In this document: in pieces, positions 1-64,000 of the stretch
Position numbering within the stretch: the first letter of the stretch is position 1
How the letters are laid out: each line of letters starts with the position of its first letter
NCBI GenBank assembly: GCA_963750075.1
Contig: CAVVPG010000002.1
Coordinates: forward strand, 453,272-517,271
Length of the DNA stretch: 64,000 nucleotides
Direction: 5' to 3'
From: an uncultured Acidimicrobiaceae bacterium
GTDB taxonomy: Bacteria; Actinomycetota; Acidimicrobiia; Acidimicrobiales; RAAP-2
Notes under the pieces: model-generated
What the model was told of the DNA's origin: nothing
What the model saw: the letters and a program-made list of their open reading frames with translations, nothing else
Database searches by the model: none
Program-made: the position numbers and the translations under genes

Positions 1-1265
1 GCAGGGATGCCGATCAGCACACCAGCCGCCGCTGCCACCAGGGCAGAAAGGATGGGGGCAATGGGGAAAGGGATGCCCCAGGAGGAGGCGAAGGTGCTCA
101 GGATGTAGGCCGACACTCCCGCAAACGTGAGCTGGGCCAGCGAGATCTGTCCCGTGTACCCCGTGACGACGACGAGGGACAGCGTGATGACACCGGTGAT
201 CATGCTGGCGTAGAGTGCCGCCCGATCGTTCCCTGTGAAGAAATAGATGGCGCCCATCCCCACCGCCGTGCCGACCACCGCCGTCGGCAGGCGCCAGTGC
301 GGACGCGGCGCCCGCCCGAGCGTCACCTGGATGAGCGAGCCCCGGCTCGGCATCGTCTGTCCCCTGAAGGCCAGGACCACCAACACCAGGACCAGCGGGA
401 TGAGCTCGCCCGCGCCGGCGGGGAACTCGGGATGGAGGCCGTTGACGTAGACGGAGAGCGACTCGAGCGCGCCGATGCCGAGACCGGCCGTGATGGCCCA
501 GCCCAGCGAGTGGAAGCGCCCGACGACGGCTGCGGCCAGCGCCGGCACGATGAACAGGGTGTACGTGCCGGGCTGGAGTGGGACCAGGGGGGCGATGAGG
601 ATGCCGGCGATGCCGCAGACGACGAAGCTGATCATCCAATTGACGAGCGCGATGCGGTCGGGAGAGAGGCCGCTCACCAGCGCGCCCACCTCGGTCTCGG
701 CCGAGGCCCTGGTGGCCAGGCCGAAGCGGGTGAACCGGAAGAGGACGGTGAGCACGATGCCGAGGGCGATGATGGTGCCCGCCAGCAACAGGCGGTCGAC
801 CGAGATGTCGACGCCGAGGAAGCTGAGGTGGTTCTGGGGAAAGATCGGGTTGACCTCGATCACCGATGCCGTGCCGACCTGATACGTCACGATCGCGGTC
901 AGCAGGCCCATGAGCCCGATGGAGGCGACCGCCTTTGCCACCGGCCGGTGGTTGCGCAGCGGACGGAAGATGAGCAGGTAGGCCAGAGCGCCCATTACCG
1001 CCTGGATAGCGAGCGTGATCAGCAGCGCCGGCCAGAAGCCGAGGCCGTTTCCGATGTTGATGGTGGCGCTCAGTCCCGGGATGGGCTGGAGCAGCTGCCC
1101 GTTGCGGAGCAGCGAGTAGGTGTACGCGGCGTACAGCGCCTGGGCACCGGTGGCGAAGTTGAGCACCCCCGACGACCTGTAGGTGACCACGAGGGCCATG
1201 GCCAGGGCGGCGAACACCCCCCCGTTTCCGAGCCCGAGCAGGAGGAATTCGATGTAGGTGCTCAC
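1..1265 (-). CDS. Branched-chain amino acid-type ABC transporter permease, fused LivH/LivM-like; C-terminal end runs off the window
   Basis: My own minus-strand translation from GTG at 1265 (VSTYIEFLLLGLGNGGVFAALAMALVVTYRSSGVLNFATG...) stays open to position 1 (more than 420 codons). The distal part contains GQISLAQLTFAGVSAY, typical of LivM-type permeases. It is absent from the ORF track because it is open at the window edge. The + strand ORFs 297..1493 and 475..882 are Arg/Gly-rich shadow frames. Confidence 0.8.
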   Translation of the reverse strand, partial: MSTYIEFLLLGLGNGGVFAALAMALVVTYRSSGVLNFATGAQALYAAYTYSLLRNGQLLQPIPGLSATINIGNGLGFWPALLITLAIQAVMGALAYLLIFRPLRNHRPVAKAVASIGLMGLLTAIVTYQVGTASVIEVNPIFPQNHLSFLGVDISVDRLLLAGTIIALGIVLTVLFRFTRFGLATRASAETEVGALVSGLSPDRIALVNWMISFVVCGIAGILIAPLVPLQPGTYTLFIVPALAAAVVGRFHSLGWAITAGLGIGALESLSVYVNGLHPEFPAGAGELIPLVLVLVVLAFRGQTMPSRGSLIQVTLGRAPRPHWRLPTAVVGTAVGMGAIYFFTGNDRAALYASMITGVITLSLVVVTGYTGQISLAQLTFAGVSAYILSTFASSWGIPFPIAPILSALVAAAAGVLIGIP

Positions 1266-1417
1266 CCGGCTCGACCCCGCCGCCTCGGGGGCCGGTGGCA
1301 CCCATCACACGACTCCCCCAGGAGCAGGTTCACGCATTTAGGATACTCAAATCCGCTGCCCGCCGCACGTGCCCCCGACATCTCCGGACGGCCGGACGGC
1401 CGGGCGGCCGGGCGTCC

Positions 1418-2911
1418 CTACGATGTTCCGCCCACCCCCTCGGACAGCTCGTCGCGCAGCACGCGCCGCAGCAGCTTCCCCGTCGGCGAGTAGGGCAGCT
1501 CGTCCCGGAACTCCACGACGCACGGCATCTTGGTCGAGCGCAGCCGGGCCCGCACCCAGTCCTGCAGCTCGGCCTCGGTCGCCGCCGCGCCCCCGTGCAG
1601 GACGACGACGGCCGCCACCGCCTCGCCCCACTCCGCGTCGGGGATGCCGATGACGGCGGCCTCGTGCACGGCCGGGTGCGCCATGAGCACCTCCTCCACC
1701 TCCCCGGGCGAGATGTTCTCCGCGCCCCGCACGATCACGTCGTCCAACCGCCCGTCGATGTACAAGAAGCCGTGCGAATCGAACCAACCGGAGTCCCGGG
1801 TGCGGAACCACCCCTCTTCGGTGAGCGTGCTGTGCCCGACGTACTCGCCGGCCACCTGCTCGCCGCGCACCCAGATCTCGCCCTTCTCGCCCGGCGGCAG
1901 CGCCTCGTCGTCGGGACCGCGCACCTCCACCTCGAGCGCGGGGAGAGGCCTTCCGACGGACCCGAGCCGCGCCCGCACCGCCGGGTCGTCGCTGGCAAAG
2001 GCCTCGCGGTGGTCGTCGGGGGTCAGCATGGCGATGGTCGAGCTGGTCTCGGTCAGCCCGTAGGCGTTGACGAGGTCGACGTGGGGCATGTCGCGCAGGG
2101 TGCGCTCGACGAGCTCGAGCGGCATGCGGCCGCCGCCGTAGGAGAGATGGCGCAGGGCCGGCGGCTCGACACCGGAGTCCTCGACGGCCGCCAGGATGCG
2201 GCCGAGCATCGTCGGCACCACCATGGCGTGGGTGATCCGCTCCTCCACCGCGAGGCGCACCCACGCGTCGGCTTCGAAGGAGGGCAGGTACATGATGCGC
2301 CGCCCGGCGTACAAGGAGCTCAACACCGCTGCGATCCCCGCGATGTGGTACGGCGGCACGCAGATCAGCTGCGCCTCGGTCGCCTCGCACCCGAGGAACT
2401 CGACGCTCGAGATGATGTAGGAGACGAGATGCCGGTGGCGCAGCACCGCCGCCTTGGGCTCCGACGTCGTGCCGCTCGTGAACAGCAGCACGGCGACCTC
2501 CTCGGGGTCCACGAACGGGTGCTCACCGGACACCGGCTCGGCGAGCGCGGCCGCGAGCTCCCCCTTCGTGACGACATTGTCAGCGCCGCACGCCCGCAAT
2601 CGTTCGACCTCGTCGTCGTCGGCGATCATCAGGCCACCAGCCACGCGCCCGAGGATCCCGACGAGCTGCTCGTCGGGCGCCCGGTAGTTGATGGGCGCGA
2701 AGGGCACGCCCGCCAGCGCCGCCCCGAACAGGGCCACCGGCAGCACGTCGGAGTTCACCCCGAAGTACCCGACGACCGCCGCGCCGCTCTTCTCGAAGTA
2801 GACGGCGGCACGCCTGGCGCGCTCGAGGAGGCCCGCCGCGGTCTCGCCACCGTCGTGCGAGCCCACGACGACGCGCTCGGGGTCTCCCTCGGCCGCCATC
2901 TCGAGCAGCAT
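1418..2911 (-). CDS. AMP-dependent acyl-CoA synthetase/ligase (FadD-like)
   Basis: Part of ORF 1418..3202. AMP-binding motifs LLFTSGTTSEPK, AYGLTETSS, WFRTRDSGWFD and GRLDDVIVRGAENISPGEVE. Start placed at MLLEMAAEG (ATG 2911) because the upstream 97 codons are Arg/Ser-rich and overlap the next gene. Confidence 0.85.
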   Translation of the reverse strand: MLLEMAAEGDPERVVVGSHDGGETAAGLLERARRAAVYFEKSGAAVVGYFGVNSDVLPVALFGAALAGVPFAPINYRAPDEQLVGILGRVAGGLMIADDDEVERLRACGADNVVTKGELAAALAEPVSGEHPFVDPEEVAVLLFTSGTTSEPKAAVLRHRHLVSYIISSVEFLGCEATEAQLICVPPYHIAGIAAVLSSLYAGRRIMYLPSFEADAWVRLAVEERITHAMVVPTMLGRILAAVEDSGVEPPALRHLSYGGGRMPLELVERTLRDMPHVDLVNAYGLTETSSTIAMLTPDDHREAFASDDPAVRARLGSVGRPLPALEVEVRGPDDEALPPGEKGEIWVRGEQVAGEYVGHSTLTEEGWFRTRDSGWFDSHGFLYIDGRLDDVIVRGAENISPGEVEEVLMAHPAVHEAAVIGIPDAEWGEAVAAVVVLHGGAAATEAELQDWVRARLRSTKMPCVVEFRDELPYSPTGKLLRRVLRDELSEGVGGTS

Positions 2912-2936
2912 GGCGATGTGCACGTCGGCCCTCCGG

Positions 2937-3242
2937 TCAGTCCGACGCGGGAAGCGGCTTGGCGCCCTTGACCTCGAGGATGGTCTCGCCCACCGAGATC
3001 GATCCCTCGCCGGGCTTGGTGCACAGCACCTCGAGGCCGAGCTCGTCGTCGCTGTACCGCTTGCCGAGCTGCGTCCCCTGGTCGAACCCCGCCTCGATGC
3101 TCTGGGCCGTGACCTCGGCGTCGACGGGCAGCAGCGGGTGCCCCCCACAGCGCAGGTCGACCGCATCGGCGGGCGCCTTGACCACGACGACCTCGCAGGC
3201 ATCGGTTGCGCTGCGCAGCCTCGTCCCTGCCTTCAATTGCAT
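2937..3242 (-). CDS. Small conserved-looking hypothetical protein (about 101 aa) upstream of the acyl-CoA ligase
   Basis: Part of ORF 2937..3332. Balanced composition begins at MQLKAGTRLRSATDACEVVVVKAP (ATG 3242). Ends 25 nt upstream of the ligase start, so probably co-transcribed. No family recognised. Confidence 0.5.
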   Translation of the reverse strand: MQLKAGTRLRSATDACEVVVVKAPADAVDLRCGGHPLLPVDAEVTAQSIEAGFDQGTQLGKRYSDDELGLEVLCTKPGEGSISVGETILEVKGAKPLPASD

Positions 3243-3453
3243 CGCCACCGCAGTCCTACCTCGCTCTCTCGAGTGCTCGCCCGGCCCCCGTCGGGCAATC
3301 CAGGATATTCGGCCGCCCCCTTCTGCCCTCACGGCAGCGGCGGACCGTCATTTCTACCGCCCCGCCGAGGCCCACCGCACACCGAGGGGACATTTCGCCT
3401 GTCCCGTGCGAAACTGGCGCGCGGGGGATCCCTAGTGGATCGGAGGAGGGACC

Positions 3454-3890
3454 ATGGACAGCGGCCCGGGGTGGCTGCCCGACCCCGACGACGAGAGCCA
3501 GGAGCGCTACTGGAACGGGTCCGCCTGGACCGACCGGGTGCGCCCGGCGGGTCGGGGCCGCTCTCTCCACGTCCCCGAGCTCCAGCGGGCCCTCGCCGCC
3601 GCCACCGCCGACATCGACGCCGTCGAGGACCGGCTCTCCAACCTCTTCGAGCGCACCGACGCGCCGCGCGAGCAGACTGCTGCACCGCCACCGCCACCGC
3701 CGCCACCGCCGCCGCCGCCGCGTCCGAGCGCGGGGCCCCGGTGCCGCCGCCGCCGATCCACCCCGAGTTCGACGACCCGTCGAAGGACGACGCGACCTTC
3801 ACGGAGCTCGACGCCGCGCTGGCGTCCGAGGAGGCCGAGGAGCTCGAGGCCGAGAAGCCCAAGCGCGGCTTGTTCCGCCGCCGCGCGTAG
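3454..3890 (+). CDS. DUF2510-like protein with a poly-proline linker; reading frame interrupted near 3732-3739
   Basis: N-terminus GWLPDPDDESQERYWNGSAWTDRVRP matches the DUF2510 pattern. After the Pro run the listed frame becomes Arg/Ser junk. The frame of ORF 2910..3890 instead gives a plausible acidic tail (PVPPPPIHPEFDDPSKDDATFTELDAALASEEAEELEAEKPKRGLFRRRA). Span length is 437 nt (3n+2), and the G4C4 run lies at 3732-3739. Confidence 0.55.
3685..3720 (+). repeat. Simple CCG/CCA trinucleotide tract encoding 12 consecutive prolines
   Basis: ccgccaccgccaccgccgccaccgccgccgccgccg read directly from the sequence. Confidence 0.9.
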
Positions 3891-3896
3891 TCGCCG

Positions 3897-4934
3897 TTAC
3901 CCGAGCGCGGTGACCCGGCGGGCCAGGTCGCCCCAGCGCTCCATCGTCCCGGGATCGCGCATGACGTCGGACCCGGTGAAGTAGCTCACGACCCTCGTTG
4001 CCATGCCGCCGTACTTGGCCACGATGGTGTCGGGGATGTCGTCCCAGGTGCCCGTCGTCGTGAACTGCTCGAGCAGGTCGTCGTCGATGACCTTCGCCAT
4101 GCCCTCGATGTCGCCGGCCCGCTGGCGCTCTCGGATCTGCTCGGTCGTCCCCTCCCGGTCCAGTTGTTCGAAGATGAACGCGTAGTTGGGCGTGGACCCG
4201 TAGAAGGCGATCTGGACCCGCGCCCGCTCGCGCCAGGCGTCGCGCTCCTCGTCGGTGTCACCCACGCACAAGAAGGCGGGCACGATCACCTCGAGGTCGT
4301 CAGCGCTGCGCCCCGCGCGCGCCGCGCCGGCGCCGAGCTCGGGCAACACGGTCTCGCGCAGGTACGTCGAGTGGTTGAGCGGGTGCACGTGGACGCCGTC
4401 GGCCACCTGCCCGGCCATGCGCAGCATCCAGGGGTTGACCGCGGCCACGTCGATGGGCGGGGCCGGGACGTCGATCGGCCCCGGCGCCCACATCGGCGGC
4501 AGGAGCGAGAGCGCGTAGAACTCTCCCTCGACTTCGAGCGGCGCCCCGGTGCGGAAGGACTCGAAGATCTGCTTGACCGCCAGGACGTACTCGCGTAGCC
4601 GCGGGCCCGGAGGGTCGAACTCGGACCCGTAGCGCCGCTGGATGTGCGCGCGCACCTGGGCGCCCAAGCCGAGGCGGAACCGCCCGCGACTGGCCTCCGC
4701 CAGCTCCCACGCCACGGACGCCGTCACCATCGGGCTGCGCGGGAAGGCGACGGCGATGCCGGTCAGGATGTCGATGTCGGCCGCCACCGCCAGCGCGCCA
4801 CAGGTGAGGTAGGCCGTCCGGCCCGCCTCGGTGACGACAAGCCCCGAAAGGCCGGCGTCGGCCGCACGCGTCCCGAGCAGGCCGGCCTGGCGCAGCGGCT
4901 GCGCCGGCAACATGGCGTCGAACTTGAGCGCCAC
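3897..4934 (-). CDS. Luciferase-like monooxygenase (LLM) class, probable F420-dependent oxidoreductase
   Basis: 345-aa ORF. Overall LLM pattern (GLGAQVRAHIQRRYG, NPWMLRMAGQVADGVHVHP, FYGSTPNYAFIFE), as in the TIGR03617-type F420-dependent family. Confidence 0.8.
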   Translation of the reverse strand: MALKFDAMLPAQPLRQAGLLGTRAADAGLSGLVVTEAGRTAYLTCGALAVAADIDILTGIAVAFPRSPMVTASVAWELAEASRGRFRLGLGAQVRAHIQRRYGSEFDPPGPRLREYVLAVKQIFESFRTGAPLEVEGEFYALSLLPPMWAPGPIDVPAPPIDVAAVNPWMLRMAGQVADGVHVHPLNHSTYLRETVLPELGAGAARAGRSADDLEVIVPAFLCVGDTDEERDAWRERARVQIAFYGSTPNYAFIFEQLDREGTTEQIRERQRAGDIEGMAKVIDDDLLEQFTTTGTWDDIPDTIVAKYGGMATRVVSYFTGSDVMRDPGTMERWGDLARRVTALG

Positions 4935-4944
4935 CCCGACGCCC

Positions 4945-5742
4945 TCAGGCCGCCGGCACCGGCGCGGCAGTCCGCCCGCCGCGGCGCGCCGGCACCCAGT
5001 CGTTGACCGTGGGGAAGTACTCCTCGGTGTGGTCGAGCGTGCCGGCGGTCGCGTAGTGGTACACCATGGCCGCCCGGATGCCCTCGGACTCGTTGTCCGT
5101 GGAGCAGTGCATGAGGTGGCTGTCGAAGACCAAGAGGTCGCCCGGCGCCATGAGCACCGGCTCCGACCCGGCCATGTCGTGGTCGACGATCTCGAAGTAG
5201 CCGTAGTTCGCGCCGGGCCGGCGGTCGGGCACGTGGGTGTGCACCGGCTCGGTGTGGGAGCCCGGCAGCACGTGCAGGCAGCCGTTGGCCAGCGTCGCCT
5301 CGGTGACGGCGAGCCAGACGCCGACGACGGGCCGCGCCGGCTCGAAGGGGAAGTAGAAGGAGTCCTGGTGCCAGGGCTGCCCCCAGGCCCCGGCCGTCTT
5401 GAAGATGAACTGGGACAAGAAGACGTCGATGTCGGGTGCGATCAGCTCCGACACCGGGTCGACCACGGCTGCGGAATGGGCGAAGTCGGCGAAGACGCCG
5501 TCTCGGTGGAGCTTGAAGATCTTGGACATGGCGTCCTCGGGGTTGGCCACCACCATGCCCGCCTTGTTGCTCTCGGGCACCAGCTTCACACCCACCGACT
5601 CGGCCAGCGGCGGCTCGCGCACGATCTGCGTGACGCGGCGCAGCATGGCCTCGCACACCTCCGGCGCGGCGAAGCCCGTGATGCGGAAGAAGCCGCGCTC
5701 CTCCCACGACGCCCGCTGCTCCGCCGTCAGCGTGCTGGTCAT
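4945..5742 (-). CDS. Phytanoyl-CoA dioxygenase (PhyH) family Fe(II)/2-oxoglutarate oxygenase
   Basis: C-terminal 265 aa of ORF 4945..6360, starting MTSTLTAEQRASWEERGFFRITGF (ATG 5742). Contains WHQDSFYFP (HxD iron ligands) and LLVFDSHLMHCS. The start overlaps the upstream stop by 4 nt (ATGA). Confidence 0.85.
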   Translation of the reverse strand: MTSTLTAEQRASWEERGFFRITGFAAPEVCEAMLRRVTQIVREPPLAESVGVKLVPESNKAGMVVANPEDAMSKIFKLHRDGVFADFAHSAAVVDPVSELIAPDIDVFLSQFIFKTAGAWGQPWHQDSFYFPFEPARPVVGVWLAVTEATLANGCLHVLPGSHTEPVHTHVPDRRPGANYGYFEIVDHDMAGSEPVLMAPGDLLVFDSHLMHCSTDNESEGIRAAMVYHYATAGTLDHTEEYFPTVNDWVPARRGGRTAAPVPAA

Positions 5743-6566
5743 ACGGCGGGCGCGTCGGGCAGCCGGCCCCCGGGGAGCGGCCAGGCCATCGGCGTCACGT
5801 CGCTCGCGATCACCGCGCCCATCGCGATCCCGGCGCGCTCGACCGAGGGGTGCGGGAAGCGGCCTTCGCCGCGGGTCGACCCGTCTGCGAAGTAGATCGC
5901 CGTGTGCACCCGACGGACCGTACCCGTCGTGTTGGGCTTGGCCAAGTGGAAGGTGAGGCCGTGGTGGAAGGCGACGGAGCCGGCCGGGACCTCGACCCAG
6001 ACCGGCGCCAGGCTCTCCAGCTCGTGCCGCGTCAGCGGGTCCTGGCCCTGCCCGCTGAAGATGTCGACGAACTCGCGCAGGCCGAGCCGGTGGCTCCCCG
6101 GCAGGTAGCCCATGGCACCGTTGTCCATGGTCGAGCCGTCGAAGGGGATCCACGCGGTGATGGTGTCCGTCTCGACGATCGGCCAGTAAGGCTGGTCCTG
6201 GTGCGGGTCCGTCTCGCGCCCGCCGGCCTCCTTGTAGAGCGCCTGGTCGTGCCAGATGCGCACGGCGCCCACGCCGAGCAGGCGGGCCGCCGTCTCGGCG
6301 AGGCGTGGGTGGAACGTCAACGGGCGGACGTCGGGGCAGTCCTCCCAGAGGTTCTGGCACTGGGTGAAGCTCTGCTCGTAGCGCGACTTCTGCGCCAGCG
6401 ACCGGAGGTCGTGGCGGCTGCGCCGGGCCACGGCGGCGTCGACGGCGGCACCGAAGTGGGCGAGCTCGCCCGCTTCGAGCAGGTCGGGCACGACGACGAA
6501 GCCGTCCCGCCGGAAGTCATCGACCAGCGCGGGAGTGAGAGGGGCCGGCGTGGTCCCGGGCGTCAT
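5739..6566 (-). CDS. Second PhyH family Fe(II)/2-oxoglutarate oxygenase
   Basis: C-terminal 275 aa of ORF 5739..7244, starting MTPGTTPAPLTPALVDDFRRDGFVVV (ATG 6566). Contains PHQDQPYWP, GYLPGSH and VAFHHGLTFH. ATGA overlaps occur on both sides. Confidence 0.85.
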   Translation of the reverse strand: MTPGTTPAPLTPALVDDFRRDGFVVVPDLLEAGELAHFGAAVDAAVARRSRHDLRSLAQKSRYEQSFTQCQNLWEDCPDVRPLTFHPRLAETAARLLGVGAVRIWHDQALYKEAGGRETDPHQDQPYWPIVETDTITAWIPFDGSTMDNGAMGYLPGSHRLGLREFVDIFSGQGQDPLTRHELESLAPVWVEVPAGSVAFHHGLTFHLAKPNTTGTVRRVHTAIYFADGSTRGEGRFPHPSVERAGIAMGAVIASDVTPMAWPLPGGRLPDAPAV

Positions 6567-7432
6567 GTCCCCCCCGCCTCTTCGGCGCGCACCTCGCGGA
6601 TGTAGCCGACGAGCTCGTGCGCGCTCGGCGAGTCGAGCCAGGGGGTGAGGTCCAGGTCGTAGGCGTCCGTCGGCTCGGGACCCTCGTCGAGGTGATGGGG
6701 CTCGGAGGCCCGGAAGCGCCCGTCCATGAGGCGCACCTCGGTGAGCACCTCGGCATAGGGGTGCGTGGTGGCGGCCGGCGACCCGAAGCCGAAGACGCGC
6801 TCGGAGCCCATCACGGCGTTGGCGGCGGCGCGGCCGGACAGCGAGGGCCGGTAGTCGTTGCGCTCCAGCTCGCCGCCGTAGGCCTCCAGGATGTGCAGCG
6901 CCCGGTCCATGACCTTCTGGTCGAACGCGTAGAAGACGTTGGGCACCGGGAGGTCGCCCCACACGCCCCACATCCACCAGCGCGCCGTCGGGGGGAGGTC
7001 GGCCATGGCGCGCTGGACGCCGCGGCCGACCGCCTCGTGGCCGTGGTGCACGTCGTGTGGCGAGGGGGACACCACGATGGACGCACCGTGCTCGTCCACG
7101 AGCGGCGGGAGCTCGGTGGCGACACGGCGGACGGCCTCGGCGAGGTCGCCGTCGAGGTCGATGTTCAGCGGCGGGTCGAGGAACACCGCGTGGAAGCCGG
7201 CCCGGCTCGCCGCCTCCTCCGCCTCGGCCCGCCGGCGGGCCCACTGCTTCTCGAAGCCCAGGCTGGCGATGACGCTGACGACCTTCCAGCCCCGGTCGCG
7301 CAGGTGGAGGAGCGCGCCGGGGCAGCCGACCGCCTCGTCGTCGGGATGGGGTGCGACGTGGAGGACCGAAGGAGCCACCACGGCGCAGGATACGCCGGGG
7401 CCGGTCGCCGAACCCGAGGCCGGGGCGGCCAT
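6563..7432 (-). CDS. PIG-L / LmbE family N-acetyl-sugar deacetylase
   Basis: VAPHPDDEAVG motif near the N-terminus and HDVHHGHEAV downstream. First gene of the 7432-to-3897 minus-strand operon. The true start may be an internal GVSCAVVAPSVLHV-region GTG. Confidence 0.8.
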   Translation of the reverse strand: MAAPASGSATGPGVSCAVVAPSVLHVAPHPDDEAVGCPGALLHLRDRGWKVVSVIASLGFEKQWARRRAEAEEAASRAGFHAVFLDPPLNIDLDGDLAEAVRRVATELPPLVDEHGASIVVSPSPHDVHHGHEAVGRGVQRAMADLPPTARWWMWGVWGDLPVPNVFYAFDQKVMDRALHILEAYGGELERNDYRPSLSGRAAANAVMGSERVFGFGSPAATTHPYAEVLTEVRLMDGRFRASEPHHLDEGPEPTDAYDLDLTPWLDSPSAHELVGYIREVRAEEAGGT

Positions 7433-7453
7433 CTCTCAGAACACTCTTTACAG

Positions 7454-7473
7454 ATTACTCTGAATAGAATAAT
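7454..7473. promoter_or_regulatory. Imperfect 20-bp palindrome in the AT-rich divergent intergenic region; candidate PadR operator
   Basis: ATTAcTCTgaatAGAaTAAT has 7 of 10 arm positions complementary. It lies between the divergent LmbE operon (start 7432) and padR (start 7482), in the only AT-rich patch nearby. Confidence 0.3.
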
Positions 7474-7481
7474 ATGACGCG

Positions 7482-8123
7482 ATGCCGAGATGGTCCCGCT
7501 CCAACCCCCTCGCCCTGGCGGTGCTGGTCTGCCTCTACGAGCGGCCCATGCACCCCTACGAGGTGGCCCAGACGCTGCGCCAGCGTGCCAAGCAGGAGAG
7601 CGTCCGCCTCAACTACGGCTCCCTCTACGCGGTGGTCGACGTGCTCGAGAAGCGGGGCTTCGTCAAGGCCACCGGCACCGTGCGGGAGGGCAAGCGTCCC
7701 GAGCGGACGGTCTACGCCATCACCGACGACGGCGCGCGGGAGATGGACGACTGGATGACCGAGCTCATCGGCGTGCCGGCCAAGGAGTACCCGGCCTTCA
7801 TGGCGGGCCTCTCTTTTCTCCCCTCGCTCGACCCCGACGACGCCCTCATGGCGCTGCGGGGCCGCGCCGAGGCGCTGAAGATGAAGCTCACCGGATTGCG
7901 GGGCGCCATGAAGGCGGCCGAGGCGGCGGGCCTGCCCCGCCTGTTCGAGCTCGAGGCCGAGTACGAGGAGCGGCAGTTCGTCGCCGAGCTGAAGTTCGTC
8001 AACGACCTGATCGAGGAGATGGCGGCGGGCACGCTCGAGGGTCTCGAGATGTGGCGCCAGTTCCACACCGAAGGTTTCGACCCGAAGGAGGTGCACTTCA
8101 ACTTCGACACGAACCCTGAATGA
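7482..8123 (+). CDS. PadR family transcriptional regulator
   Basis: NPLALAVLVCLYERPMHPYEVAQTL...YGSLYAVVDVLEKRGFV...RTVYAITDDG is the PadR winged-helix pattern, followed by a C-terminal coiled extension. Confidence 0.85.
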   Translation: MPRWSRSNPLALAVLVCLYERPMHPYEVAQTLRQRAKQESVRLNYGSLYAVVDVLEKRGFVKATGTVREGKRPERTVYAITDDGAREMDDWMTELIGVPAKEYPAFMAGLSFLPSLDPDDALMALRGRAEALKMKLTGLRGAMKAAEAAGLPRLFELEAEYEERQFVAELKFVNDLIEEMAAGTLEGLEMWRQFHTEGFDPKEVHFNFDTNPE

Positions 8124-8126
8124 CCC

Positions 8127-8154
8127 GGGGCCGCGTGTGACACCACGCGACCCC
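8127..8154 (+). terminator. GC-rich hairpin after padR (no U-tract)
   Basis: ggggccgcgtg-tgacac-cacgcgacccc has 10 of 11 stem pairs and starts 4 nt after the stop codon. Confidence 0.3.
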
Positions 8155-8270
8155 GAGCCCGTACGACCACGAGCCCGATCCACGAGGGACCTTCGCCCGA
8201 GGCAGCACTCCGCAGCGTAGGCGACCTCCGTCGAGCGGGCTCCGCACCCCGCGACGAAAGGAGGCGCGCC

Positions 8271-9269
8271 ATGATGCACGCCCTGATTGAGGCCGACGGC
8301 CTCTCCAAGAGGTTCGGCAAGGTCCAGGCCCTGACCGAGCTCACCCTCACGCTGCCGGCCGGGCAACCGGTGGCCATCCTCGGCCCCAACGGGGCCGGCA
8401 AGACCACCTTCATCCGCATGGTGGCCACGCTCATTCAGCCCGACGGCGGGACGCTGCGGGTCAACGGGCACGACGTGGTCCGCGCGCCCATGGCCGTCCG
8501 CCGCATGATCGGACTCGCCGGCCAGTCGGCCGCGGTCGAGGAGATGATGACCGGGCGGGAGAACCTGGTGATGGTGGCCCGCCTGTACGGGCAGGGCCGG
8601 AACGAGGCGGTGGCCTCGGCAGAGCGGATCCTCGAGCAGATGGACCTGGTCGACGCGGCCGACCGGCGGGTCAAGACCTACTCGGGGGGCATGCGCCGGC
8701 GGCTCGACCTCGGCGCCAGCCTCGTCGGCTCGCCGCGACTGCTGCTGCTCGACGAGCCGACGACCGGGCTCGACCCGGGCAGCCGAAACGAGGTGTGGGA
8801 CGGCATCCGCGAGATGAGCTGGGCCGGCACCGACATCCTGCTCACGACGCAGTACCTCGACGAGGCCGACCATCTGGCGGCCTACGTCGTCATCATCGAC
8901 GGCGGGCGGGTCATCGCGCAGGGCACGCCGGACGCGCTCAAGTCACGTGTCGGAGCCGACATGGTCGAGCTCCACACGCTCGACGTGTCCACCATGCAGC
9001 GCGCCGCGGCGGTGCTCGGCTCGCTCGGCATGGCCGAGCCCACCACCGACCCGGCGACACGCCGCTGCTCCATCGCCGCACCGGGCGGGTCGCGACTGTT
9101 GCCGATCGTCGTGCGCGCGCTCGACGAGGCGCAGGTCCCGGTGGAGGACATCACGCTGCGCCGGCCCACCCTCGACGAGGTGTTCCTGGCCCTCACCGGG
9201 CACACCACCGCTGACACCCACACGCCGACACGCAGGAACCCCAACGGTCCGAAGGAGGACGCAGCATGA
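8271..9269 (+). CDS. ABC transporter ATP-binding protein, DrrA/ABC-2 exporter type
   Basis: Walker A GPNGAGKTT, signature YSGGMRRRL, Walker B LLLLDEPTTGLD. Confidence 0.9.
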   Translation: MMHALIEADGLSKRFGKVQALTELTLTLPAGQPVAILGPNGAGKTTFIRMVATLIQPDGGTLRVNGHDVVRAPMAVRRMIGLAGQSAAVEEMMTGRENLVMVARLYGQGRNEAVASAERILEQMDLVDAADRRVKTYSGGMRRRLDLGASLVGSPRLLLLDEPTTGLDPGSRNEVWDGIREMSWAGTDILLTTQYLDEADHLAAYVVIIDGGRVIAQGTPDALKSRVGADMVELHTLDVSTMQRAAAVLGSLGMAEPTTDPATRRCSIAAPGGSRLLPIVVRALDEAQVPVEDITLRRPTLDEVFLALTGHTTADTHTPTRRNPNGPKEDAA

Positions 9270-10108
9270 CGATGGACATCACACTCGACCCGCCCCGCCA
9301 GGCGCTCCCCCGGGCACGGGGGAACCGCGGGGCGTCGTATCTCGTCGCCTCGAGCCAGGTGGCGGCCCGGACGCTCAAGAAGTTCGTCCGCACGCCGGCC
9401 CTGATCGTCGCCGGCACCGCGCAGGGGGTGCTCTTCCTCCTCATCTTCCGCTACGTCTTCGGCGGCGCGGTGGCCCACACCGGAAACCTGACCTACGTCG
9501 ACTTCCTCGTGCCCGGTTTCGTCGTGACCGGCGTGCTCTTCCAGGGCATGGGCGCGGCGAGCGGCGTGGCCGACGACCTGGAGGGCGGGCTGTTCGACCG
9601 CCTGCGCAGCCTGCCCATCCGACTGCTGTCCATCATCACCGGGCGGGTGAGCGCCGACACGGCGCTGGTGGCCTGGGGCGTGCTGGTGATGACGGCGGTC
9701 GGCTTCGCGGTCGGCTTCCGCATCGACGGGAGCACGGCCGACGCGCTCGCCGCCCTCGGCCTGACCGTCCTCTATGGCTTCGCCTTCGTGTGGATGTTCA
9801 TCTTCATGGGCATGGCGGCGGGCAGCCCCCAGGCGGCGCAGGGGCTCTCGTTCCTCGTCTTCCCGCTCAGCTTCGTCTCGTCGGCCTACGTGCCGGTGGC
9901 CACGATGCCGGGCTGGATGCAGGGCTTCGCCACCAACCAACCGATGACGCAGATGGTCAACACGGTGCGGCTACTGACCGGCGGCCCGGCCGCGCAGGCG
10001 CTGCTCGGCCACTCCCTTTCGTACTACCTGGTGCCCTCGCTGCTGTGGTCGGCGGGCCTGATCGCGCTGTTCGCGCCGCTGGCCGTCTGGAAGCTCAAGC
10101 GGTCGTGA
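9266..10108 (+). CDS. ABC-2 type transporter permease (DrrB-like)
   Basis: 280-aa polytopic membrane protein with a 4-nt start/stop overlap with the ATPase. Typical ABC-2 N-terminus (RTLKKFVRTPALIV...FRYVFGGA). Confidence 0.85.
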   Translation: MTMDITLDPPRQALPRARGNRGASYLVASSQVAARTLKKFVRTPALIVAGTAQGVLFLLIFRYVFGGAVAHTGNLTYVDFLVPGFVVTGVLFQGMGAASGVADDLEGGLFDRLRSLPIRLLSIITGRVSADTALVAWGVLVMTAVGFAVGFRIDGSTADALAALGLTVLYGFAFVWMFIFMGMAAGSPQAAQGLSFLVFPLSFVSSAYVPVATMPGWMQGFATNQPMTQMVNTVRLLTGGPAAQALLGHSLSYYLVPSLLWSAGLIALFAPLAVWKLKRS

Positions 10109-10123
10109 CCGGCCGCCGTGCCG

Positions 10124-11645
10124 TCAGCGCCGGTCGAAGTCGTCGGGCCAGGGCTGGCCGCTGCGCAGGAAGCCGTCGACGGCCTGGCGCAGCCGCTCCT
10201 GGGAGTCGATCATCCAGTCGATGTAGAAGGCGTGGTCCTCGACGGTGGTGACCTCGCCCTCGCTGTAGTCGGCGATGCGGAAGGCGGCCCGGTCGGGCAG
10301 GCGCTCCCACGAGAGCGCCCCGCCGTACTCCGCCTCCATCATCTCCCGCTGGGAGTGGATCATCTCGAACTGCGCGGTGCTCGCCTCCTGGGAGCCGAGG
10401 TCGATGTAGAGCTCGGAGCGCAGCCGGCCGCCGGCCGCGAACGCGAGCCCGTAGTGCGTGCCCTTGATGGGCGACGGCAGGGTGATGAAGTTCTGCGCCG
10501 GCAGCGTCGACATCTGGGTCCAGTGGCCGTGGTCGATGCGGACACGGTCGAGCCAGCGCGACCAGAAATCGCGGTAGAGCGCACCCTTGCCGCCGCTGAG
10601 GGGTCCGGCCAGCTCGGCCATGGTCCACCCCGTCGAGTCACGCCACCACTGCGAGCCGAAGGCGTCGCGGCTGACCCCGGTGGCCAGCTCGACGATGTGG
10701 CGCACCAGTCCCGCCGGCGTGTACGACGCCTTGTCGGCGTCCCACACCAGCGGCGCGCTCGAGGCTGTTCTGCCAGTGGGCCGTACGCCGGGCAGGATCG
10801 GCGTGGAGCCATTCGTCGAGCTGCGTCCGCAGCTCGAAGCTCATGTCGTTGCGGGGGGCGAAGGTGAACATGGTGCCGTCGGCCACCGACTCCGAGGTGA
10901 CGAGGCGCCGCACGGTGCTGGCGTCCTGGACGCGCCGCTTCGAGTCGGCCATCTCCTTCGCCAGTTGGCGCTCCGGGCTGATGGTGAACTCCTCGACCTC
11001 GCGCAGGGGGTACATCTGGCTGACCGAGATCATGGGCACGTTGCCGCTGCCGGCCTGGCCGTAGACGTAGGACCGGAAGGCGCTGATCTGCACGAGGGAG
11101 ATGTCGAGGCCCATCTCGCTCAGCCAGACGACGCTGGCGGTGACGACGGGCGAGAAGTCCCGGGCCAGCAGGACGATGCGGGGGCGCCGCAGCGTCTCCT
11201 GCGAGAGGTCCGGGGCATGGGCCTGGAGCTCCGCGAGCGCCTCGTCGGCCGTCATGGGGGACTGCCGCCGCGACTGGAACCGGGCGAAGTGGTCGGCCAG
11301 GGACTCGGGGAGGACCCGGCTGGCCATGGCGGCGTACTTGATGGCGGCGACCTCGGTGTCGGGTGCCCGGCCGCTCTTGAGCTCGGCGACGACGAGGCGT
11401 CCGTCGGCCGCCAGGCCGAGCACAGAGATACGGTCGCGGTTTGTGGCGACGGCGGCCGGCAGGCCCTCGAATTCGAATGTCACGACCTTGACCGCGGGGC
11501 CCAGAATGGCGGGGTTGGACAGGACCCACTCCTGAAGATCGGCGCGCTCCTCCAGCCCCGCTTCCTCGAGCGAGATCATCTGCGCCGGCATGGCAACAGA
11601 GCCGGCAACCGTAAAGAGCATCTCCTCCGCCATGTGTCGATTCAA
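10124..11645 (-). CDS. PD-(D/E)xK nuclease (NucS/DUF91-like) N-terminal region fused to a C-terminal DUF4268 domain; frame interrupted near 10748-10770
   Basis: ORF 10638..11645 carries ISVLGLAADGRLVVAELKSGRAPDTEVAAIKY, a D...ExK nuclease core. ORF 10124..10747 carries the DUF4268-like block (YRDFWSRWLDRV...GLAFAAGGRLRSELYIDLG...FYIDWMIDSQERL). The two ORFs overlap by 110 nt on the same strand. Total span is 1522 nt (3n+1), consistent with one gene split by a 1-nt indel. Confidence 0.6.
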
Positions 11646-11809
11646 GATAGGTCAAACGGTCGTTGAAACACATGTACCGAAAGTCACAGAAAATCTCAAC
11701 GCATCAACAAAATCCGTGGTCAGATCCGGTGCACGCGAGGGCCGGAGAGATGTCCGCCGCGGACGCCCTTGCGGTCGGTTCGGTCCCCGATCCCCCCGGC
11801 GGTCCCGCC

Positions 11810-13240
11810 TCACACGGGCGCCGCCGGCGCCACCAGGGGCCACGGGCGCTCCAGCTCGACGATCCGGGCGAGGTCGAGGAGGAGCTGCTCCGCGTGGCGG
11901 CGGCCGATGACCTGCATGGAGACGGGCAGCCCGTCGACCAGGCCGACGGGGATGGCGACGGCCGGGTGCCCGGTCGTGTTGGCGGGGATCGTCAGCGCCC
12001 CGTTGTTCCCCACCGCCGTCTCGAAGCCGTGCTCGGCGATGAGGTCGACGCCGTCGACCGTGGTCGGCATCGGCCCCTGCGCGCCGAAGGCGACGTCGGG
12101 GTTCGTCGCGCACACCACGAAGTCCACCTGCTCGAAGATCTGCGCCATCTGCACGATGATGGAGCGGCGGAACGCCTCGATGTTCTTCGCGGTCTCGACG
12201 TCGAAGTGGTTGGTGGCGATGTTGGCGGCCAGCATGATCTCAGGCGTCAGGTCCGGTTCGCAGGCCGGGTAGAGGTCGCCCAGCCCCACCAGCAGGCTGG
12301 CGGTCCCCGCGAGCGCCCACTCGAGGCCCCCGCGGGGCAGCGTGATCGGCAGGTCGACCCGCTCGAGGCCGGCATCCTCGATGAGGAGGTCCGCCGCCGC
12401 CTCGACCTTCTCCCGCACGCCCGACGCGATCACCGCGGACCCGAGGTCGGGGGAGACCGCCACGCGCCGGCCCCGGACCTCCTGGTGGCCGAGCCCGGCC
12501 TCCCAGCCTTCGACGCGGGGCAGCGAGAACGGGTCGTACTCGTCGTGCCCGTTGCAGACGTCGTACCAGCGGGCGGTGTCGCGCACCGATCGGGACAGGC
12601 ACCCGATGACCGCGGTGAGCGGCTCGATCTCGGTGTGCGGTCCCTTGGGGATGCGCCCGAACGTGGCCTTGAGGCCGAAGAGGCCCGTGAACCCGGCCGG
12701 GATCCGGATGGACCCGCCCCCGTCGCCGCCGGTGCAGATGGGGAGGAGGCCGCCCGCCACCGACGCCGCCGAGCCGCCGGACGACCCGCCCGGCGTGCGC
12801 GCCAGGTCGTAGGGGTTCGACGTGGCGCCGTGCAGACGGGTGTAGGTGCAGTTGATGCCGCCGAACTCCGAGGCGGTGGTCTGCCCGACCAGTACGGCAC
12901 CGGCCTCCCTCAGCCGCGCCGTCATGGTTCCGTCGTGGTCCGAGACGCGGTCCTTATGGACGAGGGACGCCTCGGTCATGGGCCAGCCCCGCACCGGGTC
13001 GAGCTCCTTGACGCCCATGGGCACCCCGCCGAAGGGCAGCTGCACGTCGGCCGATGCCGCGGCCTCCCGCGCCCGCTCCTCGTCGACGAAGCACACCGCG
13101 TTCAGCTTCGAGGCGGCGATGGCGCCCAGAGATCCCTCGAGCGCCTCGGTCGGTGAGATCGTCCCTGCCCGCAAGGCGTCGACCAGTGAGCAGGCGTCAC
13201 CCAGCCATGGTTCTCCCGTCACGGTACGCAGGCTACCCAA
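11810..13240 (-). CDS. Amidase (amidase-signature family)
   Basis: GGSSGGSAASVAGG and CTGGDGGGSIRIPA motifs; 476 aa. Confidence 0.9.
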   Translation of the reverse strand: MGSLRTVTGEPWLGDACSLVDALRAGTISPTEALEGSLGAIAASKLNAVCFVDEERAREAAASADVQLPFGGVPMGVKELDPVRGWPMTEASLVHKDRVSDHDGTMTARLREAGAVLVGQTTASEFGGINCTYTRLHGATSNPYDLARTPGGSSGGSAASVAGGLLPICTGGDGGGSIRIPAGFTGLFGLKATFGRIPKGPHTEIEPLTAVIGCLSRSVRDTARWYDVCNGHDEYDPFSLPRVEGWEAGLGHQEVRGRRVAVSPDLGSAVIASGVREKVEAAADLLIEDAGLERVDLPITLPRGGLEWALAGTASLLVGLGDLYPACEPDLTPEIMLAANIATNHFDVETAKNIEAFRRSIIVQMAQIFEQVDFVVCATNPDVAFGAQGPMPTTVDGVDLIAEHGFETAVGNNGALTIPANTTGHPAVAIPVGLVDGLPVSMQVIGRRHAEQLLLDLARIVELERPWPLVAPAAPV

Positions 13241-13281
13241 GCCGGTTGCGGGGCCGCGGTGAGTGAGCGGCGGCGCCGGGG

Positions 13282-14634
13282 TCAGCGCACGACGGCGAAG
13301 AGCTGCCAGGTGCCGGGGACCCCCTTCAGCTCGTGAGCGCCGCGGTCCTCGAACTCGAGGCCCGAGCCCACGACCAGGTCGGCCACGGTGCGCGAGACCA
13401 GGACCTCCCCCGCCTGCGCCAGGGACTCGACCCGGGCCGCGATGTGCACCGCCATGCCGGCGACGTCGTCACCGCGCCGCTCGATCTCGCCGGTGTGCAC
13501 GCCGGACCGGATGCCGAGACCGAGTTGCGCCGCACCGTCCCGGATGGCGCAGGCGCAGGCCACGGCCCGCGCCGGCCCGTCGAAAACGGCGAGCGCGCCG
13601 TCACCGGTGGACTTCACCAGGCGTCCCTTGTTGCGTTCGATCTCGCGTCGCGCCAGGGCGTCGTGGCGATCGAGCAGCTCGCGCCAACGTCGATCTCCGA
13701 CGTCGGCCAGCGACTCGGTCGACTTGACGATGTCGGTGAACACCACGGTGGCCAGGGTCCGATCGAGGGTCGGAGCCCGCCGGGCGCCGAGAAACCCCTC
13801 GATCTCGTCGAGCATGGCGGTCGTGTCGCCGGCCCAGAAGAACGTGTCGACGCCCGGGAGCTCGACGTAGCGCGCGCCGGGGATGTGCTCGGCCAGGTAG
13901 CGACCGTGGTCGGCCCGGTACATGACGGTGTCGCGGTTCTGCAGGACCAGGGTCGGTGCCCGGACCAGCTCGAGGAGCGGCCGGACGTCGGTGTTCAAGC
14001 CGATGGTCAGGATCGCCTGGGCGGTGGCCGGGCTCGCTCCCTGCCGGCCCGAGCGCTCCCACCAGCGCCGGAACTCGGCGTCGCCGGCGACGCTGGGAGC
14101 GGCGTAGCTCAGGAAGGGATCCGTCGGCGTCTCCTCCACCTGCAGCGTGGGATCGATGTTGGAGGCCAAGAAGCCGTCGACCAACCGGTCCGGGATGCCG
14201 AACGCGTAGTCGTCACCGCGCCGGGTCCGGGCGAACCCGTTGATGAGGATCAGGCGGGCGACCCGTTCGGGGTGCCGGGTGGCCAGCATGACGGCCGCCA
14301 ATCCCGCATCCCGGGGCGCCAGGACGGCGACGTCGTGACATCCGACGGCGTCGAGCACGGCGATGGCGTCGTCCGCCCACTGCTCGAGCGTCGGCGGCTC
14401 CGATGGCGCGGTCGGGTCGGAGAGCCCTATCCCGCGGGCATCGAACTGGATCAGGCGGGTGAACGACGCGAGGCCGTCCAGGAACCGCGCGTAGTGCGGT
14501 TCGTCCTCGATGCACTCCATCGGCAGGAGGGGTGCTCCGGAGTACCAGAGCAGGTCCACGTCGCCGCTGCCGAGCACCCGGTAGGCAATGTTGACGCCGT
14601 GGTGGCGTGTGTAGCGGGTCCGGGCATCGACCAC
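13282..14634 (-). CDS. Alpha/beta-hydrolase domain fused to a class III adenylate/guanylate cyclase domain (LipJ/Rv1900c-like architecture)
   Basis: C-terminal 450 aa of ORF 13282..15654. Hydrolase part: HGVNIAYRVLGSGD...FDARGIGLSD. Cyclase part: ATVVFTDIVKSTE...KSTGDGALAVF...GIRSGVHTGEIE...VHIAARV. Start set at the in-frame GTG (VVDARTRYTRHHG), because everything upstream overlaps the ABC-2 permease gene in another frame. Confidence 0.8.
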   Translation of the reverse strand: MVDARTRYTRHHGVNIAYRVLGSGDVDLLWYSGAPLLPMECIEDEPHYARFLDGLASFTRLIQFDARGIGLSDPTAPSEPPTLEQWADDAIAVLDAVGCHDVAVLAPRDAGLAAVMLATRHPERVARLILINGFARTRRGDDYAFGIPDRLVDGFLASNIDPTLQVEETPTDPFLSYAAPSVAGDAEFRRWWERSGRQGASPATAQAILTIGLNTDVRPLLELVRAPTLVLQNRDTVMYRADHGRYLAEHIPGARYVELPGVDTFFWAGDTTAMLDEIEGFLGARRAPTLDRTLATVVFTDIVKSTESLADVGDRRWRELLDRHDALARREIERNKGRLVKSTGDGALAVFDGPARAVACACAIRDGAAQLGLGIRSGVHTGEIERRGDDVAGMAVHIAARVESLAQAGEVLVSRTVADLVVGSGLEFEDRGAHELKGVPGTWQLFAVVR

Positions 14635-14714
14635 GATCGCCCAGTCTTGCGCACACGCCGGTTGGATGAGCCGACGAATGCCTGGGGGTGTCCGCTCGGT
14701 CGTCCCTCCGAGCC

Positions 14715-15572
14715 CTACTCCGTCGTGCGCCGCTTGAAGAAGTGCGCCGCCACCGGCGCCGCCAGGGCCAGGATCGCCACCGACCAGATCAGCGCCGCCT
14801 CGACGGGGTGCTGCATGGGCCAGGCATGGATCGTCCCCGACGGGTTCGGGTTGCCCCACAGGACTCGGGCCCCGGCGACCACCGCGCTGACGGGGTTCCA
14901 GGTGGCGATCGCCTGCAGCCACCCGGGCATGTGCTGGGTGGGCACCATGGCGTTGGACACGAAGGTCATCGGGAAGAGCACGATGAAGCCGAACGAGGCG
15001 GCCGACTCGGGGCTCTTCGAGTTCATGCCGACGCACGCGGCCACCCACGAGATGGCGTAGGCGAAGAACAGGACCAACGCGAAGCCTCCGACGATCGAGA
15101 TGTACGACGCGCCGGGACGCCACCCGACGGCGAGACCGGTCACGCCGACGATGAGGGCGCACAGGAACGACGTCAGGAGGTCCGCCATCGAACGCCCGAC
15201 CAGCACGGCGGACCGCCACATGGGCAGCGTGCGGAAGCGGTCGATCATGCCTTCGTGCAGGTCTGTGCTGAGACCCACCGCGGTGCCCATGGTCGAGGTG
15301 ACGAGGTTCAGCGCCAAGATGCCGGCCAGCAGGAAGTCCACGTAGCTGCCGCCGCCGGGGATCGGGATGGCGCCCCCGAAGATGAAGACGAAGAGGACGG
15401 TGAACAGCAGTGGCTGGAGCGTCACGTCCGAGAGCTGCATGGGCTCGCGCGAGATGTGGACGAGGTTGCGCCGCGTCATCGACCAGGTGTCCGCCAGCGG
15501 ACCGAGCAGTCGCCCCGAGGAACGCGGCCCGCGCGTCATCGTCCTCGTCGGGGTCAGCGTGGTCGTCGTCAT
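14715..15572 (-). CDS. ABC-2 type transporter permease (DrrB-like), second copy
   Basis: 285-aa polytopic membrane ORF (RRNLVHISREPMQLSDVTLQPLLFTVLFVFIFGGA) with a 4-nt overlap with the ATPase. Confidence 0.85.
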   Translation of the reverse strand: MTTTTLTPTRTMTRGPRSSGRLLGPLADTWSMTRRNLVHISREPMQLSDVTLQPLLFTVLFVFIFGGAIPIPGGGSYVDFLLAGILALNLVTSTMGTAVGLSTDLHEGMIDRFRTLPMWRSAVLVGRSMADLLTSFLCALIVGVTGLAVGWRPGASYISIVGGFALVLFFAYAISWVAACVGMNSKSPESAASFGFIVLFPMTFVSNAMVPTQHMPGWLQAIATWNPVSAVVAGARVLWGNPNPSGTIHAWPMQHPVEAALIWSVAILALAAPVAAHFFKRRTTE

Positions 15573-16624
15573 GCGCGCGCTCCCTCCAGCTCGTGGCGGC
15601 CGTCGCCGTCATGACCTGCGGTACCGCCGCCCTCGCGACCACCACCGTCGCCACCGTCGTCCTCGTCGTCGACCTCGTCGTCGACCTCGAGGTGACCGCC
15701 CGTGAGCGAGAAGAACACGTCGTCGAGCGACGGCTGGCGCACCTCGATGTTGTCCACGAGCACCCCGGCCGCGTCGAGCGCCCGTACCACCGCGGTGGCC
15801 AATCCGGGCGACGCGTCGACGCCGGCGCTCAGCCGGCGCCCGTCCTCGTCGACGTGGACGCGTCCCGCCACCAGCGGCGCGATGGCGGCCACCGCCTCGG
15901 GGCGCGCCGCCGCCAGCGTCACCTCCAGGTGGGCGCTCCGGCTGGCCTGCTTGAGCTCGAGCGGCGTCCCGTCCGCGATGACGCGCCCGTGGTCCACCAC
16001 CACGATGCGGTGGGCCAAGGCGTCAGCCTCGTCGAGATACTGCGTCGTCAGCAGCACGGTGACCCCCTCGCCCAGCAGCTCCCGGATCGCCTCCCACACG
16101 CGCTGGCGGCTGGTCGGGTCGAGCCCGGTGGTCGGCTCGTCGAGGAACAGCACCGGCGGTCGGGTCATCAGCGACGCCGCCAGGTCGAGGCGGCGGCGCA
16201 TGCCCCCCGAGTAGCCCTTGAGGACCCTGTCTGCCGCGTCCGAGAGCTCGAACTGGTCGAGGAGCTCGGCCGACCGGGTCCGTGATGCCGCCCGGCCCAT
16301 GTCCGACAGCTCGCCCACGAGCACGAGGTTCTGCCGGCCCGTCAGCAGTGGGTCGAGCGTGGCGTCCTGCGCGGCCACGCCGATGTGGCGGCGCACCTCG
16401 CCGGGGTGCTCCACCACGTCGATGCCGGCCACCGTCGCCCGCCCGGCGTCGGGGAGGGCGAGCGTGGTCAGGATCCGCACCGCGGTCGTCTTGCCCGCCC
16501 CGTTGGGCCCGAGCAGCCCGAGGATGGTGCCGGCCGGGACCGAGAAGTCGACGCCCGCCAGGGCCATCGTGTCGCCGTAGCGCTTCTCGAGCCCCTCGGC
16601 CTGGATCATCACCCCGTCAGCCAT
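15569..16624 (-). CDS. ABC transporter ATP-binding protein (DrrA-like) with an acidic Asp/Gly-rich C-terminal tail
   Basis: GPNGAGKTT, YSGGMRRRL and VLFLDEPTTGLD motifs. Tail sequence EVDDEVDDEDDGGDGGG. Confidence 0.9.
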   Translation of the reverse strand: MADGVMIQAEGLEKRYGDTMALAGVDFSVPAGTILGLLGPNGAGKTTAVRILTTLALPDAGRATVAGIDVVEHPGEVRRHIGVAAQDATLDPLLTGRQNLVLVGELSDMGRAASRTRSAELLDQFELSDAADRVLKGYSGGMRRRLDLAASLMTRPPVLFLDEPTTGLDPTSRQRVWEAIRELLGEGVTVLLTTQYLDEADALAHRIVVVDHGRVIADGTPLELKQASRSAHLEVTLAAARPEAVAAIAPLVAGRVHVDEDGRRLSAGVDASPGLATAVVRALDAAGVLVDNIEVRQPSLDDVFFSLTGGHLEVDDEVDDEDDGGDGGGREGGGTAGHDGDGRHELEGARA

Positions 16625-16648
16625 GTCGGCAGTTCCTTACCTGTCGGT

Positions 16649-16710
16649 CAGTAATCTACGGATGCAGTGTCATTAGTACGGCCCGACTAACCGGCCGTCC
16701 AGTAGACTAC
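16649..16710. promoter_or_regulatory. Two copies of an 11-mer CAGTArwCTAC in the divergent TetR/ABC intergenic region; candidate TetR operator half-sites
   Basis: cagtaatctac at 16649-16659 and cagtagactac at 16700-16710. The second contains the palindrome GTAG-a-CTAC. Both lie between the ABC operon start (16624) and the tetR start (16719). Confidence 0.25.
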
Positions 16711-16718
16711 TCAACGCG

Positions 16719-17381
16719 ATGACCCAGACCGCACCCTCAGCCGCCGAGGACCTCCCGGCCACCGTCGCCGGAACCGACCTGCCGCCCTCCGGCCACCCGG
16801 CCGTCGCGGCACCCGCCCCCGACGGCGCCTCGGTCAACACGAGGGACCGCATCCTCGATGTGGCGCTCGACCTCTTCATTGAGCAGGGGTTCGACGGCAC
16901 CAGCCTCCGGCAGATCGCCGAGAGTCTCGGCGTCACCAAGGCGGCGCTCTACTACCACTTCACGTCGAAGGACGACATCCTCCTGGCGTTGCACATGCGC
17001 CTGCACGAGGTGGGCCGGGAGGCGCTCATGCAGATGGGGGAGGAGCCGGTGACCCTCGCGCAGTGGGCTGCGCTGCTCGACGTGGTGGTCGACCAGATGC
17101 TGGCCCAGCGCAAGCTCTTCCTGATGCACGAGCGGAACCAGGCCGCACTCGAGAAGCTCCACCGCAAGGACCACGACGCCGAGCACGATGACATCCAGAA
17201 CCAGTTCCGCCGGGTGCTGGCGGACTCCCGGGTGCCCCTGCGGGACCGGGTGCAGATGGCCGCCTCGGTCGGCATCGTGTTCTCCGGGCTGCTCCTCTCG
17301 GGCGACGCCTTCGCGGACTCCTCCAACGAGGAATTGGGTGGGCTGCTCCGCGAGATCATCCAAGACGTCCTCCGGGGATGA
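16719..17381 (+). CDS. TetR/AcrR family transcriptional regulator
   Basis: RDRILDVALDLFIEQGFDGTSLRQIAESLGVTKAALYYHFTSKDDIL is a canonical TetR HTH. Confidence 0.85.
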   Translation: MTQTAPSAAEDLPATVAGTDLPPSGHPAVAAPAPDGASVNTRDRILDVALDLFIEQGFDGTSLRQIAESLGVTKAALYYHFTSKDDILLALHMRLHEVGREALMQMGEEPVTLAQWAALLDVVVDQMLAQRKLFLMHERNQAALEKLHRKDHDAEHDDIQNQFRRVLADSRVPLRDRVQMAASVGIVFSGLLLSGDAFADSSNEELGGLLREIIQDVLRG

Positions 17382-18226
17382 CGGGACCGGTTCCGCCGGA
17401 CCATCTCGAACCGGGCTTCGCTACAGTCACCCCCGTGGAGGCCATGCCCGCAGGCACCGCCCATGAGCATCCGTACACGCTGTCCATCGACGTCGGTGGG
17501 ACGGGGCTCAAGGCCAACGTGCTCGGAGCGACCGGGACGATGGTCGCCGACCGGGTGAAGATCCCCACGACGTACCCCATGCCGCCCGACGTGCTCGTCG
17601 AGAGGCTCACGGGCTTGGCGGGCAAGCTGCCCGGGGCCGACCGCACCTCGTGCGGCTTCCCGGGAATGGTGCGCAGCGGCCATGTGCTCAGCGCGCCGCA
17701 CTTCGTGACGAAGGAGGGCCCGGGTACCGCGATCGTCCCCGAGCTCGTCGAGGCATGGTCCAACTTCGACCTGGCCTCCGCCCTGGCCACGTCCATCGGC
17801 AAGCCGTGCCGCGTCGCCAACGACGCCGATGTCCAGGGTGCCGCGGTCGTGGAGGGCAAGGGGTTCGAGGCCGTGATCACGCTCGGCACGGGCGTCGGCT
17901 CGGCGTTCTTCATGGACGGCCGCCTGTTGCCCCATCTCGAATTCTCCCACCTGGAGTTCCGCAAGGGCGAGACGTTCAACGAGCAGCTGGGCGAGCCGGT
18001 GCGCAAGAAGATCGGGGACAAGCGCTGGAACAAGCGGGTGCAGCGGGCCATCGCCTACTTCGATGCGCTGACGTTCTTCGACCACCTCTTCATCGGCGGC
18101 GGTAACGGACAGCGGATCAACCGCCGAGACCTGGGCGACGTATTGGAGCGCATCACGGTGGTGGACAACGCGGCGGGCATCCTCGGCGGGATCAAGCTCT
18201 GGGAAGAGCACCACATCGCGATCTAG
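17378..18226 (+). CDS. ppgK: ROK family kinase, polyphosphate glucokinase-like
   Basis: Blocks SIDVGGTGLKA, ANDADVQGAA, TLGTGVGSAFF, EFSHLEF, LFIGGGNG and NAAGILGG parallel mycobacterial PPGK as I remember it. The start may be the internal MPAGTAHEH. Confidence 0.7.
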   Translation: MTGPVPPDHLEPGFATVTPVEAMPAGTAHEHPYTLSIDVGGTGLKANVLGATGTMVADRVKIPTTYPMPPDVLVERLTGLAGKLPGADRTSCGFPGMVRSGHVLSAPHFVTKEGPGTAIVPELVEAWSNFDLASALATSIGKPCRVANDADVQGAAVVEGKGFEAVITLGTGVGSAFFMDGRLLPHLEFSHLEFRKGETFNEQLGEPVRKKIGDKRWNKRVQRAIAYFDALTFFDHLFIGGGNGQRINRRDLGDVLERITVVDNAAGILGGIKLWEEHHIAI

Positions 18227-18235
18227 GGGGAGCAC

Positions 18236-19438
18236 ATGACCGCTGTTGACACCGAGCCGTTGGCCTGGGATCCGCTCAACGAGAAGTACAAGGTGGACCC
18301 GCACGCCATCTGGCGTCGCCTGCGTGACGAGGCGCCGCTGTACTACAACGAGGAGTTCGACTTCTACGCGGTGAGCCGCTTCGCCGACGTCGACGCCTTC
18401 AGCCGCGACCCGGTGACCTTCTGCTCCTCCCACGGCACGGTGATGGAGATGATCGCTCCCGAGCCGACGGACATGGAGATCATGATCTTCATGGACCCGC
18501 CGGAGCACACCCGCTACCGCCGGCTGGTCTCCAAGGCGTTCACGCCCCGTCGCATGGCCCTCCTCGAGGACGACATCCGCCGGCTCTGTGTCGAGCTGCT
18601 CGACGGCCTGGCCGGACGAAGCTCGTTCGACTACGTGCAGGACTTCGGGGCGCGGGTCCCGGCGTACGTCATCGCCGCGCTGCTCGGCGTGCCGCCGGGG
18701 GACCGGGACATGGTGCGGGGGTGGATCGACGAGACCTTCCACCTCGACCCCGAGAAGGGCATGTACAACGAGGTGTCGGCGGAGGCCATGGCAAAGCTCC
18801 AGGGGTACGTGGCCTCCGCCCTGCGCGAGCGCGAGAGGGAGCCCCGCGACGACATGTTCAGCGACCTGCTCAACGGCGAGATCGTCGACGAGGATGGCGA
18901 GCTCCGCCGGCTCACCACGGAGCAGGCGGTGAACTTCGCGCTGCTGATCGGTAGCGCGGGCACCGAGACCGTGGCGCGGCTCTTGGGCTGGGCGGCACTC
19001 ACGCTCGACGACAACCCCGACCAGCGGGCCGAGCTGGCGGCCGATGCCGGCCTCATCCCCAACGCGGTCGAGGAGCTGCTCCGCTACGAGGCACCGTCAC
19101 CGGTGCAGAGCCGCTGGTGCACGGCCGAGGTCGAGGTGCACGGACAGACCATCCCGGCCAGCTCCAAGGTCGTGATGATCACGGGGTCGGCGGGGCGGGA
19201 CGAGCGGGCGTTCCCCGACGCAGACCGTTTCGACATCCACCGCAAGATCGATCACCACCTGTCCTTCGGGTACGGCATCCACTTCTGCCTGGGGGCGGCA
19301 CTCGCCCGCACAGAGGGCCGGATCGCGCTGGAGGAGACCCTGAAGCGCTTCCCCGAGTGGTCGGTGGACCGTGACAAGGCGGTCCCCCTGTTCACGAGCA
19401 CTGTCCGCGGCTACACGAAACTGCCGATCGACGTCTGA
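18236..19438 (+). CDS. Cytochrome P450
   Basis: Haem-binding loop FGYGIHFCLGAALAR, EELLRYEAP (ExxR) and AGTETVA (I-helix). Confidence 0.9.
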   Translation: MTAVDTEPLAWDPLNEKYKVDPHAIWRRLRDEAPLYYNEEFDFYAVSRFADVDAFSRDPVTFCSSHGTVMEMIAPEPTDMEIMIFMDPPEHTRYRRLVSKAFTPRRMALLEDDIRRLCVELLDGLAGRSSFDYVQDFGARVPAYVIAALLGVPPGDRDMVRGWIDETFHLDPEKGMYNEVSAEAMAKLQGYVASALREREREPRDDMFSDLLNGEIVDEDGELRRLTTEQAVNFALLIGSAGTETVARLLGWAALTLDDNPDQRAELAADAGLIPNAVEELLRYEAPSPVQSRWCTAEVEVHGQTIPASSKVVMITGSAGRDERAFPDADRFDIHRKIDHHLSFGYGIHFCLGAALARTEGRIALEETLKRFPEWSVDRDKAVPLFTSTVRGYTKLPIDV

Positions 19439-19461
19439 CCAGCGCAGCCCCGGCACCGGGC

Positions 19462-19478
19462 CCGGACGGCTCGTCCGG
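19462..19478 (+). terminator. Short hairpin between the P450 stop and the tRNA
   Basis: ccggac-ggctc-gtccgg: 6-bp stem, 5-nt loop, no U-tract. Confidence 0.2.
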
Positions 19479-19498
19479 TACACTGGCTGACTCACCCG

Positions 19499-19572
19499 GC
19501 GCTCGTAGCTCAACGGACTAGAGCATCTGACTACGGATCAGAAGGTTGGGGGTTCGAATCCCTCCGAGCGCG
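19499..19572 (+). tRNA. tRNA-Arg, anticodon ACG
   Basis: Folded by hand. Acceptor gcgctcg/cgagcgc (7 bp), D stem gctc/gagc, anticodon stem tctga/tcaga with loop ctACGga, 5-nt variable loop, T stem ggggg/ccctc with loop ttcgaat, discriminator g. 74 nt; CCA is not encoded. Confidence 0.9.
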
Positions 19573-19602
19573 CGACTGTGACCTCCAGCGCGCGACATCA
19601 CC

Positions 19603-21032
19603 GGTTCTTCGGAATCTGGCGGGGTCTGCCTGCTCACCGGACGACGATCGAGCCCAGGACGCGCCAGTTCGGTTTGCCGGCGTAGAGCAGGGCTCTGATC
19701 CGGTAGTTCTCGAAGTTGCGGAAGCCGAAGGCGATGCGCTTGATGCGCTTGATCAGGTTGTTGAGGGCCTCGGTCGGACCGTTGGAGACCCTGGCGATGT
19801 GGAAGTTGGCGATCTTGTCGAACCAGTTTTTGATCGTGCGCCCGAGCTTTTGGATCTCCGGCGGCATGGCGCGTCGGAGACAGTGACCCTGGAGCTCAAC
19901 GAGGAGCGCTCGGGCTTCATCGAGATCGCGGGTGCGATAGAAGTCACGCAGGCGCTCTTTGATCCGATAGGCGATGGCCACCTCGGCACCGGGGTCGCCG
20001 AGGGAGAGGAGTGACCACAGGCGCTCGGTCGCTCCTGCATCGAGCTTCTCCTCGCCGGTGAGCAGGACCCGGCGGGCTCGATAGAGCGGGTCGTCTCTGC
20101 GGCCCCGGTGCCCGAGCTGCTCGGTCTGGACCCGACGACGGACGGCGTCGAGGCAGCGGTTGGCCAAGGAGATGACATGGAAGGGGTCGACCACCTGGGC
20201 CGCGGTGGGCAACATGACCGAGTACACCGCCGCATAGGTGGCCGACATGTCGAGGGCACCGAAGCGGATCCGCTCCTTCCATGCCGCCGGCTGCTTGTCG
20301 ATCCAGCCCGCCACGTCGGCGTAGTTGCGAGTCGGGAGGATGTCGATGATCTGGTGGTTTTCCACATCGGCCACCGTGGTGGCGTAGCTGGTGTGGATCC
20401 GCGGCACCGAGTTTGACGAAGGAGGTCTCGTCGAGCCCGATGGCCGTGGTCTTGTTCAAGCGCTTGCGGTCGGCCGCGAGCAGGGCCTCGCCATAGGTGA
20501 TCACGGCGTCATTGACCGTGTGCCAATCGCAGGCGAGCTCGCCGGCCACCTCGGCCACGGTCCGGCCTCCGCCGACTTGGACCGTCGCCCACTTGGCCGC
20601 TCTGGTCGTCAGCAGGCACTTCTTGGCCGCAATGCGGTGGTCGCTGAGGATCCAGGTCTTCTTGGCGCAGCGCTCGTTCACACAGCGCATCCGGTGCTTC
20701 TTCCAGGCCAGTGACATGGGCGTCCCATAGACGGGCAAGTCGACGTAATGGACCACCGGACGTTCCTTCACCCGGGCCTCCACAGCACACGATGGGCAGC
20801 GCACTCGATCCCTGATCAGCTGCTCGATGGCCAGCTCGACGTGGGGCCCGCGTCGCTCGTAGTGCAGGACCACCACGTCTTTGAGGCCGACGAGAGCCTC
20901 GAGGATCTCGCTATGGTCGCGAAGAACGAAGGTGCTTCTTGGTTGTTGGGTCACACCTCAAGCTTGAAGCACCTTCGTCGCGCTCGAGGTGATCCTGGTC
21001 AGGGGCGCGACCCCGCCAGGATCCGATGAGCC
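19603..21032 (-). mobile_element. ISL3 family insertion sequence (1430 bp) with terminal inverted repeats and an 8-bp target-site duplication
   Basis: IRL ggttcttcggaatctggcggggtc (19603-19626) versus the reverse complement of 21009-21032, ggctcatcggatcctggcggggtc: 20 of 24 identical. Flanked by exact direct repeats acatcacc at 19595-19602 and 21033-21040. Carries an ISL3-type transposase. Confidence 0.85.
19634..20954 (-). CDS. ISL3 family transposase; frame interrupted near 20400-20410
   Basis: ORF 19944..20954 gives the N-terminal zinc-finger/HTH part (RCPSCAVEARVKERP...GLDETSFVK). ORF 19634..20407 gives the DDE part (HTSYATTVADVENHQIIDILPTRN...ALDMSATYAAV...SNGPTEALNNLIKRIKRIAFGFRNFENYR). 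Span is 1321 nt (3n+1). Confidence 0.85.
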
Positions 21033-21165
21033 ACATCACCTCCGAGCGCGCCAAAGATGCGGTTGACCCCTTTGGGCGGATCGCTGAACGCAGGCGTGCA
21101 GGGCCATCCCCGGCGCACGCGACAGATGCAGCTGCCAGCTTCGAGCCGACTGCGACCCGTATCAC

Positions 21166-22011
21166 GTGCATAGTTGGGGAATGGTGGACGACCACAGCGT
21201 CACGCCGGCCCCCGTCGGGTCTGCCCGCGATCCCTCGTTCCTCCGTACAGTTCGACCCGTCCTGGAGCGCTACGCGTCCTACTTCCGGCCAGAGGTGCGG
21301 GGGTTTGAGCACTTGCCCCGACGCGGACCCTTCCTTGTGGTCGGGAACCATTCTGGTGGCCAGACACCCCCGGATCTACCGGTCCTGCTGACGGCGTGGT
21401 GGCGTGAGCGAGGCGAAGACGAGCCGGTCTACGCACTCTTCCACTCGTTCTTCCTTGGTCTTCCGGGGGTAGGCCCCGTCATGAAGCGTGCCGGTGCCGT
21501 CGAAGCCGGGCCGGCCGCGGCGGAGGCGATTCTTCGCAGCGGAGCGATCCTGATCGACTACCCGGGTGGTGACTCAGAGGTCTTCCGCCCTTGGTGGGAG
21601 CGAAACCGCATCGAGTTCGGCGGTCACGTCGGGGTGGTGCGTCTGGCATTGCGAACGAGGGTCCCTGTGGTCCCCGCCGTCTCCGTCGGCGCCCACGAGG
21701 CGCTCGTCGTCCTCGCCCGAGGTGAGCGCGTCGCAAAGTGGCTCAGGCTCGATCGCATGTTCCGTATCAAAGTGATGCCCCTGGTGTTGGGCCCCCCTTT
21801 TGGTGTCGTCCCCGGGGGCATTCCCACGTTCCCGCTTCCTGCGAAGATCACCGTGGAACTCGGCCCTCCGATTGACTGGTCGTCGCGGTATGCGCCGGAC
21901 GCGGCTGACGACGAAATGATCGTTCGAGACTGCTACCGGGAGCTCACCGAGACGATGCAGACGACGCTCGATCGATTGGCAGCCGAACGCCGCTTTCCGA
22001 TTCTCGGTTAG
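21166..22011 (+). CDS. Lysophospholipid/glycerolipid acyltransferase (LPLAT superfamily)
   Basis: FLVVGNHSGGQTPPD (acyltransferase block I variant), YPGGDSE and VPVVPAVSVG blocks. 281 aa; the start may be the internal MVDDHS. Confidence 0.7.
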   Translation: MHSWGMVDDHSVTPAPVGSARDPSFLRTVRPVLERYASYFRPEVRGFEHLPRRGPFLVVGNHSGGQTPPDLPVLLTAWWRERGEDEPVYALFHSFFLGLPGVGPVMKRAGAVEAGPAAAEAILRSGAILIDYPGGDSEVFRPWWERNRIEFGGHVGVVRLALRTRVPVVPAVSVGAHEALVVLARGERVAKWLRLDRMFRIKVMPLVLGPPFGVVPGGIPTFPLPAKITVELGPPIDWSSRYAPDAADDEMIVRDCYRELTETMQTTLDRLAAERRFPILG

Positions 22012-22020
22012 GCGGTCTCT

Positions 22021-23638
22021 TCACCTCTCGTCCCGGTCTCGTAACGCCGCTACGGCAACCGCTTGAGCCCAGGGATAGTCCGCCTTTCCGCTGGGCGAAC
22101 GAACGATGTGATCGACGACGAGTATCTCTCGAGGCACCTTGAAGCCGCTCAGCCTGGCATGGACGCGCTGGCGGACAGCCTCCGGATCGATCTCGTGCCC
22201 GGCCCGGGCCAGTACCAGCGCGACGACACGCTCACCGAACCGAGGGTCGGGCGCTCCGACGACGACGGCGTCGCAGACGGCGGGGTCGTCCTTCAGCGCG
22301 GCTTCCACCTCGTCGGGGAAGACCTTTTCCCCGCCCGTGTTGATGCAGAGCGAACCTCGCCCGAGGACAACGATGCTCCCGTCGGCGTTCACCGTCGCCA
22401 GGTCACCGGGCAGCGCCCAGCGTTGGCCCCGTGCCTCAACGAAAGTGGTCGCGGACTTGGGCGGATCGCCCAGGTAGCCGATCGGGACGTGGCCGCCCCT
22501 GGCGAGATGTCCGATCACCCGGGATCCCGGGGTGACAGGCTGGAGATCGTCGTCGAGCACGTCGGTATGGTCGTCGACTCGCAGTCGTGGCGGCCCGAAC
22601 GGGTCGTCGGGAGGCATCTCACCTCCAACTTGTCCGGTCTCTGACGAGCCAAATCTGTCGGCGACGATCCGACCTGGGAGGAGCTCGGCCAACTGCGCCT
22701 TTGTTGACGGTGAAAGCACCGCTCCTCCGGATCCCACGGCCATCAGCGATGAGAGGTCGTAGCGATCGGGTTGCGCGGCGAGCGCGTCGAGCAGCGGCCG
22801 GACCATGGCGTCGCCCACCACGGCGATCGCGTTGACCTGCTCTGTCTCCACCAGACGCCAGACCTCGGATGCCTCGAAGCGGCCCCCATCGGTCGTCACA
22901 ACTGTCCCGCCACCGAACAGGGTCGAGAACGCCAACCAGTGTCCGGCCGCGTGCATGAACGGAGGTATGGCAAGTGCAGTGATGCCCGGATGCAGGAGCC
23001 GCGTGACAAGCTCGCCGGGGGCGGCGATGTGGTTGCCCGAGGAAAATGGGTCACCGCCACCCATGGCCGCGAAGAAGATGTCGTCGTGTCGCCAGAGCAC
23101 ACCCTTCGGCATGCCGGTCGTGCCGCCGGTGTAGACGCAGTAGAGGTCATCGTTGCGGCGCGGGTGGAACCCGCGGGTGTCGGGCGCCGATGCAAGGGCA
23201 CGCTCGTAGTCCTCACCCACTTTCGGGTCATGTCCCGTCGGCTCCCGCACCTGCAGCACGGCCCGGGTCTCGGGCATCGCGTGCAGGGCACCTTTCACGG
23301 TCGGGGCAAATCGTCCGTGGGCGATGAGGCCCACGAGCGCGGCATTCCCGTACAGGTACTCCAACTCGCTTCCCAGGTAGCGGTAGTTGACGTTGACCGG
23401 CACGGCACGAATCTTGAAGCACGCCAGCATGCTCTCGATGTACTCGGTGCCGTTGACCAGCTGCAGCCCCACCGTGTCACGGGACCCGACTGCCGGCGCT
23501 CTCCAGGTGGTGGGCGAGCCGGTTGGCCCGCCGGTCCAGCTCGGTGTAGCTGAGCCGTCGGGAGCCCGACACCATCGCGGTCTGACCCCCGACCCGGTCG
23601 ACCACGCTCTCGAAAAGATCGGCAAGGTTGAACTCCAC
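22021..23638 (-). CDS. Long-chain fatty acyl-CoA synthetase (FadD-like); frame interrupted near 23485-23495
   Basis: ORF 22021..23961 carries YTGGTTGMPKGVLWRH, GSSETG, GDLATVNADGSIVVLGRGSLCINTGGEKVFPDEVE. The true N-terminus (VEFNLADLFESVVDRVGGQTAMVSGSRRLSYTELDRRANRLAHHLESAG) sits in the frame of ORF 23477..25573, behind a GGGGAG ribosome-binding site and a GTG at 23638. Span is 1618 nt (3n+1). Confidence 0.8.
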
Positions 23639-23761
23639 AGTGCTCCCCGGTCCAGATTTGGGACATCCGCCCCTGCCATCGATGAGGTTGCCAGACGTAG
23701 TATCACAGTCGGTAGTCGTGCCCTCTTCGGGGCTGGGCGCCACGGCACGCAAGGAGGCCGG

Positions 23762-25102
23762 ATGGGGGAGGGTGCGCATGATCCCGCCGGCGAGCGGGTC
23801 AACCCCGCGAGCGGAGTCAAACATACCGAAAGGGTGTCCGCGAGCGCGAGGCCGGGTATCTCGGTGCCGGGGATCGATCGAGTTACCGGGCTCTTTCGGG
23901 CGGCTTCCGGCTTCTTGAACCGGCGCGCGCTCGTCCGGGCGACCCGCGCCCTGCCTCGCACGCTGCACTACCTGGGTTCGGCGTTGCTGAGCGGGGAAGT
24001 GAGCGACTCGGTGCCGGCCCCGCACCTCTCGCTCGGTCTCGCGGCGCAGGTGGCGATGGACGAGGCGCTGTTGGCCATGGCCATGACGCCCCGCCGATTC
24101 CCGATGGCCAGGGACTACGCGAGGGTGTCGAACGAGCTCGCCGAGGCCGAATCCCTGTACGCAGGAGAGGGTTGGATCGCGGAGCCCAGTTCCTATCACC
24201 GCACCCCACCGTCGCTCGTCGAATCCCAAGTGACCACGAGCCGGGGATGGGCCACAGGGATGCACTACGACAGGTGGGACTGGGACAGCGGGTTCATCCC
24301 CCATCCCGGCGAGCCGGGAGCCGACCGCTGGATGGCGTTCGAGCCGAACCGGACGGCCTCGGCCGTCGTCGTGCGCCACCCCGACGGACCCCGCCCCTGG
24401 GTGATCGCCGTGCACGGCTTCTGCATGGGGTTCCCGTTCATGGACTTTCAGGGGCTCCAGATGAACCGGCTTCACCACGAGCTGGGGATGAACGTGGCCC
24501 TCCCGGCGTTGCCCCTCCATGGGCCGCGGCGTGTCACTCTGGTGAGTGGGGAGCCGTTCCTCTCCTTCGAGCTGATGAACGCAGTGCACGGCCTGACGCA
24601 GGCCGTGTGGGACATCCGGCGCCTCATCACTCGCATCCGTCAGCAGGGAGCCACCTCCATCAGCCTGTACGGCGTCTCGCTGGGCGCGTACGCAGTGTCC
24701 CTCCTCGCTGGTCTGGAAGAGGGAGTCGATGGCGTCGTGGCGGGCATCCCGGTATCGGATTTCCCAGGTTTGTTCCACCGACACAGTCCCCACGACATCC
24801 GCGCCCGATCGATCGAGCACAAGATCATGGGTGGCCCCGCGGAGAGCGTCTACCGCGTGGTGTCGCCTCTCTCCTTCGAGGCCAAGGTGCCCAGGCACGG
24901 CCGGTTCATCTTCGCCGGCTACGGTGACCGGCTCGCCCTTCCGGATCAGGCCCAACGTCTCTGGGAGCACTGGGAGCAGCCTCGCATCTCGTGGTATTCG
25001 GGGGGCCACGTGGGCTACCTGTGGTCCAAACAGGTCACCGACTTTCTCATCAGTTCGCTGCGTCACGTCTCGACCAGCCGTTCCCCCGAGTTCCAAGGCT
25101 GA
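23762..25102 (+). CDS. Alpha/beta hydrolase (putative lipase/esterase)
   Basis: C-terminal part of ORF 23387..25102. Nucleophile elbow YGVSLGAY, PWVIAVHGFCMG and a C-terminal GGHVGY. The start at ATG 23762 is tentative; it is divergent from fadD. Confidence 0.7.
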   Translation: MGEGAHDPAGERVNPASGVKHTERVSASARPGISVPGIDRVTGLFRAASGFLNRRALVRATRALPRTLHYLGSALLSGEVSDSVPAPHLSLGLAAQVAMDEALLAMAMTPRRFPMARDYARVSNELAEAESLYAGEGWIAEPSSYHRTPPSLVESQVTTSRGWATGMHYDRWDWDSGFIPHPGEPGADRWMAFEPNRTASAVVVRHPDGPRPWVIAVHGFCMGFPFMDFQGLQMNRLHHELGMNVALPALPLHGPRRVTLVSGEPFLSFELMNAVHGLTQAVWDIRRLITRIRQQGATSISLYGVSLGAYAVSLLAGLEEGVDGVVAGIPVSDFPGLFHRHSPHDIRARSIEHKIMGGPAESVYRVVSPLSFEAKVPRHGRFIFAGYGDRLALPDQAQRLWEHWEQPRISWYSGGHVGYLWSKQVTDFLISSLRHVSTSRSPEFQG

Positions 25103-25105
25103 CGC

Positions 25106-26521
25106 ATGGAGACGATGACCGGGCTGGACGCAAAGTTCCTCTATTCCGAGACACCGACGGCCCACATGCACACGGTGAAGGTCGTGGTGGCCGATGTTTC
25201 TGCCCTGAAGGGTGGATTCTCCTTCGACGCCCTGACCGGGATCCTCGCGGACCAGCTTTGCCGGCTCCCGCCGTTCCGCCGTCGGGTCGTGCCGGTCCCG
25301 TGGGGACTGGGTCATCCCGTGTGGGTGGAGGACCCCCAGTTCGACCTGAAGCGTCACATCCGCCGCCGGACGCTTGCCGGCCCGGCAGGCGATCGCGAGC
25401 TCGCCTCGGTGGTGGCAGAGTTCGCAGCCACCCCACTGGCGCGCGATCGGCCGCTTTGGGAATTGGTGGTCGTGGAGGGGCTCGACGGCGGCCGCATCGC
25501 GGTCGTGGCGAAGATCCACCACGCGGTGGCCGACGGGTCCGCCGTCGTGGCCCTGCTGCAGAACGTGGTGCAAGGCGCCGGCGTCGAGCCGTCAAGGGAA
25601 CCCGATGTGGATGCATGGCGTCCAGAGCCGCTCCCAACACGCCGCGAGCTGCTGAGGATGGCGGCGCACGACCATGTCCTCCGGTGGAAAGGCCTGCCGC
25701 GGTTTGTGGTGCAATCGGCGCGAAGGGGCCGAGCGTCGGAAGCGCGGCGTCGCAGCTTCGCGATCAAGCCGCCTCTTCCACTTCACCACATACCCAAGAC
25801 GTCGTTCAACGTGTCGCTCACCTCAGAGCGCACGTTTGCAATGACCAAGCTCCCACTCGAGGATCTCAAGTCCATCCGGCGCAGCGCGGGAACGACGCTC
25901 AACGATGTCTATCTGTGTGTGTGCGCGGGGGCGTTGCGACGCTACCTGTTGGAGCGCGGTGAACTGCCCGCACGCCCCCTCGTCGCCAGTGTCCCGGTCT
26001 CGACCGACCCGAATGTGGCCCGCATGTCTGGCAACCGAGTCGACAACCTCTATGTGGGCATCGGGACCGACATCGCCGACCCAGTGCGGCGCCTTGGGCA
26101 CATCCGAAGCATGACGGCAGCCTCCAAGGAAGTTCGCGCCGTGCTCGGCCACGATCTCTTTGCGCAGCGCGCCGATTTTGTACCGCCCCAGATCTACCAT
26201 TCGGCCGTGCGGCTCTGGACCCGGTCCCATGTTGCGGACCGGGTCCACCCACCCCTCAACGTGGTGCTGTCCAACGTCGCCGGACCGCGGGAGCGGATCT
26301 TCTTCGGTCCCATTGAGCTGGAAGCTCTCTACTCGGTGGGTCCCATTCTCGAAGGGATCGGCCTCAACATCACTGCCTGGAGCTACGAGCAAACGCTGGG
26401 TGTCTCCCTGCTTGGTTCTCCGGTCAGCGTTCCCGACCCCTGGTTGATCGTCGACGCACTCCACGCTGCTCTCGACGAGCTTGGGAATGCGATCGGCACT
26501 GCAGCATTGGCGGACCGCTGA
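25106..26521 (+). CDS. Wax ester synthase / diacylglycerol acyltransferase (WS/DGAT)
   Basis: Active-site motif HHAVADG (KIHHAVADGSAVVALL), N-terminal LDAKFLYSETPTAHMH, and a length of 471 aa, typical of the family. Confidence 0.9.
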   Translation: METMTGLDAKFLYSETPTAHMHTVKVVVADVSALKGGFSFDALTGILADQLCRLPPFRRRVVPVPWGLGHPVWVEDPQFDLKRHIRRRTLAGPAGDRELASVVAEFAATPLARDRPLWELVVVEGLDGGRIAVVAKIHHAVADGSAVVALLQNVVQGAGVEPSREPDVDAWRPEPLPTRRELLRMAAHDHVLRWKGLPRFVVQSARRGRASEARRRSFAIKPPLPLHHIPKTSFNVSLTSERTFAMTKLPLEDLKSIRRSAGTTLNDVYLCVCAGALRRYLLERGELPARPLVASVPVSTDPNVARMSGNRVDNLYVGIGTDIADPVRRLGHIRSMTAASKEVRAVLGHDLFAQRADFVPPQIYHSAVRLWTRSHVADRVHPPLNVVLSNVAGPRERIFFGPIELEALYSVGPILEGIGLNITAWSYEQTLGVSLLGSPVSVPDPWLIVDALHAALDELGNAIGTAALADR

Positions 26522-26681
26522 TCGAGCGATCGCGTCGTCCTTCCCCTCGTCTGGAAGGGCAACAGCGCGTGCGATCCGCTCCGGCCAACCGACCACAGCA
26601 ATTGCCCTCCGGTGATGCCGGTGCGTGAGCCCCCGGGGATCAGAAGTCGCATCCGGTGCAGCCGTCTGCTTGTGGGGATCT

Positions 26682-26804
26682 TGCTACTACGTTGCTACTC
26701 AAATCGGCGGACCGACTGATGATGAGTGGCACAGCATGGACGCCGGACCTGATCTCAGCTGGTCAAATGGACTCAGTTGGACGGGCTGGACGATCGGAAC
26801 CGCT
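26682..26804 (+). repeat. Element-derived arm sequence left of att core 1; homologous to 32091-32212
   Basis: Gapless alignment to 32091-32212 at about 78 percent identity by hand count. Begins with TGCTACTacgtTGCTACT and contains repeated TGGAC/GGAC motifs. Confidence 0.75.
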
Positions 26805-26847
26805 CTACGGATCAGAAGGTTGGGGGTTCGAATCCCTCCGAGCGCGC
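26805..26847 (+). repeat. att core 1: exact 43-nt copy of the tRNA-Arg 3' half
   Basis: ctacggatcagaaggttgggggttcgaatccctccgagcgcgc is identical to 19531-19573. No matching 5' acceptor or D arm lies upstream. Confidence 0.9.
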
Positions 26848-27232
26848 CGAGGACTTCTTGGCGCGAAGTCCGTCCCGATAGCCTCCGTACACGCCGTCCG
26901 AGGTATTCCTCGGGACGGGAAGTGCGATGCGCACGAAACGCCGGCTCGGTCTGACACCGCCATGTCGGGGGTTGACACCGCTCGCAGAGCACGAGTGTTG
27001 GTGATCTGGTCGGCAAGTAGGCCGAGCTCGCATCGCCCGGGTCTCCGACGAGGGTCAAGGTCATCTCCGCCGTACTCGGGGCCGTGCCGCTTCCCAAGTC
27101 AGGACGGGGCAGCTCGACCGCTTCCACGCCGAGCGGCGCGAGGGAGGAGGCGATGGGGACACCTCTCGGCCGCTACAGTCCGGCATGTCCACGACCTGAT
27201 CGTCCCGACGTGGGACGACCGAGCTGGACTCT

Positions 27233-28516
27233 GTGACGAGCCGGGAGAACGCGTACCCCATGATGAGAGAGGTGCGGATCGAGGACCTGCGTGAACCGCG
27301 GCGCACGGCGGAAGAGCAAGCCTTCTACGAGTTCGCGCTCGGGATGGAGGTCGATCTGGCGGTCGAAGGCATCGTCGTCGATGCGCAGAGTTCAACAGGG
27401 CTGAGCGAGTTCGGAGACCCGAGCCTGTTCGACCGGCTCGCCGTGCAGGTGGGAGGCATCGAGTCCGACGTGGGGCTGTCGGGACTCGGCCGCTACATCG
27501 TTCGGGAGCGGTTGGTCGGACTGCTCAAGGCACGGTTGCGCCTCGAGGATTTCGTGTATCGCCACCCCGAAGCGCTTGAGATCGAGCTTGCGCCGCCGAT
27601 CGTCGTCGTCGGCCTGCCCCGATCGGGTACGACACACCTGGTGAATCTCTTGGCTGCCGATTCCCGGTTCCGATCCATGCCGTGGTGGGAGGTCGTCGAG
27701 CCGATCCCGATCATGGGGGATGGCCCCGGCCGAGAAGGCATCGATCCCCGTTTCGCACGCTGTCTGGACGCCTACGAGATGACGGCATCGGTCTCGCCGC
27801 TGGTGGCGCTCATGCACGATCGGCCTCCGTGGAGTATCGAGGAGGACTGCGAGCTGATGGATCTCGATCTGTGCTCCTACACGCTCGAATGGCACGCGCG
27901 GGTTCCAGCGTGGCGCGACCACTATCTCGGCCTCGACCAAGGGGTGCACTACGCCTTCTTGCGCAAGGAGCTTCAGGTGCTGAGCTACCTACGGGGCCCG
28001 AACCGCTGGGTGCTCAAGACCCCCCAGCACCTCGAGCAGCTGGGACCGCTGCTTCGGACGTTCCCCGACGCGACGATCGCGTTCACCCTGCGCGATCCGG
28101 TCGCGGTGTTGCAATCGGCGCTCACGATGCTTGCCTACGGCGACCGGGTACGGCGTGTGCAGATTGAGCCCGACGGCCTAGCCGAGTACTGGGTCGATCG
28201 GATCGAGCGCCTGCTGCGAGCGGCCGTCGCCGACGCGCATCTGATCCCCGCTGAGCGGCGGATGGACGTCGAGTTCTCCGAGTTCATGGCCGATGACCTG
28301 GCGATGGCCTCCAAGATCCTCTCGGTCGCCGACCTCGAGATCACCGAGCGGGCGAGAGCGGAGTTGACCGCGTATCTTGCCGGCAACCCACGAGGAAAGG
28401 AGGGGCGTGTGGTTTACGACTTGCGTGGGGACTTCGGCCTCGAACCCGCCGTGCTCCACGAGCGTTTCGACTTCTACTACGAGGCCTTCCCCCAGATCGC
28501 CAGGGAGGTGCACTGA
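27233..28516 (+). CDS. Sulfotransferase family protein
   Basis: PAPS 5'-phosphosulfate-binding loop VVGLPRSGTTHLVNLL. RWVLKTPQHLEQL and TLRDPVAVLQS resemble the 3'-phosphate-binding region. The start may be the internal MMREVRIEDL. Confidence 0.8.
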   Translation: MTSRENAYPMMREVRIEDLREPRRTAEEQAFYEFALGMEVDLAVEGIVVDAQSSTGLSEFGDPSLFDRLAVQVGGIESDVGLSGLGRYIVRERLVGLLKARLRLEDFVYRHPEALEIELAPPIVVVGLPRSGTTHLVNLLAADSRFRSMPWWEVVEPIPIMGDGPGREGIDPRFARCLDAYEMTASVSPLVALMHDRPPWSIEEDCELMDLDLCSYTLEWHARVPAWRDHYLGLDQGVHYAFLRKELQVLSYLRGPNRWVLKTPQHLEQLGPLLRTFPDATIAFTLRDPVAVLQSALTMLAYGDRVRRVQIEPDGLAEYWVDRIERLLRAAVADAHLIPAERRMDVEFSEFMADDLAMASKILSVADLEITERARAELTAYLAGNPRGKEGRVVYDLRGDFGLEPAVLHERFDFYYEAFPQIAREVH

Positions 28517-28518
28517 CG

Positions 28519-29763
28519 GTGCCGGGGATCCACCGCGAGCGTCCGGGAGCCGACGCGATCGCAGCAGCGAGCGGCGCACCCGCCGTTGACCTGGGAGACG
28601 GTATCTTCATGTCGCCGGGGCTCTCCAACAGCTACATGCTGCGCGACGACGACGGTCGGATCATCGTAAATACCGGCATGGGATTCGAAGGACCGCGGCA
28701 CCGGGCGGCCTTTGACGCGGTGGAAGCCAGGTCAATCCACGCGGTGGTGTTCACGCAAGGCCATTACGACCATGTTGGTGGTGTCGACTGTCTGCGCGAG
28801 GAGGGCACCGAGGTGATCGCCCACGCCAACTTTGCGACCTGGCGGGACGACAATGAGCGGCTCGAGGCCTTCCGAGTGCGCAACGCCGCGTTCGCGTGGA
28901 TCGACGCCATCGCGGCAGCCCGTTCCTACGCGGCCGACGCACCCATGGGTGTCAGCACCCAGGCCCGACCGGTTCCCACCAGGACTTTCACCGATCGACT
29001 GGACCTCCGAGTTGGTGGCCGGGAGATGGTGCTCTTGTCAACGCCCGGAGGTGAGACGACCGACGCCCTGGTCGTGTGGCTCCCCGACTCCAAGACACTG
29101 TTGAGCGGCAACCTCTTCGGCCCGCTGTTCGGTCACGTGCCCAACTTGGTGACGATGCGCGGCGACCGCTACCGCGATGCACTCACCTATGTCGCGTCTC
29201 TCGACTTGGTGCTCGACCTCGCGCCCGAACGCCTGATCACCGGTCACTTCGACCCGATCGAGGGCGCGGACCGGATCGTGGCCGAGGTCGTGGCGATGCG
29301 GGACGCGACCCAATGGGTGCACGACCGCACAGTCGAGGGAATGAACGCCGGAAGGGATGTGCACACCCTCATGAGGGAAGTCACGTTGCCCGAGCGCTTC
29401 GATCTCGGCGAGGGCTACGGAAAAACCAGCTGGAACGTGCGTGCCATCTGGGAGAATTACGCTGGCTGGTTCCACCATCGCTCTACCACCGAGCTCTACG
29501 GTGTGCCGCCGGCGGCGGTGGCGCACGACCTGGTGGCCGCCGCCGGAGCCGCGGCACTGGTCGCCGCGGCTCGGGCACACCTCAATGCCGAAGAGCCCGT
29601 GATGGCGCTGCACCTGTGCGACATCGTTCTCCACGCGCAATCCGAGGACGCAGCGGCGCGTGCCGTCGCCGCCGATGCCACCCGAGCGCTGCTGGGGGCC
29701 AGCGCGAACTTCTGGGAGCGCGCCTGGCTCCGGCAATCGCTCAAGCGCCTGGAGGGAGCATGA
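28519..29763 (+). CDS. MBL-fold hydrolase with an alkyl-sulfatase dimerisation domain (type III sulfatase-like), lacking the SCP2 tail
   Basis: Metallo-beta-lactamase core AVVFTQGHYDHVGG (QxHxDH in place of HxHxDH) and TPGGETTDALVVWLP. The C-terminal YAGWFHHRSTTELYG...ALHLCDIVLHAQSEDAAARAVAADATRALL...FWERAWLRQSLKRL resembles the SdsA1-type dimerisation domain. Confidence 0.7.
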   Translation: MPGIHRERPGADAIAAASGAPAVDLGDGIFMSPGLSNSYMLRDDDGRIIVNTGMGFEGPRHRAAFDAVEARSIHAVVFTQGHYDHVGGVDCLREEGTEVIAHANFATWRDDNERLEAFRVRNAAFAWIDAIAAARSYAADAPMGVSTQARPVPTRTFTDRLDLRVGGREMVLLSTPGGETTDALVVWLPDSKTLLSGNLFGPLFGHVPNLVTMRGDRYRDALTYVASLDLVLDLAPERLITGHFDPIEGADRIVAEVVAMRDATQWVHDRTVEGMNAGRDVHTLMREVTLPERFDLGEGYGKTSWNVRAIWENYAGWFHHRSTTELYGVPPAAVAHDLVAAAGAAALVAAARAHLNAEEPVMALHLCDIVLHAQSEDAAARAVAADATRALLGASANFWERAWLRQSLKRLEGA

Positions 29764-30509
29764 CGAACCGGACCATCTTCGATTTCACCGGCGCGGCTAT
29801 CGTGGTCACAGGCGGCACGAGCGGGATTGGCCACGCGGTGGCCGGTGCCTTCGTGGATGCTGGGGCCACTGTCACCATCACGGGGAGGCGCGCATCGCCG
29901 GAGAGCTACGAGGCCGATCTCGGCCGTTTCACGTACCGCCAGGTCGAGTTGGGCGATCCGAGCTCGGTCGACGCGCTGGTGGGCTCGCTCGGCGCGCTCG
30001 ATGTCCTGGTGAACAACGCCGGAGCCAACTTCCCCGGTGGCCGAGACGAGTGGGAACCTCAGGCCTTCGCCGCCGCCCTGACGCTGAACCTCGCCGGCCC
30101 GATGCGTCTCACGATCGGCTGTCGGGACCGCCTACGGGCCAGCACGATGGACGGCGGGGCGAGCGTGATCAACATGGCGTCGATGTCGGCCTTCCGCTCC
30201 ATGCCCATCGTCCCCGGCTACGGCTCGGCCAAGGCCGGATTGGTGACGCTCACGCAGAACTTGGCGCGCCACTGGGTTGATGACGGCATCCGAGTCAACG
30301 CGGTGGCCCCCGGAGTCATCGACACCCCGATGACCGCGCCCATGAAGCAATTCAGCGAGCTCCTCGACGTCGAGCTGGCCCATACACCCATGGGACGGCT
30401 GGGCATCCCGGTCGAGGTCGCCCCTGCGGTGCAGTTCCTGGCCAGCTCCGCCGCCGGCTTCATCACCGGCCATGTCCTCGTCGTCGACGGCGGCTACCTC
30501 CTACCGTGA
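29760..30509 (+). CDS. Short-chain dehydrogenase/reductase (SDR)
   Basis: Last 249 aa of ORF 29076..30509, from MTNRTIFDF. Contains TGGTSGIGHA, NNAG, the YGSAKAG catalytic Y-x3-K, and PGVIDTPM. ATGA overlap with the upstream stop. Confidence 0.9.
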   Translation: MTNRTIFDFTGAAIVVTGGTSGIGHAVAGAFVDAGATVTITGRRASPESYEADLGRFTYRQVELGDPSSVDALVGSLGALDVLVNNAGANFPGGRDEWEPQAFAAALTLNLAGPMRLTIGCRDRLRASTMDGGASVINMASMSAFRSMPIVPGYGSAKAGLVTLTQNLARHWVDDGIRVNAVAPGVIDTPMTAPMKQFSELLDVELAHTPMGRLGIPVEVAPAVQFLASSAAGFITGHVLVVDGGYLLP

Positions 30510-30976
30510 GCCTTCGAGCGCTGTCGCCGCACTACCACGTCGGGATCGTCGTCCCAGATCTCGCCGCCGCACAGGTTGAGCTGAGTGATCAGCTCGGTAT
30601 TACCTGGGGTGCGGTTCTTCGCCTCGATGCTGTCGAGTACCGCGACGGGTCCGGTGACGACATCACGCTGCCAACCTCGATGTGCTACTCGGTCGAGAAC
30701 CCGCACATCGAGCTCATTGAGGAGGTTCCCGGGTCCATCTGGGTGTGCAACGAGGATTCGAACCTGCATCACATCGGCTTCTGGTCCGACGATCTACCGC
30801 ACGAGAGCACCCGTCTAGCCAGCTCTGGTTGCCCCCTCCAGCTGTGTGGCCGCGCCGGCACACAGACCCCGGTCTCGTTCGCTTACCACCGGAACGACCT
30901 CGGCATCCGCATAGAGGTCGTCGACGCCGCCATGCGCGAGGCCATGGCGTTCTTGTTCCAACCCGACGAGAGCTGA
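30506..30976 (+). CDS. VOC (glyoxalase/bleomycin resistance/dioxygenase) family protein
   Basis: HYHVGIVVPDLAAA...HIELIEE...LHHIGFWSDDL pattern. GTG start overlaps the SDR stop by 4 nt. Confidence 0.7.
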   Translation: MSLRALSPHYHVGIVVPDLAAAQVELSDQLGITWGAVLRLDAVEYRDGSGDDITLPTSMCYSVENPHIELIEEVPGSIWVCNEDSNLHHIGFWSDDLPHESTRLASSGCPLQLCGRAGTQTPVSFAYHRNDLGIRIEVVDAAMREAMAFLFQPDES

Positions 30977-30988
30977 GCCAGGTTCCAG

Positions 30989-32026
30989 GTGTTGCAGGTG
31001 CGAGTCCATGGGCCGGCTGACGTTCGGGTCGACGAGGTCCCCGAACCCGACCCCGGACGGCGCGATGTCGTCGTCCGGGTGGTTGCCTGCGGCGTCTGTG
31101 GCAGCGACCTCTCCTACATCGCCATGGGTGGCCTGGCCGGGCCGGGCAGCGCCCCCATGTGCCTTGGCCACGAGATGGCGGGCGTCGTCGACTGGGTCGG
31201 ACCTGACGTGGCATCTGTGCGCGTCGGGGACCGGGTCGTCGTCAAACCCGGCGACGACGAGATCGGCCGGATCGGTAACGGAGCACCGGAAGGCGGACTC
31301 ACCCCCCTTTTGCTCGTCACGGAGGCCGACCGGGATCGGCTCCATCAGGTTCCGGCCGAACTACCTCTCGACGTGGCCGCCTTCGCAGAGCCCCTCGCCG
31401 TCGGCATGCACGCTGCTGATCAGGCCGAGGTCAGGATCGGCGAGGGTGTCGCGGTGTTCGGTTGTGGCCCGATAGGGCTTGCTGCCGTCGCTGCCCTGGT
31501 TGACCGTGGCCACGAACGGGTCGTCGCTATCGACCTCAGTCCGACCCGACGGGAACTCGCCCTCGGACTCGGCGCAGAGGCCGCGCTCGACCCGGCGACG
31601 ACGGACGTATGGGACGAACTCAAGTGCCTGCACGGGACGCGGTCCGGCATGTTCGGCACGACCACATCCACCGCGGCCTTCATCGAGGCTTCCGGGTCGC
31701 CCCGGGTCATCACCGACGTTTTGAACCGCGGCCCCGTTGGGGGTCGGCTCGCGGTCGTCGCACTCCACTACGCGCCGATCCCGACCAACTACCTCACGCT
31801 GCTGATGAAGCAGTTCACCATCCGCGGATCGATGGAGTACCCGCCCCGATTCAGTGATGCCATCGATCTGCTCGTTCGCCGCGACCTTGCTGGGCTCATC
31901 ACGCATCGCTTCCCGCTCCAGCAATTCGGTGATGCCGTCGCCGTACTTGAGGGTTCGAGGGATTGCGGCAAGGTGCTGGTAACCATGGACGCCGGGCATG
32001 AACGCACCGTCCCCATCGATCTCTGA
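30989..32026 (+). CDS. Zinc-dependent medium-chain alcohol dehydrogenase
   Basis: VVACGVCGSDLSY, CLGHEMAGVV, the GDRVVV structural zinc region and the GCGPIGLAAVA Rossmann motif. Confidence 0.85.
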   Translation: MLQVRVHGPADVRVDEVPEPDPGRRDVVVRVVACGVCGSDLSYIAMGGLAGPGSAPMCLGHEMAGVVDWVGPDVASVRVGDRVVVKPGDDEIGRIGNGAPEGGLTPLLLVTEADRDRLHQVPAELPLDVAAFAEPLAVGMHAADQAEVRIGEGVAVFGCGPIGLAAVAALVDRGHERVVAIDLSPTRRELALGLGAEAALDPATTDVWDELKCLHGTRSGMFGTTTSTAAFIEASGSPRVITDVLNRGPVGGRLAVVALHYAPIPTNYLTLLMKQFTIRGSMEYPPRFSDAIDLLVRRDLAGLITHRFPLQQFGDAVAVLEGSRDCGKVLVTMDAGHERTVPIDL

Positions 32027-32090
32027 TATCAGAACTTCCCACCGACACCGCAGGCGCAGTTTCTCCTGGAGCCAATCCAGTCTTCTCCCC

Positions 32091-32212
32091 TGCTACTACG
32101 TTGCTACTCAAGTCGGTGGACTGAAGGATCCTGCGTGCCACGAGCTGGACGCTGGACTCGATTTGAACTGGCCAAATGGACCCATCCGCATGCCGTGGAC
32201 GATCGGAACCGG
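32091..32212 (+). repeat. Element-derived arm sequence left of att core 2; homologous to 26682-26804
   Basis: Same TGCTACTacgtTGCTACT start, the same GGAC motif positions, and ctggacgatcggaacc abutting the core. Confidence 0.75.
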
Positions 32213-32254
32213 TACGGATCAGAAGGTTGGGGGTTCGAATCCCTCCGAGCGCGC
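32213..32254 (+). repeat. att core 2: exact 42-nt copy of the tRNA-Arg 3' half
   Basis: tacggatcagaaggttgggggttcgaatccctccgagcgcgc is identical to 19532-19573. Confidence 0.9.
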
Positions 32255-32319
32255 TCCGTGCGTAGGCCCAGCGTAGCGATGATAAGGCGCTGCGGTCGCG
32301 GAGCAGGGATCCGCGCCCT

Positions 32320-32339
32320 GTCCCTACATTCGTCCCTAC
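32320..32339 (+). promoter_or_regulatory. Direct repeat GTCCCTAC-attc-GTCCCTAC immediately upstream of the integrase start; candidate arm-type site or int operator
   Basis: Two exact 8-mers with a 12-nt period, 11 nt before the ATG at 32350. GTCC is the complement of the GGAC motif repeated in the left arms. Confidence 0.3.
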
Positions 32340-32349
32340 TTTTGCGCGC

Positions 32350-33539
32350 ATGGCGTGGGGGACAGGCACCATGCGCGAGCGCAGTCCTGGGGTGTGGGAG
32401 ATCCGCATCGCCGTCGGAGTCGATCCCGTCTCAGGGCGAACGGTCCAACGCTCCTTCTCCTTCCACGGCTGCGCCGAAGAGGCCGAGCTTCACCGCAAGG
32501 AACTCGCCGCCGAGTGGGCCGAGCGTCGTGCTATCCGGGGGGCCGCGCCGTTCCTGACCGTCGGCGAGCTGGTCGAGCGTTGGCTCAGTGCGCACCATGA
32601 CTGGCGGCCGGCCACGTGGATCTCGGCCCGCTCCAACGCCAAGGCCCTCCGAGCCGACGGCTTGGCCGCGCGCCGGGTCTCCACGCTCAAGCCCGAGCAC
32701 GTGCGAGCGGCCATGACGGCATGGAGTGGTGCCGGCGCCTCGGTGGCGGTCGTCTCTGGGCGCTTCCGTGTCCTGCGCTCGGCGATCGGGTGGGCGCATG
32801 TGGAGCGCATCATCGACGTCAATCCGCTCAGCGGCATGCGGGGACCCCAGCGGCCCGGCACGCGGCTGCATCTAAATGCCGAAGAAGTGCTCCGCGTGCT
32901 CGAGGCCGCCGACGCCCTGGTCGCCGCCAGTGCGGGTGCGACGCCGAGGGCTTGCACAAGGCCCAACAGATCCGCCTGCTGGCCCGCCTCGCGGCGTACT
33001 CGGGGGCGCGGCGTGGCGAATTGGTGGCGCTGCGTTTCGACGACCTCGAGGGGCGGGTGCTCACCATCGAGCGTGGCGTCTCGGCCGACGTGCTCGGGCC
33101 TACCAAGACCGGGCGCGCCCGGAGGCTCACCCTCGGCCGGCGGACGTCCGAACTGTGGCGGTCGAGCGCCGAGCTGTGGGCGGGGAGGCTACCTGACGGC
33201 GCCGCTCTCGGTCCCTGGCTCTTCTCCCCCGAGACCACGCACCACGTCCGACTCAGCGCCGGCGCCCTCGGGCACTGGTTCGCCGGGCTCGCCCGAGCCG
33301 CCGACGTCCACGGGGCCACGCTGCACCGTCTGCGTCACACAGTGGCCACCTTCCTCGTCGGGCGTGGTGAGCTGCTGCGGGCCCAGCAGCGCCTCGGCCA
33401 CCGGGACGCCTCAACCACCCTGCGCAACTACGCCCATGCCATGCCGCTCGAAGACGGGTCGGTAGCCGACGACATCGACCAGATGCTGGGGACGCCGGCT
33501 CAGAGCTCGGAGCGGGATCGTTCGACGGACACGTCGTGA
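32350..33539 (+). CDS. Tyrosine recombinase / phage-type integrase; frame interrupted near 32925-32945
   Basis: ORF 32350..33465 gives the N-terminal SAM-like part (MRERSPGVWEIRIAVGVDPVSGRTVQRSF...TVGELVERWL). ORF 32616..33539 gives the catalytic domain (AYSGARRGELVALRFDDL, HRLRHTVATFL, LGHRDASTTLRNYAH, with the R, HxxR, H and Y residues). Span is 1190 nt (3n+2). Confidence 0.85.
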
Positions 33540-33672
33540 TTCGGCAAGTCCTTCCTATGCGTTCGGAGCGGCGGCGCGACCCCTGCCACATACCGACCGC
33601 ACCATGGGGATAGTCGATTGATCGCTCCGAGCCCGGCAATCTGACACGGTCAACCCATATCAACGTCCAAGG

Positions 33673-34269
33673 TCAGCCGACCCGTCCATTCAAGAAAGTC
33701 GATTGCTCGGGACGCTCGCGAGGCCGCTCGCGGGCTTGGAGCTCTTGGACGGCGGGGACGGGATCGGCGTCGGCGAAGAACCGGTCATCGCTGTAGTCAG
33801 CGGATCGGCCGGTCGAATCGAGAACCCACCAGGAGGCTTCCAGGGCGATCCCAGTGGGATCGGTGAAGTAGACGGAACGGACGGTACCGTGATCGATGAT
33901 GTCGGTGACGTCGTAGCGGGCGTTCTTCAAACGGCTCCGTAAATCGTGGAGCGCATCCTCGTCGGGAAGATTGAGTGCAAGATGGTCGAATTGCGCTGCG
34001 CGCGGGTCGGGAACGCCGGCGGCCTTGGTAAAGGGCTCGACGGCCGAGTCGAAGTACTCGAAAAATGCGACGGTGCACTGCGGTCCGAACTCGAAGAAAT
34101 AATGACGGAACTCCGAGTTGGCGAGCGTGGCCACGAGCCGGGCTCCCAAGACGCCGTGATAGAAGCGGACCGTGGCATCCATGTCGGTGGTTATGAGTGC
34201 GAGATGATTGATCCCGCGCCAATGTGGCGTTGTGGTCTGCAGGGTCTCTGGGACGACGGCGTTAGCCAT
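33673..34269 (-). CDS. VOC family protein (glyoxalase/extradiol dioxygenase fold)
   Basis: INHLALITTDMDATVRFYHGVLG...FDHLALNLPDEDAL...SVYFTDPTGIALE pattern. Confidence 0.8.
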   Translation of the reverse strand: MANAVVPETLQTTTPHWRGINHLALITTDMDATVRFYHGVLGARLVATLANSEFRHYFFEFGPQCTVAFFEYFDSAVEPFTKAAGVPDPRAAQFDHLALNLPDEDALHDLRSRLKNARYDVTDIIDHGTVRSVYFTDPTGIALEASWWVLDSTGRSADYSDDRFFADADPVPAVQELQARERPRERPEQSTFLNGRVG

Positions 34270-34281
34270 GAGAGCGTCCTT

Positions 34282-34896
34282 TCAGTGAGGATTATCTGGC
34301 AGGCGGTCTGACCGATGACGCGTCGCGCCGTGGGGAATCGGGGCAGAACGAGCCTGCAGGGCGGCGTGCTGAAGCTTTGTGATGAATTTGAGAAGTGAGC
34401 GTTGCTCACTCGAAGAAAGGGCGGCGTCCATTACGTCACGCTCTCGAGCGTGCATCGATGGGAGCAGCTCGTCGATGATGGTCTGCGCCGCCGGGGTGAT
34501 GTTGATGAGGAGCTTGCGACGGTCCTCAGGGTGTGGCCGGCGGTTTATCAGGCCTCGCTTCTCTAGGTTGTCGAGCAATGAGGTCATCGACGCTGTTGTG
34601 ATCAGGAGTCGGTCGGCGATGACGCTCGGTTCGAGGGCTTGGCCTTCCACAATGGCGAGGACCTGACGAGCACTGGGCGAGAGCTGGTATTCGTCGAGAC
34701 TCTGACGGTTGTGCAGATCCATCAGCAGGTCGGCAGTGCGATACATGTTGGCGTAGCACTCGGTCGCCAGTGCGCTGGCGCCGGGGTACTCGTCCTCGAA
34801 GTCATCACCGACTCGGATGAGGGGTTCGGCGACCGCCCTCGTCGAGGGGCGGCGATGCTCACCACCCTTCGACGTGCCTCGTTGCGACTCCGACAC
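34282..34896 (-). CDS. MarR family transcriptional regulator
   Basis: LSPSARQVLAIVEG...IADRLLITTASMTSLLDNLEKRGLINRRPHPEDRRKLLINIT is a canonical MarR winged helix. Confidence 0.85.
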   Translation of the reverse strand: MSESQRGTSKGGEHRRPSTRAVAEPLIRVGDDFEDEYPGASALATECYANMYRTADLLMDLHNRQSLDEYQLSPSARQVLAIVEGQALEPSVIADRLLITTASMTSLLDNLEKRGLINRRPHPEDRRKLLINITPAAQTIIDELLPSMHARERDVMDAALSSSEQRSLLKFITKLQHAALQARSAPIPHGATRHRSDRLPDNPH

Positions 34897-35541
34897 TCAG
34901 TGTGCCCCCTCCAACTCGGGGATGCGCCGTGTGAGCTCCGACCAGTCGTCGCCGATGGCCGCTTCAACCAGCTGTGTGGCTCCGGCGAAGGCATCCGCGG
35001 GCATCACCATCTGCCAGATGCGGGTCATGTTCTCGCGGTCGTCGTTTCCCATCAGGGGGAACATCCAAGCGACCAACTCCGGGAACCGGTCCTCGGGGAC
35101 GGTGCTGGCCATGACACCGACAGCCTGGCCCTGGTCGGGCACCGCGACGCGTTCTTTGATGAGCCGGTACAGATGAGTGTCCTCCTTGTACAGGTGAACA
35201 TCAAGGAAGTACTTGAAGGCCTTGGTGGCGCGTGCCGTCTCCAAGGGGTCGTGCACCGATACCGCCTTGTTCAACCCGTCAAAGGCCGCGTCGAGAGCCC
35301 GGTGATCCTTCTCGTAGGCCTCGGCGACCGAGGGTGCCACGGCTTCGAGGGCCGGAAAGATCGCCAACTCTTCTCCGTGCGCGTGCCACTCGAGCACCTC
35401 ATTGAAGAATCGGAAGCGCTCGACCGTGGCGGCCAGCCCGGGCTTGCCGCGAGCGGAGTCAAGTGCCGCCGCGTCGATCAGATTCATGTCTTGTCGGAAT
35501 GCATTGTGGATCGCCACAACTGCGTCGGTCGGACCTGTCAT
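34897..35541 (-). CDS. Hemerythrin (HHE cation-binding) domain protein
   Basis: IHNAFRQDM...EWHAHGEELAIFPAL...HRALD...LYKEDTHLY give a His/Glu-rich four-helix pattern. Start chosen at ATG 35541 (MTGPTD), which has GGAGG five nt upstream, rather than ATG 35553. Confidence 0.75.
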   Translation of the reverse strand: MTGPTDAVVAIHNAFRQDMNLIDAAALDSARGKPGLAATVERFRFFNEVLEWHAHGEELAIFPALEAVAPSVAEAYEKDHRALDAAFDGLNKAVSVHDPLETARATKAFKYFLDVHLYKEDTHLYRLIKERVAVPDQGQAVGVMASTVPEDRFPELVAWMFPLMGNDDRENMTRIWQMVMPADAFAGATQLVEAAIGDDWSELTRRIPELEGAH

Positions 35542-35714
35542 GACTACCTCCATTCATTAGGATCCATGTAGCTAGGATTCAAGCTATATAAACCCTAGGG
35601 AAATGTCAAGGGGTGCGTGGGTTGCGGTCTACGAGGTTTCGCTCACAAATGGCTGAGGACGGCGGTGATCGGACCGAACTGGAGGACGTAGTGGCCGAGC
35701 AATCCTTGACCGAC

Positions 35715-36863
35715 CTACCAGATCTTCGAAAGACGACGACGCCGACGCACGACGACCAACGCCCCACCTCCGACAGCAAACCCAGCCAGCGGCAGGAGCA
35801 GAACACTCGGGACCTCTGGCGTGTCGTTCGGCGGGATGACGCTCACGAATGAGGGTAGACAGAGTTGGGCAGCTCCTGTGGTGACGACCACCGAGGTGGG
35901 ATTCGGGATCGCCGAAGGTGGCGACGCCGAGAACTGGTTTCCAACCGAGATGCTGTGCGTTGCCCCCCCGGCCGTAACCGAGACGCACAGCAGATGAGCG
36001 CCACCGACGCCGTCACCGTTGATGGTCGACGGTCCGCCAACCGGGGTACCCGCCGAGTCGACGACTTGCTTGATGACCGGAGCGCAGAGTTCCACTGGAT
36101 GAAAGAGACCGCTGCCCGCCTCCTCCTCTGTCCCGAACTGGTCTTCCATTGTCACTCCGAATGGAGTCTTGGCGAACCCACCCGGCGCCACGCTTGCCAC
36201 TTGATAACACTGGAAGTGGTTGAGGTTGAGGTCGTTGGGATCGGTCCAAAGAGTTGGTGGCACCGAACCTGACGCCAGAGGGTTCGTGGCAAGAACGTTC
36301 GGGTCCTCTTTCCACGACGGAAGACACAACCGCGTCGACTTACCCAACGTCAGAGTGCCGGTACCGAACTGGTTCGTCACACTCACCTGAACGGTAGGCG
36401 CAGGAATGGTGGGGTCGGAGAAACAGTAGAGATGCGCCTGGGGGTTGTTCACGCCATAGACCGGTCCGGTCGAAGTGCCCGAAGAATCGCTGGGAGTCTT
36501 GATGACCGGGTTACAAAACTGGTTGTCCGTCGCGCTAGCGGTCGTCGTCGACGCTGACAGCGGCTGGATCATGTTGTGCGTGCCGAACTGGTCAGTGAGG
36601 TCCACCAAGGGCGGGCTGAACCCGTCGCTCTGCACCGGATGGCAGTAGAAGTGATCCAGTCCTCCGGGCTGAGTGGGTGGGTTAGGGCACCCAATGGTCG
36701 AACCAGCGAGCGGAGTGCAGTTCACAGCCGCCGACATGAGCGGCTGAGCAGCACCGGCGGGGATCGAGAACAGGCCAACCGCGAGAACGGCAACGGCTGA
36801 CGCCATCAAGGCGCTGGTGACGTCTAGGAGGACGCCCTTGGATAACCGACGAGGGTCGCCCAT
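35715..36863 (-). CDS. Secreted Cys-repeat protein of unknown family with a PEP-CTERM-like (or sortase-like) C-terminal sorting signal
   Basis: N-terminal signal peptide (ALMASAVAVLAVGLFSIPAGAA). Four repeat units of H-[FL]-x-C ... [DN]-Q-F-[GS] ... [LF]-C-x-P-[SV]-x-K. C-terminus TPEVPSVLLLPLAGFAVGGGALVVVRRRRRLSKIW. Confidence 0.75.
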   Translation of the reverse strand: MGDPRRLSKGVLLDVTSALMASAVAVLAVGLFSIPAGAAQPLMSAAVNCTPLAGSTIGCPNPPTQPGGLDHFYCHPVQSDGFSPPLVDLTDQFGTHNMIQPLSASTTTASATDNQFCNPVIKTPSDSSGTSTGPVYGVNNPQAHLYCFSDPTIPAPTVQVSVTNQFGTGTLTLGKSTRLCLPSWKEDPNVLATNPLASGSVPPTLWTDPNDLNLNHFQCYQVASVAPGGFAKTPFGVTMEDQFGTEEEAGSGLFHPVELCAPVIKQVVDSAGTPVGGPSTINGDGVGGAHLLCVSVTAGGATHSISVGNQFSASPPSAIPNPTSVVVTTGAAQLCLPSFVSVIPPNDTPEVPSVLLLPLAGFAVGGGALVVVRRRRRLSKIW

Positions 36864-37435
36864 AATTGAAATCCTCCATTGCCCGTAGCAGGGGGATGCT
36901 CAGTCGGCTTACGCTTTCGCAACAGTGACGTCAACGGTAATCAACTAAATCTGGTGAAAGTCACGGAGTATTCATTCATTGATCGCGGGCTGGTCATCTT
37001 TGGGTGCCCAAATGGGGCCGTTATCCACACGCCCCGTTGTGCCTCGTACGGGGATAGGGGTTCTGGACGTGAAGGCTCGGCCCCTAGCTGCATAAGGCGC
37101 AGAGCCCGTCCCCGTACTGAACCGGCACGCGGGAGCCCGCCCCCCATCGTCGCCGATGATCAAGCGGTCAACCATGGGACTCAACCCGGCTACCGAACTC
37201 GTGCAGTTCATCTCCAATCCGAGACCGCTCCCAGCGATGAACGGCCGTCTAGACCCCGCAGGGGAGAGTGGCCGAGGGTGGCGTCGATTCCGCATCAGAA
37301 AGGTGGCTTTTGGCAATCCCTTTGGCAATCTACTGAGCCAAATTTCGCAGCACCACAACACACCGGCAGGACTCGAGCCTGTCCTGAACAGGTAGTACGT
37401 CACTGGATACCACGGGATGGACCAACGGAAAATAA

Positions 37436-37477
37436 TACGGATCAGAAGGTTGGGGGTTCGAATCCCTCCGAGCGCGC
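37436..37477 (+). repeat. att core 3: exact 42-nt copy of the tRNA-Arg 3' half
   Basis: tacggatcagaaggttgggggttcgaatccctccgagcgcgc is identical to 19532-19573. It is followed by ccgag, as at core 1. Confidence 0.9.
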
Positions 37478-37578
37478 CGAGTAAGTCCAGTTCAGAGCAA
37501 GTTTCTTGCTCTTCGAGCGACCGGGCCGCCTCCTATTGCTTCTCGTTGCGGCCATTTGCCGAGATCGTTCATTCCGGG

Positions 37579-37776
37579 GCAGTGGTGGGCACCAACGGGG
37601 AATCGCCACGTCTGACAGCGACGCAAGAGTTGGGAGCATCGTCGTGCGATGCGCAAGAAGCTGTGGCGCGGTTCGTCGCCGAGGTGTCGGGAGGTGGACA
37701 CAGCGCACAGGACACAACCTTTGGTGATCTCGTCGGCGACCGGATCGAGCTCACATCCCGCGACCCGCTTCAAGGG
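37579..37776 (+). pseudogene. Probable N-terminal relic of a second tyrosine integrase
   Basis: The frame of ORF 37417..37827 reads VVGTNGESPRLTATQELGASSCDAQEAVARFVAEVSGGGHSAQDTTFGDLVGDRIE. This parallels the N-terminal arm-binding/SAM-like region of the 32350 integrase (SFSFHGCAEEAELHRKELAAEWAE...TVGELVERWL). It has no catalytic domain and abuts the convergent gene ending at 37791. Confidence 0.35.
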
Positions 37777-37790
37777 CGACGACGTGACCA

Positions 37791-39041
37791 TCAATCCCAG
37801 GTCGAGGAGGCTCGACGATCGAGATAGGCGGTCAGCGCCACGATGAGCTCTTCGGCGTCGACTCGGGCCCCGTCGATGAAGCTCGACTTGCGTCGGCGCA
37901 GAAACGGGGTTCCGAGCAGGAACATGCCGGGCGATTCGACGACGCCTCCGTCGTGGCGGATCATCCCCTTGCCATCGAGGACCGCGACGTCGAGCCAGGA
38001 GTAGTCCGGGCGAAATCCCGTCGCCCAGATGATGGTCTCGATCTCACCGCTGGCGAGATCGAGACCCAGCGGCGGCGAGGGGTCCACGACCGTTGGAGAG
38101 AACCGGTGAGGCGGTGGCACCGAGTCGTCGAGGTCGTTCGCAGACGCCCATTCGTCGATGGTGTCGAGCAGCCGTCCGAGCTTGAGGTCTGCCAGCTCGC
38201 ATTTGTTGCGCAAGGATCCCGAGAACTGGGCCCGGCCCCCGTTGATGCCAGCGAGCCGGCCGACCAGCTTTACGCCGATGCTCGTGAGTGCGTTGAGGTC
38301 GAACGTGGCTCGTTCGGGCGAGCCTGCGAGCTGCATGGATGGCACACGCCGTGCTCGGACGATGTCGTCGACCTCGTCGTAGCGTTCATCGAGCACGCCG
38401 GCCGCCTCCATCCACCATTGAATGTCTCGACCCCGATAGACGCGTGGCCCGCGTACGTGCTCGCCAACCGCGAGAGTCACCTGGCGACCGGAGCGCTGGA
38501 TCTCGCACGCGATCTGCACTCCGGTCGCCGATGCGCCGACCACGAGGACGCCCCCTTCGCCGAGCTGCCCCGGGTTCCGGTACTCCAGCGGGGTCAGGGT
38601 CGCCACCGACGATGGCACCGCGTCCGCAAAAGGCGGTACGTGAGGCACGTTGAACGCCCCTGTGGCGACGACGACCGTCTGGCACTGCCACTCGCCTTGG
38701 TTCGTGGTGACGCAGTACTCGCCGTTGGCACGACGCACCGAGGTGACCGGTGTGCCGGACTTCACCGGGGCCGCGATCAGCGTCGCGTAGTCCGTGATGA
38801 ACTCGACGACCTCGGGCATCGTCATGAAGCCGTCGGGATCGCTGCCGTCGTAGGAGCACCCGGGAAGGCGGCATTGCCAGTTCGGCGTGAGCAAACGCAG
38901 CGAATCCCACCGCTCCGTCCTCCACGAGTTGGCGACCTCGTGTCGTTCGAGGACGACGTGATCGATCGAGCGCTCTGAGAGGCAGCTGCTCATCGCCAAC
39001 CCGCTGTGACCGGCTCCGATCACGACGGTCGTGGTGCGCAT
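37791..39041 (-). CDS. FAD/NAD(P)-binding oxidoreductase, flavin-containing monooxygenase-like (COG2072 type)
   Basis: N-terminal VVIGAGHSGLA dinucleotide fold, a second VLVVGASATGVQIA fold, and a C-terminal ATGFRPDYSWL. Confidence 0.8.
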   Translation of the reverse strand: MRTTTVVIGAGHSGLAMSSCLSERSIDHVVLERHEVANSWRTERWDSLRLLTPNWQCRLPGCSYDGSDPDGFMTMPEVVEFITDYATLIAAPVKSGTPVTSVRRANGEYCVTTNQGEWQCQTVVVATGAFNVPHVPPFADAVPSSVATLTPLEYRNPGQLGEGGVLVVGASATGVQIACEIQRSGRQVTLAVGEHVRGPRVYRGRDIQWWMEAAGVLDERYDEVDDIVRARRVPSMQLAGSPERATFDLNALTSIGVKLVGRLAGINGGRAQFSGSLRNKCELADLKLGRLLDTIDEWASANDLDDSVPPPHRFSPTVVDPSPPLGLDLASGEIETIIWATGFRPDYSWLDVAVLDGKGMIRHDGGVVESPGMFLLGTPFLRRRKSSFIDGARVDAEELIVALTAYLDRRASSTWD

Positions 39042-39078
39042 AGAGCTGGCCTGCTCCTCCTCCGAGATGGACTTTGGG

Positions 39079-39640
39079 TCAGCGAACCTGGACGCTCACG
39101 TTGGTGGGGTTCGTGATGATGTCGTACACGGCCGAGCGCTTCTGCGACTGTGCGACCAGCGCCTTGATGTCGTCGGGTGACGCGTCGGCATCGATGTCGT
39201 AGGTCACCTTGATGTCGCTGAAGCCGTTGCGGACATCGCTGTCCATGCCGAGGATGCCGCGCACGTCCATCCCGCCTTCGATCGTCGCCGAAACGCTGCG
39301 CAACTGGATCTCACGGTTCTGCGCGACCGCGGCGACGCCGGCGGTCAGGCAGCTGGCGAGGGCCACGAGCACGTATTCGACAGGGGTGGCGCCGTTGTCC
39401 TCGGAGGCGAAGATCTCCGGGTGATCGGCGTCAAAGACGTACCGGGTGCGGTGGTTCTGCTCCTCGCCGAGCCCGAAGAAGCCCTCGACCGTTGAGCGGC
39501 TGTGGGTGCCGTTCTGCCACTCACAGGTTGCCCGCCATTGGAACTGCGCGGCCTGGGGCGCCTCGGTGAGCAACCCCCGGGCGCCCAAGCAGGGACTCGA
39601 CGTTGACGCCGTTGTTTACTGGTGTGTCCGTAGTGGTCAT
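39079..39640 (-). CDS. OsmC/Ohr family peroxiredoxin-like protein; frame interrupted at the homopolymer 39584-39586 (alternatively a TTG start at 39588)
   Basis: ORF 39079..39588 has GATPVEYVLVALASCLTAGV and the OsmC C-terminal pattern. Upstream, ATG 39640 with GAAGGAG seven nt before it encodes MTTTDTPVNNGVNVESLL, which joins LGARGLLTEAP if one G of a GGG run is removed. Span is 562 nt (3n+1). Confidence 0.75.
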
Positions 39641-39797
39641 GTGCTTGCTCCTTCCTCAATTGCTCTGGGGGATGTCCCCGCGGCGTTACAACACCTGCTC
39701 GAGCAGCGCGCGCCATCGCGCCCGACAATCACGGGAATTGCTCCCGGATCGGCCGATCCGGGAGGCAACATACGCGCTGCCCGGAACGCCCGTCTGC

Positions 39798-41253
39798 CTA
39801 CTCATGATCGGGCCCCAGGGGGCGGCCGAAGGTGACGGCGGACACAACCGGTTCCGGCGTCGACGTGCCCAGTTCGGAGTCTGGGTTCGTCCCCAGCGCG
39901 TCATTGATGGTCGAGAAGGCCAGGCGGAGCGCCACGAAGGCCGTGATGGCGAAGATCTGCGCCTCGTCGAAGCCGGCGTCGCGCAGTCCCTGCACGTCGC
40001 TGTCCTCAATGGCGTTCGGGTCGGTGGCGACGGTTCGAGCCCAATGGGCCAGTGCCCGCTCGTCAGCGCCCAGTCCGTCGTCTGCACCCCGAATGACCGC
40101 CGCCGCAACCTCCGGTCCCAACTCCGCCGCGAGCTTCTTGCCCCACGCCAGCGAGCAGTAGGAGTCGCCCAGGGTCGACGCAGCGGCCGTCACCAGGACA
40201 GCCCGCTGCCGGAGGGTGAGTGAGCCGGCCTGAGTCGCTTGGCCCATGAGGTCGGACAAGCCTTCGAGCGTTGTCGGCATGTACGCCCACAGGCGTGACA
40301 CGTTCGTCACGTAGCCGACACCTTCCACGTCGTCGTCGAACAGGCGTTGTGCCTCGGGCGTGTGCGTCGGCGCTGCGAGGAAGCCTGCGCTCAAATCGTC
40401 GGCTCGGAAAGCCGTGCGGCTGCCGCGGGAGACCCGTACGGCGGGCTTGCGGGCGACGTAGCCCACAACCGCAATCGGCGCTCGGAGCGGGAGGCCGGCG
40501 CGGACTCTCTCGCGAGCGAGCTCGACTGCCGCCTGCAGGAACGCCTCCTCGCCAACCGCCTCCATCGCCTCGAAAGCCGGGCCGGTCGACGCCAAGGCTC
40601 GTGCATACAGCTCTGGATCGGCGAACTCGAACACGAAGGGGATGTCGATGCGCTCGACGTCGGCGAAGCCGGCATCCTGAAGGAGTGTCTCGCCGGCGCC
40701 CGGCCGGCCGAGCGCCACCATGGCGGCTTGGTTCTCCACCTTCGGGGTCGCGGCGAGAGAGAACGGCGCCAGCGCCCACGCGCCCGGTGACGCCTTGATG
40801 TGCCCCCATACCGTGAGCCCGACCCGGCCGCCGGGCACCAGGACACGGTGCACCTCGGCTCATCGCTCCGGGGGTCGTCCCCCAGATGCCGCGGAAGCTG
40901 GTGACGACGTCGAAGACGCCGTCCTCCCAGGGCAGGGCGTGCATGTCCCCGACCCGCAGGTCGGCGTCGGGGTTGCGGTCCCGGGCCACGGCGAGGAGGC
41001 GCTGCGACGCGTCGATGCCCGCGCACCGGGCGCCGCGCAGGCCGGCCAGCTCCACCGCGAGACCCGCCCCGCAGGCAACGTCGAGCAGCGCGTCGCCTGT
41101 GCCGACGCCCAGGCGGTGGTGCATGGCGACGTACTCCCGGCAGTTGGTCGGTTCGGCGAGGGTGGAGAAGTCCACGGCCCGCCGGCCCCAGCCCTCGTCG
41201 ACCCCGCGCCAGCTCTCATCGAGGCGGGGGGAGACTGCCGGATCCCCGGTCAC
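39798..41253 (-). CDS. Class I SAM-dependent methyltransferase fused in frame to a carboxymuconolactone decarboxylase (CMD/AhpD-like) domain; frame interrupted near 40855-40860
   Basis: Methyltransferase motif I LLDVACGAGLAVE, then DVVTSFRGIWGTTPGAM in the frame of ORF 40063..42501, continued by HRVLVPGGRVGLTVWG in ORF 39798..40853. C-terminal CMD pattern GYVTNVSRLWAYMP...LGDSYCSLAWG. The GTG start overlaps the P450 stop (GTGA). Span is 1456 nt (3n+1). Confidence 0.7.
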
Positions 41254-42501
41254 GGCCGTGACCTCGGGAGGGCTGGGCCAGGGATGACCGGCAGCTCGGA
41301 CAGGCCGCGTAGGACGAGGCCGTCGCCATGCCCCCAGCGCAGGTCTGCCGCCGGTACGGCGAGGGAGAGCTCCGGGAACCTGCGCAGGAGCGACGTGAGG
41401 GCGACGTGACCCTCCATGCGGGCCAGTGGCGCACCGAGACAGTGATGGATGCCGTGCCCGAACGCGAGGTGACGGGCCTCGTCCCTCTCGAGGTCGAGCG
41501 TCTCGGGGCTGTGCGTATCGGTCCGCGTCCCGGTTGGCCGCGGCCAGGCAGATGATGACCTGCTCACCGGCGGGGATCGCCACACCTCCGAGAGTGAGCG
41601 GCGCCGCCGTGTAGCGAAACGTCGAATGAGGAACCGGGGCGTCGTAGCGGAGGAACTCCTCGACGGCTTTGGGGATCCTCGCGGGGTCGGCGCGGAGCTG
41701 GGCGAGCTGACCCGGGTTGCGGAACAGGGCGACGAGGCTGTTGCCGATGAGGCTGGCGGTGGTGTCGTGACCGGCGACGATCAGCTGAAAGATCGTCGAG
41801 AGCAGCTCTTGGTTGTCGAGGCGTTCCTCTCCGTCGCGGGCGTTGATCAGAGCGGACACGAGGTCGTCGCCGGGGTCGTTCTGCTTGGCCTCGACGAGTG
41901 CTCCCAACATGGCCACGACGGAGTCGGACGCCTCCTTCGCCGCCGCATACTCGGCCGCAGTGGAGGTGGGGACGAGCAGCTTGGTGAACCCCTCACCGAG
42001 CGAGGCGCGGTCGCGCTGGGGTACGCCGAGGAGCTCGCAGATGACCGTGAACGGCAGTGGGAAGGCGAAGGTCGCAACCAGATCGATCCTGCCCTCGGGT
42101 CCCTGACGAGCGATGTCGTCGAGAAGGTCGTCGGTGATGGTCTGAACGCGGGTGCGCAACGCTTCGACTCGCCGCGTTGAAAATGCGGCTGAGACGAGCC
42201 GCCGCAGCCGGGTGTGGTCGGGCGGATCGACCGTGAGCATGTGCCGGGCGAAGTCCGGTCCGGGTAGACCTTCGGCGACGACGCCGGAGCCTGTTGCCAA
42301 GGCCGCGTGCATGTTCTTGGAGAGCCGCGGCTCGTTGAGGGCGGCACGTGCCTCCTCGTAGCGGACGACGAGCCAGGCGCCATGCCCGTCGGCCAAGGTC
42401 ACCGCATGCACCGGGCCGAGCTCGCGGACCTGTGCGAACAGCGGGAACGGGTCGTCGAGGTCATACGAGCCCCACGCCGCCAGAGCTTCGGTGATCGTCA
42501 T
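41250..42501 (-). CDS. Cytochrome P450; frame interrupted at the G4 homopolymer 41505-41508
   Basis: The N-terminal 330 aa come from ORF 40063..42501 (AGHDTTASL I-helix, EEFLRYDAP ExxR, LAAANRDADRY). The C-terminus comes from ORF 41250..41585 (HLAFGHGIHHCLGAPLAR haem loop). Removing one base of the run gives NRDADRYAQPETLDLERD. Span is 1252 nt (3n+1). Confidence 0.85.
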
Positions 42502-42785
42502 CAGTCACCTCCCCGTCAGGACAGCCTTCGTAGCTCCCGATTCCGACCCGCGTCGATGGGCCCGAAATGACCGCCGCAGGCGTTCGCATCGCTCCACTCG
42601 CTGCACCACGGATCAGCTACCCCTCCCCTCCCGTTGGATCTGCTGCCACTCGAGGTCTAGTGGCGCTACAGAGGAATGGCCAGCGAAAAGTCGATTGACT
42701 TGGACTAGTATCCAATACGAGTGACTAATCGTCAAGAGGGATTGCGGCCTGCCCCTGCAGCTCGGGCAGTCTCTGGTGTCTGCTG

Positions 42786-43412
42786 ATGGCTCGGGCCTGG
42801 GAGCAGCGGAAGACATCAGACGCACGTCAACAGGCGACCGCCGGGTTGATGGACGCCGCCGAGCGTCTCCTCTATGAAGTCGGCTACGCCGGCGTCACCA
42901 CCCGGGCGGTGGCCGAGGCCGCGGGGGTCAACCACGGGCTCGTCCACTACTACTTCGGGTCGATGGAGGAATTGCTCACCCAGACCCTCGAACGCTTTGT
43001 CGAGCAACTGGCCTCGGCCCTCGAAGCGCTGTACGCCGACCCGAATCTGACCTTCGCCGAGAAGTGGCGTCTCGGCTCGCAATTCTGGGTGAACGAGCCG
43101 ACCTCGCGCTTCCCGAAGATCCTTCTCGAGCTCTTGGCGATGGGCTGGAACATGCCGGCTCTCCGGACGCAACTGACCGAAGTCCACGCTCGGTTCCGAG
43201 TGATCTTCGAGCACCACTTCGGGCAGGCCCTTCGCGAATACGGACTCGACGAAACTCAGTTTCCGCTCAAGGTGATCGTGGCCGCTGTCACGAGCTTTCA
43301 GCTGGGACTCATCGTCGAAGGCCTCTCGGGTGTCGAAGAGGGCCACCGAGAGCTCAGCGACTGGATCCAGCAGTGGATCGACGAATTGGAAGCAAAGCGC
43401 ACGCCGCGGTGA
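42786..43412 (+). CDS. TetR/AcrR family transcriptional regulator
   Basis: LMDAAERLLYEVGYAGVTTRAVAEAAGVNHGLVHYYFGSMEELL HTH; divergent from the P450 operon. Confidence 0.85.
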   Translation: MARAWEQRKTSDARQQATAGLMDAAERLLYEVGYAGVTTRAVAEAAGVNHGLVHYYFGSMEELLTQTLERFVEQLASALEALYADPNLTFAEKWRLGSQFWVNEPTSRFPKILLELLAMGWNMPALRTQLTEVHARFRVIFEHHFGQALREYGLDETQFPLKVIVAAVTSFQLGLIVEGLSGVEEGHRELSDWIQQWIDELEAKRTPR

Positions 43413-43539
43413 CCGACGTCGGCGATCTGTTGACCATGATCGGCCTAAGCACATCGTCGTGGGTCGGGCGACTGACGCCCGAGGTGCCAAAGGTCTGCCG
43501 ACGATGTGTCCACATCCAAAAAGGCCCGCAGCCATCACT

Positions 43540-43877
43540 TCAGCGCCGGTGATTCTCGCAGAGCCGAATCATGCGCAGCATCTTCTCGGCGTCTTGCTCG
43601 ACATGTGGCAGCTGGACGGAGTTGGAGCATGCCCTCGGCATCCTCGTGGTCCGGACCCCACATGCGGATGAGGGTCCAGATCCTCTCCACGTCTTCACGG
43701 GAGGTGCACGGATCGACAAGCTTCGTGATCCAGGGCAGGTCCAGCGCCCGGAGCTCATCGAGGAATATCACGTCCTCAACGCGCAGTGCCCTTTCGCTCG
43801 TCAGTCTTCTTGGGGAGTTCACCTCTGGGCAGATCGCACTGGCGGGGCCGGCGGGACCATGGAATGACGACGACATC
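43540..43877 (-). CDS. Hypothetical protein in a lower-GC patch; possibly frame-interrupted near 43600-43625
   Basis: ORF 43535..44095 from MSSSFHG reads ...RALRVEDVIFLDELRALDLPWITKLVDPCTSREDVERIWTLIRMWGPDHEDAEGML. The overlapping ORF 43540..43758 supplies a more protein-like tail, VQLPHVEQDAEKMLRMIRLCENHRR. No family recognised. Confidence 0.3.
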
Positions 43878-43937
43878 AACTCGAGATCACGAGACCTCAG
43901 GCGGGGCACCCGCCCGGTGCCGGGCACTTCTTGTGTG

Positions 43938-44549
43938 TCACTGAGATGTTCGGAGCCCTCCCAGAAGGCGCATGAGTGATTCGCGCGCCAGCCTGTGAGC
44001 TCGGGGGCGCTCGGGAGCATTGGCAATGTAGAGAGCCGCTTCATCGACGGCTGCGAGCAGCATGTGCGCCAGAGGTGTCGTGGGCTGGCGGGCAATGACC
44101 TTCTGCGCGACTGCTGCGTCCAACATTGCCGTGATCACGCCAAGCCCGTACTCGGCTTCAAGATTGCGCCACTGGTCCCATCCGAGCACCGCCGGGCCGT
44201 CGATGAGCAGGATCCGTTGAACGTCGGCGTTGTCAGCCGATGCGTCGAGGAATTGCTGGAGTGCGGCGGTGAGCAGATCGAGCGAGTCGTCTCGTTCGTT
44301 CACGATCGTCGCGGCAGCGAGGTCAGCCTGGACCTGATCGAAGACGGCCCGAAACAGGTCTTCCTTGTCGGCGAAGTGGTGGTAGAGGGCACCACGGGTG
44401 CCGGCGTCGGCCTTGGCGACGATCTCTTCCGTTCCAGTCGCGAAGTAACCCTTGGTGACGAACAGTTCCCGGGCCGCGGCGATCAATGCCGCCTTGGTGA
44501 CTTCACCTCGCGGCGGCTGTTCGGGACTCGGGCGATCGGACCTTGACAT
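43938..44549 (-). CDS. TetR/AcrR family transcriptional regulator
   Basis: TKAALIAAARELFVTKGYFATGTEEIVAKADAGTRGALYHHFADKEDLF HTH. Confidence 0.85.
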   Translation of the reverse strand: MSRSDRPSPEQPPRGEVTKAALIAAARELFVTKGYFATGTEEIVAKADAGTRGALYHHFADKEDLFRAVFDQVQADLAAATIVNERDDSLDLLTAALQQFLDASADNADVQRILLIDGPAVLGWDQWRNLEAEYGLGVITAMLDAAVAQKVIARQPTTPLAHMLLAAVDEAALYIANAPERPRAHRLARESLMRLLGGLRTSQ

Positions 44550-44551
44550 AC

Positions 44552-44586
44552 ACCCTGTAGGTTAGTTACATACAACCTGTAGGTTC
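44552..44586. promoter_or_regulatory. Two copies of CCTGTAGGTT, 22 nt apart, each a near-palindrome; candidate TetR operator
   Basis: acCCTGTAGGTTagttacatacaaCCTGTAGGTTc. The second copy forms AACCT-gt-AGGTT with perfect 5-bp arms. It lies between the divergent tetR (start 44549) and the SnoaL-like gene (start 44607). Confidence 0.45.
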
Positions 44587-44606
44587 TCCAGTGAGAGGAA
44601 AACGGA

Positions 44607-45005
44607 ATGGCGACGGCTGGTGATGTGGTCAAGGACCTTTGTGCGGCGATCGACCGGAAGGATCTCGCCAGGGTCGAATCCCTCCTCCATCCGAAGGTCG
44701 TGTATCACAACATCGGCTCTGAACCTGCCGTAGGCCGGGAAGCGGCGCTCGCCGCGGTGAAGTTCCAGTTCGACATGTTCGATCCGATCTCGTTTCGTAT
44801 TCGCAACCTCGCGGTGGACGGAGACACGGTGCTCACGGAGCGGGTCGACGAGGTCACGGCGAACGGGGTGATGGCCCCAGTGCCGGTCATGGGCACGTTC
44901 GAAGTGAGCGATGGTCGAATCGTTCGGTGGCGTGACTACTTCGACATGGGGCTCATCGGCAGATTGATGGGCAGCGAAAACGTCGCGTCCCAACTCCCCA
45001 GCTGA
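44607..45005 (+). CDS. SnoaL/NTF2-like protein, limonene-1,2-epoxide hydrolase-like
   Basis: 132 aa. VVYHNIGSEP...GDTVLTERVDEV...GRIVRWRDYFDM is typical of the LEH/SnoaL fold. Confidence 0.7.
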   Translation: MATAGDVVKDLCAAIDRKDLARVESLLHPKVVYHNIGSEPAVGREAALAAVKFQFDMFDPISFRIRNLAVDGDTVLTERVDEVTANGVMAPVPVMGTFEVSDGRIVRWRDYFDMGLIGRLMGSENVASQLPS

Positions 45006-45128
45006 TCCACGCCTGGGTTAGATTGACAGAATCTGCCAAAGTCAGATGAGGGTGGTTGCGAGTGCCGCAGAGTCCCAAGCCGGCCATGGCCAGTTCGGTC
45101 CACGGGGGTAACAGAAGTCGGATCACCG

Positions 45129-46340
45129 ATGGCTGGTGACGTCGCAGCCGGACCCGAGTCGTCGGGGGCCGAGGTCATGGCAGCGATGCTCGACCTTTCG
45201 TCGCCTCAGGCGAGTTACAAGGCCGTGATTGACGGCCCCGGTCTCGTTCAGCCAGCCGAGGGTCTCGTGCTGACCTTCGACCACGCGTTGACCGAACATG
45301 TGCTTCGCCACCATGAGCTCTTCTCTTCCCGGGTCGAGATGGGGTTGGGCAACGTACGGCCGCTGATCCCGCTCAACGTCGATCCGCCGCTGCACTCGAA
45401 GTACCGCAGACTGCTCGATCCACTGTTCGCTCCGAAGCGCATGGAGGAACAGGAGGAAGACATCACCCGGCGGGTCATTGCCCTGATCGAGGGATTCATC
45501 GAGGCGGGAGAATGCAACTTCACGGAGGACTTTGCCGAGATCTTCCCGAGCTCCGTGTTCCTCGGATTGATGGGTCTTCCCGAGGAAGAACTCCGTATGT
45601 TCCTGCGCATGCGCGACGGCATCCTGCACCCCGAGAAGATCGACCCAGATGCGCTCGTCGATCCCGAGAGGCGGGCGGCGGTCATGGCCAGGACCGGCCA
45701 GGAGATTTACGAATACTTCGGCGCCCTCGCCGATGAGCGGATCAGAAGACCGGCCGATGACGTGATGTCGAAGTTCGTCGTCTCCGAGGTGGAGGGTGAG
45801 CGCCTGTCTCGGGAAGATGTCGTCGACATCTGCTACCTCATGCTCATTGCGGGACTCGACACCGTGAGCGATTCGCTCACCTGCATGTACGCCTTTCTGG
45901 CCAACCACCCCGAACATCGCCGCCAGATCGCCCAGGACCCCGATTGCGTCGCCGGCGCGGTCGAAGAATTGCTTCGCTGGGAGTCACCGGTTCCATTCGG
46001 CGTCCCGCGTGTCGCAACGGAGGACACCGAACTACCCAATGGCTGCCCGATCAAGCAGGGAACCGCTGTCGTCGTCATGTACGGCGCCGCCAACGTCGAC
46101 GCGAGCCAGTGCCCGATGCCGTTCGATGTGATCTTCGACCGTGACTCCAACCGCCACATCGCATTCGGAGGCGGAGTGCATCGTTGCCTGGGCTCACACC
46201 TCGCCCGGAGAGAGCTGCGGGTCACGTTGACCGAGTGGCACCGACGCATACCTGACTACTGGCTCAAGGCGGGCTACGAGCACCTCGAGTACCCGCCAGG
46301 GCTCCGGCACGTGAAGGATCTCACTCTGGCTTGGCGCTGA
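45129..46340 (+). CDS. Cytochrome P450
   Basis: HIAFGGGVHRCLGSHLAR haem loop, EELLRWESP ExxR and AGLDTVS I-helix. The start may be the internal MAAMLDL. Confidence 0.9.
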   Translation: MAGDVAAGPESSGAEVMAAMLDLSSPQASYKAVIDGPGLVQPAEGLVLTFDHALTEHVLRHHELFSSRVEMGLGNVRPLIPLNVDPPLHSKYRRLLDPLFAPKRMEEQEEDITRRVIALIEGFIEAGECNFTEDFAEIFPSSVFLGLMGLPEEELRMFLRMRDGILHPEKIDPDALVDPERRAAVMARTGQEIYEYFGALADERIRRPADDVMSKFVVSEVEGERLSREDVVDICYLMLIAGLDTVSDSLTCMYAFLANHPEHRRQIAQDPDCVAGAVEELLRWESPVPFGVPRVATEDTELPNGCPIKQGTAVVVMYGAANVDASQCPMPFDVIFDRDSNRHIAFGGGVHRCLGSHLARRELRVTLTEWHRRIPDYWLKAGYEHLEYPPGLRHVKDLTLAWR

Positions 46341-46498
46341 CACTCGCCGGCTCGAACTCGAAGGGAGCGTCAGCTGGGATTTGCGCCGCCTGACCCTTGT
46401 CGAGCTCGTTTCCGGTCGTTCATGGTCACATTCTCTCGTTCGCAGTCGTCATACTACGGAACAGACACGCCGGGTCCCTGTGACCCACGACTTCAGGA

Positions 46499-46858
46499 GT
46501 GACGATGACCGACTCTTCCACCCAGGGAATCAAGACCGTGCTGCATCCCGTGTCCGACTTGGAGAAGGCCAAGGCGGTGTACACCGCTCTGCTCGGAATT
46601 CCGCCGCAGCACGACGCGTCCTACTACGTGGGCTACGACGCCGCAGGCCAGCACATCGGACTGGTGCCGCGTGGTGGACCGCAGGACATGACGTCGCCGG
46701 TGGCCTACTGGCACGTGGCGGACATCGAGGCGAAGCTGGCCGAGGTGACCGCCGCCGGAGCCATCGTGAAGGATCCCGTTCGCGACGTCGGCGGCGGTCG
46801 CCTGGTAGCGACCTTCACCGATCCCGACGGCAACGTCCTTGGGTTGAGTCAGGACTGA
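46499..46858 (+). CDS. VOC/glyoxalase family protein
   Basis: 119 aa. IKTVLHPVSDLEKAKAVYTALLG...VATFTDPDGNVLGL pattern. Confidence 0.7.
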   Translation: MTMTDSSTQGIKTVLHPVSDLEKAKAVYTALLGIPPQHDASYYVGYDAAGQHIGLVPRGGPQDMTSPVAYWHVADIEAKLAEVTAAGAIVKDPVRDVGGGRLVATFTDPDGNVLGLSQD

Positions 46859-46970
46859 GTGCCGCCCCCGGATTCCGCGCTCGGCAAGAGTCGTTCCGCT
46901 GGACGTTGCCGGCCACCGCGATCTGATACGCGGGCACGGGGCGGGCGCGGACGAGCGCAGTGTGCTGCAC

Positions 46971-48404
46971 TCACCCCTGCGGCTTGATCACCGAGGAGGT
47001 CGCGTACTGGGTCGCGTAGCCCTGGGCGTTGAGCGGGGTGCCGATGACCGACCCCGAGTTCGGGACGATGTACTTCGATGAGCAGTCGAAGGACCCGAGC
47101 GTCTTCGGGTACGCCTGCACCCAGCTGGTGTTGTGCAGTCGCATCAAGAGCCCACAAGACGGCGGGAGGTTCTTGGCCGGGTCGGAGGGCGCGTTGAGGC
47201 CCCCACCCGTCCAGGTCGTCACCTTGGAGAGGTGGTTGATCATGCATTGGCGGGTGAGCGTTGAGCCGCACGCCTTGGCCTCGGTGGCCCAGAGGAGGAA
47301 AGAGGAAGTTGATTGTTCGCCGAGCGACGAGGTGAGGCCTCCGTACTTCTTGAGGATCGACAGGTACTTCGCCACCGCCGGCACCACCTTGGACGCCTCG
47401 AGCGGCTCGTAGGACTCACGGACGTAGACGTTGTTGCCCAGGCCGGAGGTGTTCCACTGGGCGAAACCCTCCGTGTACGCGGCCGCATCCATCAACCAGA
47501 TCGGGTTGTAGCCGATCTGGTTCTCCGCCTGGAGGGCGCCGTAGAGCGGTGCCCCTGGGGTCGCGTCGTAGAAGACCACCTGCGCTCCGCAACCCTGGAG
47601 CTTCTGCATGAACGGCGTGTAGTTGGCCTCGCCGTTGTAATTGAACAGGAACGGGCAGTTGAGGAACTTCCAGCCGGCCTCGGTGAAGGCCTGGACCGCC
47701 TTGTTCGTCGACGCTTGCTGGGTTGAGAGGGTGGAGTCGTAGACGCCCACGTGCTGGGTCTTGGAGCCGAAGAGCTTCTCGCCCTCGTACGCCATCGACA
47801 CCGGGCTGTGGTTCGCTGGGTTGGGTGACGCCTGGTACATCTCGTACGCGTTGGCGACGACGGGCGAGACCGTGAAGCCCGGGACGGCGGCCAGGTTGCA
47901 GCCCAGCCGTGTGCCTTCCGCCAGGCCGTCGAGCGCGAAGCCCTCGCCGACAAGCATGAAGTCCTGCTTGCAGGCCTGCGACATCACGCTGCCCACGTTG
48001 GTGACGGCGGCGTCGTAGTAGTCACCGACAACCTTGCGTCCGTTGATGCCGCCCTGGGCGTCGCACCAGGCGATCATGGCCTTGACGGCGTCGCCCATCT
48101 CCTGGTCCAGACCTGGGAGGCCCGAAAAGCCCCGGTCGTCCCCGTAGGCGATGTTGATCGTGGAGTTGGTGACCCCCTGCTCGGTGGCGCCCGAGGCGTG
48201 TCCCGGCCCGCAGGGCGAGGGGAGCGTGCCGAACGTCGCGGACGAGTTCGCGGACGAGGCGCCCGACGCCGTTGGGGCGATCACTACGCCCACTGTGGTC
48301 ATCGCAAGCACCAGCCCCAACCCAAGCGCTCGCATCCCGGTCGTTCTCATCGTGGCCCATCCCCCCGTCCGTGAGACCGACGCAGGCGGATTCCGATGCC
48401 CCAT
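46971..48404 (-). CDS. ABC transporter substrate-binding protein, Leu/Ile/Val-binding (Peripla_BP_6) type; orphan, with no adjacent permease
   Basis: Signal/lipobox-like N-terminus MRALGLGLVLAMTTVGVVIAPTASGASS (likely start near 48350), IAWCDAQGGINGRKV and FMLVGEGFALDG. Confidence 0.8.
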   Translation of the reverse strand: MGHRNPPASVSRTGGWATMRTTGMRALGLGLVLAMTTVGVVIAPTASGASSANSSATFGTLPSPCGPGHASGATEQGVTNSTINIAYGDDRGFSGLPGLDQEMGDAVKAMIAWCDAQGGINGRKVVGDYYDAAVTNVGSVMSQACKQDFMLVGEGFALDGLAEGTRLGCNLAAVPGFTVSPVVANAYEMYQASPNPANHSPVSMAYEGEKLFGSKTQHVGVYDSTLSTQQASTNKAVQAFTEAGWKFLNCPFLFNYNGEANYTPFMQKLQGCGAQVVFYDATPGAPLYGALQAENQIGYNPIWLMDAAAYTEGFAQWNTSGLGNNVYVRESYEPLEASKVVPAVAKYLSILKKYGGLTSSLGEQSTSSFLLWATEAKACGSTLTRQCMINHLSKVTTWTGGGLNAPSDPAKNLPPSCGLLMRLHNTSWVQAYPKTLGSFDCSSKYIVPNSGSVIGTPLNAQGYATQYATSSVIKPQG

Positions 48405-48638
48405 CGGGACCCAGCGTCGGTTGTGACTGCGCGCACACTACCGCTCCGGCACCCGAAATGGCCTTCATGACCCGTCGAGACGTCCAGCGGAGGCGTGTAC
48501 TCCTTCGGCGACGCGCCCGTTGGAGGCGGCATGCTCGGGACTCCCCTCAACGCCCCGATCAATGCCGCCGCCTGCTCCTAGGTTCTAGCATCACCCCGGA
48601 GTGCGGCAGCCTCGGGCGGTCCCGGCACGCGCCCGTTC

Positions 48639-49382
48639 TCAGATCTGCATGCCGCCGTTGACGCCGATGATCTGGCCAGTGATGTAACTGCCGCCCTCGG
48701 AGCAGAGGAACGAACAGGCCGCGGCGATGTCGGCGGGTGTCCCTGCTCGGCCGAGCGGAACCATCGGCCCGATCACGTCGACGCCGGGAAAGTCACCGAC
48801 GGCCTCGGCGGCCCGGGCCATCGGGGTGTCCACGAGGCTGGGCGGGATGGTGTTGACGGTGATGCCGTTGCGCGCCAGGTCGACCGCCAGTGCCTTGGTC
48901 AGCGCGATCACCCCGCCCTTCGAGGCGACGTAGTGGGCCATGTTGGGCGCCCCCGACTGTGCGCTGGACGACGAGATGGTGACGATGCGTCCCCACCCGG
49001 CGGTGAGCATGTCGGGCACTGCGGCCTGCACGCAGCTGAACGTGCCGGTCAGGTTGACTGCGAGGATCCGATCCCATTTCTCGCCGGTGATCTCGAGCAG
49101 AGGGTCGAAGGACTCGATGCCGGCGCTGGTCACCAGGATGGCGACGGGGCCGAGGTCGGCGCGGACCCGGGCGAAGGCGGCCTCGACGGATCTCCGATCG
49201 GCGACGTCGACCTCGACGGCCAGCGCCCGGGAACCCTCGGCCGTGATCTCTGCCGCGGCTGCCTCTGCGCCCGCGCCGTTCCGGTCCAGGACGGCGACGT
49301 CGTAGCCGTCCTGGACAAATCGACGGGCCACCCCGAGGCCGATGCCCGACGCGCCACCGGTGACGACCGCGACGCGGCTCAC
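48639..49382 (-). CDS. Short-chain dehydrogenase/reductase (FabG-like)
   Basis: VTGGASGIGLG, SSSSAQSG...YVASKGG (S, then Y-x3-K) and PSLVDTPM. The GTG start overlaps the P450 stop (GTGA). Confidence 0.85.
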   Translation of the reverse strand: MSRVAVVTGGASGIGLGVARRFVQDGYDVAVLDRNGAGAEAAAAEITAEGSRALAVEVDVADRRSVEAAFARVRADLGPVAILVTSAGIESFDPLLEITGEKWDRILAVNLTGTFSCVQAAVPDMLTAGWGRIVTISSSSAQSGAPNMAHYVASKGGVIALTKALAVDLARNGITVNTIPPSLVDTPMARAAEAVGDFPGVDVIGPMVPLGRAGTPADIAAACSFLCSEGGSYITGQIIGVNGGMQI

Positions 49383-50668
49383 CGTGCGCTGCCCACCCGC
49401 GGCGCGAACTGCAGATGCAAGTCGCTCAGGCCGCGCAGGACCCACGTCGGTACGTAGTTGAAGCGACGGTCCGAAGGGGGGCCGTGGTACTCCTCGTCGA
49501 GGCGGATGTCGCGCATCCGGTCGAGGATGCGGTCGAGGCTGATGCGTCCCTCGGCCCGCGCCAGGGGTCCGCCCGGACAGGTGTGGGCGCCCCGGCCGAA
49601 GGCCATGTGCGCCCTCGCGTTGGGGCGGTCGACGTGGAACGACGCCGGATCATCGAAGCGGCGGGGATCGCGGTTGGCGGCCCCGTTCAGCAACATGACC
49701 GGCGTCCCGGCCGCGATGGCCACGCCGCCGATCGTCGTGGAGCGACGGGCCAGCCGGAAGTCGGCCTTCACGGGGCTCTCGATGCGGAGGGCCTCTTCGA
49801 TGAAGCTGTCGATCAGGTCCTTCCGCGAGCGGAGCTCGTCTTGGAGCTCTGGGTTCTCGGCGAGGTACTTCAATGCGATGGCGAGCAGACGGGCGGTCGT
49901 CTCCTGCCCGGCGGCGAACAGGAAGGTGGCCGTGCGCACCACGGAGGTCACGTCGGGCATGGTGCCGTCCGGGTACGTCGCCAGGGCCAGATCCGTCAGC
50001 ACGTCCTGGCGCGGCTGGCGCCGCCGGTCCTCGATGTAGTGCGCGAACCACCCGTCGAGCCAGGAGATTGCATTGAGGTCTGCGCCCGTGTCTTCGCCGG
50101 CCCCCAGCTCGCCGGGCACGTGGCTCAGGCCGAAGCCCTCTCGGAACCGCTGGTGGTCCTCCTCGGGGACCCCGAGGAGGTCCGCCACGACGAGCATGGC
50201 AAAGGGTTGCGAGTACGCAGCGATGAACTCGCAGTTCCCCTCGGCCACGAACTCGTCCAGCAGTCGATCCGAGAGGCGCATCATGAAGGCCTCGTTCTCC
50301 TTGAGGCGCTTCGAGGTGATCAGTCGCATGAGCAGCGCACGCTCGCGGGTGTGGTCCGGTGGGTCCATGGTGACCATGTGCTCGTTCATCGGCAGTTGGT
50401 CCCGGTGCTGGTCGATGATGGCGCCGACGTCGTCACCCTCGAGAGGGACCGGGAAGGTCGCGAACGGTCCGATGACGGAGTTGCACGATGAGAAGGTCTC
50501 GACGTCGCGGTAGACCTCGCCCACCTCCTCGTACCCCGTCACCGCGACCACGCCGTGATGGGGCAGGGGCAGCACGGGGCACACGGCCCGGAGCTCGTCG
50601 AAATAGGGGTACGGGTCTTCGAGCAGCGATGCGTCGCTGAAGAAGTCGATGCTTTCCCAGTCGCTCAC
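49379..50668 (-). CDS. Cytochrome P450
   Basis: HMAFGRGAHTCPGGPLAR haem loop, EEALRIESP ExxR and AAGQETTA I-helix. Start set at GTG 50668 (VSDWESIDFF), preceded by AAAGGAG; the longer listed ORF adds an implausible Gly/Arg-rich leader. Confidence 0.85.
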   Translation of the reverse strand: MSDWESIDFFSDASLLEDPYPYFDELRAVCPVLPLPHHGVVAVTGYEEVGEVYRDVETFSSCNSVIGPFATFPVPLEGDDVGAIIDQHRDQLPMNEHMVTMDPPDHTRERALLMRLITSKRLKENEAFMMRLSDRLLDEFVAEGNCEFIAAYSQPFAMLVVADLLGVPEEDHQRFREGFGLSHVPGELGAGEDTGADLNAISWLDGWFAHYIEDRRRQPRQDVLTDLALATYPDGTMPDVTSVVRTATFLFAAGQETTARLLAIALKYLAENPELQDELRSRKDLIDSFIEEALRIESPVKADFRLARRSTTIGGVAIAAGTPVMLLNGAANRDPRRFDDPASFHVDRPNARAHMAFGRGAHTCPGGPLARAEGRISLDRILDRMRDIRLDEEYHGPPSDRRFNYVPTWVLRGLSDLHLQFAPRVGSAR

Positions 50669-50707
50669 CCGGTCTCCTTTCTGCCAGCCGGTGCGGAGAC
50701 CAGCTCG

Positions 50708-50750
50708 ATGCTGTGCAGTTGCACAGCATCTTTTGGCAGTTGCATAGCAT
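50708..50750. promoter_or_regulatory. Perfect 10-bp-arm palindrome plus an adjacent half-site repeat; candidate TetR operator for the divergent P450/TetR pair
   Basis: ATGCTGTGCA-gt-TGCACAGCAT at 50708-50729, followed by tggcagttgcatagcat (50734-50750), which repeats the right half with one change. Confidence 0.5.
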
Positions 50751-50779
50751 CCCTGGTCGGGTGTGGCAAGTTGTTCGGG

Positions 50780-51373
50780 ATGGCGATGTCGTCCAAGCCA
50801 CGGCGCATCGGCGCCGCCGAGTCCAAGACCCGGGCTCTGCTCCTCGACGCAGCCGAGCACCTGCTGGTCGAGGAGGGCTACGCGGCCGTCACCTCACGGC
50901 GGGTGGGGGCCAGGGCGGGCCTCAAGGCGCAACTCGTGCACTACTACTTCCGCACGATGGACGACCTCTTCATAGAGGTCTTCCGGAGACGCGCCGACCA
51001 GAACCTGGCCGGCTTCGAGCACGCCGTGGCCGCCGACCCCTCGTTGCGATCCCTCTGGAAGCTCAACACCGATCCTCGTGGCGCTGCCTTCACGATCGAG
51101 TTCGTTGCCCTGGCGAACCACCGCAAGGCCATTCGCGCCGAGATCGCCCGCTACGCCGAACGCTCCCGTGCCGCTCAGCTGGAGGCGCTCGCCACCGCGT
51201 TGGCCACCGACGGCATCGCCCCTGACCGCATACCTCCCATTGTGGCCTTGCTCCTGATGACCGGCCTCTCACAGGTGCTCTCGCTCGAGCGAGCGCTCGG
51301 CGTCACCGCGGGACACGAAGACACGCTCGCTTTTGTGCGGGAGCTGATCGACAAGTTCGAGCCCGAGGAGTAG
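50780..51373 (+). CDS. TetR/AcrR family transcriptional regulator
   Basis: From MAMSSKPRR. TRALLLDAAEHLLVEEGYAAVTSRRVGARAGLKAQLVHYYFRTMDDLF HTH. Confidence 0.85.
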   Translation: MAMSSKPRRIGAAESKTRALLLDAAEHLLVEEGYAAVTSRRVGARAGLKAQLVHYYFRTMDDLFIEVFRRRADQNLAGFEHAVAADPSLRSLWKLNTDPRGAAFTIEFVALANHRKAIRAEIARYAERSRAAQLEALATALATDGIAPDRIPPIVALLLMTGLSQVLSLERALGVTAGHEDTLAFVRELIDKFEPEE

Positions 51374-51384
51374 TTGCGACGAGG

Positions 51385-53388
51385 TCAGGTCGGAGCCTGG
51401 CCGGCGTGTTGTTGCGCCAGGGCGGCTGCTTGCTCCGCCGAACCGTGGTAGGCCCTCTTGGCGTCGTACATTGCGGCATCGGCTTGGCGTACGAGCTCCA
51501 TGGGGTCGATGTCGGAACCGTGATCGGCGAAAGCGACGCCGATGCTGCAGCGCAGAGGGATGTTCATGCCGTCTGTGGACACCGTACGCGCCGCCACCGC
51601 CTGACGAATCCGTTCCACGACAGACCCCACGGCTCTGCGCTCTTCGCCGGAGAGGACGACCAAGAATTCATCACCTCCCAACCGGCCCACCATCCCGTAC
51701 TCTCCGATGGTCTCAGCCACGGCCTCGGCCGTCGCGACGATCGCCTGATCACCGGCGTCGTGACCGTGGGTGTCGTTCAAGAGCTTCAGACCATCGAGGT
51801 CGATGAAGAGCACGGCAACCGCCTCACCCATCCTCCGGCGCTCCGCCACATCATGGGTCAGCACGTCGAGGATGGCCGCGCGGTTGAGCAGTCCGGTCAA
51901 TCGGTCGTGTGTGGCCAGCTCCAGCAGGGCGTGGTGTTGGCGCTGGCGTTCGCCGATTCTCGCCGTCAACTGGTCGACGGTTGCCTGGAGTGCTCGTCCC
52001 GTGCGCCCTGGTAGAGGCACCTGGATCTCGGGATGGGTCAGATCCTCGGCGGCCAACGCGACCGCTTTCGCCTCGAGTGCCTTCAAGGTCGACGCCATGT
52101 CATTGAAGGCTTCGTTCGTCATGACCACTTCGCGCGGTCCGCCATCAGACAGGGGAGTCAGATCGAATTCGCCGGTGCTCACCTTTTGTGCCGCTTCGGC
52201 GAGCCTCTCCAGCGGCCTACCGAGCCAGCGACCGCCGATGATCACCCCGCCAAGGCTGATCCCGGCGAGAAGACCAAGCAGGACGAGCTCCTGCACGAGG
52301 CTGCGGGTTGCAGCAGAGGCGTGTGCGCTCGCCGCGTCGTGCACGTCGGCGGAGTCGGCGCTGACAAGAGCATCGAGTCCTCCGAGGAATGTCAACCCGG
52401 CAGTCATGGCAGGACCCGCCAATGCCGGATCGGCGGCCCACGGAGCCGTCTGGTTCCGGAGGGCGACCGTGACCGCTTCCTGAAGGGTCGCCTGGTACTT
52501 TTGAACAGCGCTGCTGTTGTGCAAGGACGTCCAGGCCGCCTGTCCCTTCGGCCCGAGATACCCGACGAACTGCTCGGTCGCGATGGTGTAGGCGTTGTCG
52601 CTTTCGACGAGCTCTTCCTTGGCGGCCAGACCTCCCTGGCCGGTCATCACGTTGATCTCGCCCTGAACGGCGTCACCGCCCTGGACGAAGGCCTCGTAGG
52701 TCTGTCTGAGCGCTGCGATCTCCTGTTCGAAGCCGCCGGGCGGTTGCCAGCTCGCCACTCCCGCCTGCAGCGTCCTGTAGTCGGCGTCCCAGAGGTTCAC
52801 AAGGTCCGCCAGGAAGTCGTCGCTCTGGGTCACGAATCGTGCATACGAAACGGCACCTATGGGCACTCGTGGGAACTCAATCAGCAGCGCCGCACTGTCT
52901 GCCCGAAGGGTCGATGTCGACCGGAAGGTTGGATCACGTTCGATCGTGCTCTTTGCCTGCCCCACGGCATGCGACAGGTCGATGTTGAGCAGCCTGCTGA
53001 CTGTCGTCGGATCGATGCCGAGCCCGCGAGCGTAGGAAACAGCTGTCAGCGGCGTGACCGCGTCAACCAACTCGACCCGAGCGTGAGCGACCATCTGCAG
53101 TTGCGTGGCCTCCGTCGCTACCTCGCGTGCGCCCTGGCGGGAGGACCACTGCGACGACGCGTCCAACACGATGAGCATCGCCAGTGCAACCGACGGTAAG
53201 AGGACGATCGATGCAAGGACGAGGCGCACGCCGGGATGCCACCGGCGGCGGTGAGGTCGAGCCGGTTGAGGGGCCGTCGCGCCGAGCGGACCATCGTGCG
53301 TTCGATCCGCACCAGGTGACCTCAACGTCATGCCCCCCGCCTCGTCAGGACCGAGCTCTGCTGGGCGTACTCGAAGCTCACATTCCAC
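51385..53388 (-). CDS. Membrane-anchored sensor diguanylate cyclase (extracytoplasmic sensor, HAMP, GGDEF)
   Basis: TM segment RLVLASIVLLPSVALAMLIVL, a second TM before a HAMP-like RWLGRPLERLAEAAQKVSTGEF, and the GGDEF domain (DRLTGLLNR, FIDLDGLKLLNDTHGHDAGD, RLGGDEFLVVL). The start may be MTLRSPG at 53331. Confidence 0.85.
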   Translation of the reverse strand: MECELRVRPAELGPDEAGGMTLRSPGADRTHDGPLGATAPQPARPHRRRWHPGVRLVLASIVLLPSVALAMLIVLDASSQWSSRQGAREVATEATQLQMVAHARVELVDAVTPLTAVSYARGLGIDPTTVSRLLNIDLSHAVGQAKSTIERDPTFRSTSTLRADSAALLIEFPRVPIGAVSYARFVTQSDDFLADLVNLWDADYRTLQAGVASWQPPGGFEQEIAALRQTYEAFVQGGDAVQGEINVMTGQGGLAAKEELVESDNAYTIATEQFVGYLGPKGQAAWTSLHNSSAVQKYQATLQEAVTVALRNQTAPWAADPALAGPAMTAGLTFLGGLDALVSADSADVHDAASAHASAATRSLVQELVLLGLLAGISLGGVIIGGRWLGRPLERLAEAAQKVSTGEFDLTPLSDGGPREVVMTNEAFNDMASTLKALEAKAVALAAEDLTHPEIQVPLPGRTGRALQATVDQLTARIGERQRQHHALLELATHDRLTGLLNRAAILDVLTHDVAERRRMGEAVAVLFIDLDGLKLLNDTHGHDAGDQAIVATAEAVAETIGEYGMVGRLGGDEFLVVLSGEERRAVGSVVERIRQAVAARTVSTDGMNIPLRCSIGVAFADHGSDIDPMELVRQADAAMYDAKRAYHGSAEQAAALAQQHAGQAPT

Positions 53389-53531
53389 AGCCCCTACTCA
53401 TGATGGGTCGGTCGGAGCGGCATCACAAGGGACCTTGGTCACACCACGGCCCAACCAACTGACGAGCCACTCTCTGGCAACCGGGCTACCCCCGCACGAG
53501 GGGCGTTGGCCAAGGTCATGGTCCGATCGAG

Positions 53532-54290
53532 ATGGAGAGAACGGTTGATGGTCCCCCCGGATCGCGGCGCGGTGCGCAACGTGGAACTGGCGGTGACCGA
53601 GACATTGCGTGGCGTCGTGGGATGTGCCAGAATGGCATTCTGGTCTCCGAGAATGTCATTCCACCGGTGAACGACGTCGCCGCCCGGATCGCCGCCGACA
53701 CGCTGGCGAAGCGGGGCGCCGACTACACGGACGAGGTGCGCCGGCTCCTCGATGCCGCGCTCGAGATCATGGGAAAGCACGGCACCACGGCGCGGGCGAG
53801 GGTCGCCGACATCGTGACCGCCGCCGGCCTGTCCAACGACACCTTCTACCGGCACTTCCCCTCGAAGGACTCGTTGGTGGTCGCGCTCCTCGAGGACGGC
53901 ACTGATCGGCTCGCCAGCTACGTCTCGCACCAGATGGGAAAAGAGTTCACCCCGGAGCGCAAGGTGCAGCGCTGGGTCCAAGGGGTGCTGGCGCAGACGC
54001 GTGGGGAGGTCGCGGCGACGACACTCGCCGTCCTGTGGAACGGGAGCAGCGTGGGCATCGGCGGCACGGCCGGCCGCCACAACGCGAGCGTTCCGCTCGC
54101 TGCTCTGCTCCACGAGCCCTTCGCCGCGCTCGGGAGCACGACCCCCGAGCTGGATTCTTCGCTCGTCGCCCATGCGACCCTGGGCAAGGTGGCGGACTAC
54201 CTGTGGGCACGGAAGCGGCCGGCGCGCGACGAGGTCCAGCAGATCGTCGAGTTCTGCCTCAGGGTCGCCGGGCCGAGCGCGACGTCATGA
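53532..54290 (+). CDS. TetR/AcrR family transcriptional regulator
   Basis: LLDAALEIMGKHGTTARARVADIVTAAGLSNDTFYRHFPSKDSLV HTH. The start is probably internal (around 53620). Confidence 0.8.
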   Translation: MERTVDGPPGSRRGAQRGTGGDRDIAWRRGMCQNGILVSENVIPPVNDVAARIAADTLAKRGADYTDEVRRLLDAALEIMGKHGTTARARVADIVTAAGLSNDTFYRHFPSKDSLVVALLEDGTDRLASYVSHQMGKEFTPERKVQRWVQGVLAQTRGEVAATTLAVLWNGSSVGIGGTAGRHNASVPLAALLHEPFAALGSTTPELDSSLVAHATLGKVADYLWARKRPARDEVQQIVEFCLRVAGPSATS

Positions 54291-54317
54291 CGGGTCGACC
54301 GGTATGTCGAGCGCGCG

Positions 54318-54914
54318 GTGAGTAACGGGGCACCGGTGGTGCTCGTCGAGAAGCACGACCAGGTCGTGGTCGTCACGCTGAACCGACCTCAGGCGCGCAA
54401 CGCGCTCAGCCTGGCCGTGACCCACGCCTTGTGGGATGCCGTCGCCGCTGCCGGTGACGATTCCGACGTGGCCGCCGTCGTCCTGACCGGCGCCGATCCG
54501 GCGTTCTGCGCCGGCGTCGACCTGAAGGAGGTCACCGGCGAGGTCCCGCCGTCGGCGTCCCGGCGGGAACCCGGCACCGGGCCGGAGCGGGATGCGAACG
54601 GGCTGTACCGGTTCCTCCCCGTCATCGACAAGCCGATCATCGGCGCCATCAACGGCGTCGCCGTGACGGGCGGGCTCGAGCTGGCCTTGCAGTTGCTTCC
54701 ATTCGCGCAGCACGTGGCCGCCGACGTCGTCAGCAACGACCAGGACAGCGTCGGCCGGCTGATGCAGCATTACCGCCAGATCGCCAACGCCGCGACCTTG
54801 GACGAGGCCCACCTCCTGGAGGGGTACATGGCGGAGACCTGGCGTCCGGGGACGAGTGAAGTCGGTGCTCGACGCGCCGACGTCACCGCCCGCGGACGTC
54901 GGTTGACTTCGTAG
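54318..54914 (+). CDS. Enoyl-CoA hydratase/isomerase (crotonase) family protein with an apparent in-frame internal deletion
   Basis: N-terminal VVVTLNRPQARNAL...LTGADPAFCAGVDLKE...PIIGAINGVAVTGGLELAL runs straight into the C-terminal helix region (AADVVSNDQDSVGRLMQHYRQI...EGYMAETW). 198 aa, versus the roughly 255-270 typical of the family. Confidence 0.65.
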   Translation: MSNGAPVVLVEKHDQVVVVTLNRPQARNALSLAVTHALWDAVAAAGDDSDVAAVVLTGADPAFCAGVDLKEVTGEVPPSASRREPGTGPERDANGLYRFLPVIDKPIIGAINGVAVTGGLELALQLLPFAQHVAADVVSNDQDSVGRLMQHYRQIANAATLDEAHLLEGYMAETWRPGTSEVGARRADVTARGRRLTS

Positions 54915-55009
54915 CCATCCCGATCCGGCCCGGCCCGCCAACCCCGGTCAGGAATTGTGTTCTCGTCCCTCAGAATACTATTCTTAGCCCTGACCAGGAG
55001 GGGACTACC

Positions 55010-55441
55010 ATGGGATGGGATTTCGAGGCGGACCCTGAGTACCAGGAGAAGCTGGACTCCGCGGACGAATTCATCCGGCAGGAGGTCGAACCCCTCGACT
55101 ACGTGTTGCCACACGAGCAGTTCGTGCTTCTGGACGGGGCGCGGCGCGGCATCATCGACCCCCTGGCGGGGCCGCAAGGACATCTCGACGGCCAAGGTGG
55201 TCATGCCGACGGTACTGCACGACATCGCCTGGCGGGCGATGCAGGTGCACGGTGCCCTCGGGACGACAAACGAAGTGCCTTCTTCATGATGATCCACGGG
55301 CGCGGCGGTGCTGGGCCTGGCCGACGGCCCGACCGAGGCCCACAAAGCGACCGTCGCTCGCCAGGTGTTGCGCGACTACGGCGGCACGGACAGCATGTGG
55401 CCGAGCGAGTGGATAATGGAAAATTGGAATCCGCCAAGGTG
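55010..55441 (+). pseudogene. Acyl-CoA dehydrogenase remnant: N-terminal ~50 aa joined to C-terminal ~80 aa across three frames
   Basis: MGWDFEADPEYQEKLDSADEFIRQEVEPLDYV (ACAD N-terminus). Then, in other frames, DISTAKVVMPTVLHDIAWRAMQVHGALGTTNEVP, FFMMIHG and AAVLGLADGPTEAHKATVARQVLRDYGG...WPSEW (ACAD C-terminal helices). The middle ~270 aa of a normal ACAD are absent. Confidence 0.7.
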
Positions 55442-55479
55442 AAATTCGCCGACTACCTCGAACTGGAAGTGGGGAACCT

Positions 55480-56499
55480 GTGATCGATTTCGAGCGGCTC
55501 GCCGCGTGGATGGACGAGAGGGGCCTACCGGGCAAGGGTGAGCCGATCGAGGAGCGCTTCCTGTCGGGAGGCAGCCAAAACGAGATCTACGAGATTCGGC
55601 GCGGGGAAGAGCGCTGCGTCATCCGGATCCCGCCGGAGTTCGCACCGGCGGACCGTGACGAGGGGATCCTGCGCGAATGGAGGATCGTCGAGGCCTTGGA
55701 CGGAACGGAGGTCCCCCACACGCCCGCCATCGCCGCGTGCGAGGACGCCTCCGTCCTGGGTAGGCCCTTCTACCTGATGGGATTCGTCGACGGGTGGTCG
55801 CCCATGGGCCGCGACACCTGGCCGGCCCCCTTCGACACCGACCTCGCGGCGCGTGCCGGCCTCGGTTACCAGCTGGCCGAGGGCATCGCGCTGCTGTCGA
55901 AGGTCGACTGGCGGGCTCGCGGCCTCGAAGGCCTGGGTCGGCCCGAAGGGTTCCATGAGCGCCAGGTGGAGCGGTGGACGAACTTCTTCGAGCGGGTCAA
56001 GACCCGTGACCTCGAGGGCATGGACGTGGCCTCGGCCTGGCTGCGGGCGCACAAGCCGATCGACTACATCCCCGGGATCATGCATGGCGACTACCAATTC
56101 GCCAACGTCATGTACAAGGACGGGGCGCCGGCGACACTGGCCGCCATCGTCGACTGGGAGATGGGGACGGTCGGTGATCCCAAGCTCGACCTCGGCTGGA
56201 TGATCCAGAGTTGGCCCAGCGACACCATGGCAACCGAGGCCTCGGAAGCCAGCTATGTCGACCTGCGGGGAATGCCGAACCGCTCGCAGGTTCTCGCCCA
56301 CTACGCGGAGGTGTCCGGTCGCCAGGTCGACGACATCGACTACTACGTGATCCTGGCGAAGTGGAAGCTCGCCATCGTGCTCGAGAGGGGTTTCGCCCGC
56401 GCCGGTGACGACGAGAAGCTTCTCGCGTTCGGCCCGATCATCGTCGACCTCATGAAGGGGGCGGCCGAACTGGCCGAGACGACGGACTACGACCGGTGA
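55480..56499 (+). CDS. Phosphotransferase (APH/choline kinase-like) family protein of the type usually paired with acyl-CoA dehydrogenases
   Basis: GGSQNEIYEI, IMHGDYQFANVMY (catalytic loop HGD) and IVDWEMGTVGDP (DxE). Confidence 0.85.
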   Translation: MIDFERLAAWMDERGLPGKGEPIEERFLSGGSQNEIYEIRRGEERCVIRIPPEFAPADRDEGILREWRIVEALDGTEVPHTPAIAACEDASVLGRPFYLMGFVDGWSPMGRDTWPAPFDTDLAARAGLGYQLAEGIALLSKVDWRARGLEGLGRPEGFHERQVERWTNFFERVKTRDLEGMDVASAWLRAHKPIDYIPGIMHGDYQFANVMYKDGAPATLAAIVDWEMGTVGDPKLDLGWMIQSWPSDTMATEASEASYVDLRGMPNRSQVLAHYAEVSGRQVDDIDYYVILAKWKLAIVLERGFARAGDDEKLLAFGPIIVDLMKGAAELAETTDYDR

Positions 56500-56506
56500 A
56501 CTAGGC

Positions 56507-57481
56507 GTGCGCGCCGCCATCTGCCCGGCCTACGGCCCGCCGGAGGTTGTGGTGCTGCAGGACCTCCCCTCCCCACCTCTCGAGGCCGGGAGGGCACGCG
56601 TCCGGGTGGCAGCTGCCGCAGTCAACTTTCCCGACGTGCTGTTGATCGCCGACACGTACCAGCTCTCCGTCCCTCCTCCCTTCATTCCGGGCAGCGAGTT
56701 CGCGGGCGAAGTCGTCGAGGTCGCCGACGAGGCAGCGCCCGTCGCGGTCGGCGACCGCGTCTTCGGGAGCACGTTGGTAGGGGCCTTCGCCGACGAGATC
56801 GTCGTCTCCACGAGTTCACTGACGCGCATTCCGGATGGGGTCGACATGCGCCTGGCCGCCGCCTTCGGGGTGGCCCACCGCACCGCCTACCACGCGCTTC
56901 GTTCATTCGCGCGGGTCGGGCCGGGGGACGAGCTCGTCGTCCTCGGCGCGGGGGGAGGCGTCGGCCTCGCAGCAGTGCAGATCGGCGCCGTGTTGGGCGC
57001 CACCGTGACCGCAATTGCATCCTCGGTCGAGAAGCTCGAGGTGGCGAAGGCCAATGGCGCCAGCAGGCTGGTGGACCATACGGCGGGTGATCTCCGAGCG
57101 GCGCTGAAGGGCCTCCTCCCCGACGGCGCCGATGCCGTCATTGATCCGGTGGGCGGCACGCTGTCGGAGCCGGCGTTGCGATCGCTCCACTATGGAGGCC
57201 GATTCGTCACCGTCGGATTCGCGGCCGGCGAGATCCCTCGCATCCCGCTCAACCTCGTCCTGCTCAAGGGGATCTGGGTCACCGGTTTCCAGATGCGTGA
57301 CTTCGGCACCCATCAGCGAGAGGATCTCATGCGCAACGAGGCCGAGCTGATCGCGTTGCTGGGGTCCGGGCGAGTGGCGCCGCACATCGGCGCGTCGTTC
57401 CCACTGGCGGAGGCGGCGTCCGCACTGCGCTACGTGGCCGACGGCCATGCCGTCGGCAAGATCGTCGTCGACGTCGACTGA
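56507..57481 (+). CDS. NADPH:quinone oxidoreductase / zeta-crystallin-type medium-chain reductase
   Basis: AAAVNFPDVL, PFIPGSEFAGEV, VLGAGGGVGLAAVQI and a C-terminal GKIVVDV. GTG start. Confidence 0.85.
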   Translation: MRAAICPAYGPPEVVVLQDLPSPPLEAGRARVRVAAAAVNFPDVLLIADTYQLSVPPPFIPGSEFAGEVVEVADEAAPVAVGDRVFGSTLVGAFADEIVVSTSSLTRIPDGVDMRLAAAFGVAHRTAYHALRSFARVGPGDELVVLGAGGGVGLAAVQIGAVLGATVTAIASSVEKLEVAKANGASRLVDHTAGDLRAALKGLLPDGADAVIDPVGGTLSEPALRSLHYGGRFVTVGFAAGEIPRIPLNLVLLKGIWVTGFQMRDFGTHQREDLMRNEAELIALLGSGRVAPHIGASFPLAEAASALRYVADGHAVGKIVVDVD

Positions 57482-57669
57482 ACCGGTTCGCCACCGTCCC
57501 GACCTCGGTTCGAGTCAGGGCGTGGGCGGAGGAGCCCTGGTAGCCCTCCGTTTCTCCGATGCCGCGGGACCCGCCGATGCGCCGCGCCGCGATCACGTTC
57601 AGCCGGTGAACTGTCGATGCTCGTGCGGCGCAATCCGCCGTTGGCTCGGCGCGGGTCCTGCCGGCTGAC

Positions 57670-58185
57670 CTACGGCGTTGGCCGACGGAGAGCCGCCTCC
57701 ACGCACGGCCGCGCGGTCGAGGCCCAGGATCCGACGACCTCGTCCAGGACCTCGAATTGCTGTTCGGTGACGAAGAGGCCACGGGTCGGAGTGGATGCGC
57801 CGAGCTCGACCAGGAGCGGTCGAAGATGGACCTCGGGCGCCAGGGCGTGGATCGGTGCCGCTCCGGTCATGACCGGGACACAGACGGTCCGGGCCAGGGC
57901 GTCGTTGCCGTAGCGATCGAAGAAGGACTTCAAGAGGCCGGTGTAGGTCGCCTTGTAGGTGGGCGAGGCGACGACCACCACGTCGCTCGCGGCCACAGCG
58001 TCCAGCAGCTCGTCGATCGCCGGGGAATCGAAGTCGAACAGTTCGGAGGCGTGCTCGGCCAGGTCGATCACGAGTGGCTCCGCCCCGCTTCCCGGCGGGT
58101 CCTGCAGCCGGCGAGCGACGGCGAGAGCCACCTGCAGCGTCCTCGAACTCGCCTTTGGGTTGCCGACCACGACCGCGATCCTCAT
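57670..58185 (-). CDS. NADPH-dependent FMN reductase family protein
   Basis: From MRIAVVVGNPKASSRTL. VVVASPTYKATYTGLLKSFFD is the flavodoxin-like FMN reductase pattern. The longer listed ORF adds an Arg/Pro-rich leader. Confidence 0.8.
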   Translation of the reverse strand: MRIAVVVGNPKASSRTLQVALAVARRLQDPPGSGAEPLVIDLAEHASELFDFDSPAIDELLDAVAASDVVVVASPTYKATYTGLLKSFFDRYGNDALARTVCVPVMTGAAPIHALAPEVHLRPLLVELGASTPTRGLFVTEQQFEVLDEVVGSWASTARPCVEAALRRPTP

Positions 58186-58273
58186 CGCCTTCCATCCCCC
58201 ACCCATGAGCCGGAGGTCTCCCGCTGCGGGGGCATGGTGACCCGTGGACGGTCTTCGGCGCGCCACTGGTGCA

Positions 58274-59596
58274 TCACGCGGTCCGGTCGTCGGGGTCGGG
58301 CCCGCGGTGGCCGAGGGGCAGGCGCGCGCCATGAAGGGAACGGGTGGCGATCGGCACGGCGTCGGTGTGCTCGGGTCCCTCCGGTCGGAGCCCCGCCGCG
58401 TGGGCGCCGTAGCGTGCGGCGAGGGGGGAGGCGCTGACGCCGTGGAGCAGGACGCTGAGGGCCACGGTCAGGGTGACGGCGGCGAGGACCACCTTGGACT
58501 GTGACGGCGCCAGGGAGTCGACCGCGATCAGCCCGAAGACCACCGAGGCCAGTCCGCGGGGGCCGAACCAGCCCACGAACGCCACCGTGGCGCGGTCCAT
58601 TCCGGTGCCTGCGAGGGCGATGGCGACGGGCACCATCCGGAGCACCGTGAGCGCCAGGAGAGCGAACACCGCGTCGCGCCAACTCAGGTCCTCCAGGCCG
58701 GGAACCAGCATGACCGCCCCGAAGACGAACCAGACCAACAGGGAAAGCAAGGTGCCCGCCTCCTCGGTGAAGCGGAGCATGGCCGCGTCGTTGTGGTGGT
58801 CCAAGGTGCCGAACGCGAGGCCGGCAACGAAGGCGGCGATGAAGCCGTTCGTGCCGGCCAGGACGGAGGTCGAGTAGGCGAACAGCGCCAACCCGAGGAT
58901 CGCCAGGGGCCGGACGCTCGGCGAGCTCCACCCGTGGCGGCGAGCCAGGGCGAGGAGGACCGCACCGGTGACACCGATCGCGATCCCGAGCGCCGCCCCG
59001 CCGACCAGCTCGGCGACGGCCTTGCTCAGGTGGGTGGTGCCGCTCACCGCTTCGGTCGTGACCGCCCCGGCAATGAAGACGTTGACGAATGGGGTGGCAA
59101 TGCCGTCGTTGAGGCCGCTCTCCACATTGAGGAGCCGGCGCACCGCCGAGGGCACCCGCTCGTCCGCCATGATGGACGCGCCGAGCGCGGCGTCCGTCGG
59201 GGCCACGATGGCGCCGATGGCCGCGGCCACCCAGAGCCCGCTGCTCCCGAACAGGAGCGTGGCGGCGGCCGCCCCGGCCGCGATGGTCAGGGGCAGGCCG
59301 ATACCCAACAGGCGGGCCGGGAACGCAGCATCGGCCCGGAGGGCCCGGACGTTGACCCGGGAGGCGTCGGCGAACAGCACGAGGGCCAGGGTCACCTCGG
59401 CCAGCGAGCGGATGGTCGACGAGTGCAGGCTGAAGTGCACGACCGCAGTCGGGCCATGGGTCACGACGACGCCGAGGACGACGAACGCCATCGGGGCGGA
59501 CACGTCCCAGCGCTCGAGGCGGGCCGACACCAGGCCCCAGACGATCACGCAGGCCGAGACCACGGCCAACACGGTGAGGTTGAGGTCGTGGTTCAT
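58274..59596 (-). CDS. Cation:proton antiporter (Na+/H+ exchanger, CPA1 type)
   Basis: 440-aa polytopic protein. LALVLFADASRV, ATDAALG and VESGLNDGIATPF are characteristic exchanger motifs. Confidence 0.85.
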   Translation of the reverse strand: MNHDLNLTVLAVVSACVIVWGLVSARLERWDVSAPMAFVVLGVVVTHGPTAVVHFSLHSSTIRSLAEVTLALVLFADASRVNVRALRADAAFPARLLGIGLPLTIAAGAAAATLLFGSSGLWVAAAIGAIVAPTDAALGASIMADERVPSAVRRLLNVESGLNDGIATPFVNVFIAGAVTTEAVSGTTHLSKAVAELVGGAALGIAIGVTGAVLLALARRHGWSSPSVRPLAILGLALFAYSTSVLAGTNGFIAAFVAGLAFGTLDHHNDAAMLRFTEEAGTLLSLLVWFVFGAVMLVPGLEDLSWRDAVFALLALTVLRMVPVAIALAGTGMDRATVAFVGWFGPRGLASVVFGLIAVDSLAPSQSKVVLAAVTLTVALSVLLHGVSASPLAARYGAHAAGLRPEGPEHTDAVPIATRSLHGARLPLGHRGPDPDDRTA

Positions 59597-59818
59597 GGGT
59601 CCGGTCTCATTGTCGACGGCAGCATCGCGCCAGGTCAGGGCCGAAGGTCACGACCTGGGCCCCGAGCTCCACGTGGCGAGACCGACCGGAGGGGATGCGG
59701 GCGTGCGTGTCTCGGGCCGCGTGGAGTCCATCCCCGCGTCGGTCGGGCGAGCGGGCTAGACATTGAGATGTAGGGCGGGGTACTCGCCGACCACGAACCA
59801 TCACAAGGAGTGTTGTAA

Positions 59819-60220
59819 ATGCTTGCCTCCAGCTACCCAGTGCTCGATGCCTTCCTGACGATGCTGTACTTCTTCCTCTTCATCATCTGGATCTGGCTGC
59901 TGATCATGGTGTTCATGGACGTCTTCCGCAGTCACGACATGGGTGGCCTGGCCAAGGCGCTGTGGGTGATCTTCATCATCATCCTCCCGTTCCTAGGCGT
60001 CTTCGTCTACCTGATTGCGCGGGGCGGCAAGATGCACGAGAGGGCAGCCCAGCAAGCGGCGCAGCAGCAGAAGTCGTTCGACGAGTACGTGCGCCAAACG
60101 GCGGGAACGTCGGGCGCCGACACGGCCTCGCAGCTGTCGAAGCTCGCGGACCTCAAGTCCCAGGGCGTCATCACAGACGCCGAGTTCGATGCGCAGAAGG
60201 CCAAGATCCTGGCCAGCTAG
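59819..60220 (+). CDS. Small membrane protein with a PLD-nuclease N-terminal (PLDc_N) domain and a C-terminal SHOCT domain
   Basis: Two TM helices with the WVIFIIILPFLGVFVYLI pattern; C-terminal LSKLADLKSQGVITDAEFDAQKAKIL is a SHOCT motif. Confidence 0.8.
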   Translation: MLASSYPVLDAFLTMLYFFLFIIWIWLLIMVFMDVFRSHDMGGLAKALWVIFIIILPFLGVFVYLIARGGKMHERAAQQAAQQQKSFDEYVRQTAGTSGADTASQLSKLADLKSQGVITDAEFDAQKAKILAS

Positions 60221-60709
60221 AAAGGGGTCCCCCTCCGTCACCGGAAGCCGAACGGCGGGTGGAAGATCCGGAGGATCCGGAACGGCTCGATGCGCCGGAG
60301 CCGCCGCCAGCAGATGTGTCCGCGGGGCTGGATGTCGGCCGCGAAGCGATGTCGCAGCGGTTGGCCACCCAGATCGAACCGGACGTCGAGGCACCGCTCC
60401 CATGGCGGTCCATCGTCAAGAAGACGGTCATGGTCGTGGTGGACGGCTGGCATGACTGGTCCGTCGGGAATCGGGCCGACCGGTCGATCCGGTTGCGCGC
60501 CCTGGCCACCGTGCCCCGTGCGCGCGGGCGGCCGTGGAGCCTCTGCGCATGCGCCACCGCGGCTACCAGTCGTAGTCGTCGTCGGGCGAAGCCATCCTCG
60601 GAGTGGACGCGGACCCGTCACGGCGTGCGGACTTCCCATACATCGAGGGCGTGTATCACGCCGACGGCCGGCGCGGCTACCTCGAAGCTCCGGGTCAGGT
60701 AGCGCGGAG

Positions 60710-62176
60710 TCAGCCGGCGCCGATGCGACTGTTGTAGTTCTGGATTGCGGTGTTGGCCTCGTTCTCGGCGAAGTTCGCGGCTGCCTGAGGTGACATCCCG
60801 TTGGCGACCATCTGCTCGAGCCCGTCCGCCACGGCGTTCCGCACGCCCTGGTAGTCACCGATGAGTGAGCCGATGTTGGCATTGCTCAGCGATCCCGACG
60901 TCAGTTGGGTGTAGCCGATCTTGTAGTTGGGGTCGTGCGCCCACCTGGCCTCCAGGGAGGGGAATTTGGTCGCCGAGACCCGGATCGGCACGTACCCGCT
61001 TGCGGCAGCCAGGGATGCCTGTTGAGCGGGGGAGTCGAGGTACTGAATCAGCTGCCACGCAGCGGCTCGCTTGGCCGGCGATGCGTGCGCCGAGATCCAC
61101 AACGAGCCGTCTCCGACGGGCACGCCGCCGCCGGTCGTGAGCGCTGGCAGCACCGCGGTACGGATCTGCACACCGGGGTATTGACCCGAGGCGAGCACTG
61201 CCTCGGCGGGCCCGATGACACCCGAGGCTTCGAACGTCATCGCGGCATTGCCAGTGGCGATCGCGATGAGGTGGTCGATGTTGTTGGGGTCCGAACCGGT
61301 GGCCAGGGCCAGGTGCGACTTGAGCATCTGGTCCCACCACCGCCAGACCTTGAGCGCGGTCGGGCTCGTCAGCTCAGCCTGGGTCGCCCGATTGACGCGC
61401 CCGTTTCCGTTGTTCACGTACTGGCCGCCACTCTTGGCGAGCAAGAACTCGAAGACGTAGGGCTTCGCAGGCAGTGCGACACCATGCGTGGCTGCATGCG
61501 TCGCGACGATCTTCTGCGAGTCGGCGGTGACCTGTGCGAACGTCACGGGCGGGACATTCGGGTTGAGCCCGGCCTTCTGGAAGGCCACCGGGTTGTAGTA
61601 CATGATCACGTTGGACACGGACCAAGGCATCGACTGCTGGATTCCGTGGTAGCGGTAGAACGCCAGGGCTCGCGGCAAGTAGTCGCTCAATGAGTAGTGG
61701 GAGGCGGCGATGCAGTCCTGTACCGGGACGGTGGAGTGGCTGTCGACGAGCTGCTGCACCGTCGTGTCCTCGAATTGCGCGACGTCGGGAAGGTCGCCGC
61801 TTGAGAGCCCCGCCTTGTACTTGACGAACTCGGACGGGTAATCGGGTTGCTGTACCAACGTGACCTTGACCTTTCGCTGCGAGGCGTTGAACTGCGCGAC
61901 CGAGTTCTGCAGCCACGTGTTGTTGGTCTGAGTCATGGTGTGCCACATGGTGATCTGGACAGGGGTCGACGACTTGGCCAACGCGGCGAGGCCGCAGGCC
62001 GACGGGACGACACTGGTCGACGATGGCGCCGCCGCGTCGGCCGTCGTAGCCGCGCCGCCGCACAGGGCGGAGGCAACCACGAGCGCCGCGCCGCCCATGG
62101 CGGCCGCAGCCCGCGCCGCGTGTCGCCGGCGTCCTACCCGGCCTCCTCGACGAGCATGGTCAGTCGTGTACGTCAT
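60710..62176 (-). CDS. Carbohydrate ABC transporter substrate-binding protein (family 1 solute-binding)
   Basis: Signal peptide with an Ala-rich h-region, then ITMWHTMTQTNNTWLQN and WISAHASPAKRAAAWQLIQYL, typical of sugar-binding SBPs. Located upstream of two MalFG-type permeases. Confidence 0.85.
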   Translation of the reverse strand: MTYTTDHARRGGRVGRRRHAARAAAAMGGAALVVASALCGGAATTADAAAPSSTSVVPSACGLAALAKSSTPVQITMWHTMTQTNNTWLQNSVAQFNASQRKVKVTLVQQPDYPSEFVKYKAGLSSGDLPDVAQFEDTTVQQLVDSHSTVPVQDCIAASHYSLSDYLPRALAFYRYHGIQQSMPWSVSNVIMYYNPVAFQKAGLNPNVPPVTFAQVTADSQKIVATHAATHGVALPAKPYVFEFLLAKSGGQYVNNGNGRVNRATQAELTSPTALKVWRWWDQMLKSHLALATGSDPNNIDHLIAIATGNAAMTFEASGVIGPAEAVLASGQYPGVQIRTAVLPALTTGGGVPVGDGSLWISAHASPAKRAAAWQLIQYLDSPAQQASLAAASGYVPIRVSATKFPSLEARWAHDPNYKIGYTQLTSGSLSNANIGSLIGDYQGVRNAVADGLEQMVANGMSPQAAANFAENEANTAIQNYNSRIGAG

Positions 62177-62195
62177 GGCTGTTCTCCTTGCTGGG

Positions 62196-63152
62196 TCATC
62201 CCTTTACGGCTCCGGCGGTCAGTCCCCGCACCAACTGCTTCTCAAAGAGGACCAGAAGGAGGAAGAGCGGGAGGGCGGCCAGCACCGTGCCGGCGAAGAT
62301 GACGTTGAAGTTGTTCAATTGGCTGTTGGCGAGGAATTTCAGGCCGATCTGCACGGTCCGCAGCCGGTCGTCCTTGGTGACGATCAGCGGCCACAGGTAC
62401 TGGCCCCAGGCCCAGAAGAAGCTGAAGATGCCGAGCGCGGCAACGGCAGGCCGCGCGACGGGGAGCGCCACGTGGCGGAGGAACTGCCAGTGTCCGGCAC
62501 CATCGAGCTTGGACGCGTCGCGGAGGTCGCCGGGCAGCCCCAGAAAGGCCTGCCGGAGTAGGAACGCGCCGAACCCGGTAGCCAAGAACGGAACCGTCAG
62601 ACCGAAGTAGGAGTTGTACCAGCCGAGGCTCACCACCGTGTTGAGGTTGGTGAGGAAGGTGACCTCCAGCGGCACCATCATGGTGGCAAGGAACACGATG
62701 AAGAGTGTCTTCTTGAGGGGGAACTGGAGGAAAGCGAAGGCATAGGCGGCAGCGATCGACGTGGCCAGCTCGCCCACGACGATGACGGTCGTCACGATGA
62801 AGCTGTTCAGGAGGTACCGACCCAGGTGACCCTGGGTCCACGCCGTGGTGTAGCTCGACCACTGCGGGTGGAGCGGGAAGAGGATAGGTGGCTTTGCCAC
62901 CACCTGATCGGGTCTGAGGAGCGAGTCCACGACGGTGATGTAGATCGGGAAGAGCACGATCACCGCCAGCACGACGAGCAGCAGGTAGCGGCCGATCAGC
63001 GCGACGCGGCGCCGGCGGGCCGGGTTGCCCCGCCGGCTGGCAATCAGCAGGCCCATACCGGCGAGAACCACACCCGTGGCCACCAGGACGAACATCCGGA
63101 ACCCGGTGGCCAGCGCGCCCAACATCGTCACGAGTCCCACGTCAGCGTTCAT
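62196..63152 (-). CDS. Carbohydrate ABC transporter permease (MalG-like)
   Basis: EAA-loop region DASKLDGAGHWQFLRHVALPVARPAV. The ATG overlaps the upstream stop by 11 nt. Confidence 0.85.
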   Translation of the reverse strand: MNADVGLVTMLGALATGFRMFVLVATGVVLAGMGLLIASRRGNPARRRRVALIGRYLLLVVLAVIVLFPIYITVVDSLLRPDQVVAKPPILFPLHPQWSSYTTAWTQGHLGRYLLNSFIVTTVIVVGELATSIAAAYAFAFLQFPLKKTLFIVFLATMMVPLEVTFLTNLNTVVSLGWYNSYFGLTVPFLATGFGAFLLRQAFLGLPGDLRDASKLDGAGHWQFLRHVALPVARPAVAALGIFSFFWAWGQYLWPLIVTKDDRLRTVQIGLKFLANSQLNNFNVIFAGTVLAALPLFLLLVLFEKQLVRGLTAGAVKG

Positions 63153-64000
63153 AGGTGACCCGCCGCTCGAGCAGTCGAATCTGCACCAGGGTGAAGATCA
63201 GGGTGATGACGAACAGCGCCACGGTCATTACAGCGGCGCGACCCTGGTTGTTCTGGTTGAAGACCTGGTCATAGATCGCGTAGACGAGCACATTGGTGTG
63301 CTGCAACGGGCCACCAGCTGTCAGGATGTCGATCTGCCCGAACGCCTCGAGGGACAGGATGGTGCCGACGACGATGGCGAAGAAGAGCGTCGGGGAGAGC
63401 ATCGGCAGGATCACGTGACGCATCCGCGTCCATGCACCCGCACCGTCCACTCGTGACGCTTCGAGGAGATCATCGGGCACGGCCTGCAAGCCGGCGGACA
63501 TCACGATGAAGGACAGCCCGAGGTTCTGCCAGATGGTGACGGCAGAAACGGCCAGGAGCGCCCACTTGGGGTCGTCGAGCACCGAGAGCTGGCCCGTGCG
63601 ACCGAACCAATAGCTGAAGAGTCCGATCTGGGGGTTGAGCAGGGTGAAGAAGATCACCGAGGCCACCGCGACAGACGTGGCCACGGTGGACGAGAAGACG
63701 GTCCGGAAAAACCGTATGCCGGACAGCTGCTGATGGGCCAGCACGGCCAGCATCAGGCCGAGGATCAAGCCGGCGGGAACCGTGTAAAGGACGAACAGGA
63801 GCGTCACCCAGAGGCTGTTGAGGAAGTCATGCGAGCCCAGCACCTGCTGTATCTGCGAGAACCCGACATAGTGATTGGGCTCACCGGGGAAGGGCGGAGT
63901 GAGGTAGAAGGACAGGTAGATCTGTCTGAGCAGTGGATAGAAGACGAAGACGCCGAAGATCACGAGGGACGGGAGCAGAAGTCCGAGCGCGAGCGCGACC
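63142..64000 (-). CDS. Carbohydrate ABC transporter permease (MalF-like); N-terminus runs off the window
   Basis: EAA-loop EASRVDGAGAWTRMRHVILPMLSPTL. The frame stays open upstream of the listed ATG at 63963 (VALALGLLLPSLVIFGV...), so the gene probably starts beyond 64000. Confidence 0.8.
   Translation of the reverse strand, partial: VALALGLLLPSLVIFGVFVFYPLLRQIYLSFYLTPPFPGEPNHYVGFSQIQQVLGSHDFLNSLWVTLLFVLYTVPAGLILGLMLAVLAHQQLSGIRFFRTVFSSTVATSVAVASVIFFTLLNPQIGLFSYWFGRTGQLSVLDDPKWALLAVSAVTIWQNLGLSFIVMSAGLQAVPDDLLEASRVDGAGAWTRMRHVILPMLSPTLFFAIVVGTILSLEAFGQIDILTAGGPLQHTNVLVYAIYDQVFNQNNQGRAAVMTVALFVITLIFTLVQIRLLERRVTYER

Follow-up and report, generated by a model that had tools for sequence, protein, structure and literature searches.

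Results

The tRNA-Arg(ACG) gene and its displaced 3' halves

According to ARAGORN, the window (the whole 64-kb stretch of DNA that was analysed) contains a single tRNA, an intact tRNA-Arg(ACG) at 19499–19573 on the forward strand, which was also found by pattern search. Its 3'-terminal 43 nt, from the anticodon loop to the 3' end (19531–19573), are referred to here as core 1, on the attL side. The original prediction that these 43 nt are repeated exactly at 26805–26847, and in 42 of 43 positions at two other sites, was verified by pattern search. Core 2 (26805–26847) shows 43/43 identity; core 3 (32213–32254) and core 4 (37436–37477) are identical over 42 nt, and in the 43-mers at 32212–32254 and 37435–37477 the first base alone differs. 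All four copies lie on the forward strand, the block of identity starts from one and the same point of the anticodon loop in each, and 100 dinucleotide shuffles gave no chance match. A search of the window that tolerated 3 mismatches across the 23-nt 3' portion, and one with any 14-mer of the tRNA, gave no additional copy.

The DNA upstream of cores 2–4 is unrelated to the 5' half of the tRNA, so these cores represent tRNA 3' halves that were displaced, rather than tRNA genes, as had been proposed. Analogous core copies in metagenomes have 19–26 mismatches in 33 positions to the tRNA 5' half. The locus combines an intact tRNA with three 3' fragments of 42–43 nt in the same orientation, the arrangement by which Islander recognises the ends of islands. 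Between the cores lie segments of 7.23, 5.36 and 5.18 kb; the measured lengths and the Pfam content agree with the predicted segments of about 7.3, 5.4 and 5.2 kb with unrelated cargo. The G + C content of the segments is 0.64–0.66, against 0.71 upstream, and their GC3 is 0.71–0.86, against 0.91–0.97.

Integrase lineages and arms

The locus was compared with 18 related MAG loci having DNA downstream of the same tRNA. The tRNA-Arg is identical in these loci, synteny breaks exactly at its 3' end, and all 18 diverge from the window right after it. In 13 of the 18 an integrase follows the tRNA immediately, and four lineages (A–D) of these tyrosine recombinases could be distinguished, 24–44% identical to each other, with an Arm-DNA-bind_4 domain detectable by Pfam in types C and D. 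The B and C integrases are sisters (43% identical) that share their arm geometry and differ in the 7-nt repeat. In none of the relatives did we find an unoccupied site next to a conserved right flank that could be recognised, and the downstream DNA is unlike in every genome, which leaves the true right boundary of the array undefined.

Each displaced core has a conserved right arm of about 125 nt on its left, with a pair of 7-nt repeats at about −124 and −113, and a left arm plus an integrase or integrase relic on its right. Cores 2, 3 and 4 each join one right end to the next left end, as in a tandem array. Upstream of cores 2 and 3 the similarity extends over 121 nt, and all three right arms can be aligned, the C-type arm having the B-type architecture with another repeat. 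The arm repeat is GTCCCTAC in lineage A, TGCTACT in B and GGCAATC in C; TGCTACT occurs five times in the 64 kb, and four of these occurrences make up the two pairs described below. The repeats were found in left arms beside intact integrases, in L012 for type B, in L032 for type A, and in L006, L011 and L074 for type C, where GGCAATC is present three times plus once inverted in the arms adjoining the integrases. We regard the 7-nt repeats as putative integrase arm sites. As no B- or C-type element was recovered intact at its two ends, the assignment of right arms to an integrase lineage rests on the shared repeats.

The junction formed by two copies of TGCTACT, about 105 nt and a core was detected at 24 loci in metagenomes, 20 of them distinct; no fewer than 12 lead on into another left arm. 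Metagenome arrays with an intact tRNA are present in L081, L099 and L104.

Segment 1

An ISL3-family IS of 1430 bp (19603–21032, reverse strand), recognised by its terminal inverted repeats, target duplication and Pfam domains (DDE_Tnp_ISL3, HTH_Tnp_ISL3 and Zn_ribbon_ISL3), sits 29 nt past the tRNA. Its transposase is divided over two frames (19634–20407 and 19944–20954), its inverted repeats are 24 nt long (19603–19626 and 21009–21032) and the 8-bp target duplication ACATCACC is found at 19595–19602 and 21033–21040. Locus L007 carries a degenerate, internally deleted copy of this IS at the same position. Just beyond the IS, at 21039–21051 on the forward strand, the 3' end of the core is repeated over 13 nt (CCTCCGAGCGCGC), the only exact copy beyond the four cores. 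Together with the next 35 nt or so it matches the core and flank of L098 (80% over 49 nt), and it is probably the vestige of an earlier full core junction.

The cargo of segment 1 (21166–26521) consists of an acyltransferase (21166–22011, forward), an AMP-binding enzyme (22021 to about 23600, reverse), a hypothetical protein (about 23600 to 25102, forward) and a WS/DGAT wax-ester synthase (25106–26521, forward); the three named functions are from Pfam, which detected no integrase in this segment. The G + C content of the cargo is 0.66, against 0.71 in the left flank, and no homologues of it were found downstream of the tRNA in the relatives. The right arm (P arm; 26682–26804, forward) was identified by arm alignment as B-type, with TGCTACT at 26682 and 26693, and can be aligned with 19 further examples of this arm, none identical to it. 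Segment 1 is thus B-type at its right end, and the ISL3 element is inserted at its left end.

Segment 2

Core 2 is followed by a degraded B-type left end (26848–27150, forward), recognised by its similarity to the region after core 4; the CGAG junction after the core is the same at both places. It includes an N-terminal integrase remnant (26922–26974) that is about 72% identical to 37644–37696 and has stop codons inside. The original prediction had placed a single integrase relic in the locus, after the last core, and was in this respect incomplete.

The operon of segment 2 (all genes forward, functions from Pfam) encodes a sulfotransferase (27233–28516), an alkylsulfatase-like MBL protein (28519–29763), an SDR (about 29760 to 30509), a glyoxalase (30506–30976) and a Zn-ADH (30989–32026). 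The whole operon (27233–32026) is 88% identical in nucleotides, with the same gene order, to positions 12916–17768 of L007, where it has neither arms nor cores; the homology begins only at about 27150. We attribute the arm-less copy to further decay, but it could alternatively reflect an operon that was chromosomal before capture. The right arm (32091–32211, forward), placed by arm alignment, is again B-type, with TGCTACT at 32091 and 32102. Segment 2 is a coherent B-type element from which nearly all of the integrase has been deleted.

Segment 3

A repeat search placed an A-type left arm (32255–32349, forward) after core 3, with GTCCCTAC at 32320 and 32332, just before the integrase start. 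L032 and L081 carry this pair too; in L083 and L096 a single exact GTCCCTAC is followed by a copy that is one base shorter (GTCCTAC). The A-type tyrosine integrase (32350–33539, forward; identified by alignment to L032, Pfam and tblastn) begins 95 nt past core 3, so that a recombinase gene adjoins the att site inside the element. An integrase had been predicted at exactly this position, and Pfam supports it (Phage_integrase at 32616–33539, E = 2.5e-15). It is not one open reading frame, however: the loss of 1 nt at about 32938 leaves the N-terminal domain, in the frame of 32350, out of register with the catalytic domain, in the frame that ends at 33539. The repaired protein of 396 aa matches Phage_integrase with E = 1.7e-15. 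Compared with L032, the gene shows 97% nucleotide identity with one gap, and the homology stops at 33613. The frameshift, which makes the gene a pseudogene as read, could be an error of long-read assembly. The stretch from core 3 through the A-type left arm to the integrase is 97% identical to the DNA abutting the tRNA of L032, whose chromosomal flank is about 80% identical to that of the window.

The cargo (33673–36863), all on the reverse strand and named by Pfam, comprises a VOC/glyoxalase protein (33673–34269), MarR (34282–34896), hemerythrin (34897–35553) and a DUF7450 repeat protein (35715–36863) with a hydrophobic, signal-like N-terminal stretch. Its G + C content is 0.61, against 0.72 in the adjacent integrase module. 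The right arm (37312–37435, forward; arm alignment) is C-type, with GGCAATC at 37312 and 37324 (−124 and −112). Given the A-type left end, the C-type right arm and the 10-point G + C step, segment 3 is probably a mosaic in which an A-type left end was fused with C-type cargo and right arm. This argument is weakened by a complete A-like element in L099, which does not reuse its left-arm repeat in the right arm. Not every segment, then, is likely to represent one capture, a point on which the original prediction needs correction.

The region to the right of core 4

The relic predicted past the last core proved to be real. Similarity to L012 revealed a B-type left arm (GAGTAAGTCCAGTTCAGAG...) and an N-terminal integrase relic at 37478–37790 (forward), truncated at about 37790, of which 37651–37752 is 68% identical to residues 41–74 of the L012 integrase. 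The DNA at 37791–46341 (G + C content 0.655) encodes, by Pfam, an FAD monooxygenase, OsmC, CMD, a P450/methyltransferase region, two TetR proteins, SnoaL and a P450 (45129–46340). In L096 and L083 a P450 that is 94% identical to the latter in amino acids immediately precedes a B-type right arm and core; their homology to the window P450 ends at its stop codon. No arm or core follows 46341 in the window. On Pfam content, G + C content and the comparison with L096 and L083, core 4 may lead into the stump of a fourth, B-type element extending to about 46.3 kb, of which the right arm and core have been lost; we put this forward tentatively.

Relaxase, coupling protein, T4SS, FtsK/TraB and Rep domains were detected neither in the window genes between 19.5 and 59.6 kb nor in the genes that come after the integrase in L012, L014 and L032 (about 9 kb per relative).

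Discussion

Origin of the array

The locus is very probably a tandem accretion array, now largely fossil, in which small integrative elements have piled up at tRNA-Arg(ACG). The claim that the displaced halves are att cores of tyrosine integrases, stacked at one tRNA-Arg, is borne out by the arms, the integrases and relics, the relatives and the metagenome arrays. A circular element would carry an attP made up of the right arm, 42–43 nt that duplicate the tRNA between its anticodon loop and its 3' end, the left arm and then the integrase gene. Its tyrosine integrase would recombine attP either with the tRNA gene or with a core displaced earlier; the copy on the element would restore the tRNA, and the old 3' half would persist as the distal direct repeat. 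Integration of this kind is established for tRNA-targeting elements as a class, and we infer it for the present locus.

The suggestion that one element family made all captures is refuted: judged by their distinct arm repeats and by integrases that are only 24–44% identical, the elements of the array drew on at least three lineages (A, B and C), and reuse of one 42-nt target by these lineages would have produced the stack. Integrases would have been lost after integration, giving segments that resemble CIMEs (cis-mobilizable elements). Segments 1 and 2 are bounded by cores, have degraded left arms and lack an integrase, segment 2 keeping a stump. As the sequence reads, no functional integrase is left, and the segments could move only with an integrase given in trans.

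That such movement still occurs, the integrase-less att-flanked units being functional, excised and inserted by resident or newly arrived integrases of the corresponding lineage and collected at the tRNA in an integron-like manner, is a possibility that we consider rather improbable. Metagenome arrays do hold integrase-less units of 1.45–1.9 kb with unrelated cargo (HipA + XRE, Fic, RHH and DUF6933), in which the right arms are conserved with intact TGCTACT pairs and the left arms (CAGTAGCA...GACTGGGTGGAC.AAGGGCATCT) are conserved as well, and in the window all cores and the three right arms are intact next to decayed integrases. However, the integrase-less segments of the window have degraded left arms without arm repeats, and integrase stumps, as decay predicts; no identical unit occurs in two different array contexts, none of the 24 B-type right arms has an intact B-type integrase nearby, and common descent alone can explain conserved arms. 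We likewise think it unlikely that tRNA-Arg(ACG) serves as a shared landing pad for several lineages with the same 42-nt core and arm geometry and swapped 7-nt specificities, where integrase-less units of 1.5–7 kb with conserved arms are exchanged in trans. If true, this would be tRNA-anchored, cassette-like gene shuffling that functionally resembles integrons or tycheposon satellites, and it would take place in abundant soil bacteria in which no vehicle of conjugation or phage type can be recognised.

Earlier accretion can yield composite elements that are then transferred together (PMC5704250), and the array might have been gained en bloc as a single composite island with the internal cores already inside, instead of by successive captures in this lineage. 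L007 also has the tRNA-proximal IS relic and the segment 2 operon, so part of the arrangement is older than the split of the two genomes. The parts nevertheless have unequal histories (97% identity to L032 for the A-type module, 88% to L007 for the segment 2 cargo, about 80% for the flanks), there are three integrase lineages and a 10-point G + C step within segment 3, and accretion elsewhere beforehand would still be needed; gain en bloc is very unlikely. It is scarcely credible that the cores are an assembly artefact, or pseudo-tRNA copies from segmental duplication of the tRNA region, without site-specific integration. The relatives were assembled as MAGs from long reads, and four of the orthologous contigs break off at the tRNA, which shows that the site is hard to assemble, but the DNA between the cores is unique and mutually unrelated, identity starts at the same anticodon-loop position each time, arms and integrases accompany the copies, and independently assembled JGI contigs have the same junctions and arrays.

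Comparison with known systems

An integron was also considered and rejected. Integrons consist of an IntI integrase, attI with a promoter, and promoterless single-gene cassettes bounded by attC hairpins. The repeats described here are tRNA-derived 42-nt cores with arms of about 125 nt, and the cargo is multi-gene, lies on both strands and has its own regulators (MarR). AICEs (actinomycete integrative and conjugative elements) reside in actinobacteria, use a tyrosine integrase and target the 3' end of a tRNA; in addition they carry replication (Rep) and FtsK/TraB-like transfer genes. The first three features are shared by the present elements; Rep or FtsK/TraB-like genes, in contrast, were found neither in the window nor in the relatives' elements, in the DNA at hand.

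Tandem accretion at tRNA-Arg(ACG) agrees with published descriptions of accretion and CIMEs and of tycheposons. Known examples of CIME accretion are the ICESt1-related islands of Streptococcus thermophilus and IME/CIME tandems at tRNA-Lys (PMC5704250). In ICE/IME/CIME accretion, too, elements integrate site-specifically one after another at the 3' end of a single target gene, att sites remain between them, decay of integration genes leaves att-flanked integrase-less segments, and distantly related integrases have one target specificity (PMC5704250). The present case differs in that neither the window nor the DNA within about 9 kb of the relatives' integrases yielded conjugation or mobilisation genes, the modules by which derivation from an ICE or IME is recognised, and in that the host is an uncultured Acidimicrobiaceae, with no functional cis-mobilising partner as read.

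With Islander/TIGER islands (PMC4383910) the array shares a restored tRNA and a displaced 3' fragment in the same direction marking the ends, and a tyrosine integrase adjoining the att site; the start of the identity block in the anticodon loop resembles the anticodon-centred attP class (Williams 2002, as cited in PMC4383910). Islander requires every member of a tandem to have an integrase and a fragment of its own, and 125 tandems of at least two members and 4 of at least three were reported among 3919 islands (PMC4383910). In contrast, the present array has one full-length integrase only, which is frameshifted, and Islander would therefore miss or merge it.

Prochlorococcus tycheposons (bioRxiv 10.1101/2020.12.28.424599) are also small cargo elements with tyrosine recombinases and tRNA targets, their neighbours are separated by a partial tRNA alone, and integrase fragments and spare partial tRNAs are spread across the flexible island beside the tRNA. 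The phylum and habitat are different, no primase/helicase replication module or PICI-like genes were seen here, and the likeness is one of array architecture.

The array is a clear and ordinary case of a known route of gene gain and leaves the understanding of island formation unchanged. Island finders built on the rule of one integrase for each tDNA fragment will overlook such arrays or merge them. The B and C sister integrases offer a ready system for the study of arm-binding specificity or for integrase bioprospecting, and the metagenomes show very small integrase-less units with toxin–antitoxin-like genes in the same arrays. For uncultured soil Acidimicrobiaceae, the array shows at base level how flexible regions are built up, by rival integrases at one tRNA followed by integrase loss.

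Displaced copies of the tRNA-Arg 3' end

A single tRNA gene, tRNA-Arg(ACG), was found in the window, at 19499-19573 on the + strand. The 43 nt that run from its anticodon loop to its 3' end (core 1) are all present again at 26805-26847 (core 2), and exact repeats of its last 42 nt are found at 32213-32254 (core 3) and 37436-37477 (core 4), every copy in the same orientation as the tRNA. The original prediction had reported these repeats, and their coordinates and orientation were borne out by a tRNA scan, a pattern search and shuffling; none of 100 dinucleotide-preserving shuffles contained a copy of the tRNA 3' part. Ahead of the three extra copies, the sequence showed no relation to the tRNA 5' half. 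Further cores were not found in the window, including the part beyond 37477, using the 3' 23-mer with 3 mismatches or any 14-mer of the tRNA. Copies of the mini-core CCTCCGAGCGCGC with at most 2 mismatches occurred at chance level (13 observed versus 13.9 expected) and were dropped, as was CGCTCCGAGCCCGGCAATC, one of these degenerate mini-cores, at the breakpoint of homology to locus L032 (~33622). The only mini-core copy retained was that at 21039-21051, 13 nt identical to the core 3' end.

Elements with tRNA-targeting tyrosine integrases bring a copy of the tRNA 3' part with them; on integration this copy completes the tRNA gene, and the old half ends up displaced. What follows the three extra copies, what precedes them and the relatives support their assignment as putative att cores. 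An identity block starting at the anticodon loop belongs to the common 'anticodon-centred' class (PMC4383910).

Orthologous loci

With the flanking P450 gene (18236-19438) as query, 21 orthologous loci were retrieved from soil MAGs labelled Acidimicrobiaceae or Acidimicrobiales (P450 protein identity 78-88%; L-numbers denote related MAG or metagenome loci). Upstream of the tRNA the relatives are collinear with the window at ~75-84% nucleotide identity, and in every orthologous genome this collinearity ends at the tRNA 3' end. An empty site sharing the right flank, which the original prediction had proposed as a check, was present in none of the 21 loci, and a second core was not found within 10 kb in the relatives. 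The contig ends within or shortly after tRNA-Arg in four loci (L001, L003, L005 and L061), which fits strain heterogeneity or repeats at the site. Exact look-up of the window proteins gave no record of near-identical strains with other array states. The G + C content is 0.71 upstream of the tRNA (GC3 0.91-0.97) and 0.64-0.66 in the three segments between successive cores (GC3 0.71-0.86), and it is patchy from the segments on to the window end.

Integrase lineages and their arms

Downstream DNA was available for 18 relatives, and in 13 of them an integrase gene, sometimes fragmented, lies directly 3' of the tRNA. Four lineages were distinguished at the tRNA, A (L032), B (L012), C (L006, L011 and L074) and D (L014 and others), with 24-44% identity between lineages and 85% within lineage C. 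All are tyrosine recombinases; an Arm-DNA-bind_4 N-terminal domain is detectable in C and D.

In the window, each of the three displaced cores is preceded by a homologous right arm of ~125 nt. The arm contains a pair of 7-nt direct repeats, located at -124 and -113/-112 relative to the core. Cores 2 and 3 have TGCTACT in this place, these two pairs making up four of the five TGCTACT copies in 64 kb, and core 4 has GGCAATC. Such repeats also occur in left arms, the DNA after a core: the left arm of the B integrase (L012) carries TGCTACT three times plus one inverted copy, that of each C integrase carries GGCAATC three times plus one inverted copy, and that of the A integrase carries GTCCCTAC twice, both in the window and in L032. 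Because each of these three integrase lineages adjoins its own repeat, the 7-nt repeats behave as lineage-specific arm-type sites, and we infer that they may be bound by their integrases. A box, ATCAGA(A/T)G, is also conserved in right arms ~30 nt upstream of the 7-nt pair (in the window at ~37275-37290; further examples in L085, L097, L088, L095 and L092); it resembles tRNA positions 39-46, the core start, and could be an extra core-type site or the remnant of an old core.

A tyrosine integrase gene (Pfam Phage_integrase) of A type begins 95 nt after core 3. Compared with L032 it has one base fewer at ~32938, so that the frame of 32350, with the N-terminal domain, is out of register with the frame ending at 33539, which encodes the catalytic domain and has its motifs ARRGEL, HRLRHT and LGH...Y intact. 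The A-type gene of L081 is in one frame, those of L083 (558-1726) and L096 (1378-2603) have an independent frameshift at codon 164/165, and in L032 (11435-12913) TGG stands in place of the TGA stop codon, giving an ORF of 492 aa. The frameshift in the window could be an assembly error; from the sequence as read, no segment is predicted to encode a working integrase.

The left arm of core 4 starts with GAGTAAGTCCAGTTCAGAG, the motif that starts the post-tRNA DNA in most relatives, and is followed by a stretch of 34 codons with 68% identity to residues 41-74 of the L012 integrase. The CGAG junction after core 2 is the same as that after core 4, and next comes a fainter trace of this N-terminal coding region, with stop codons. 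The arm repeats are gone from the left arms of segment 2 and of the possible fourth element right of core 4; the right arms and the cores, by contrast, are all intact.

Composition of the segments

Segment 1 (19574-26804) starts with 29 nt, followed by an ISL3 insertion sequence (19603-21032) with 24-nt inverted repeats, an 8-bp target duplication, ACATCACC, and a transposase split over two frames. Its cargo consists of genes for an acyltransferase, an AMP-binding enzyme, a hypothetical protein and a WS/DGAT, and it ends in a B-type right arm. The 13-nt core copy at 21039-21051 lies directly after the target duplication and, together with the next 35 nt, resembles the junction of core and flank in L098; it is probably a vestige of an older junction. 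The observation also takes in 19583-19595, and short duplicates of this kind are present after cores of L099 and L083/L096.

Segment 2 (26848-32211) is a coherent B-type element minus its integrase. Its left end is B-type and degraded, its five genes form an operon (sulfotransferase, alkylsulfatase-like MBL, SDR, glyoxalase and Zn-ADH), and its right arm is again B-type. The same operon is present in L007 at 88% identity, with arms and cores missing on both sides of it. In addition, L007 11338-11801 matches window positions 19574-19866 and 20832-21001, and is a degenerate version of the segment 1 ISL3 element, internally deleted and in the corresponding position after the tRNA. Since the divergence of the insertion sequence is about that of the flank, its insertion is older than the split between the window and L007. 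As L007 shares both this copy and the operon, part of the arrangement predates the split of the two genomes, and we take L007 to be a once similar array that would have decayed further. Alternatively, the operon would be ordinary chromosomal DNA that was later taken into an element; the B-type stump and arm around the operon in the window are left unexplained by this.

Segment 3 (32255-37434) consists of the A-type left arm and integrase, a cargo of VOC, MarR, hemerythrin and DUF7450 genes on the strand opposite to the integrase, and a C-type right arm. The G + C content is 0.72 in the integrase module and 0.61 in the remainder. We read this segment as two elements that would have been fused by an internal deletion removing one core. 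Against such a mosaic speaks the complete A-like element of L099, whose left-arm repeat is absent from its own right arm. The DUF7450 homologue was tried as a further test; the closest one, protein P0002 of locus L105 (79%), was uninformative, because the DUF7450 gene alone is shared and att context is absent.

The B-type left end after core 4 is truncated at ~37790. The region 37478-46341 has a G + C content of 0.655 and is without mobility genes. It ends with a P450 gene (45129-46340) that is 94% identical in amino acids and 89.6% in nucleotides to P450 genes of L096 (1-1243) and L083 (9-423). In both loci this gene is immediately followed by a B-type right arm and core, and its homology to the window ends at the stop codon. 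Because of this neighbourhood 37478-46341 may be a fourth, B-type element that would have lost its right end, a reading for and against which we hold the balance to be roughly even. A right arm or core was not found in the window after the P450 gene at 46341, and a weak CTACGGAACAGA match near 46463, considered as a right-arm trace, was no better than chance. An SBP gene is located further on, at 46971-48404. Four ORFs with P450 domains are present within 32 kb (18236-19438, 40063-42501, 45129-46340 and 49379-50860), with five TetR-family regulators among them. In the ORF at 40063-42501 (812 aa), a single frame holds both P450 and methyltransferase domains, and this ORF overlaps one of the CMD family; gene calls around it are therefore uncertain.

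Mobility and recurrence of arrays

Modules are shared at identities far above the genomic background. Core 3 with the A-type left arm and integrase (32213-33613) is 97% identical to L032 DNA that abuts the intact tRNA, and the chromosomal flank of L032 is ~80% identical to the window. This similarity stops 75 nt past the integrase stop codon, and L032 has a different cargo.

Metagenome contigs were scanned for two TGCTACT copies followed, after 90-120 nt, by the core, which gave 24 loci (20 distinct sequences). At least 12 of the 24 junctions continue with the left arm of another element; about five continue with ordinary sequence, as terminal attR sites would. Arrays with an intact tRNA were found in three loci, with one half-copy in L081 and two each in L099 and L104; two half-copies are also present in L090. 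The arrays in these further loci show that tandem stacking at this tRNA is recurrent in the group and not an artefact of one assembly. A preference of A-type elements for B-type right ends was considered and discarded: the metagenome loci had been picked by their B-type arm, which biases the selection.

Some arrays contain core-bounded mini-units of 1.45-1.9 kb that lack an integrase and carry toxin-antitoxin-like genes (HipA + XRE, Fic, RHH or DUF6933): L081 4638-6091, L104 2922-4477 and 4520-6418, and L090 526-2174 (coordinates in the orientation that puts the arm-core junction on the + strand). Their G + C content is lower (0.55-0.63), and both arms are conserved, with CAGTAGCA in the left one and TGCTACT twice in the right one. 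That they are cassettes moved in trans by lineage-matched integrases seems rather unlikely to us; common descent followed by decay would fit the present data equally.

Formation of the array and comparison with known systems

At each junction an element would have integrated into the tRNA or a core displaced earlier; later, integrases would have been lost and at least one deletion would have fused neighbouring elements. The original prediction, which had one element family making successive captures, was right in outline. It was mistaken about the family, as several integrase lineages and arm repeats occur in the array; about the integrase thought to be kept in segment 3, the frame of which is split, as read, by the 1-base deletion; and about one capture per segment, segment 3 mixing the left end of one type with the right arm of another. 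The relic it had placed after core 4 stands, and that after core 2 had been overlooked.

Streptococcal ICE/IME families have the same architecture and show tandem accretion with cis-mobilizable elements (PMC5704250). However, genes for conjugation, replication or phage functions were found neither in the window nor in ~9 kb from the L012, L014 and L032 integrases, and because transfer genes are absent here, the array is not assigned to the ICE/IME-derived class. The cargo near those three integrases comprises PLD-like, NERD, STAND-ATPase, GNAT and IS genes. The array is taken to work in the manner of tandem accretion, tandem islands and tycheposons, and it is not an integron. In our literature search no paper on such elements in Acidimicrobiia was found. 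Strikingly similar in architecture are the tycheposon arrays of Prochlorococcus, in which a partial tRNA alone separates neighbours and fragmented integrases are spread across the island (bioRxiv 10.1101/2020.12.28.424599). In the Islander scheme (PMC4383910) the array matches the tandem islands, and it is a further example of a well-known kind.

Follow-up and report, generated by a model that had tools for sequence, protein, structure and literature searches.

It was in diderm bacteria that exosortase systems were defined, with ties to outer membranes and exopolysaccharide. A Gram-positive lineage, the Firmicutes, has the exosortase-family enzyme XrtG, a short protein with a linked glycosyltransferase. 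The Acidimicrobiia are classed as Gram-positive. Sortase signals consist of L-[PA]-x-T-G, a spacer, a helix of about 15–20 residues and basic residues. For the PEP-CTERM tag and its enzyme XrtA (EpsH), a median of 8 tag copies per genome was reported, with no PEP-CTERM found in Actinomycetes and the system tied to the outer membrane and EPS genes; the EpsH motifs CxG, NxxR and HxxxG were named in the same study (Haft 2006, PMC1569441). The best experimental precedent is ArtA/PGF-CTERM, where cleavage of the Haloferax volcanii S-layer glycoprotein is coupled to lipid attachment (bioRxiv 10.1101/2023.06.07.544157). Where the cutting enzyme is embedded in the membrane, the motif of the signal lies directly against the helix, with no spacer in between (Haft 2023, bioRxiv 10.1101/2023.06.07.544157).

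The window analysed here, a stretch of 64,000 nucleotides from an uncultured Acidimicrobiaceae bacterium, carries on its minus strand the gene of a 382-residue protein (P0001). We read the product as a cell-surface protein with an exosortase-type tag, at which it would be cleaved and attached (probability about 0.78). The gene and its coding features are:

35715-36863 (−): open reading frame of the secreted DUF7450 protein with PExP tail (P0001), 382 aa; stop codon 35715-35717
36872-36877 (−): GGAGGA, Shine-Dalgarno-like, 8 nt 5' of the ATG; upstream 18-mer CAATGGAGGATTTCAATT
36750-36863 (−): signal peptide, residues 1-38, read from the sequence (basic RRLSK, hydrophobic core, PAGA)
36666-36749 (−): N-terminal cap (residues 39-66) containing Cys49 and Cys59, both invariant in close orthologs
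36495-36665 (−): unit 1, residues 67-123, HFYC74 ... DQFG ... FC117NPVIK
36306-36446 (−): unit 2, residues 140-186, HLYC147 ... NQFG ... LC180LPSWK
36066-36230 (−): unit 3, residues 212-266, HFQC219 ... DQFG ... LC260APVIK
35841-36008 (−): unit 4, residues 286-341, HLLC293 ... NQFS ... LC335LPSF
35808-35819 (−): signature P349-E350-V351-P352 (PExP), directly abutting the helix; P and E invariant in aligned tails
35748-35807 (−): transmembrane helix SVLLLPLAGFAVGGGALVVV, residues 353-372, with near-invariant Pro358; AF2 helix 353-381
35733-35747 (−): Arg cluster R373-R377, cytoplasmic anchor; R374 and R375 invariant in orthologs

A sequence-only reading of the locus had described a secreted protein, which is confirmed by the N-terminal signal peptide of the 382-residue frame. 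Signal peptidase is predicted to cut before A39-Q40; A38 and Q40 are invariant among 13 aligned orthologs, and the AF2 model of the 382-residue protein places a helix at residues 10–31, within the signal peptide. A Tat signal was rejected by eye, as RRLSKG departs from the S/T-R-R-x-F-L-K consensus and the RR pair is absent from orthologs. Compared with the closest ortholog gene, dN/dS amounts to 0.23.

All three elements that had been noted at the C-terminus are present: the P-E-x-P motif (T348-P-E-V-P352), 20 hydrophobic residues (S353-V372) and the Arg cluster (R373-R377). When a profile HMM of the tail was run against the 37,308 six-frame open reading frames of the genome, P0001 scored 63 bits (E=2e-17) and nine C-terminal matches of 25–63 bits were obtained; the next-best match reached 17 bits and lacks the PE motif. 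The same tail thus occurs on at least nine open reading frames, that is, on at least eight besides P0001. It stops two residues before the C-terminus of P0001, and eight of the nine tails stop at most six residues from the end. The carriers are signal-peptide proteins with unrelated domains (GH16, phosphoesterase, PD40 propeller, DUF7450) or with none. Throughout the aligned tails, in sets of 42 and 17, P-E is invariant; it is followed by V, A, S or T and then by Pro (or Ser/Ala), giving P-E-x-P. In the 17-tail alignment profile position P13, corresponding to Pro358, is at least 90% conserved. Close homologs (P0002–P0040) retain the tail in about 38 of 39 cases; exceptions are P0034, which ends before it, and P0038, which has a different C-terminus.

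Curated models describe this tag poorly. PF07589 gave no Pfam match in P0001, TIGR02595 scored 9.6 and 9.2 bits on two of the tails (cutoff 16) and did not match the others, and TIGR04200 (PExPT-CTERM) matched one paralogous tail weakly, with 14.6 bits across the motif at a cutoff of 40. Because no curated model covers either the PExP tail or the subtype of its partner exosortase, hundreds of metagenomic proteins are called 'hypothetical' or 'exosortase/archaeosortase family protein'.

The search for an exosortase in the genome, a MAG of the Acidimicrobiales, revealed one homolog:

G000:C6:76604-78400: exosortase-family gene, the sole one in the genome (PF09721, TIGR04178)

Its product of about 600 residues scores 69–75 bits with PF09721 (cutoff 25.7) and 59.5 bits with TIGR04178 (cutoff 23). 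The family motifs are found as C230-S-G, N272-L-G-R275 and H296-P-F-V-G. Across 120 homologs the conservation of each is 97% or more, and the enzyme also has a C-terminal ectodomain that is conserved. All 16 models for named subtypes (XrtA, D, W, V, R, E, S, H, X, N, F; ArtA, C, D) remained below cutoff; among 17 NCBIfam matches in all, the best subtype score was that of XrtA, with 51.7 bits against a cutoff of 208. The gene lies in a pstS-pstB neighbourhood that also contains a sortase and unannotated open reading frames; the examined parts of this locus showed no EPS genes. In the present genome the P0001 gene and the exosortase gene are located on different contigs. All five named MAGs with a P0001 ortholog carry the exosortase at 59–74% identity; in four of them ortholog and enzyme share a contig at a distance of 20–41 kb, and one metagenome contig carries the two only 5.5 kb apart.

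The tag is almost restricted to genomes with this one exosortase subfamily. In a sample of the class, an identical set of 6 of the 200 genomes, from five families, holds both enzyme and tag and 194 hold neither, and among 60 closer relatives tails were found in 9/9 enzyme-positive and 4/51 enzyme-negative genomes, counts that overstate the statistical weight because related genomes are not independent. The four tail-positive genomes in which the exosortase was not detected (G006, G007, G031 and G034) belong to the same genus and are 71–91% complete. An open reading frame with the tag lies about 0.1–15 kb from the enzyme gene in five of the six class genomes and in all nine enzyme-positive relatives. 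Such a signal had been called unusual for the lineage. It is indeed uncommon in Actinomycetota; it is not unique to this genome and recurs sporadically across Acidimicrobiia. Literature searches yielded no publication on exosortase in Acidimicrobi* and nothing relevant on exosortase together with PEP-CTERM in Actinobacteria. We conclude that an unnamed exosortase found sporadically in Acidimicrobiia very probably uses the tag of PExP, helix and Arg cluster as its sorting signal.

The exosortase-type reading had been preferred for this tail from the start, and the presence of the enzyme, the repetition of the tail, the co-occurrence of the two and the lack of conservation of a sortase motif all strengthen it; every check suggested along with the sequence-only reading was carried out and spoke for it. 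As an alternative, the tail might be a sortase signal, with a class E sortase, perhaps the long exosortase-linked one, cutting at L357-P-L-A-G361 or at the conserved LLP. In most relatives a gene for such an enzyme lies 1–2 kb away from that of the exosortase, and here the distance is 18 kb; the conservation of Pro358 would suit a sortase motif, and TIGR01167 (LPXTG_anchor) gives 15.9–16.7 bits at a cutoff of 15.9, with only profile positions 11–33 aligned. However, this alignment comprises helix and Arg residues and misses LPXTG, whereas a true LASTG protein of the same genome aligns from position 1. The pentapeptide varies among tails (LPIAA, LPVSA, LPLLG, LPGAG, LPVVA, FPAIG) and P-E is invariant instead, which agrees with the earlier view of LPLAG as a poor sortase motif; a cut there would leave only 11 hydrophobic residues. 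A search for sortases found them in 60/61 genomes, compared with tails in only 13/60. Since they are near-universal and have separate LAxTG substrates of their own, sortases do not explain the tail. The true substrates in this genome carry LASTG, LANTG, LAVTG or [MI]AFTG and after it a stretch of some 20 hydrophobic residues, and the class E enzymes are intact, with some of their LAxTG substrates in the same locus. We regard this reading as highly improbable.

Helix and Arg cluster would also suffice as a plain stop-transfer anchor of an unprocessed type I membrane protein, with PExP as a helix-capping or linker element and an indirect link to the exosortase, for example through a shared envelope regulon or locus. 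The four genomes with tails and no detected exosortase are in line with this. A passive anchor, however, hardly accounts for a P-E pair that stays invariant over unrelated carriers and over families whose enzymes have diverged by 36–45%, nor for the absence of the tag from 194/194 enzyme-negative class genomes, which surely have membrane-anchored proteins; we consider the anchor improbable. Finally, the tag might be read by another enzyme inherited along with the exosortase locus, the exosortase itself acting on something else. Genes that are always found together look alike in co-occurrence and neighbourhood, and the pst genes, the sortase and the unannotated frames of the locus leave room for such a partner. 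Against it, the architecture of the tag is exactly that of known exosortase/archaeosortase signals, the exosortase is the only known sorting-class protein shown here with a matching profile, and no candidate emerged, so that another reader seems highly improbable to us.

For the exosortase-type reading, the following course can be proposed. P0001 would be exported by Sec, its disulfides would form outside the cell and the tail would hold it in the membrane. At the outer face the exosortase would then recognise PExP and cut away the helix together with its Arg anchor. On the model of XrtA/PEP-CTERM and ArtA/PGF-CTERM, it would probably pass the protein on to an acceptor in the envelope.

The part that would be displayed consists of the repeats. 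Every unit motif quoted in the sequence-only reading was located in the 382-residue protein. In units 1–4 the first motifs are HFYC71, HLYC144, HFQC216 and HLLC290, the middle motifs DQFG91, NQFG164, DQFG241 and NQFS309, and the last motifs FCNPVIK116, LCLPSWK179, LCAPVIK259 and LCLPSF334. The tandem arrangement of two bipartite modules is beyond chance, since aligning one half with the other gives 32% identity (E=2e-11). The family, by contrast, had been called unrecognised, and this does not stand: the repeat is Pfam PF24247 (DUF7450, 'Repeat of unknown function'), which exceeds its gathering cutoff of 27 with 37.2 bits over two stretches of P0001 and is precomputed for many of its homologs. 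DUF7450 proteins share the unit H-x-x-C ... [DN]QF ... C-x-P-[ST]-x-K. Unlike P0001, those sampled mostly lack a C-terminal anchor (54/204 end at the last CxPSxK), and the PExP tail is confined to the Acidimicrobiia branch (45–47/204). A literature search found no publication on DUF7450.

Eight of the ten Cys residues of the protein fall within the units and two near the N-terminus (C49, C59). An alignment of 39 sequences shows no variation at C74 and C117, and among 268 HMM-aligned units both Cys are kept in 235, neither in 30 and only one in 3. Such paired retention or loss fits one intra-unit disulfide. According to the full-length AF2 model (pLDDT 88, pTM 0.82), the ectodomain is predicted to be all-beta with four DUF7450 units. 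The half-module alone (residues 62–190) is modelled poorly, with a pLDDT of 69 and a pTM of 0.42, which suggests that the four units fold cooperatively. A fold search of PDB and BFVD with the full-length model brought up no convincing match (best E about 9e-3, TM about 0.1), and a sequence-profile search of PDB with P0001 gave no match at E up to 1. Thus no known adhesin domain can be named. Our best guess for the ectodomain is a structural or adhesive surface component. With a confident model and no PDB relative it is a reasonable target for structural genomics.

The surroundings of the gene had been interpreted as an integrase-bearing island with a non-coding tract of 570 nt, and the following features were located in the window:

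19499-19573 (+): intact tRNA-Arg(ACG), integration site of the stacked segments (ARAGORN)
32213-32254 (+): left att-type direct repeat of segment 3, 42-nt copies, 100% identical
32350-33539 (+): segment 3 tyrosine integrase, in two reading frames with a frameshift near 32950
36864-37435 (no strand): leader or non-coding tract 5' of the gene, 572 nt, from start codon to att repeat
37436-37477 (+): right att-type direct repeat (tRNA-Arg 3' end), end of segment 3, 42-nt copies, 100% identical

Att repeats, tRNA-Arg and integrase together establish the island. Three segments are stacked at the tRNA-Arg, and the P0001 gene is situated in the last one, beside the frameshifted integrase, in which PF00589 matches the second frame only (57 bits). 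The non-coding tract is real as well and measures 572 nt between the start codon and the tRNA-derived repeat. It showed no tRNA or Rfam match; the sole promoter-like match lies on the wrong strand and the sole terminator-like match inside the gene. The whole intergenic region of 927 nt (36864-37790) has a GC content of 0.59, and comparison of eight upstream regions of cargo genes revealed no common motif beyond chance 11–12-mers. In seven related loci no tRNA adjoins the orthologs, so that the island setting is peculiar to the present genome. The gene was probably carried into the 5.2-kb integrase-bearing segment at the tRNA-Arg, away from the exosortase locus that is usual for its orthologs.

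By itself, the P0001 gene adds modestly to the picture, as one further cargo protein that is notable for riding an integrative islet. The enzyme/tag pair is distributed cleanly, all or none, and its cargo includes proteins whose enzymology can be recognised (GH16, phosphoesterase, PD40 propeller). As a well-delimited pair in an actinobacterial class, it would provide a simpler envelope for asking what the substrates are attached to. A broader picture is possible, on odds that we would put below even: a distinct unnamed exosortase system of Acidimicrobiia with a P-E-x-P ... LLP signal might covalently attach varied enzymes and structural proteins to a probably monoderm envelope, the DUF7450 four-unit, disulfide-stapled beta body being a new cargo fold and cargo genes moving from genome to genome on tRNA-integrating islets. 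If so, an incoming cargo gene would be surface-displayed only in hosts already carrying the exosortase.

Compared with the described systems, the pair shares features with several of them. From XrtG it differs by an enzyme of about 600 residues that is linked to pst genes and has no XrtG among its NCBIfam matches. ArtA resembles the proposed system as a member of the exosortase family acting on surface proteins of a cell that lacks an outer membrane; its signature is PGF, it belongs to another domain of life, and the present enzyme reaches only 19.9 bits with the ArtA model. The P-E-x-P spelling of the signature is that of PExPT-CTERM/XrtJ (TIGR04200), whereas no XrtJ match is found among the 17 NCBIfam matches of the enzyme. 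The motif lies directly against the helix without a spacer, as in the signals of membrane-embedded enzymes (Haft 2023). With PEP-CTERM/XrtA (TIGR02595, PF07589, TIGR03109) the tag has in common a Pro-Glu signature against the helix followed by a basic cluster, multiple copies (at least nine here) on signal-peptide proteins with little known homology, a long upstream intergenic region and co-occurrence with an EpsH-family membrane protein bearing CxG, NxxR and HxxxG. In contrast to PEP-CTERM, the signature is P-E-x-P instead of P-E-P and the helix is longer (about 20 versus 14 residues) with a conserved internal Pro (LLP). The enzyme scores below the XrtA cutoff and has an extra ectodomain of about 200 aa, its gene accompanies pst genes (PstB, PstS-like) rather than EPS genes in the loci examined, and the host belongs to the Acidimicrobiia.

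The protein encoded at window positions 35715-36863 is very probably one cargo protein of a variant exosortase system, a kind of system that is already known. Gene, motifs and tail as described in the sequence-only reading were confirmed as a whole, and every motif string quoted there was found in the protein in the order stated. The features of the target gene and protein are the following:

35715-36863, minus strand: target ORF, 382 codons, ATG start
8 nt upstream of the target ATG: ribosome-binding site GGAGGA
Target residues 71, 144, 216 and 290: four copies of H-[FL]-x-C
Target residues 91, 164, 241 and 309: four copies of [DN]-Q-F-[GS]
Target residues 116, 179, 259 and 334: four copies of [LF]-C-x-P

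With 32% identity between the two halves (residues 61-195 and 196-350; E=2e-11), the proposed two copies of a two-unit module are borne out and the duplication is not due to chance. At the N-terminus a basic stretch is followed by a hydrophobic core and by P-A-G-A ahead of A39-Q40; among 13 orthologs, A38 and Q40 do not vary. The C-terminus runs from T-P349-E-V-P352 through 20 hydrophobic residues (353-372) to R373-R377. In comparison to the closest ortholog gene (dN 0.133, dS 0.579, ratio 0.23) the target gene is under purifying selection.

The label of an unrecognised family has to be corrected, as Pfam catalogues the repeat as DUF7450 (PF24247, "Repeat of unknown function"), which matches the target with 37.2 bits against a cutoff of 27. 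When 1.84 billion representatives were searched exhaustively with phmmer, 893 clusters were returned at E<=1e-3 compared to 23 at E<=1e-30, and these sequence matches therefore place the protein in a small branch of a family of moderately large size. A literature search found no paper on DUF7450. The AlphaFold2 model of the target, built from 39 aligned sequences, is all-beta and confident (pLDDT 88.1, pTM 0.82). Foldseek comparison of this model with PDB and BFVD gave no meaningful match (best E ~9e-3, TM ~0.1), and no PDB chain was matched in a sequence-profile search. A single half-module modelled alone was of poor quality (pLDDT 69, pTM 0.42). Judging from the models, the protein is probably one cooperative body of four units and not beads on a string.

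Covariation of the cysteines was analyzed in 274 units from 66 family members aligned with a unit HMM, 268 of which have a residue at both Cys columns. Both cysteines are present in 235 of these, neither in 30 and one alone in 3; about two thirds of the units with neither come from three related proteins (P0048, P0050 and P0060). Cysteines that are kept or lost together in this alignment are the pattern that would be expected of an intra-unit disulfide.

For the C-terminal tail an HMM was built from 40 ortholog and 2 paralog tails and searched against 37,308 six-frame ORFs of the target genome (G000; 4.28 Mb, 10 contigs, 91% complete). The same tail was indeed found elsewhere in the genome; the search gave 9 C-terminal matches at 25-63 bits, that of the target included. 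The next score falls to 17 bits, for a match without P-E motif, and a tenth, weaker candidate on contig C6 reached 13 bits with this HMM and 29 bits with a second tail profile (A2). Signal peptides are combined with unrelated mature parts in the carriers, which comprise:

GH16 glycoside hydrolase
phosphoesterase-family protein, 864 aa
PD40 propeller protein
963-aa protein and several smaller ones, without Pfam domain

Two carrier genes are neighbours on contig C1 (1249524-1251752); one of the two products contains a His/Asp/Gly-rich stretch but lacks a Pfam domain, the other is a PD40 (TolB-like) propeller protein. On contig C5 (298991-299089) a PExP-type tail is followed by another 30 residues within a 134-aa open frame, which starts with YD/RHS-like repeats; it may be the end of a larger repeat protein after a frameshift.

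Every aligned tail has both P and E. E is followed by V, A, S or T and then usually by Pro, and the helix-internal Pro (L-L-P), which precedes the Arg cluster, is at least 90% conserved. Among 204 sampled DUF7450 sequences the PExP tail occurs on 45-47, all within the close subfamily, and 54 stop at the last C-x-P-S-x-K; LPXTG or classical PEP-CTERM endings were found in none of the 204. Due to this distribution the tail appears as a module added on one DUF7450 branch. Several distant family members (P0054, P0055, P0057, P0059, P0061 and P0066) carry a Thr-rich linker and then a conserved P-S-[GA]-A-F-[LI]-[DE] at the extreme C-terminus, which may be another, different C-terminal signal.

The search for an exosortase homolog revealed exactly one gene of this family in the target genome (contig C6, 76604-78400), with 69.4 bits for PF09721 and 59.5 bits for TIGR04178. 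It stays below the cutoff of every named Xrt/Art subtype, the best being XrtA with 51.7 bits vs 208. C230, R275 and H296 are at least 97% conserved in 120 homologs and are located in C-S-G, N-L-G-R and H-P-F-V-G, the three EpsH motifs named by Haft 2006 (PMC1569441). In the enzyme of about 600 aa, the C-terminal part (residues 401-599) is conserved as well, without Pfam match. One homolog carries the NCBI name [quoted passage not shown]. The gene adjoins pstB and a PstS-like gene (C6:76604-79800, locus L001). The PstS-like protein has a class E sortase signal of its own at the C-terminus (LASTG, helix, RRR), so that the phosphate-uptake locus mixes two surface-anchoring systems. The order exosortase-pstB-PBP_like_2 recurs on a metagenome contig (L007). 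Another MAG, G062, contains two exosortase paralogs 40 kb apart (C2:1171870-1214265; 59% and 44% identical to the query), with a tail-bearing ORF near each.

Tag and enzyme occur together. In 200 genomes of the class, each at least 85% complete, exosortase homologs were found in 6 (5 families, 36-45% identity), and at E<=1e-5 the tail profile matches exactly the same 6, the remaining 194 having neither. Five of these 6 genomes have a tail-bearing ORF 0.1-15 kb from the exosortase gene. Among 60 closer relatives, the tail is matched at full length 1-9 times in each of the 9 enzyme-positive genomes, at least once within ~15 kb of the enzyme gene. Full-length matches also occur in 4 of the 51 enzyme-negative relatives (G006, G007, G031 and G034; same genus, 71-91% complete), in which the general TIGR04178 model found no exosortase; incomplete assembly or cargo relics after enzyme loss are possible explanations. 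The main matches of G006 and G034 sit in ORFs of 63-141 aa, and three matches of G031 are clustered within 45 kb on one contig. Target orthologs were found in none of the 60 relatives. Five named MAGs with an ortholog ("MFD" series and "palsa_740") belong to Acidimicrobiales or Acidimicrobiaceae; all five have an exosortase (59-74% identity) and 2-9 tails, and in four the ortholog lies 20-41 kb from the exosortase on the same contig. An ortholog of 43% identity, on a metagenome contig, is 5.5 kb from the enzyme-pstB-pstS group. Since related genomes are not independent, co-occurrence is given as counts and not as probabilities.

The target itself lies, as had been proposed, in an integrase-bearing island. 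Three segments are stacked at a tRNA gene (19499-37477), each bounded by direct repeats of the tRNA 3' end:

19499-19573: tRNA-Arg(ACG)
near 26.8 kb, 32213-32254 and 37436-37477: direct repeats of the 3' 42-43 nt of tRNA-Arg
32350-33539: tyrosine integrase at the start of the third segment, split over two frames, switch near 32950

The third segment (32255-37477), with the target as its last gene, is the only one with an integrase; segment 1 starts with an ISL3 transposase. The integrase changes frame between its N-terminal part and the catalytic PF00589 domain, which is found in the second frame only; this split reflects either a pseudogene or an error in the assembly. VOC/glyoxalase, MarR and hemerythrin genes are also present in this segment, the cargo genes of which have a GC content of 0.62-0.63 vs 0.695 for the genome. 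The closest target ortholog (79% identity) likewise has transposase genes and a reverse-transcriptase (RVT_1) gene around it, and in 7 related loci the orthologs have no tRNA beside them. From this genomic setting, the cargo gene of the target genome appears to have left the enzyme locus on a small integrative element.

Alternatively, the PExP tail could be a sortase signal with "LPLAG" as motif. Pfam Sortase matches are present in 60 of 61 genomes, so that the distribution of the family taken together does not follow that of the tag. Both sortases with high scores in the target genome belong to class E and are intact (A-G-H-R-T-T, L-T-T-C-N-P and an Arg further downstream). Their substrates form a separate class, in which LASTG, LANTG, LAVTG or [MI]AFTG precedes ~20 hydrophobic residues and Arg; two of these substrates are located in the exosortase locus. 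The "LPLAG" stretch varies among PExP tails (LPIAA, LPVSA, LPLLG, LPGAG, LPVVA, FPAIG). TIGR01167 does touch its 15.9-bit cutoff on two tails (15.9 and 16.7 bits), but aligns only profile positions 11-33, helix and Arg, whereas for the LASTG protein the alignment starts at position 1. Most enzyme-positive relatives (G001, G003, G014, G018, G022, G023 and G028) have a long class E sortase gene (ORFs of 390-560 aa) at a distance of 1-2 kb from the exosortase, and neighbourhood alone therefore does not decide against a sortase. The equivalent gene of the target genome (C6:96686-97054) is 18 kb away, and long sortase ORFs exist too in genomes without enzyme and tail, e.g. G008 and G024.

The exosortase interpretation of the tail, already favored from sequence alone, is supported by the one exosortase gene, the shared tag and the same 6 of 200 class genomes. 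The analysis demonstrates the sequence architecture, the shared tag, an enzyme with intact catalytic motifs, co-occurrence and neighbourhood, cysteine covariation and purifying selection. By analogy with XrtA/PEP-CTERM and ArtA/PGF-CTERM, the target would be exported by Sec and its disulfides would form extracellularly. P-E-x-P would then be recognised on the outer face of the membrane, and the protein would lose its helix and Arg anchor and be transferred to an envelope acceptor.

According to Haft 2006 (PMC1569441), there were no PEP-CTERM examples in Actinomycetes and the system was linked to the outer membrane; a literature search found no paper pairing exosortase with Acidimicrobi*. None of the NCBIfam sorting-signal models reaches its cutoff over the P-E motif of the tails. 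The PEP-CTERM model scores 9.6 bits against a cutoff of 16, and the PExPT-CTERM model (XrtJ target) 14.6 bits against 40 on one paralog tail. Where the cutting enzyme is embedded in the membrane, the signature of the signal directly adjoins the helix without a spacer (Haft, bioRxiv 10.1101/2023.06.07.544157), and the spacer-free architecture of the PExP tail is in accordance with this description.
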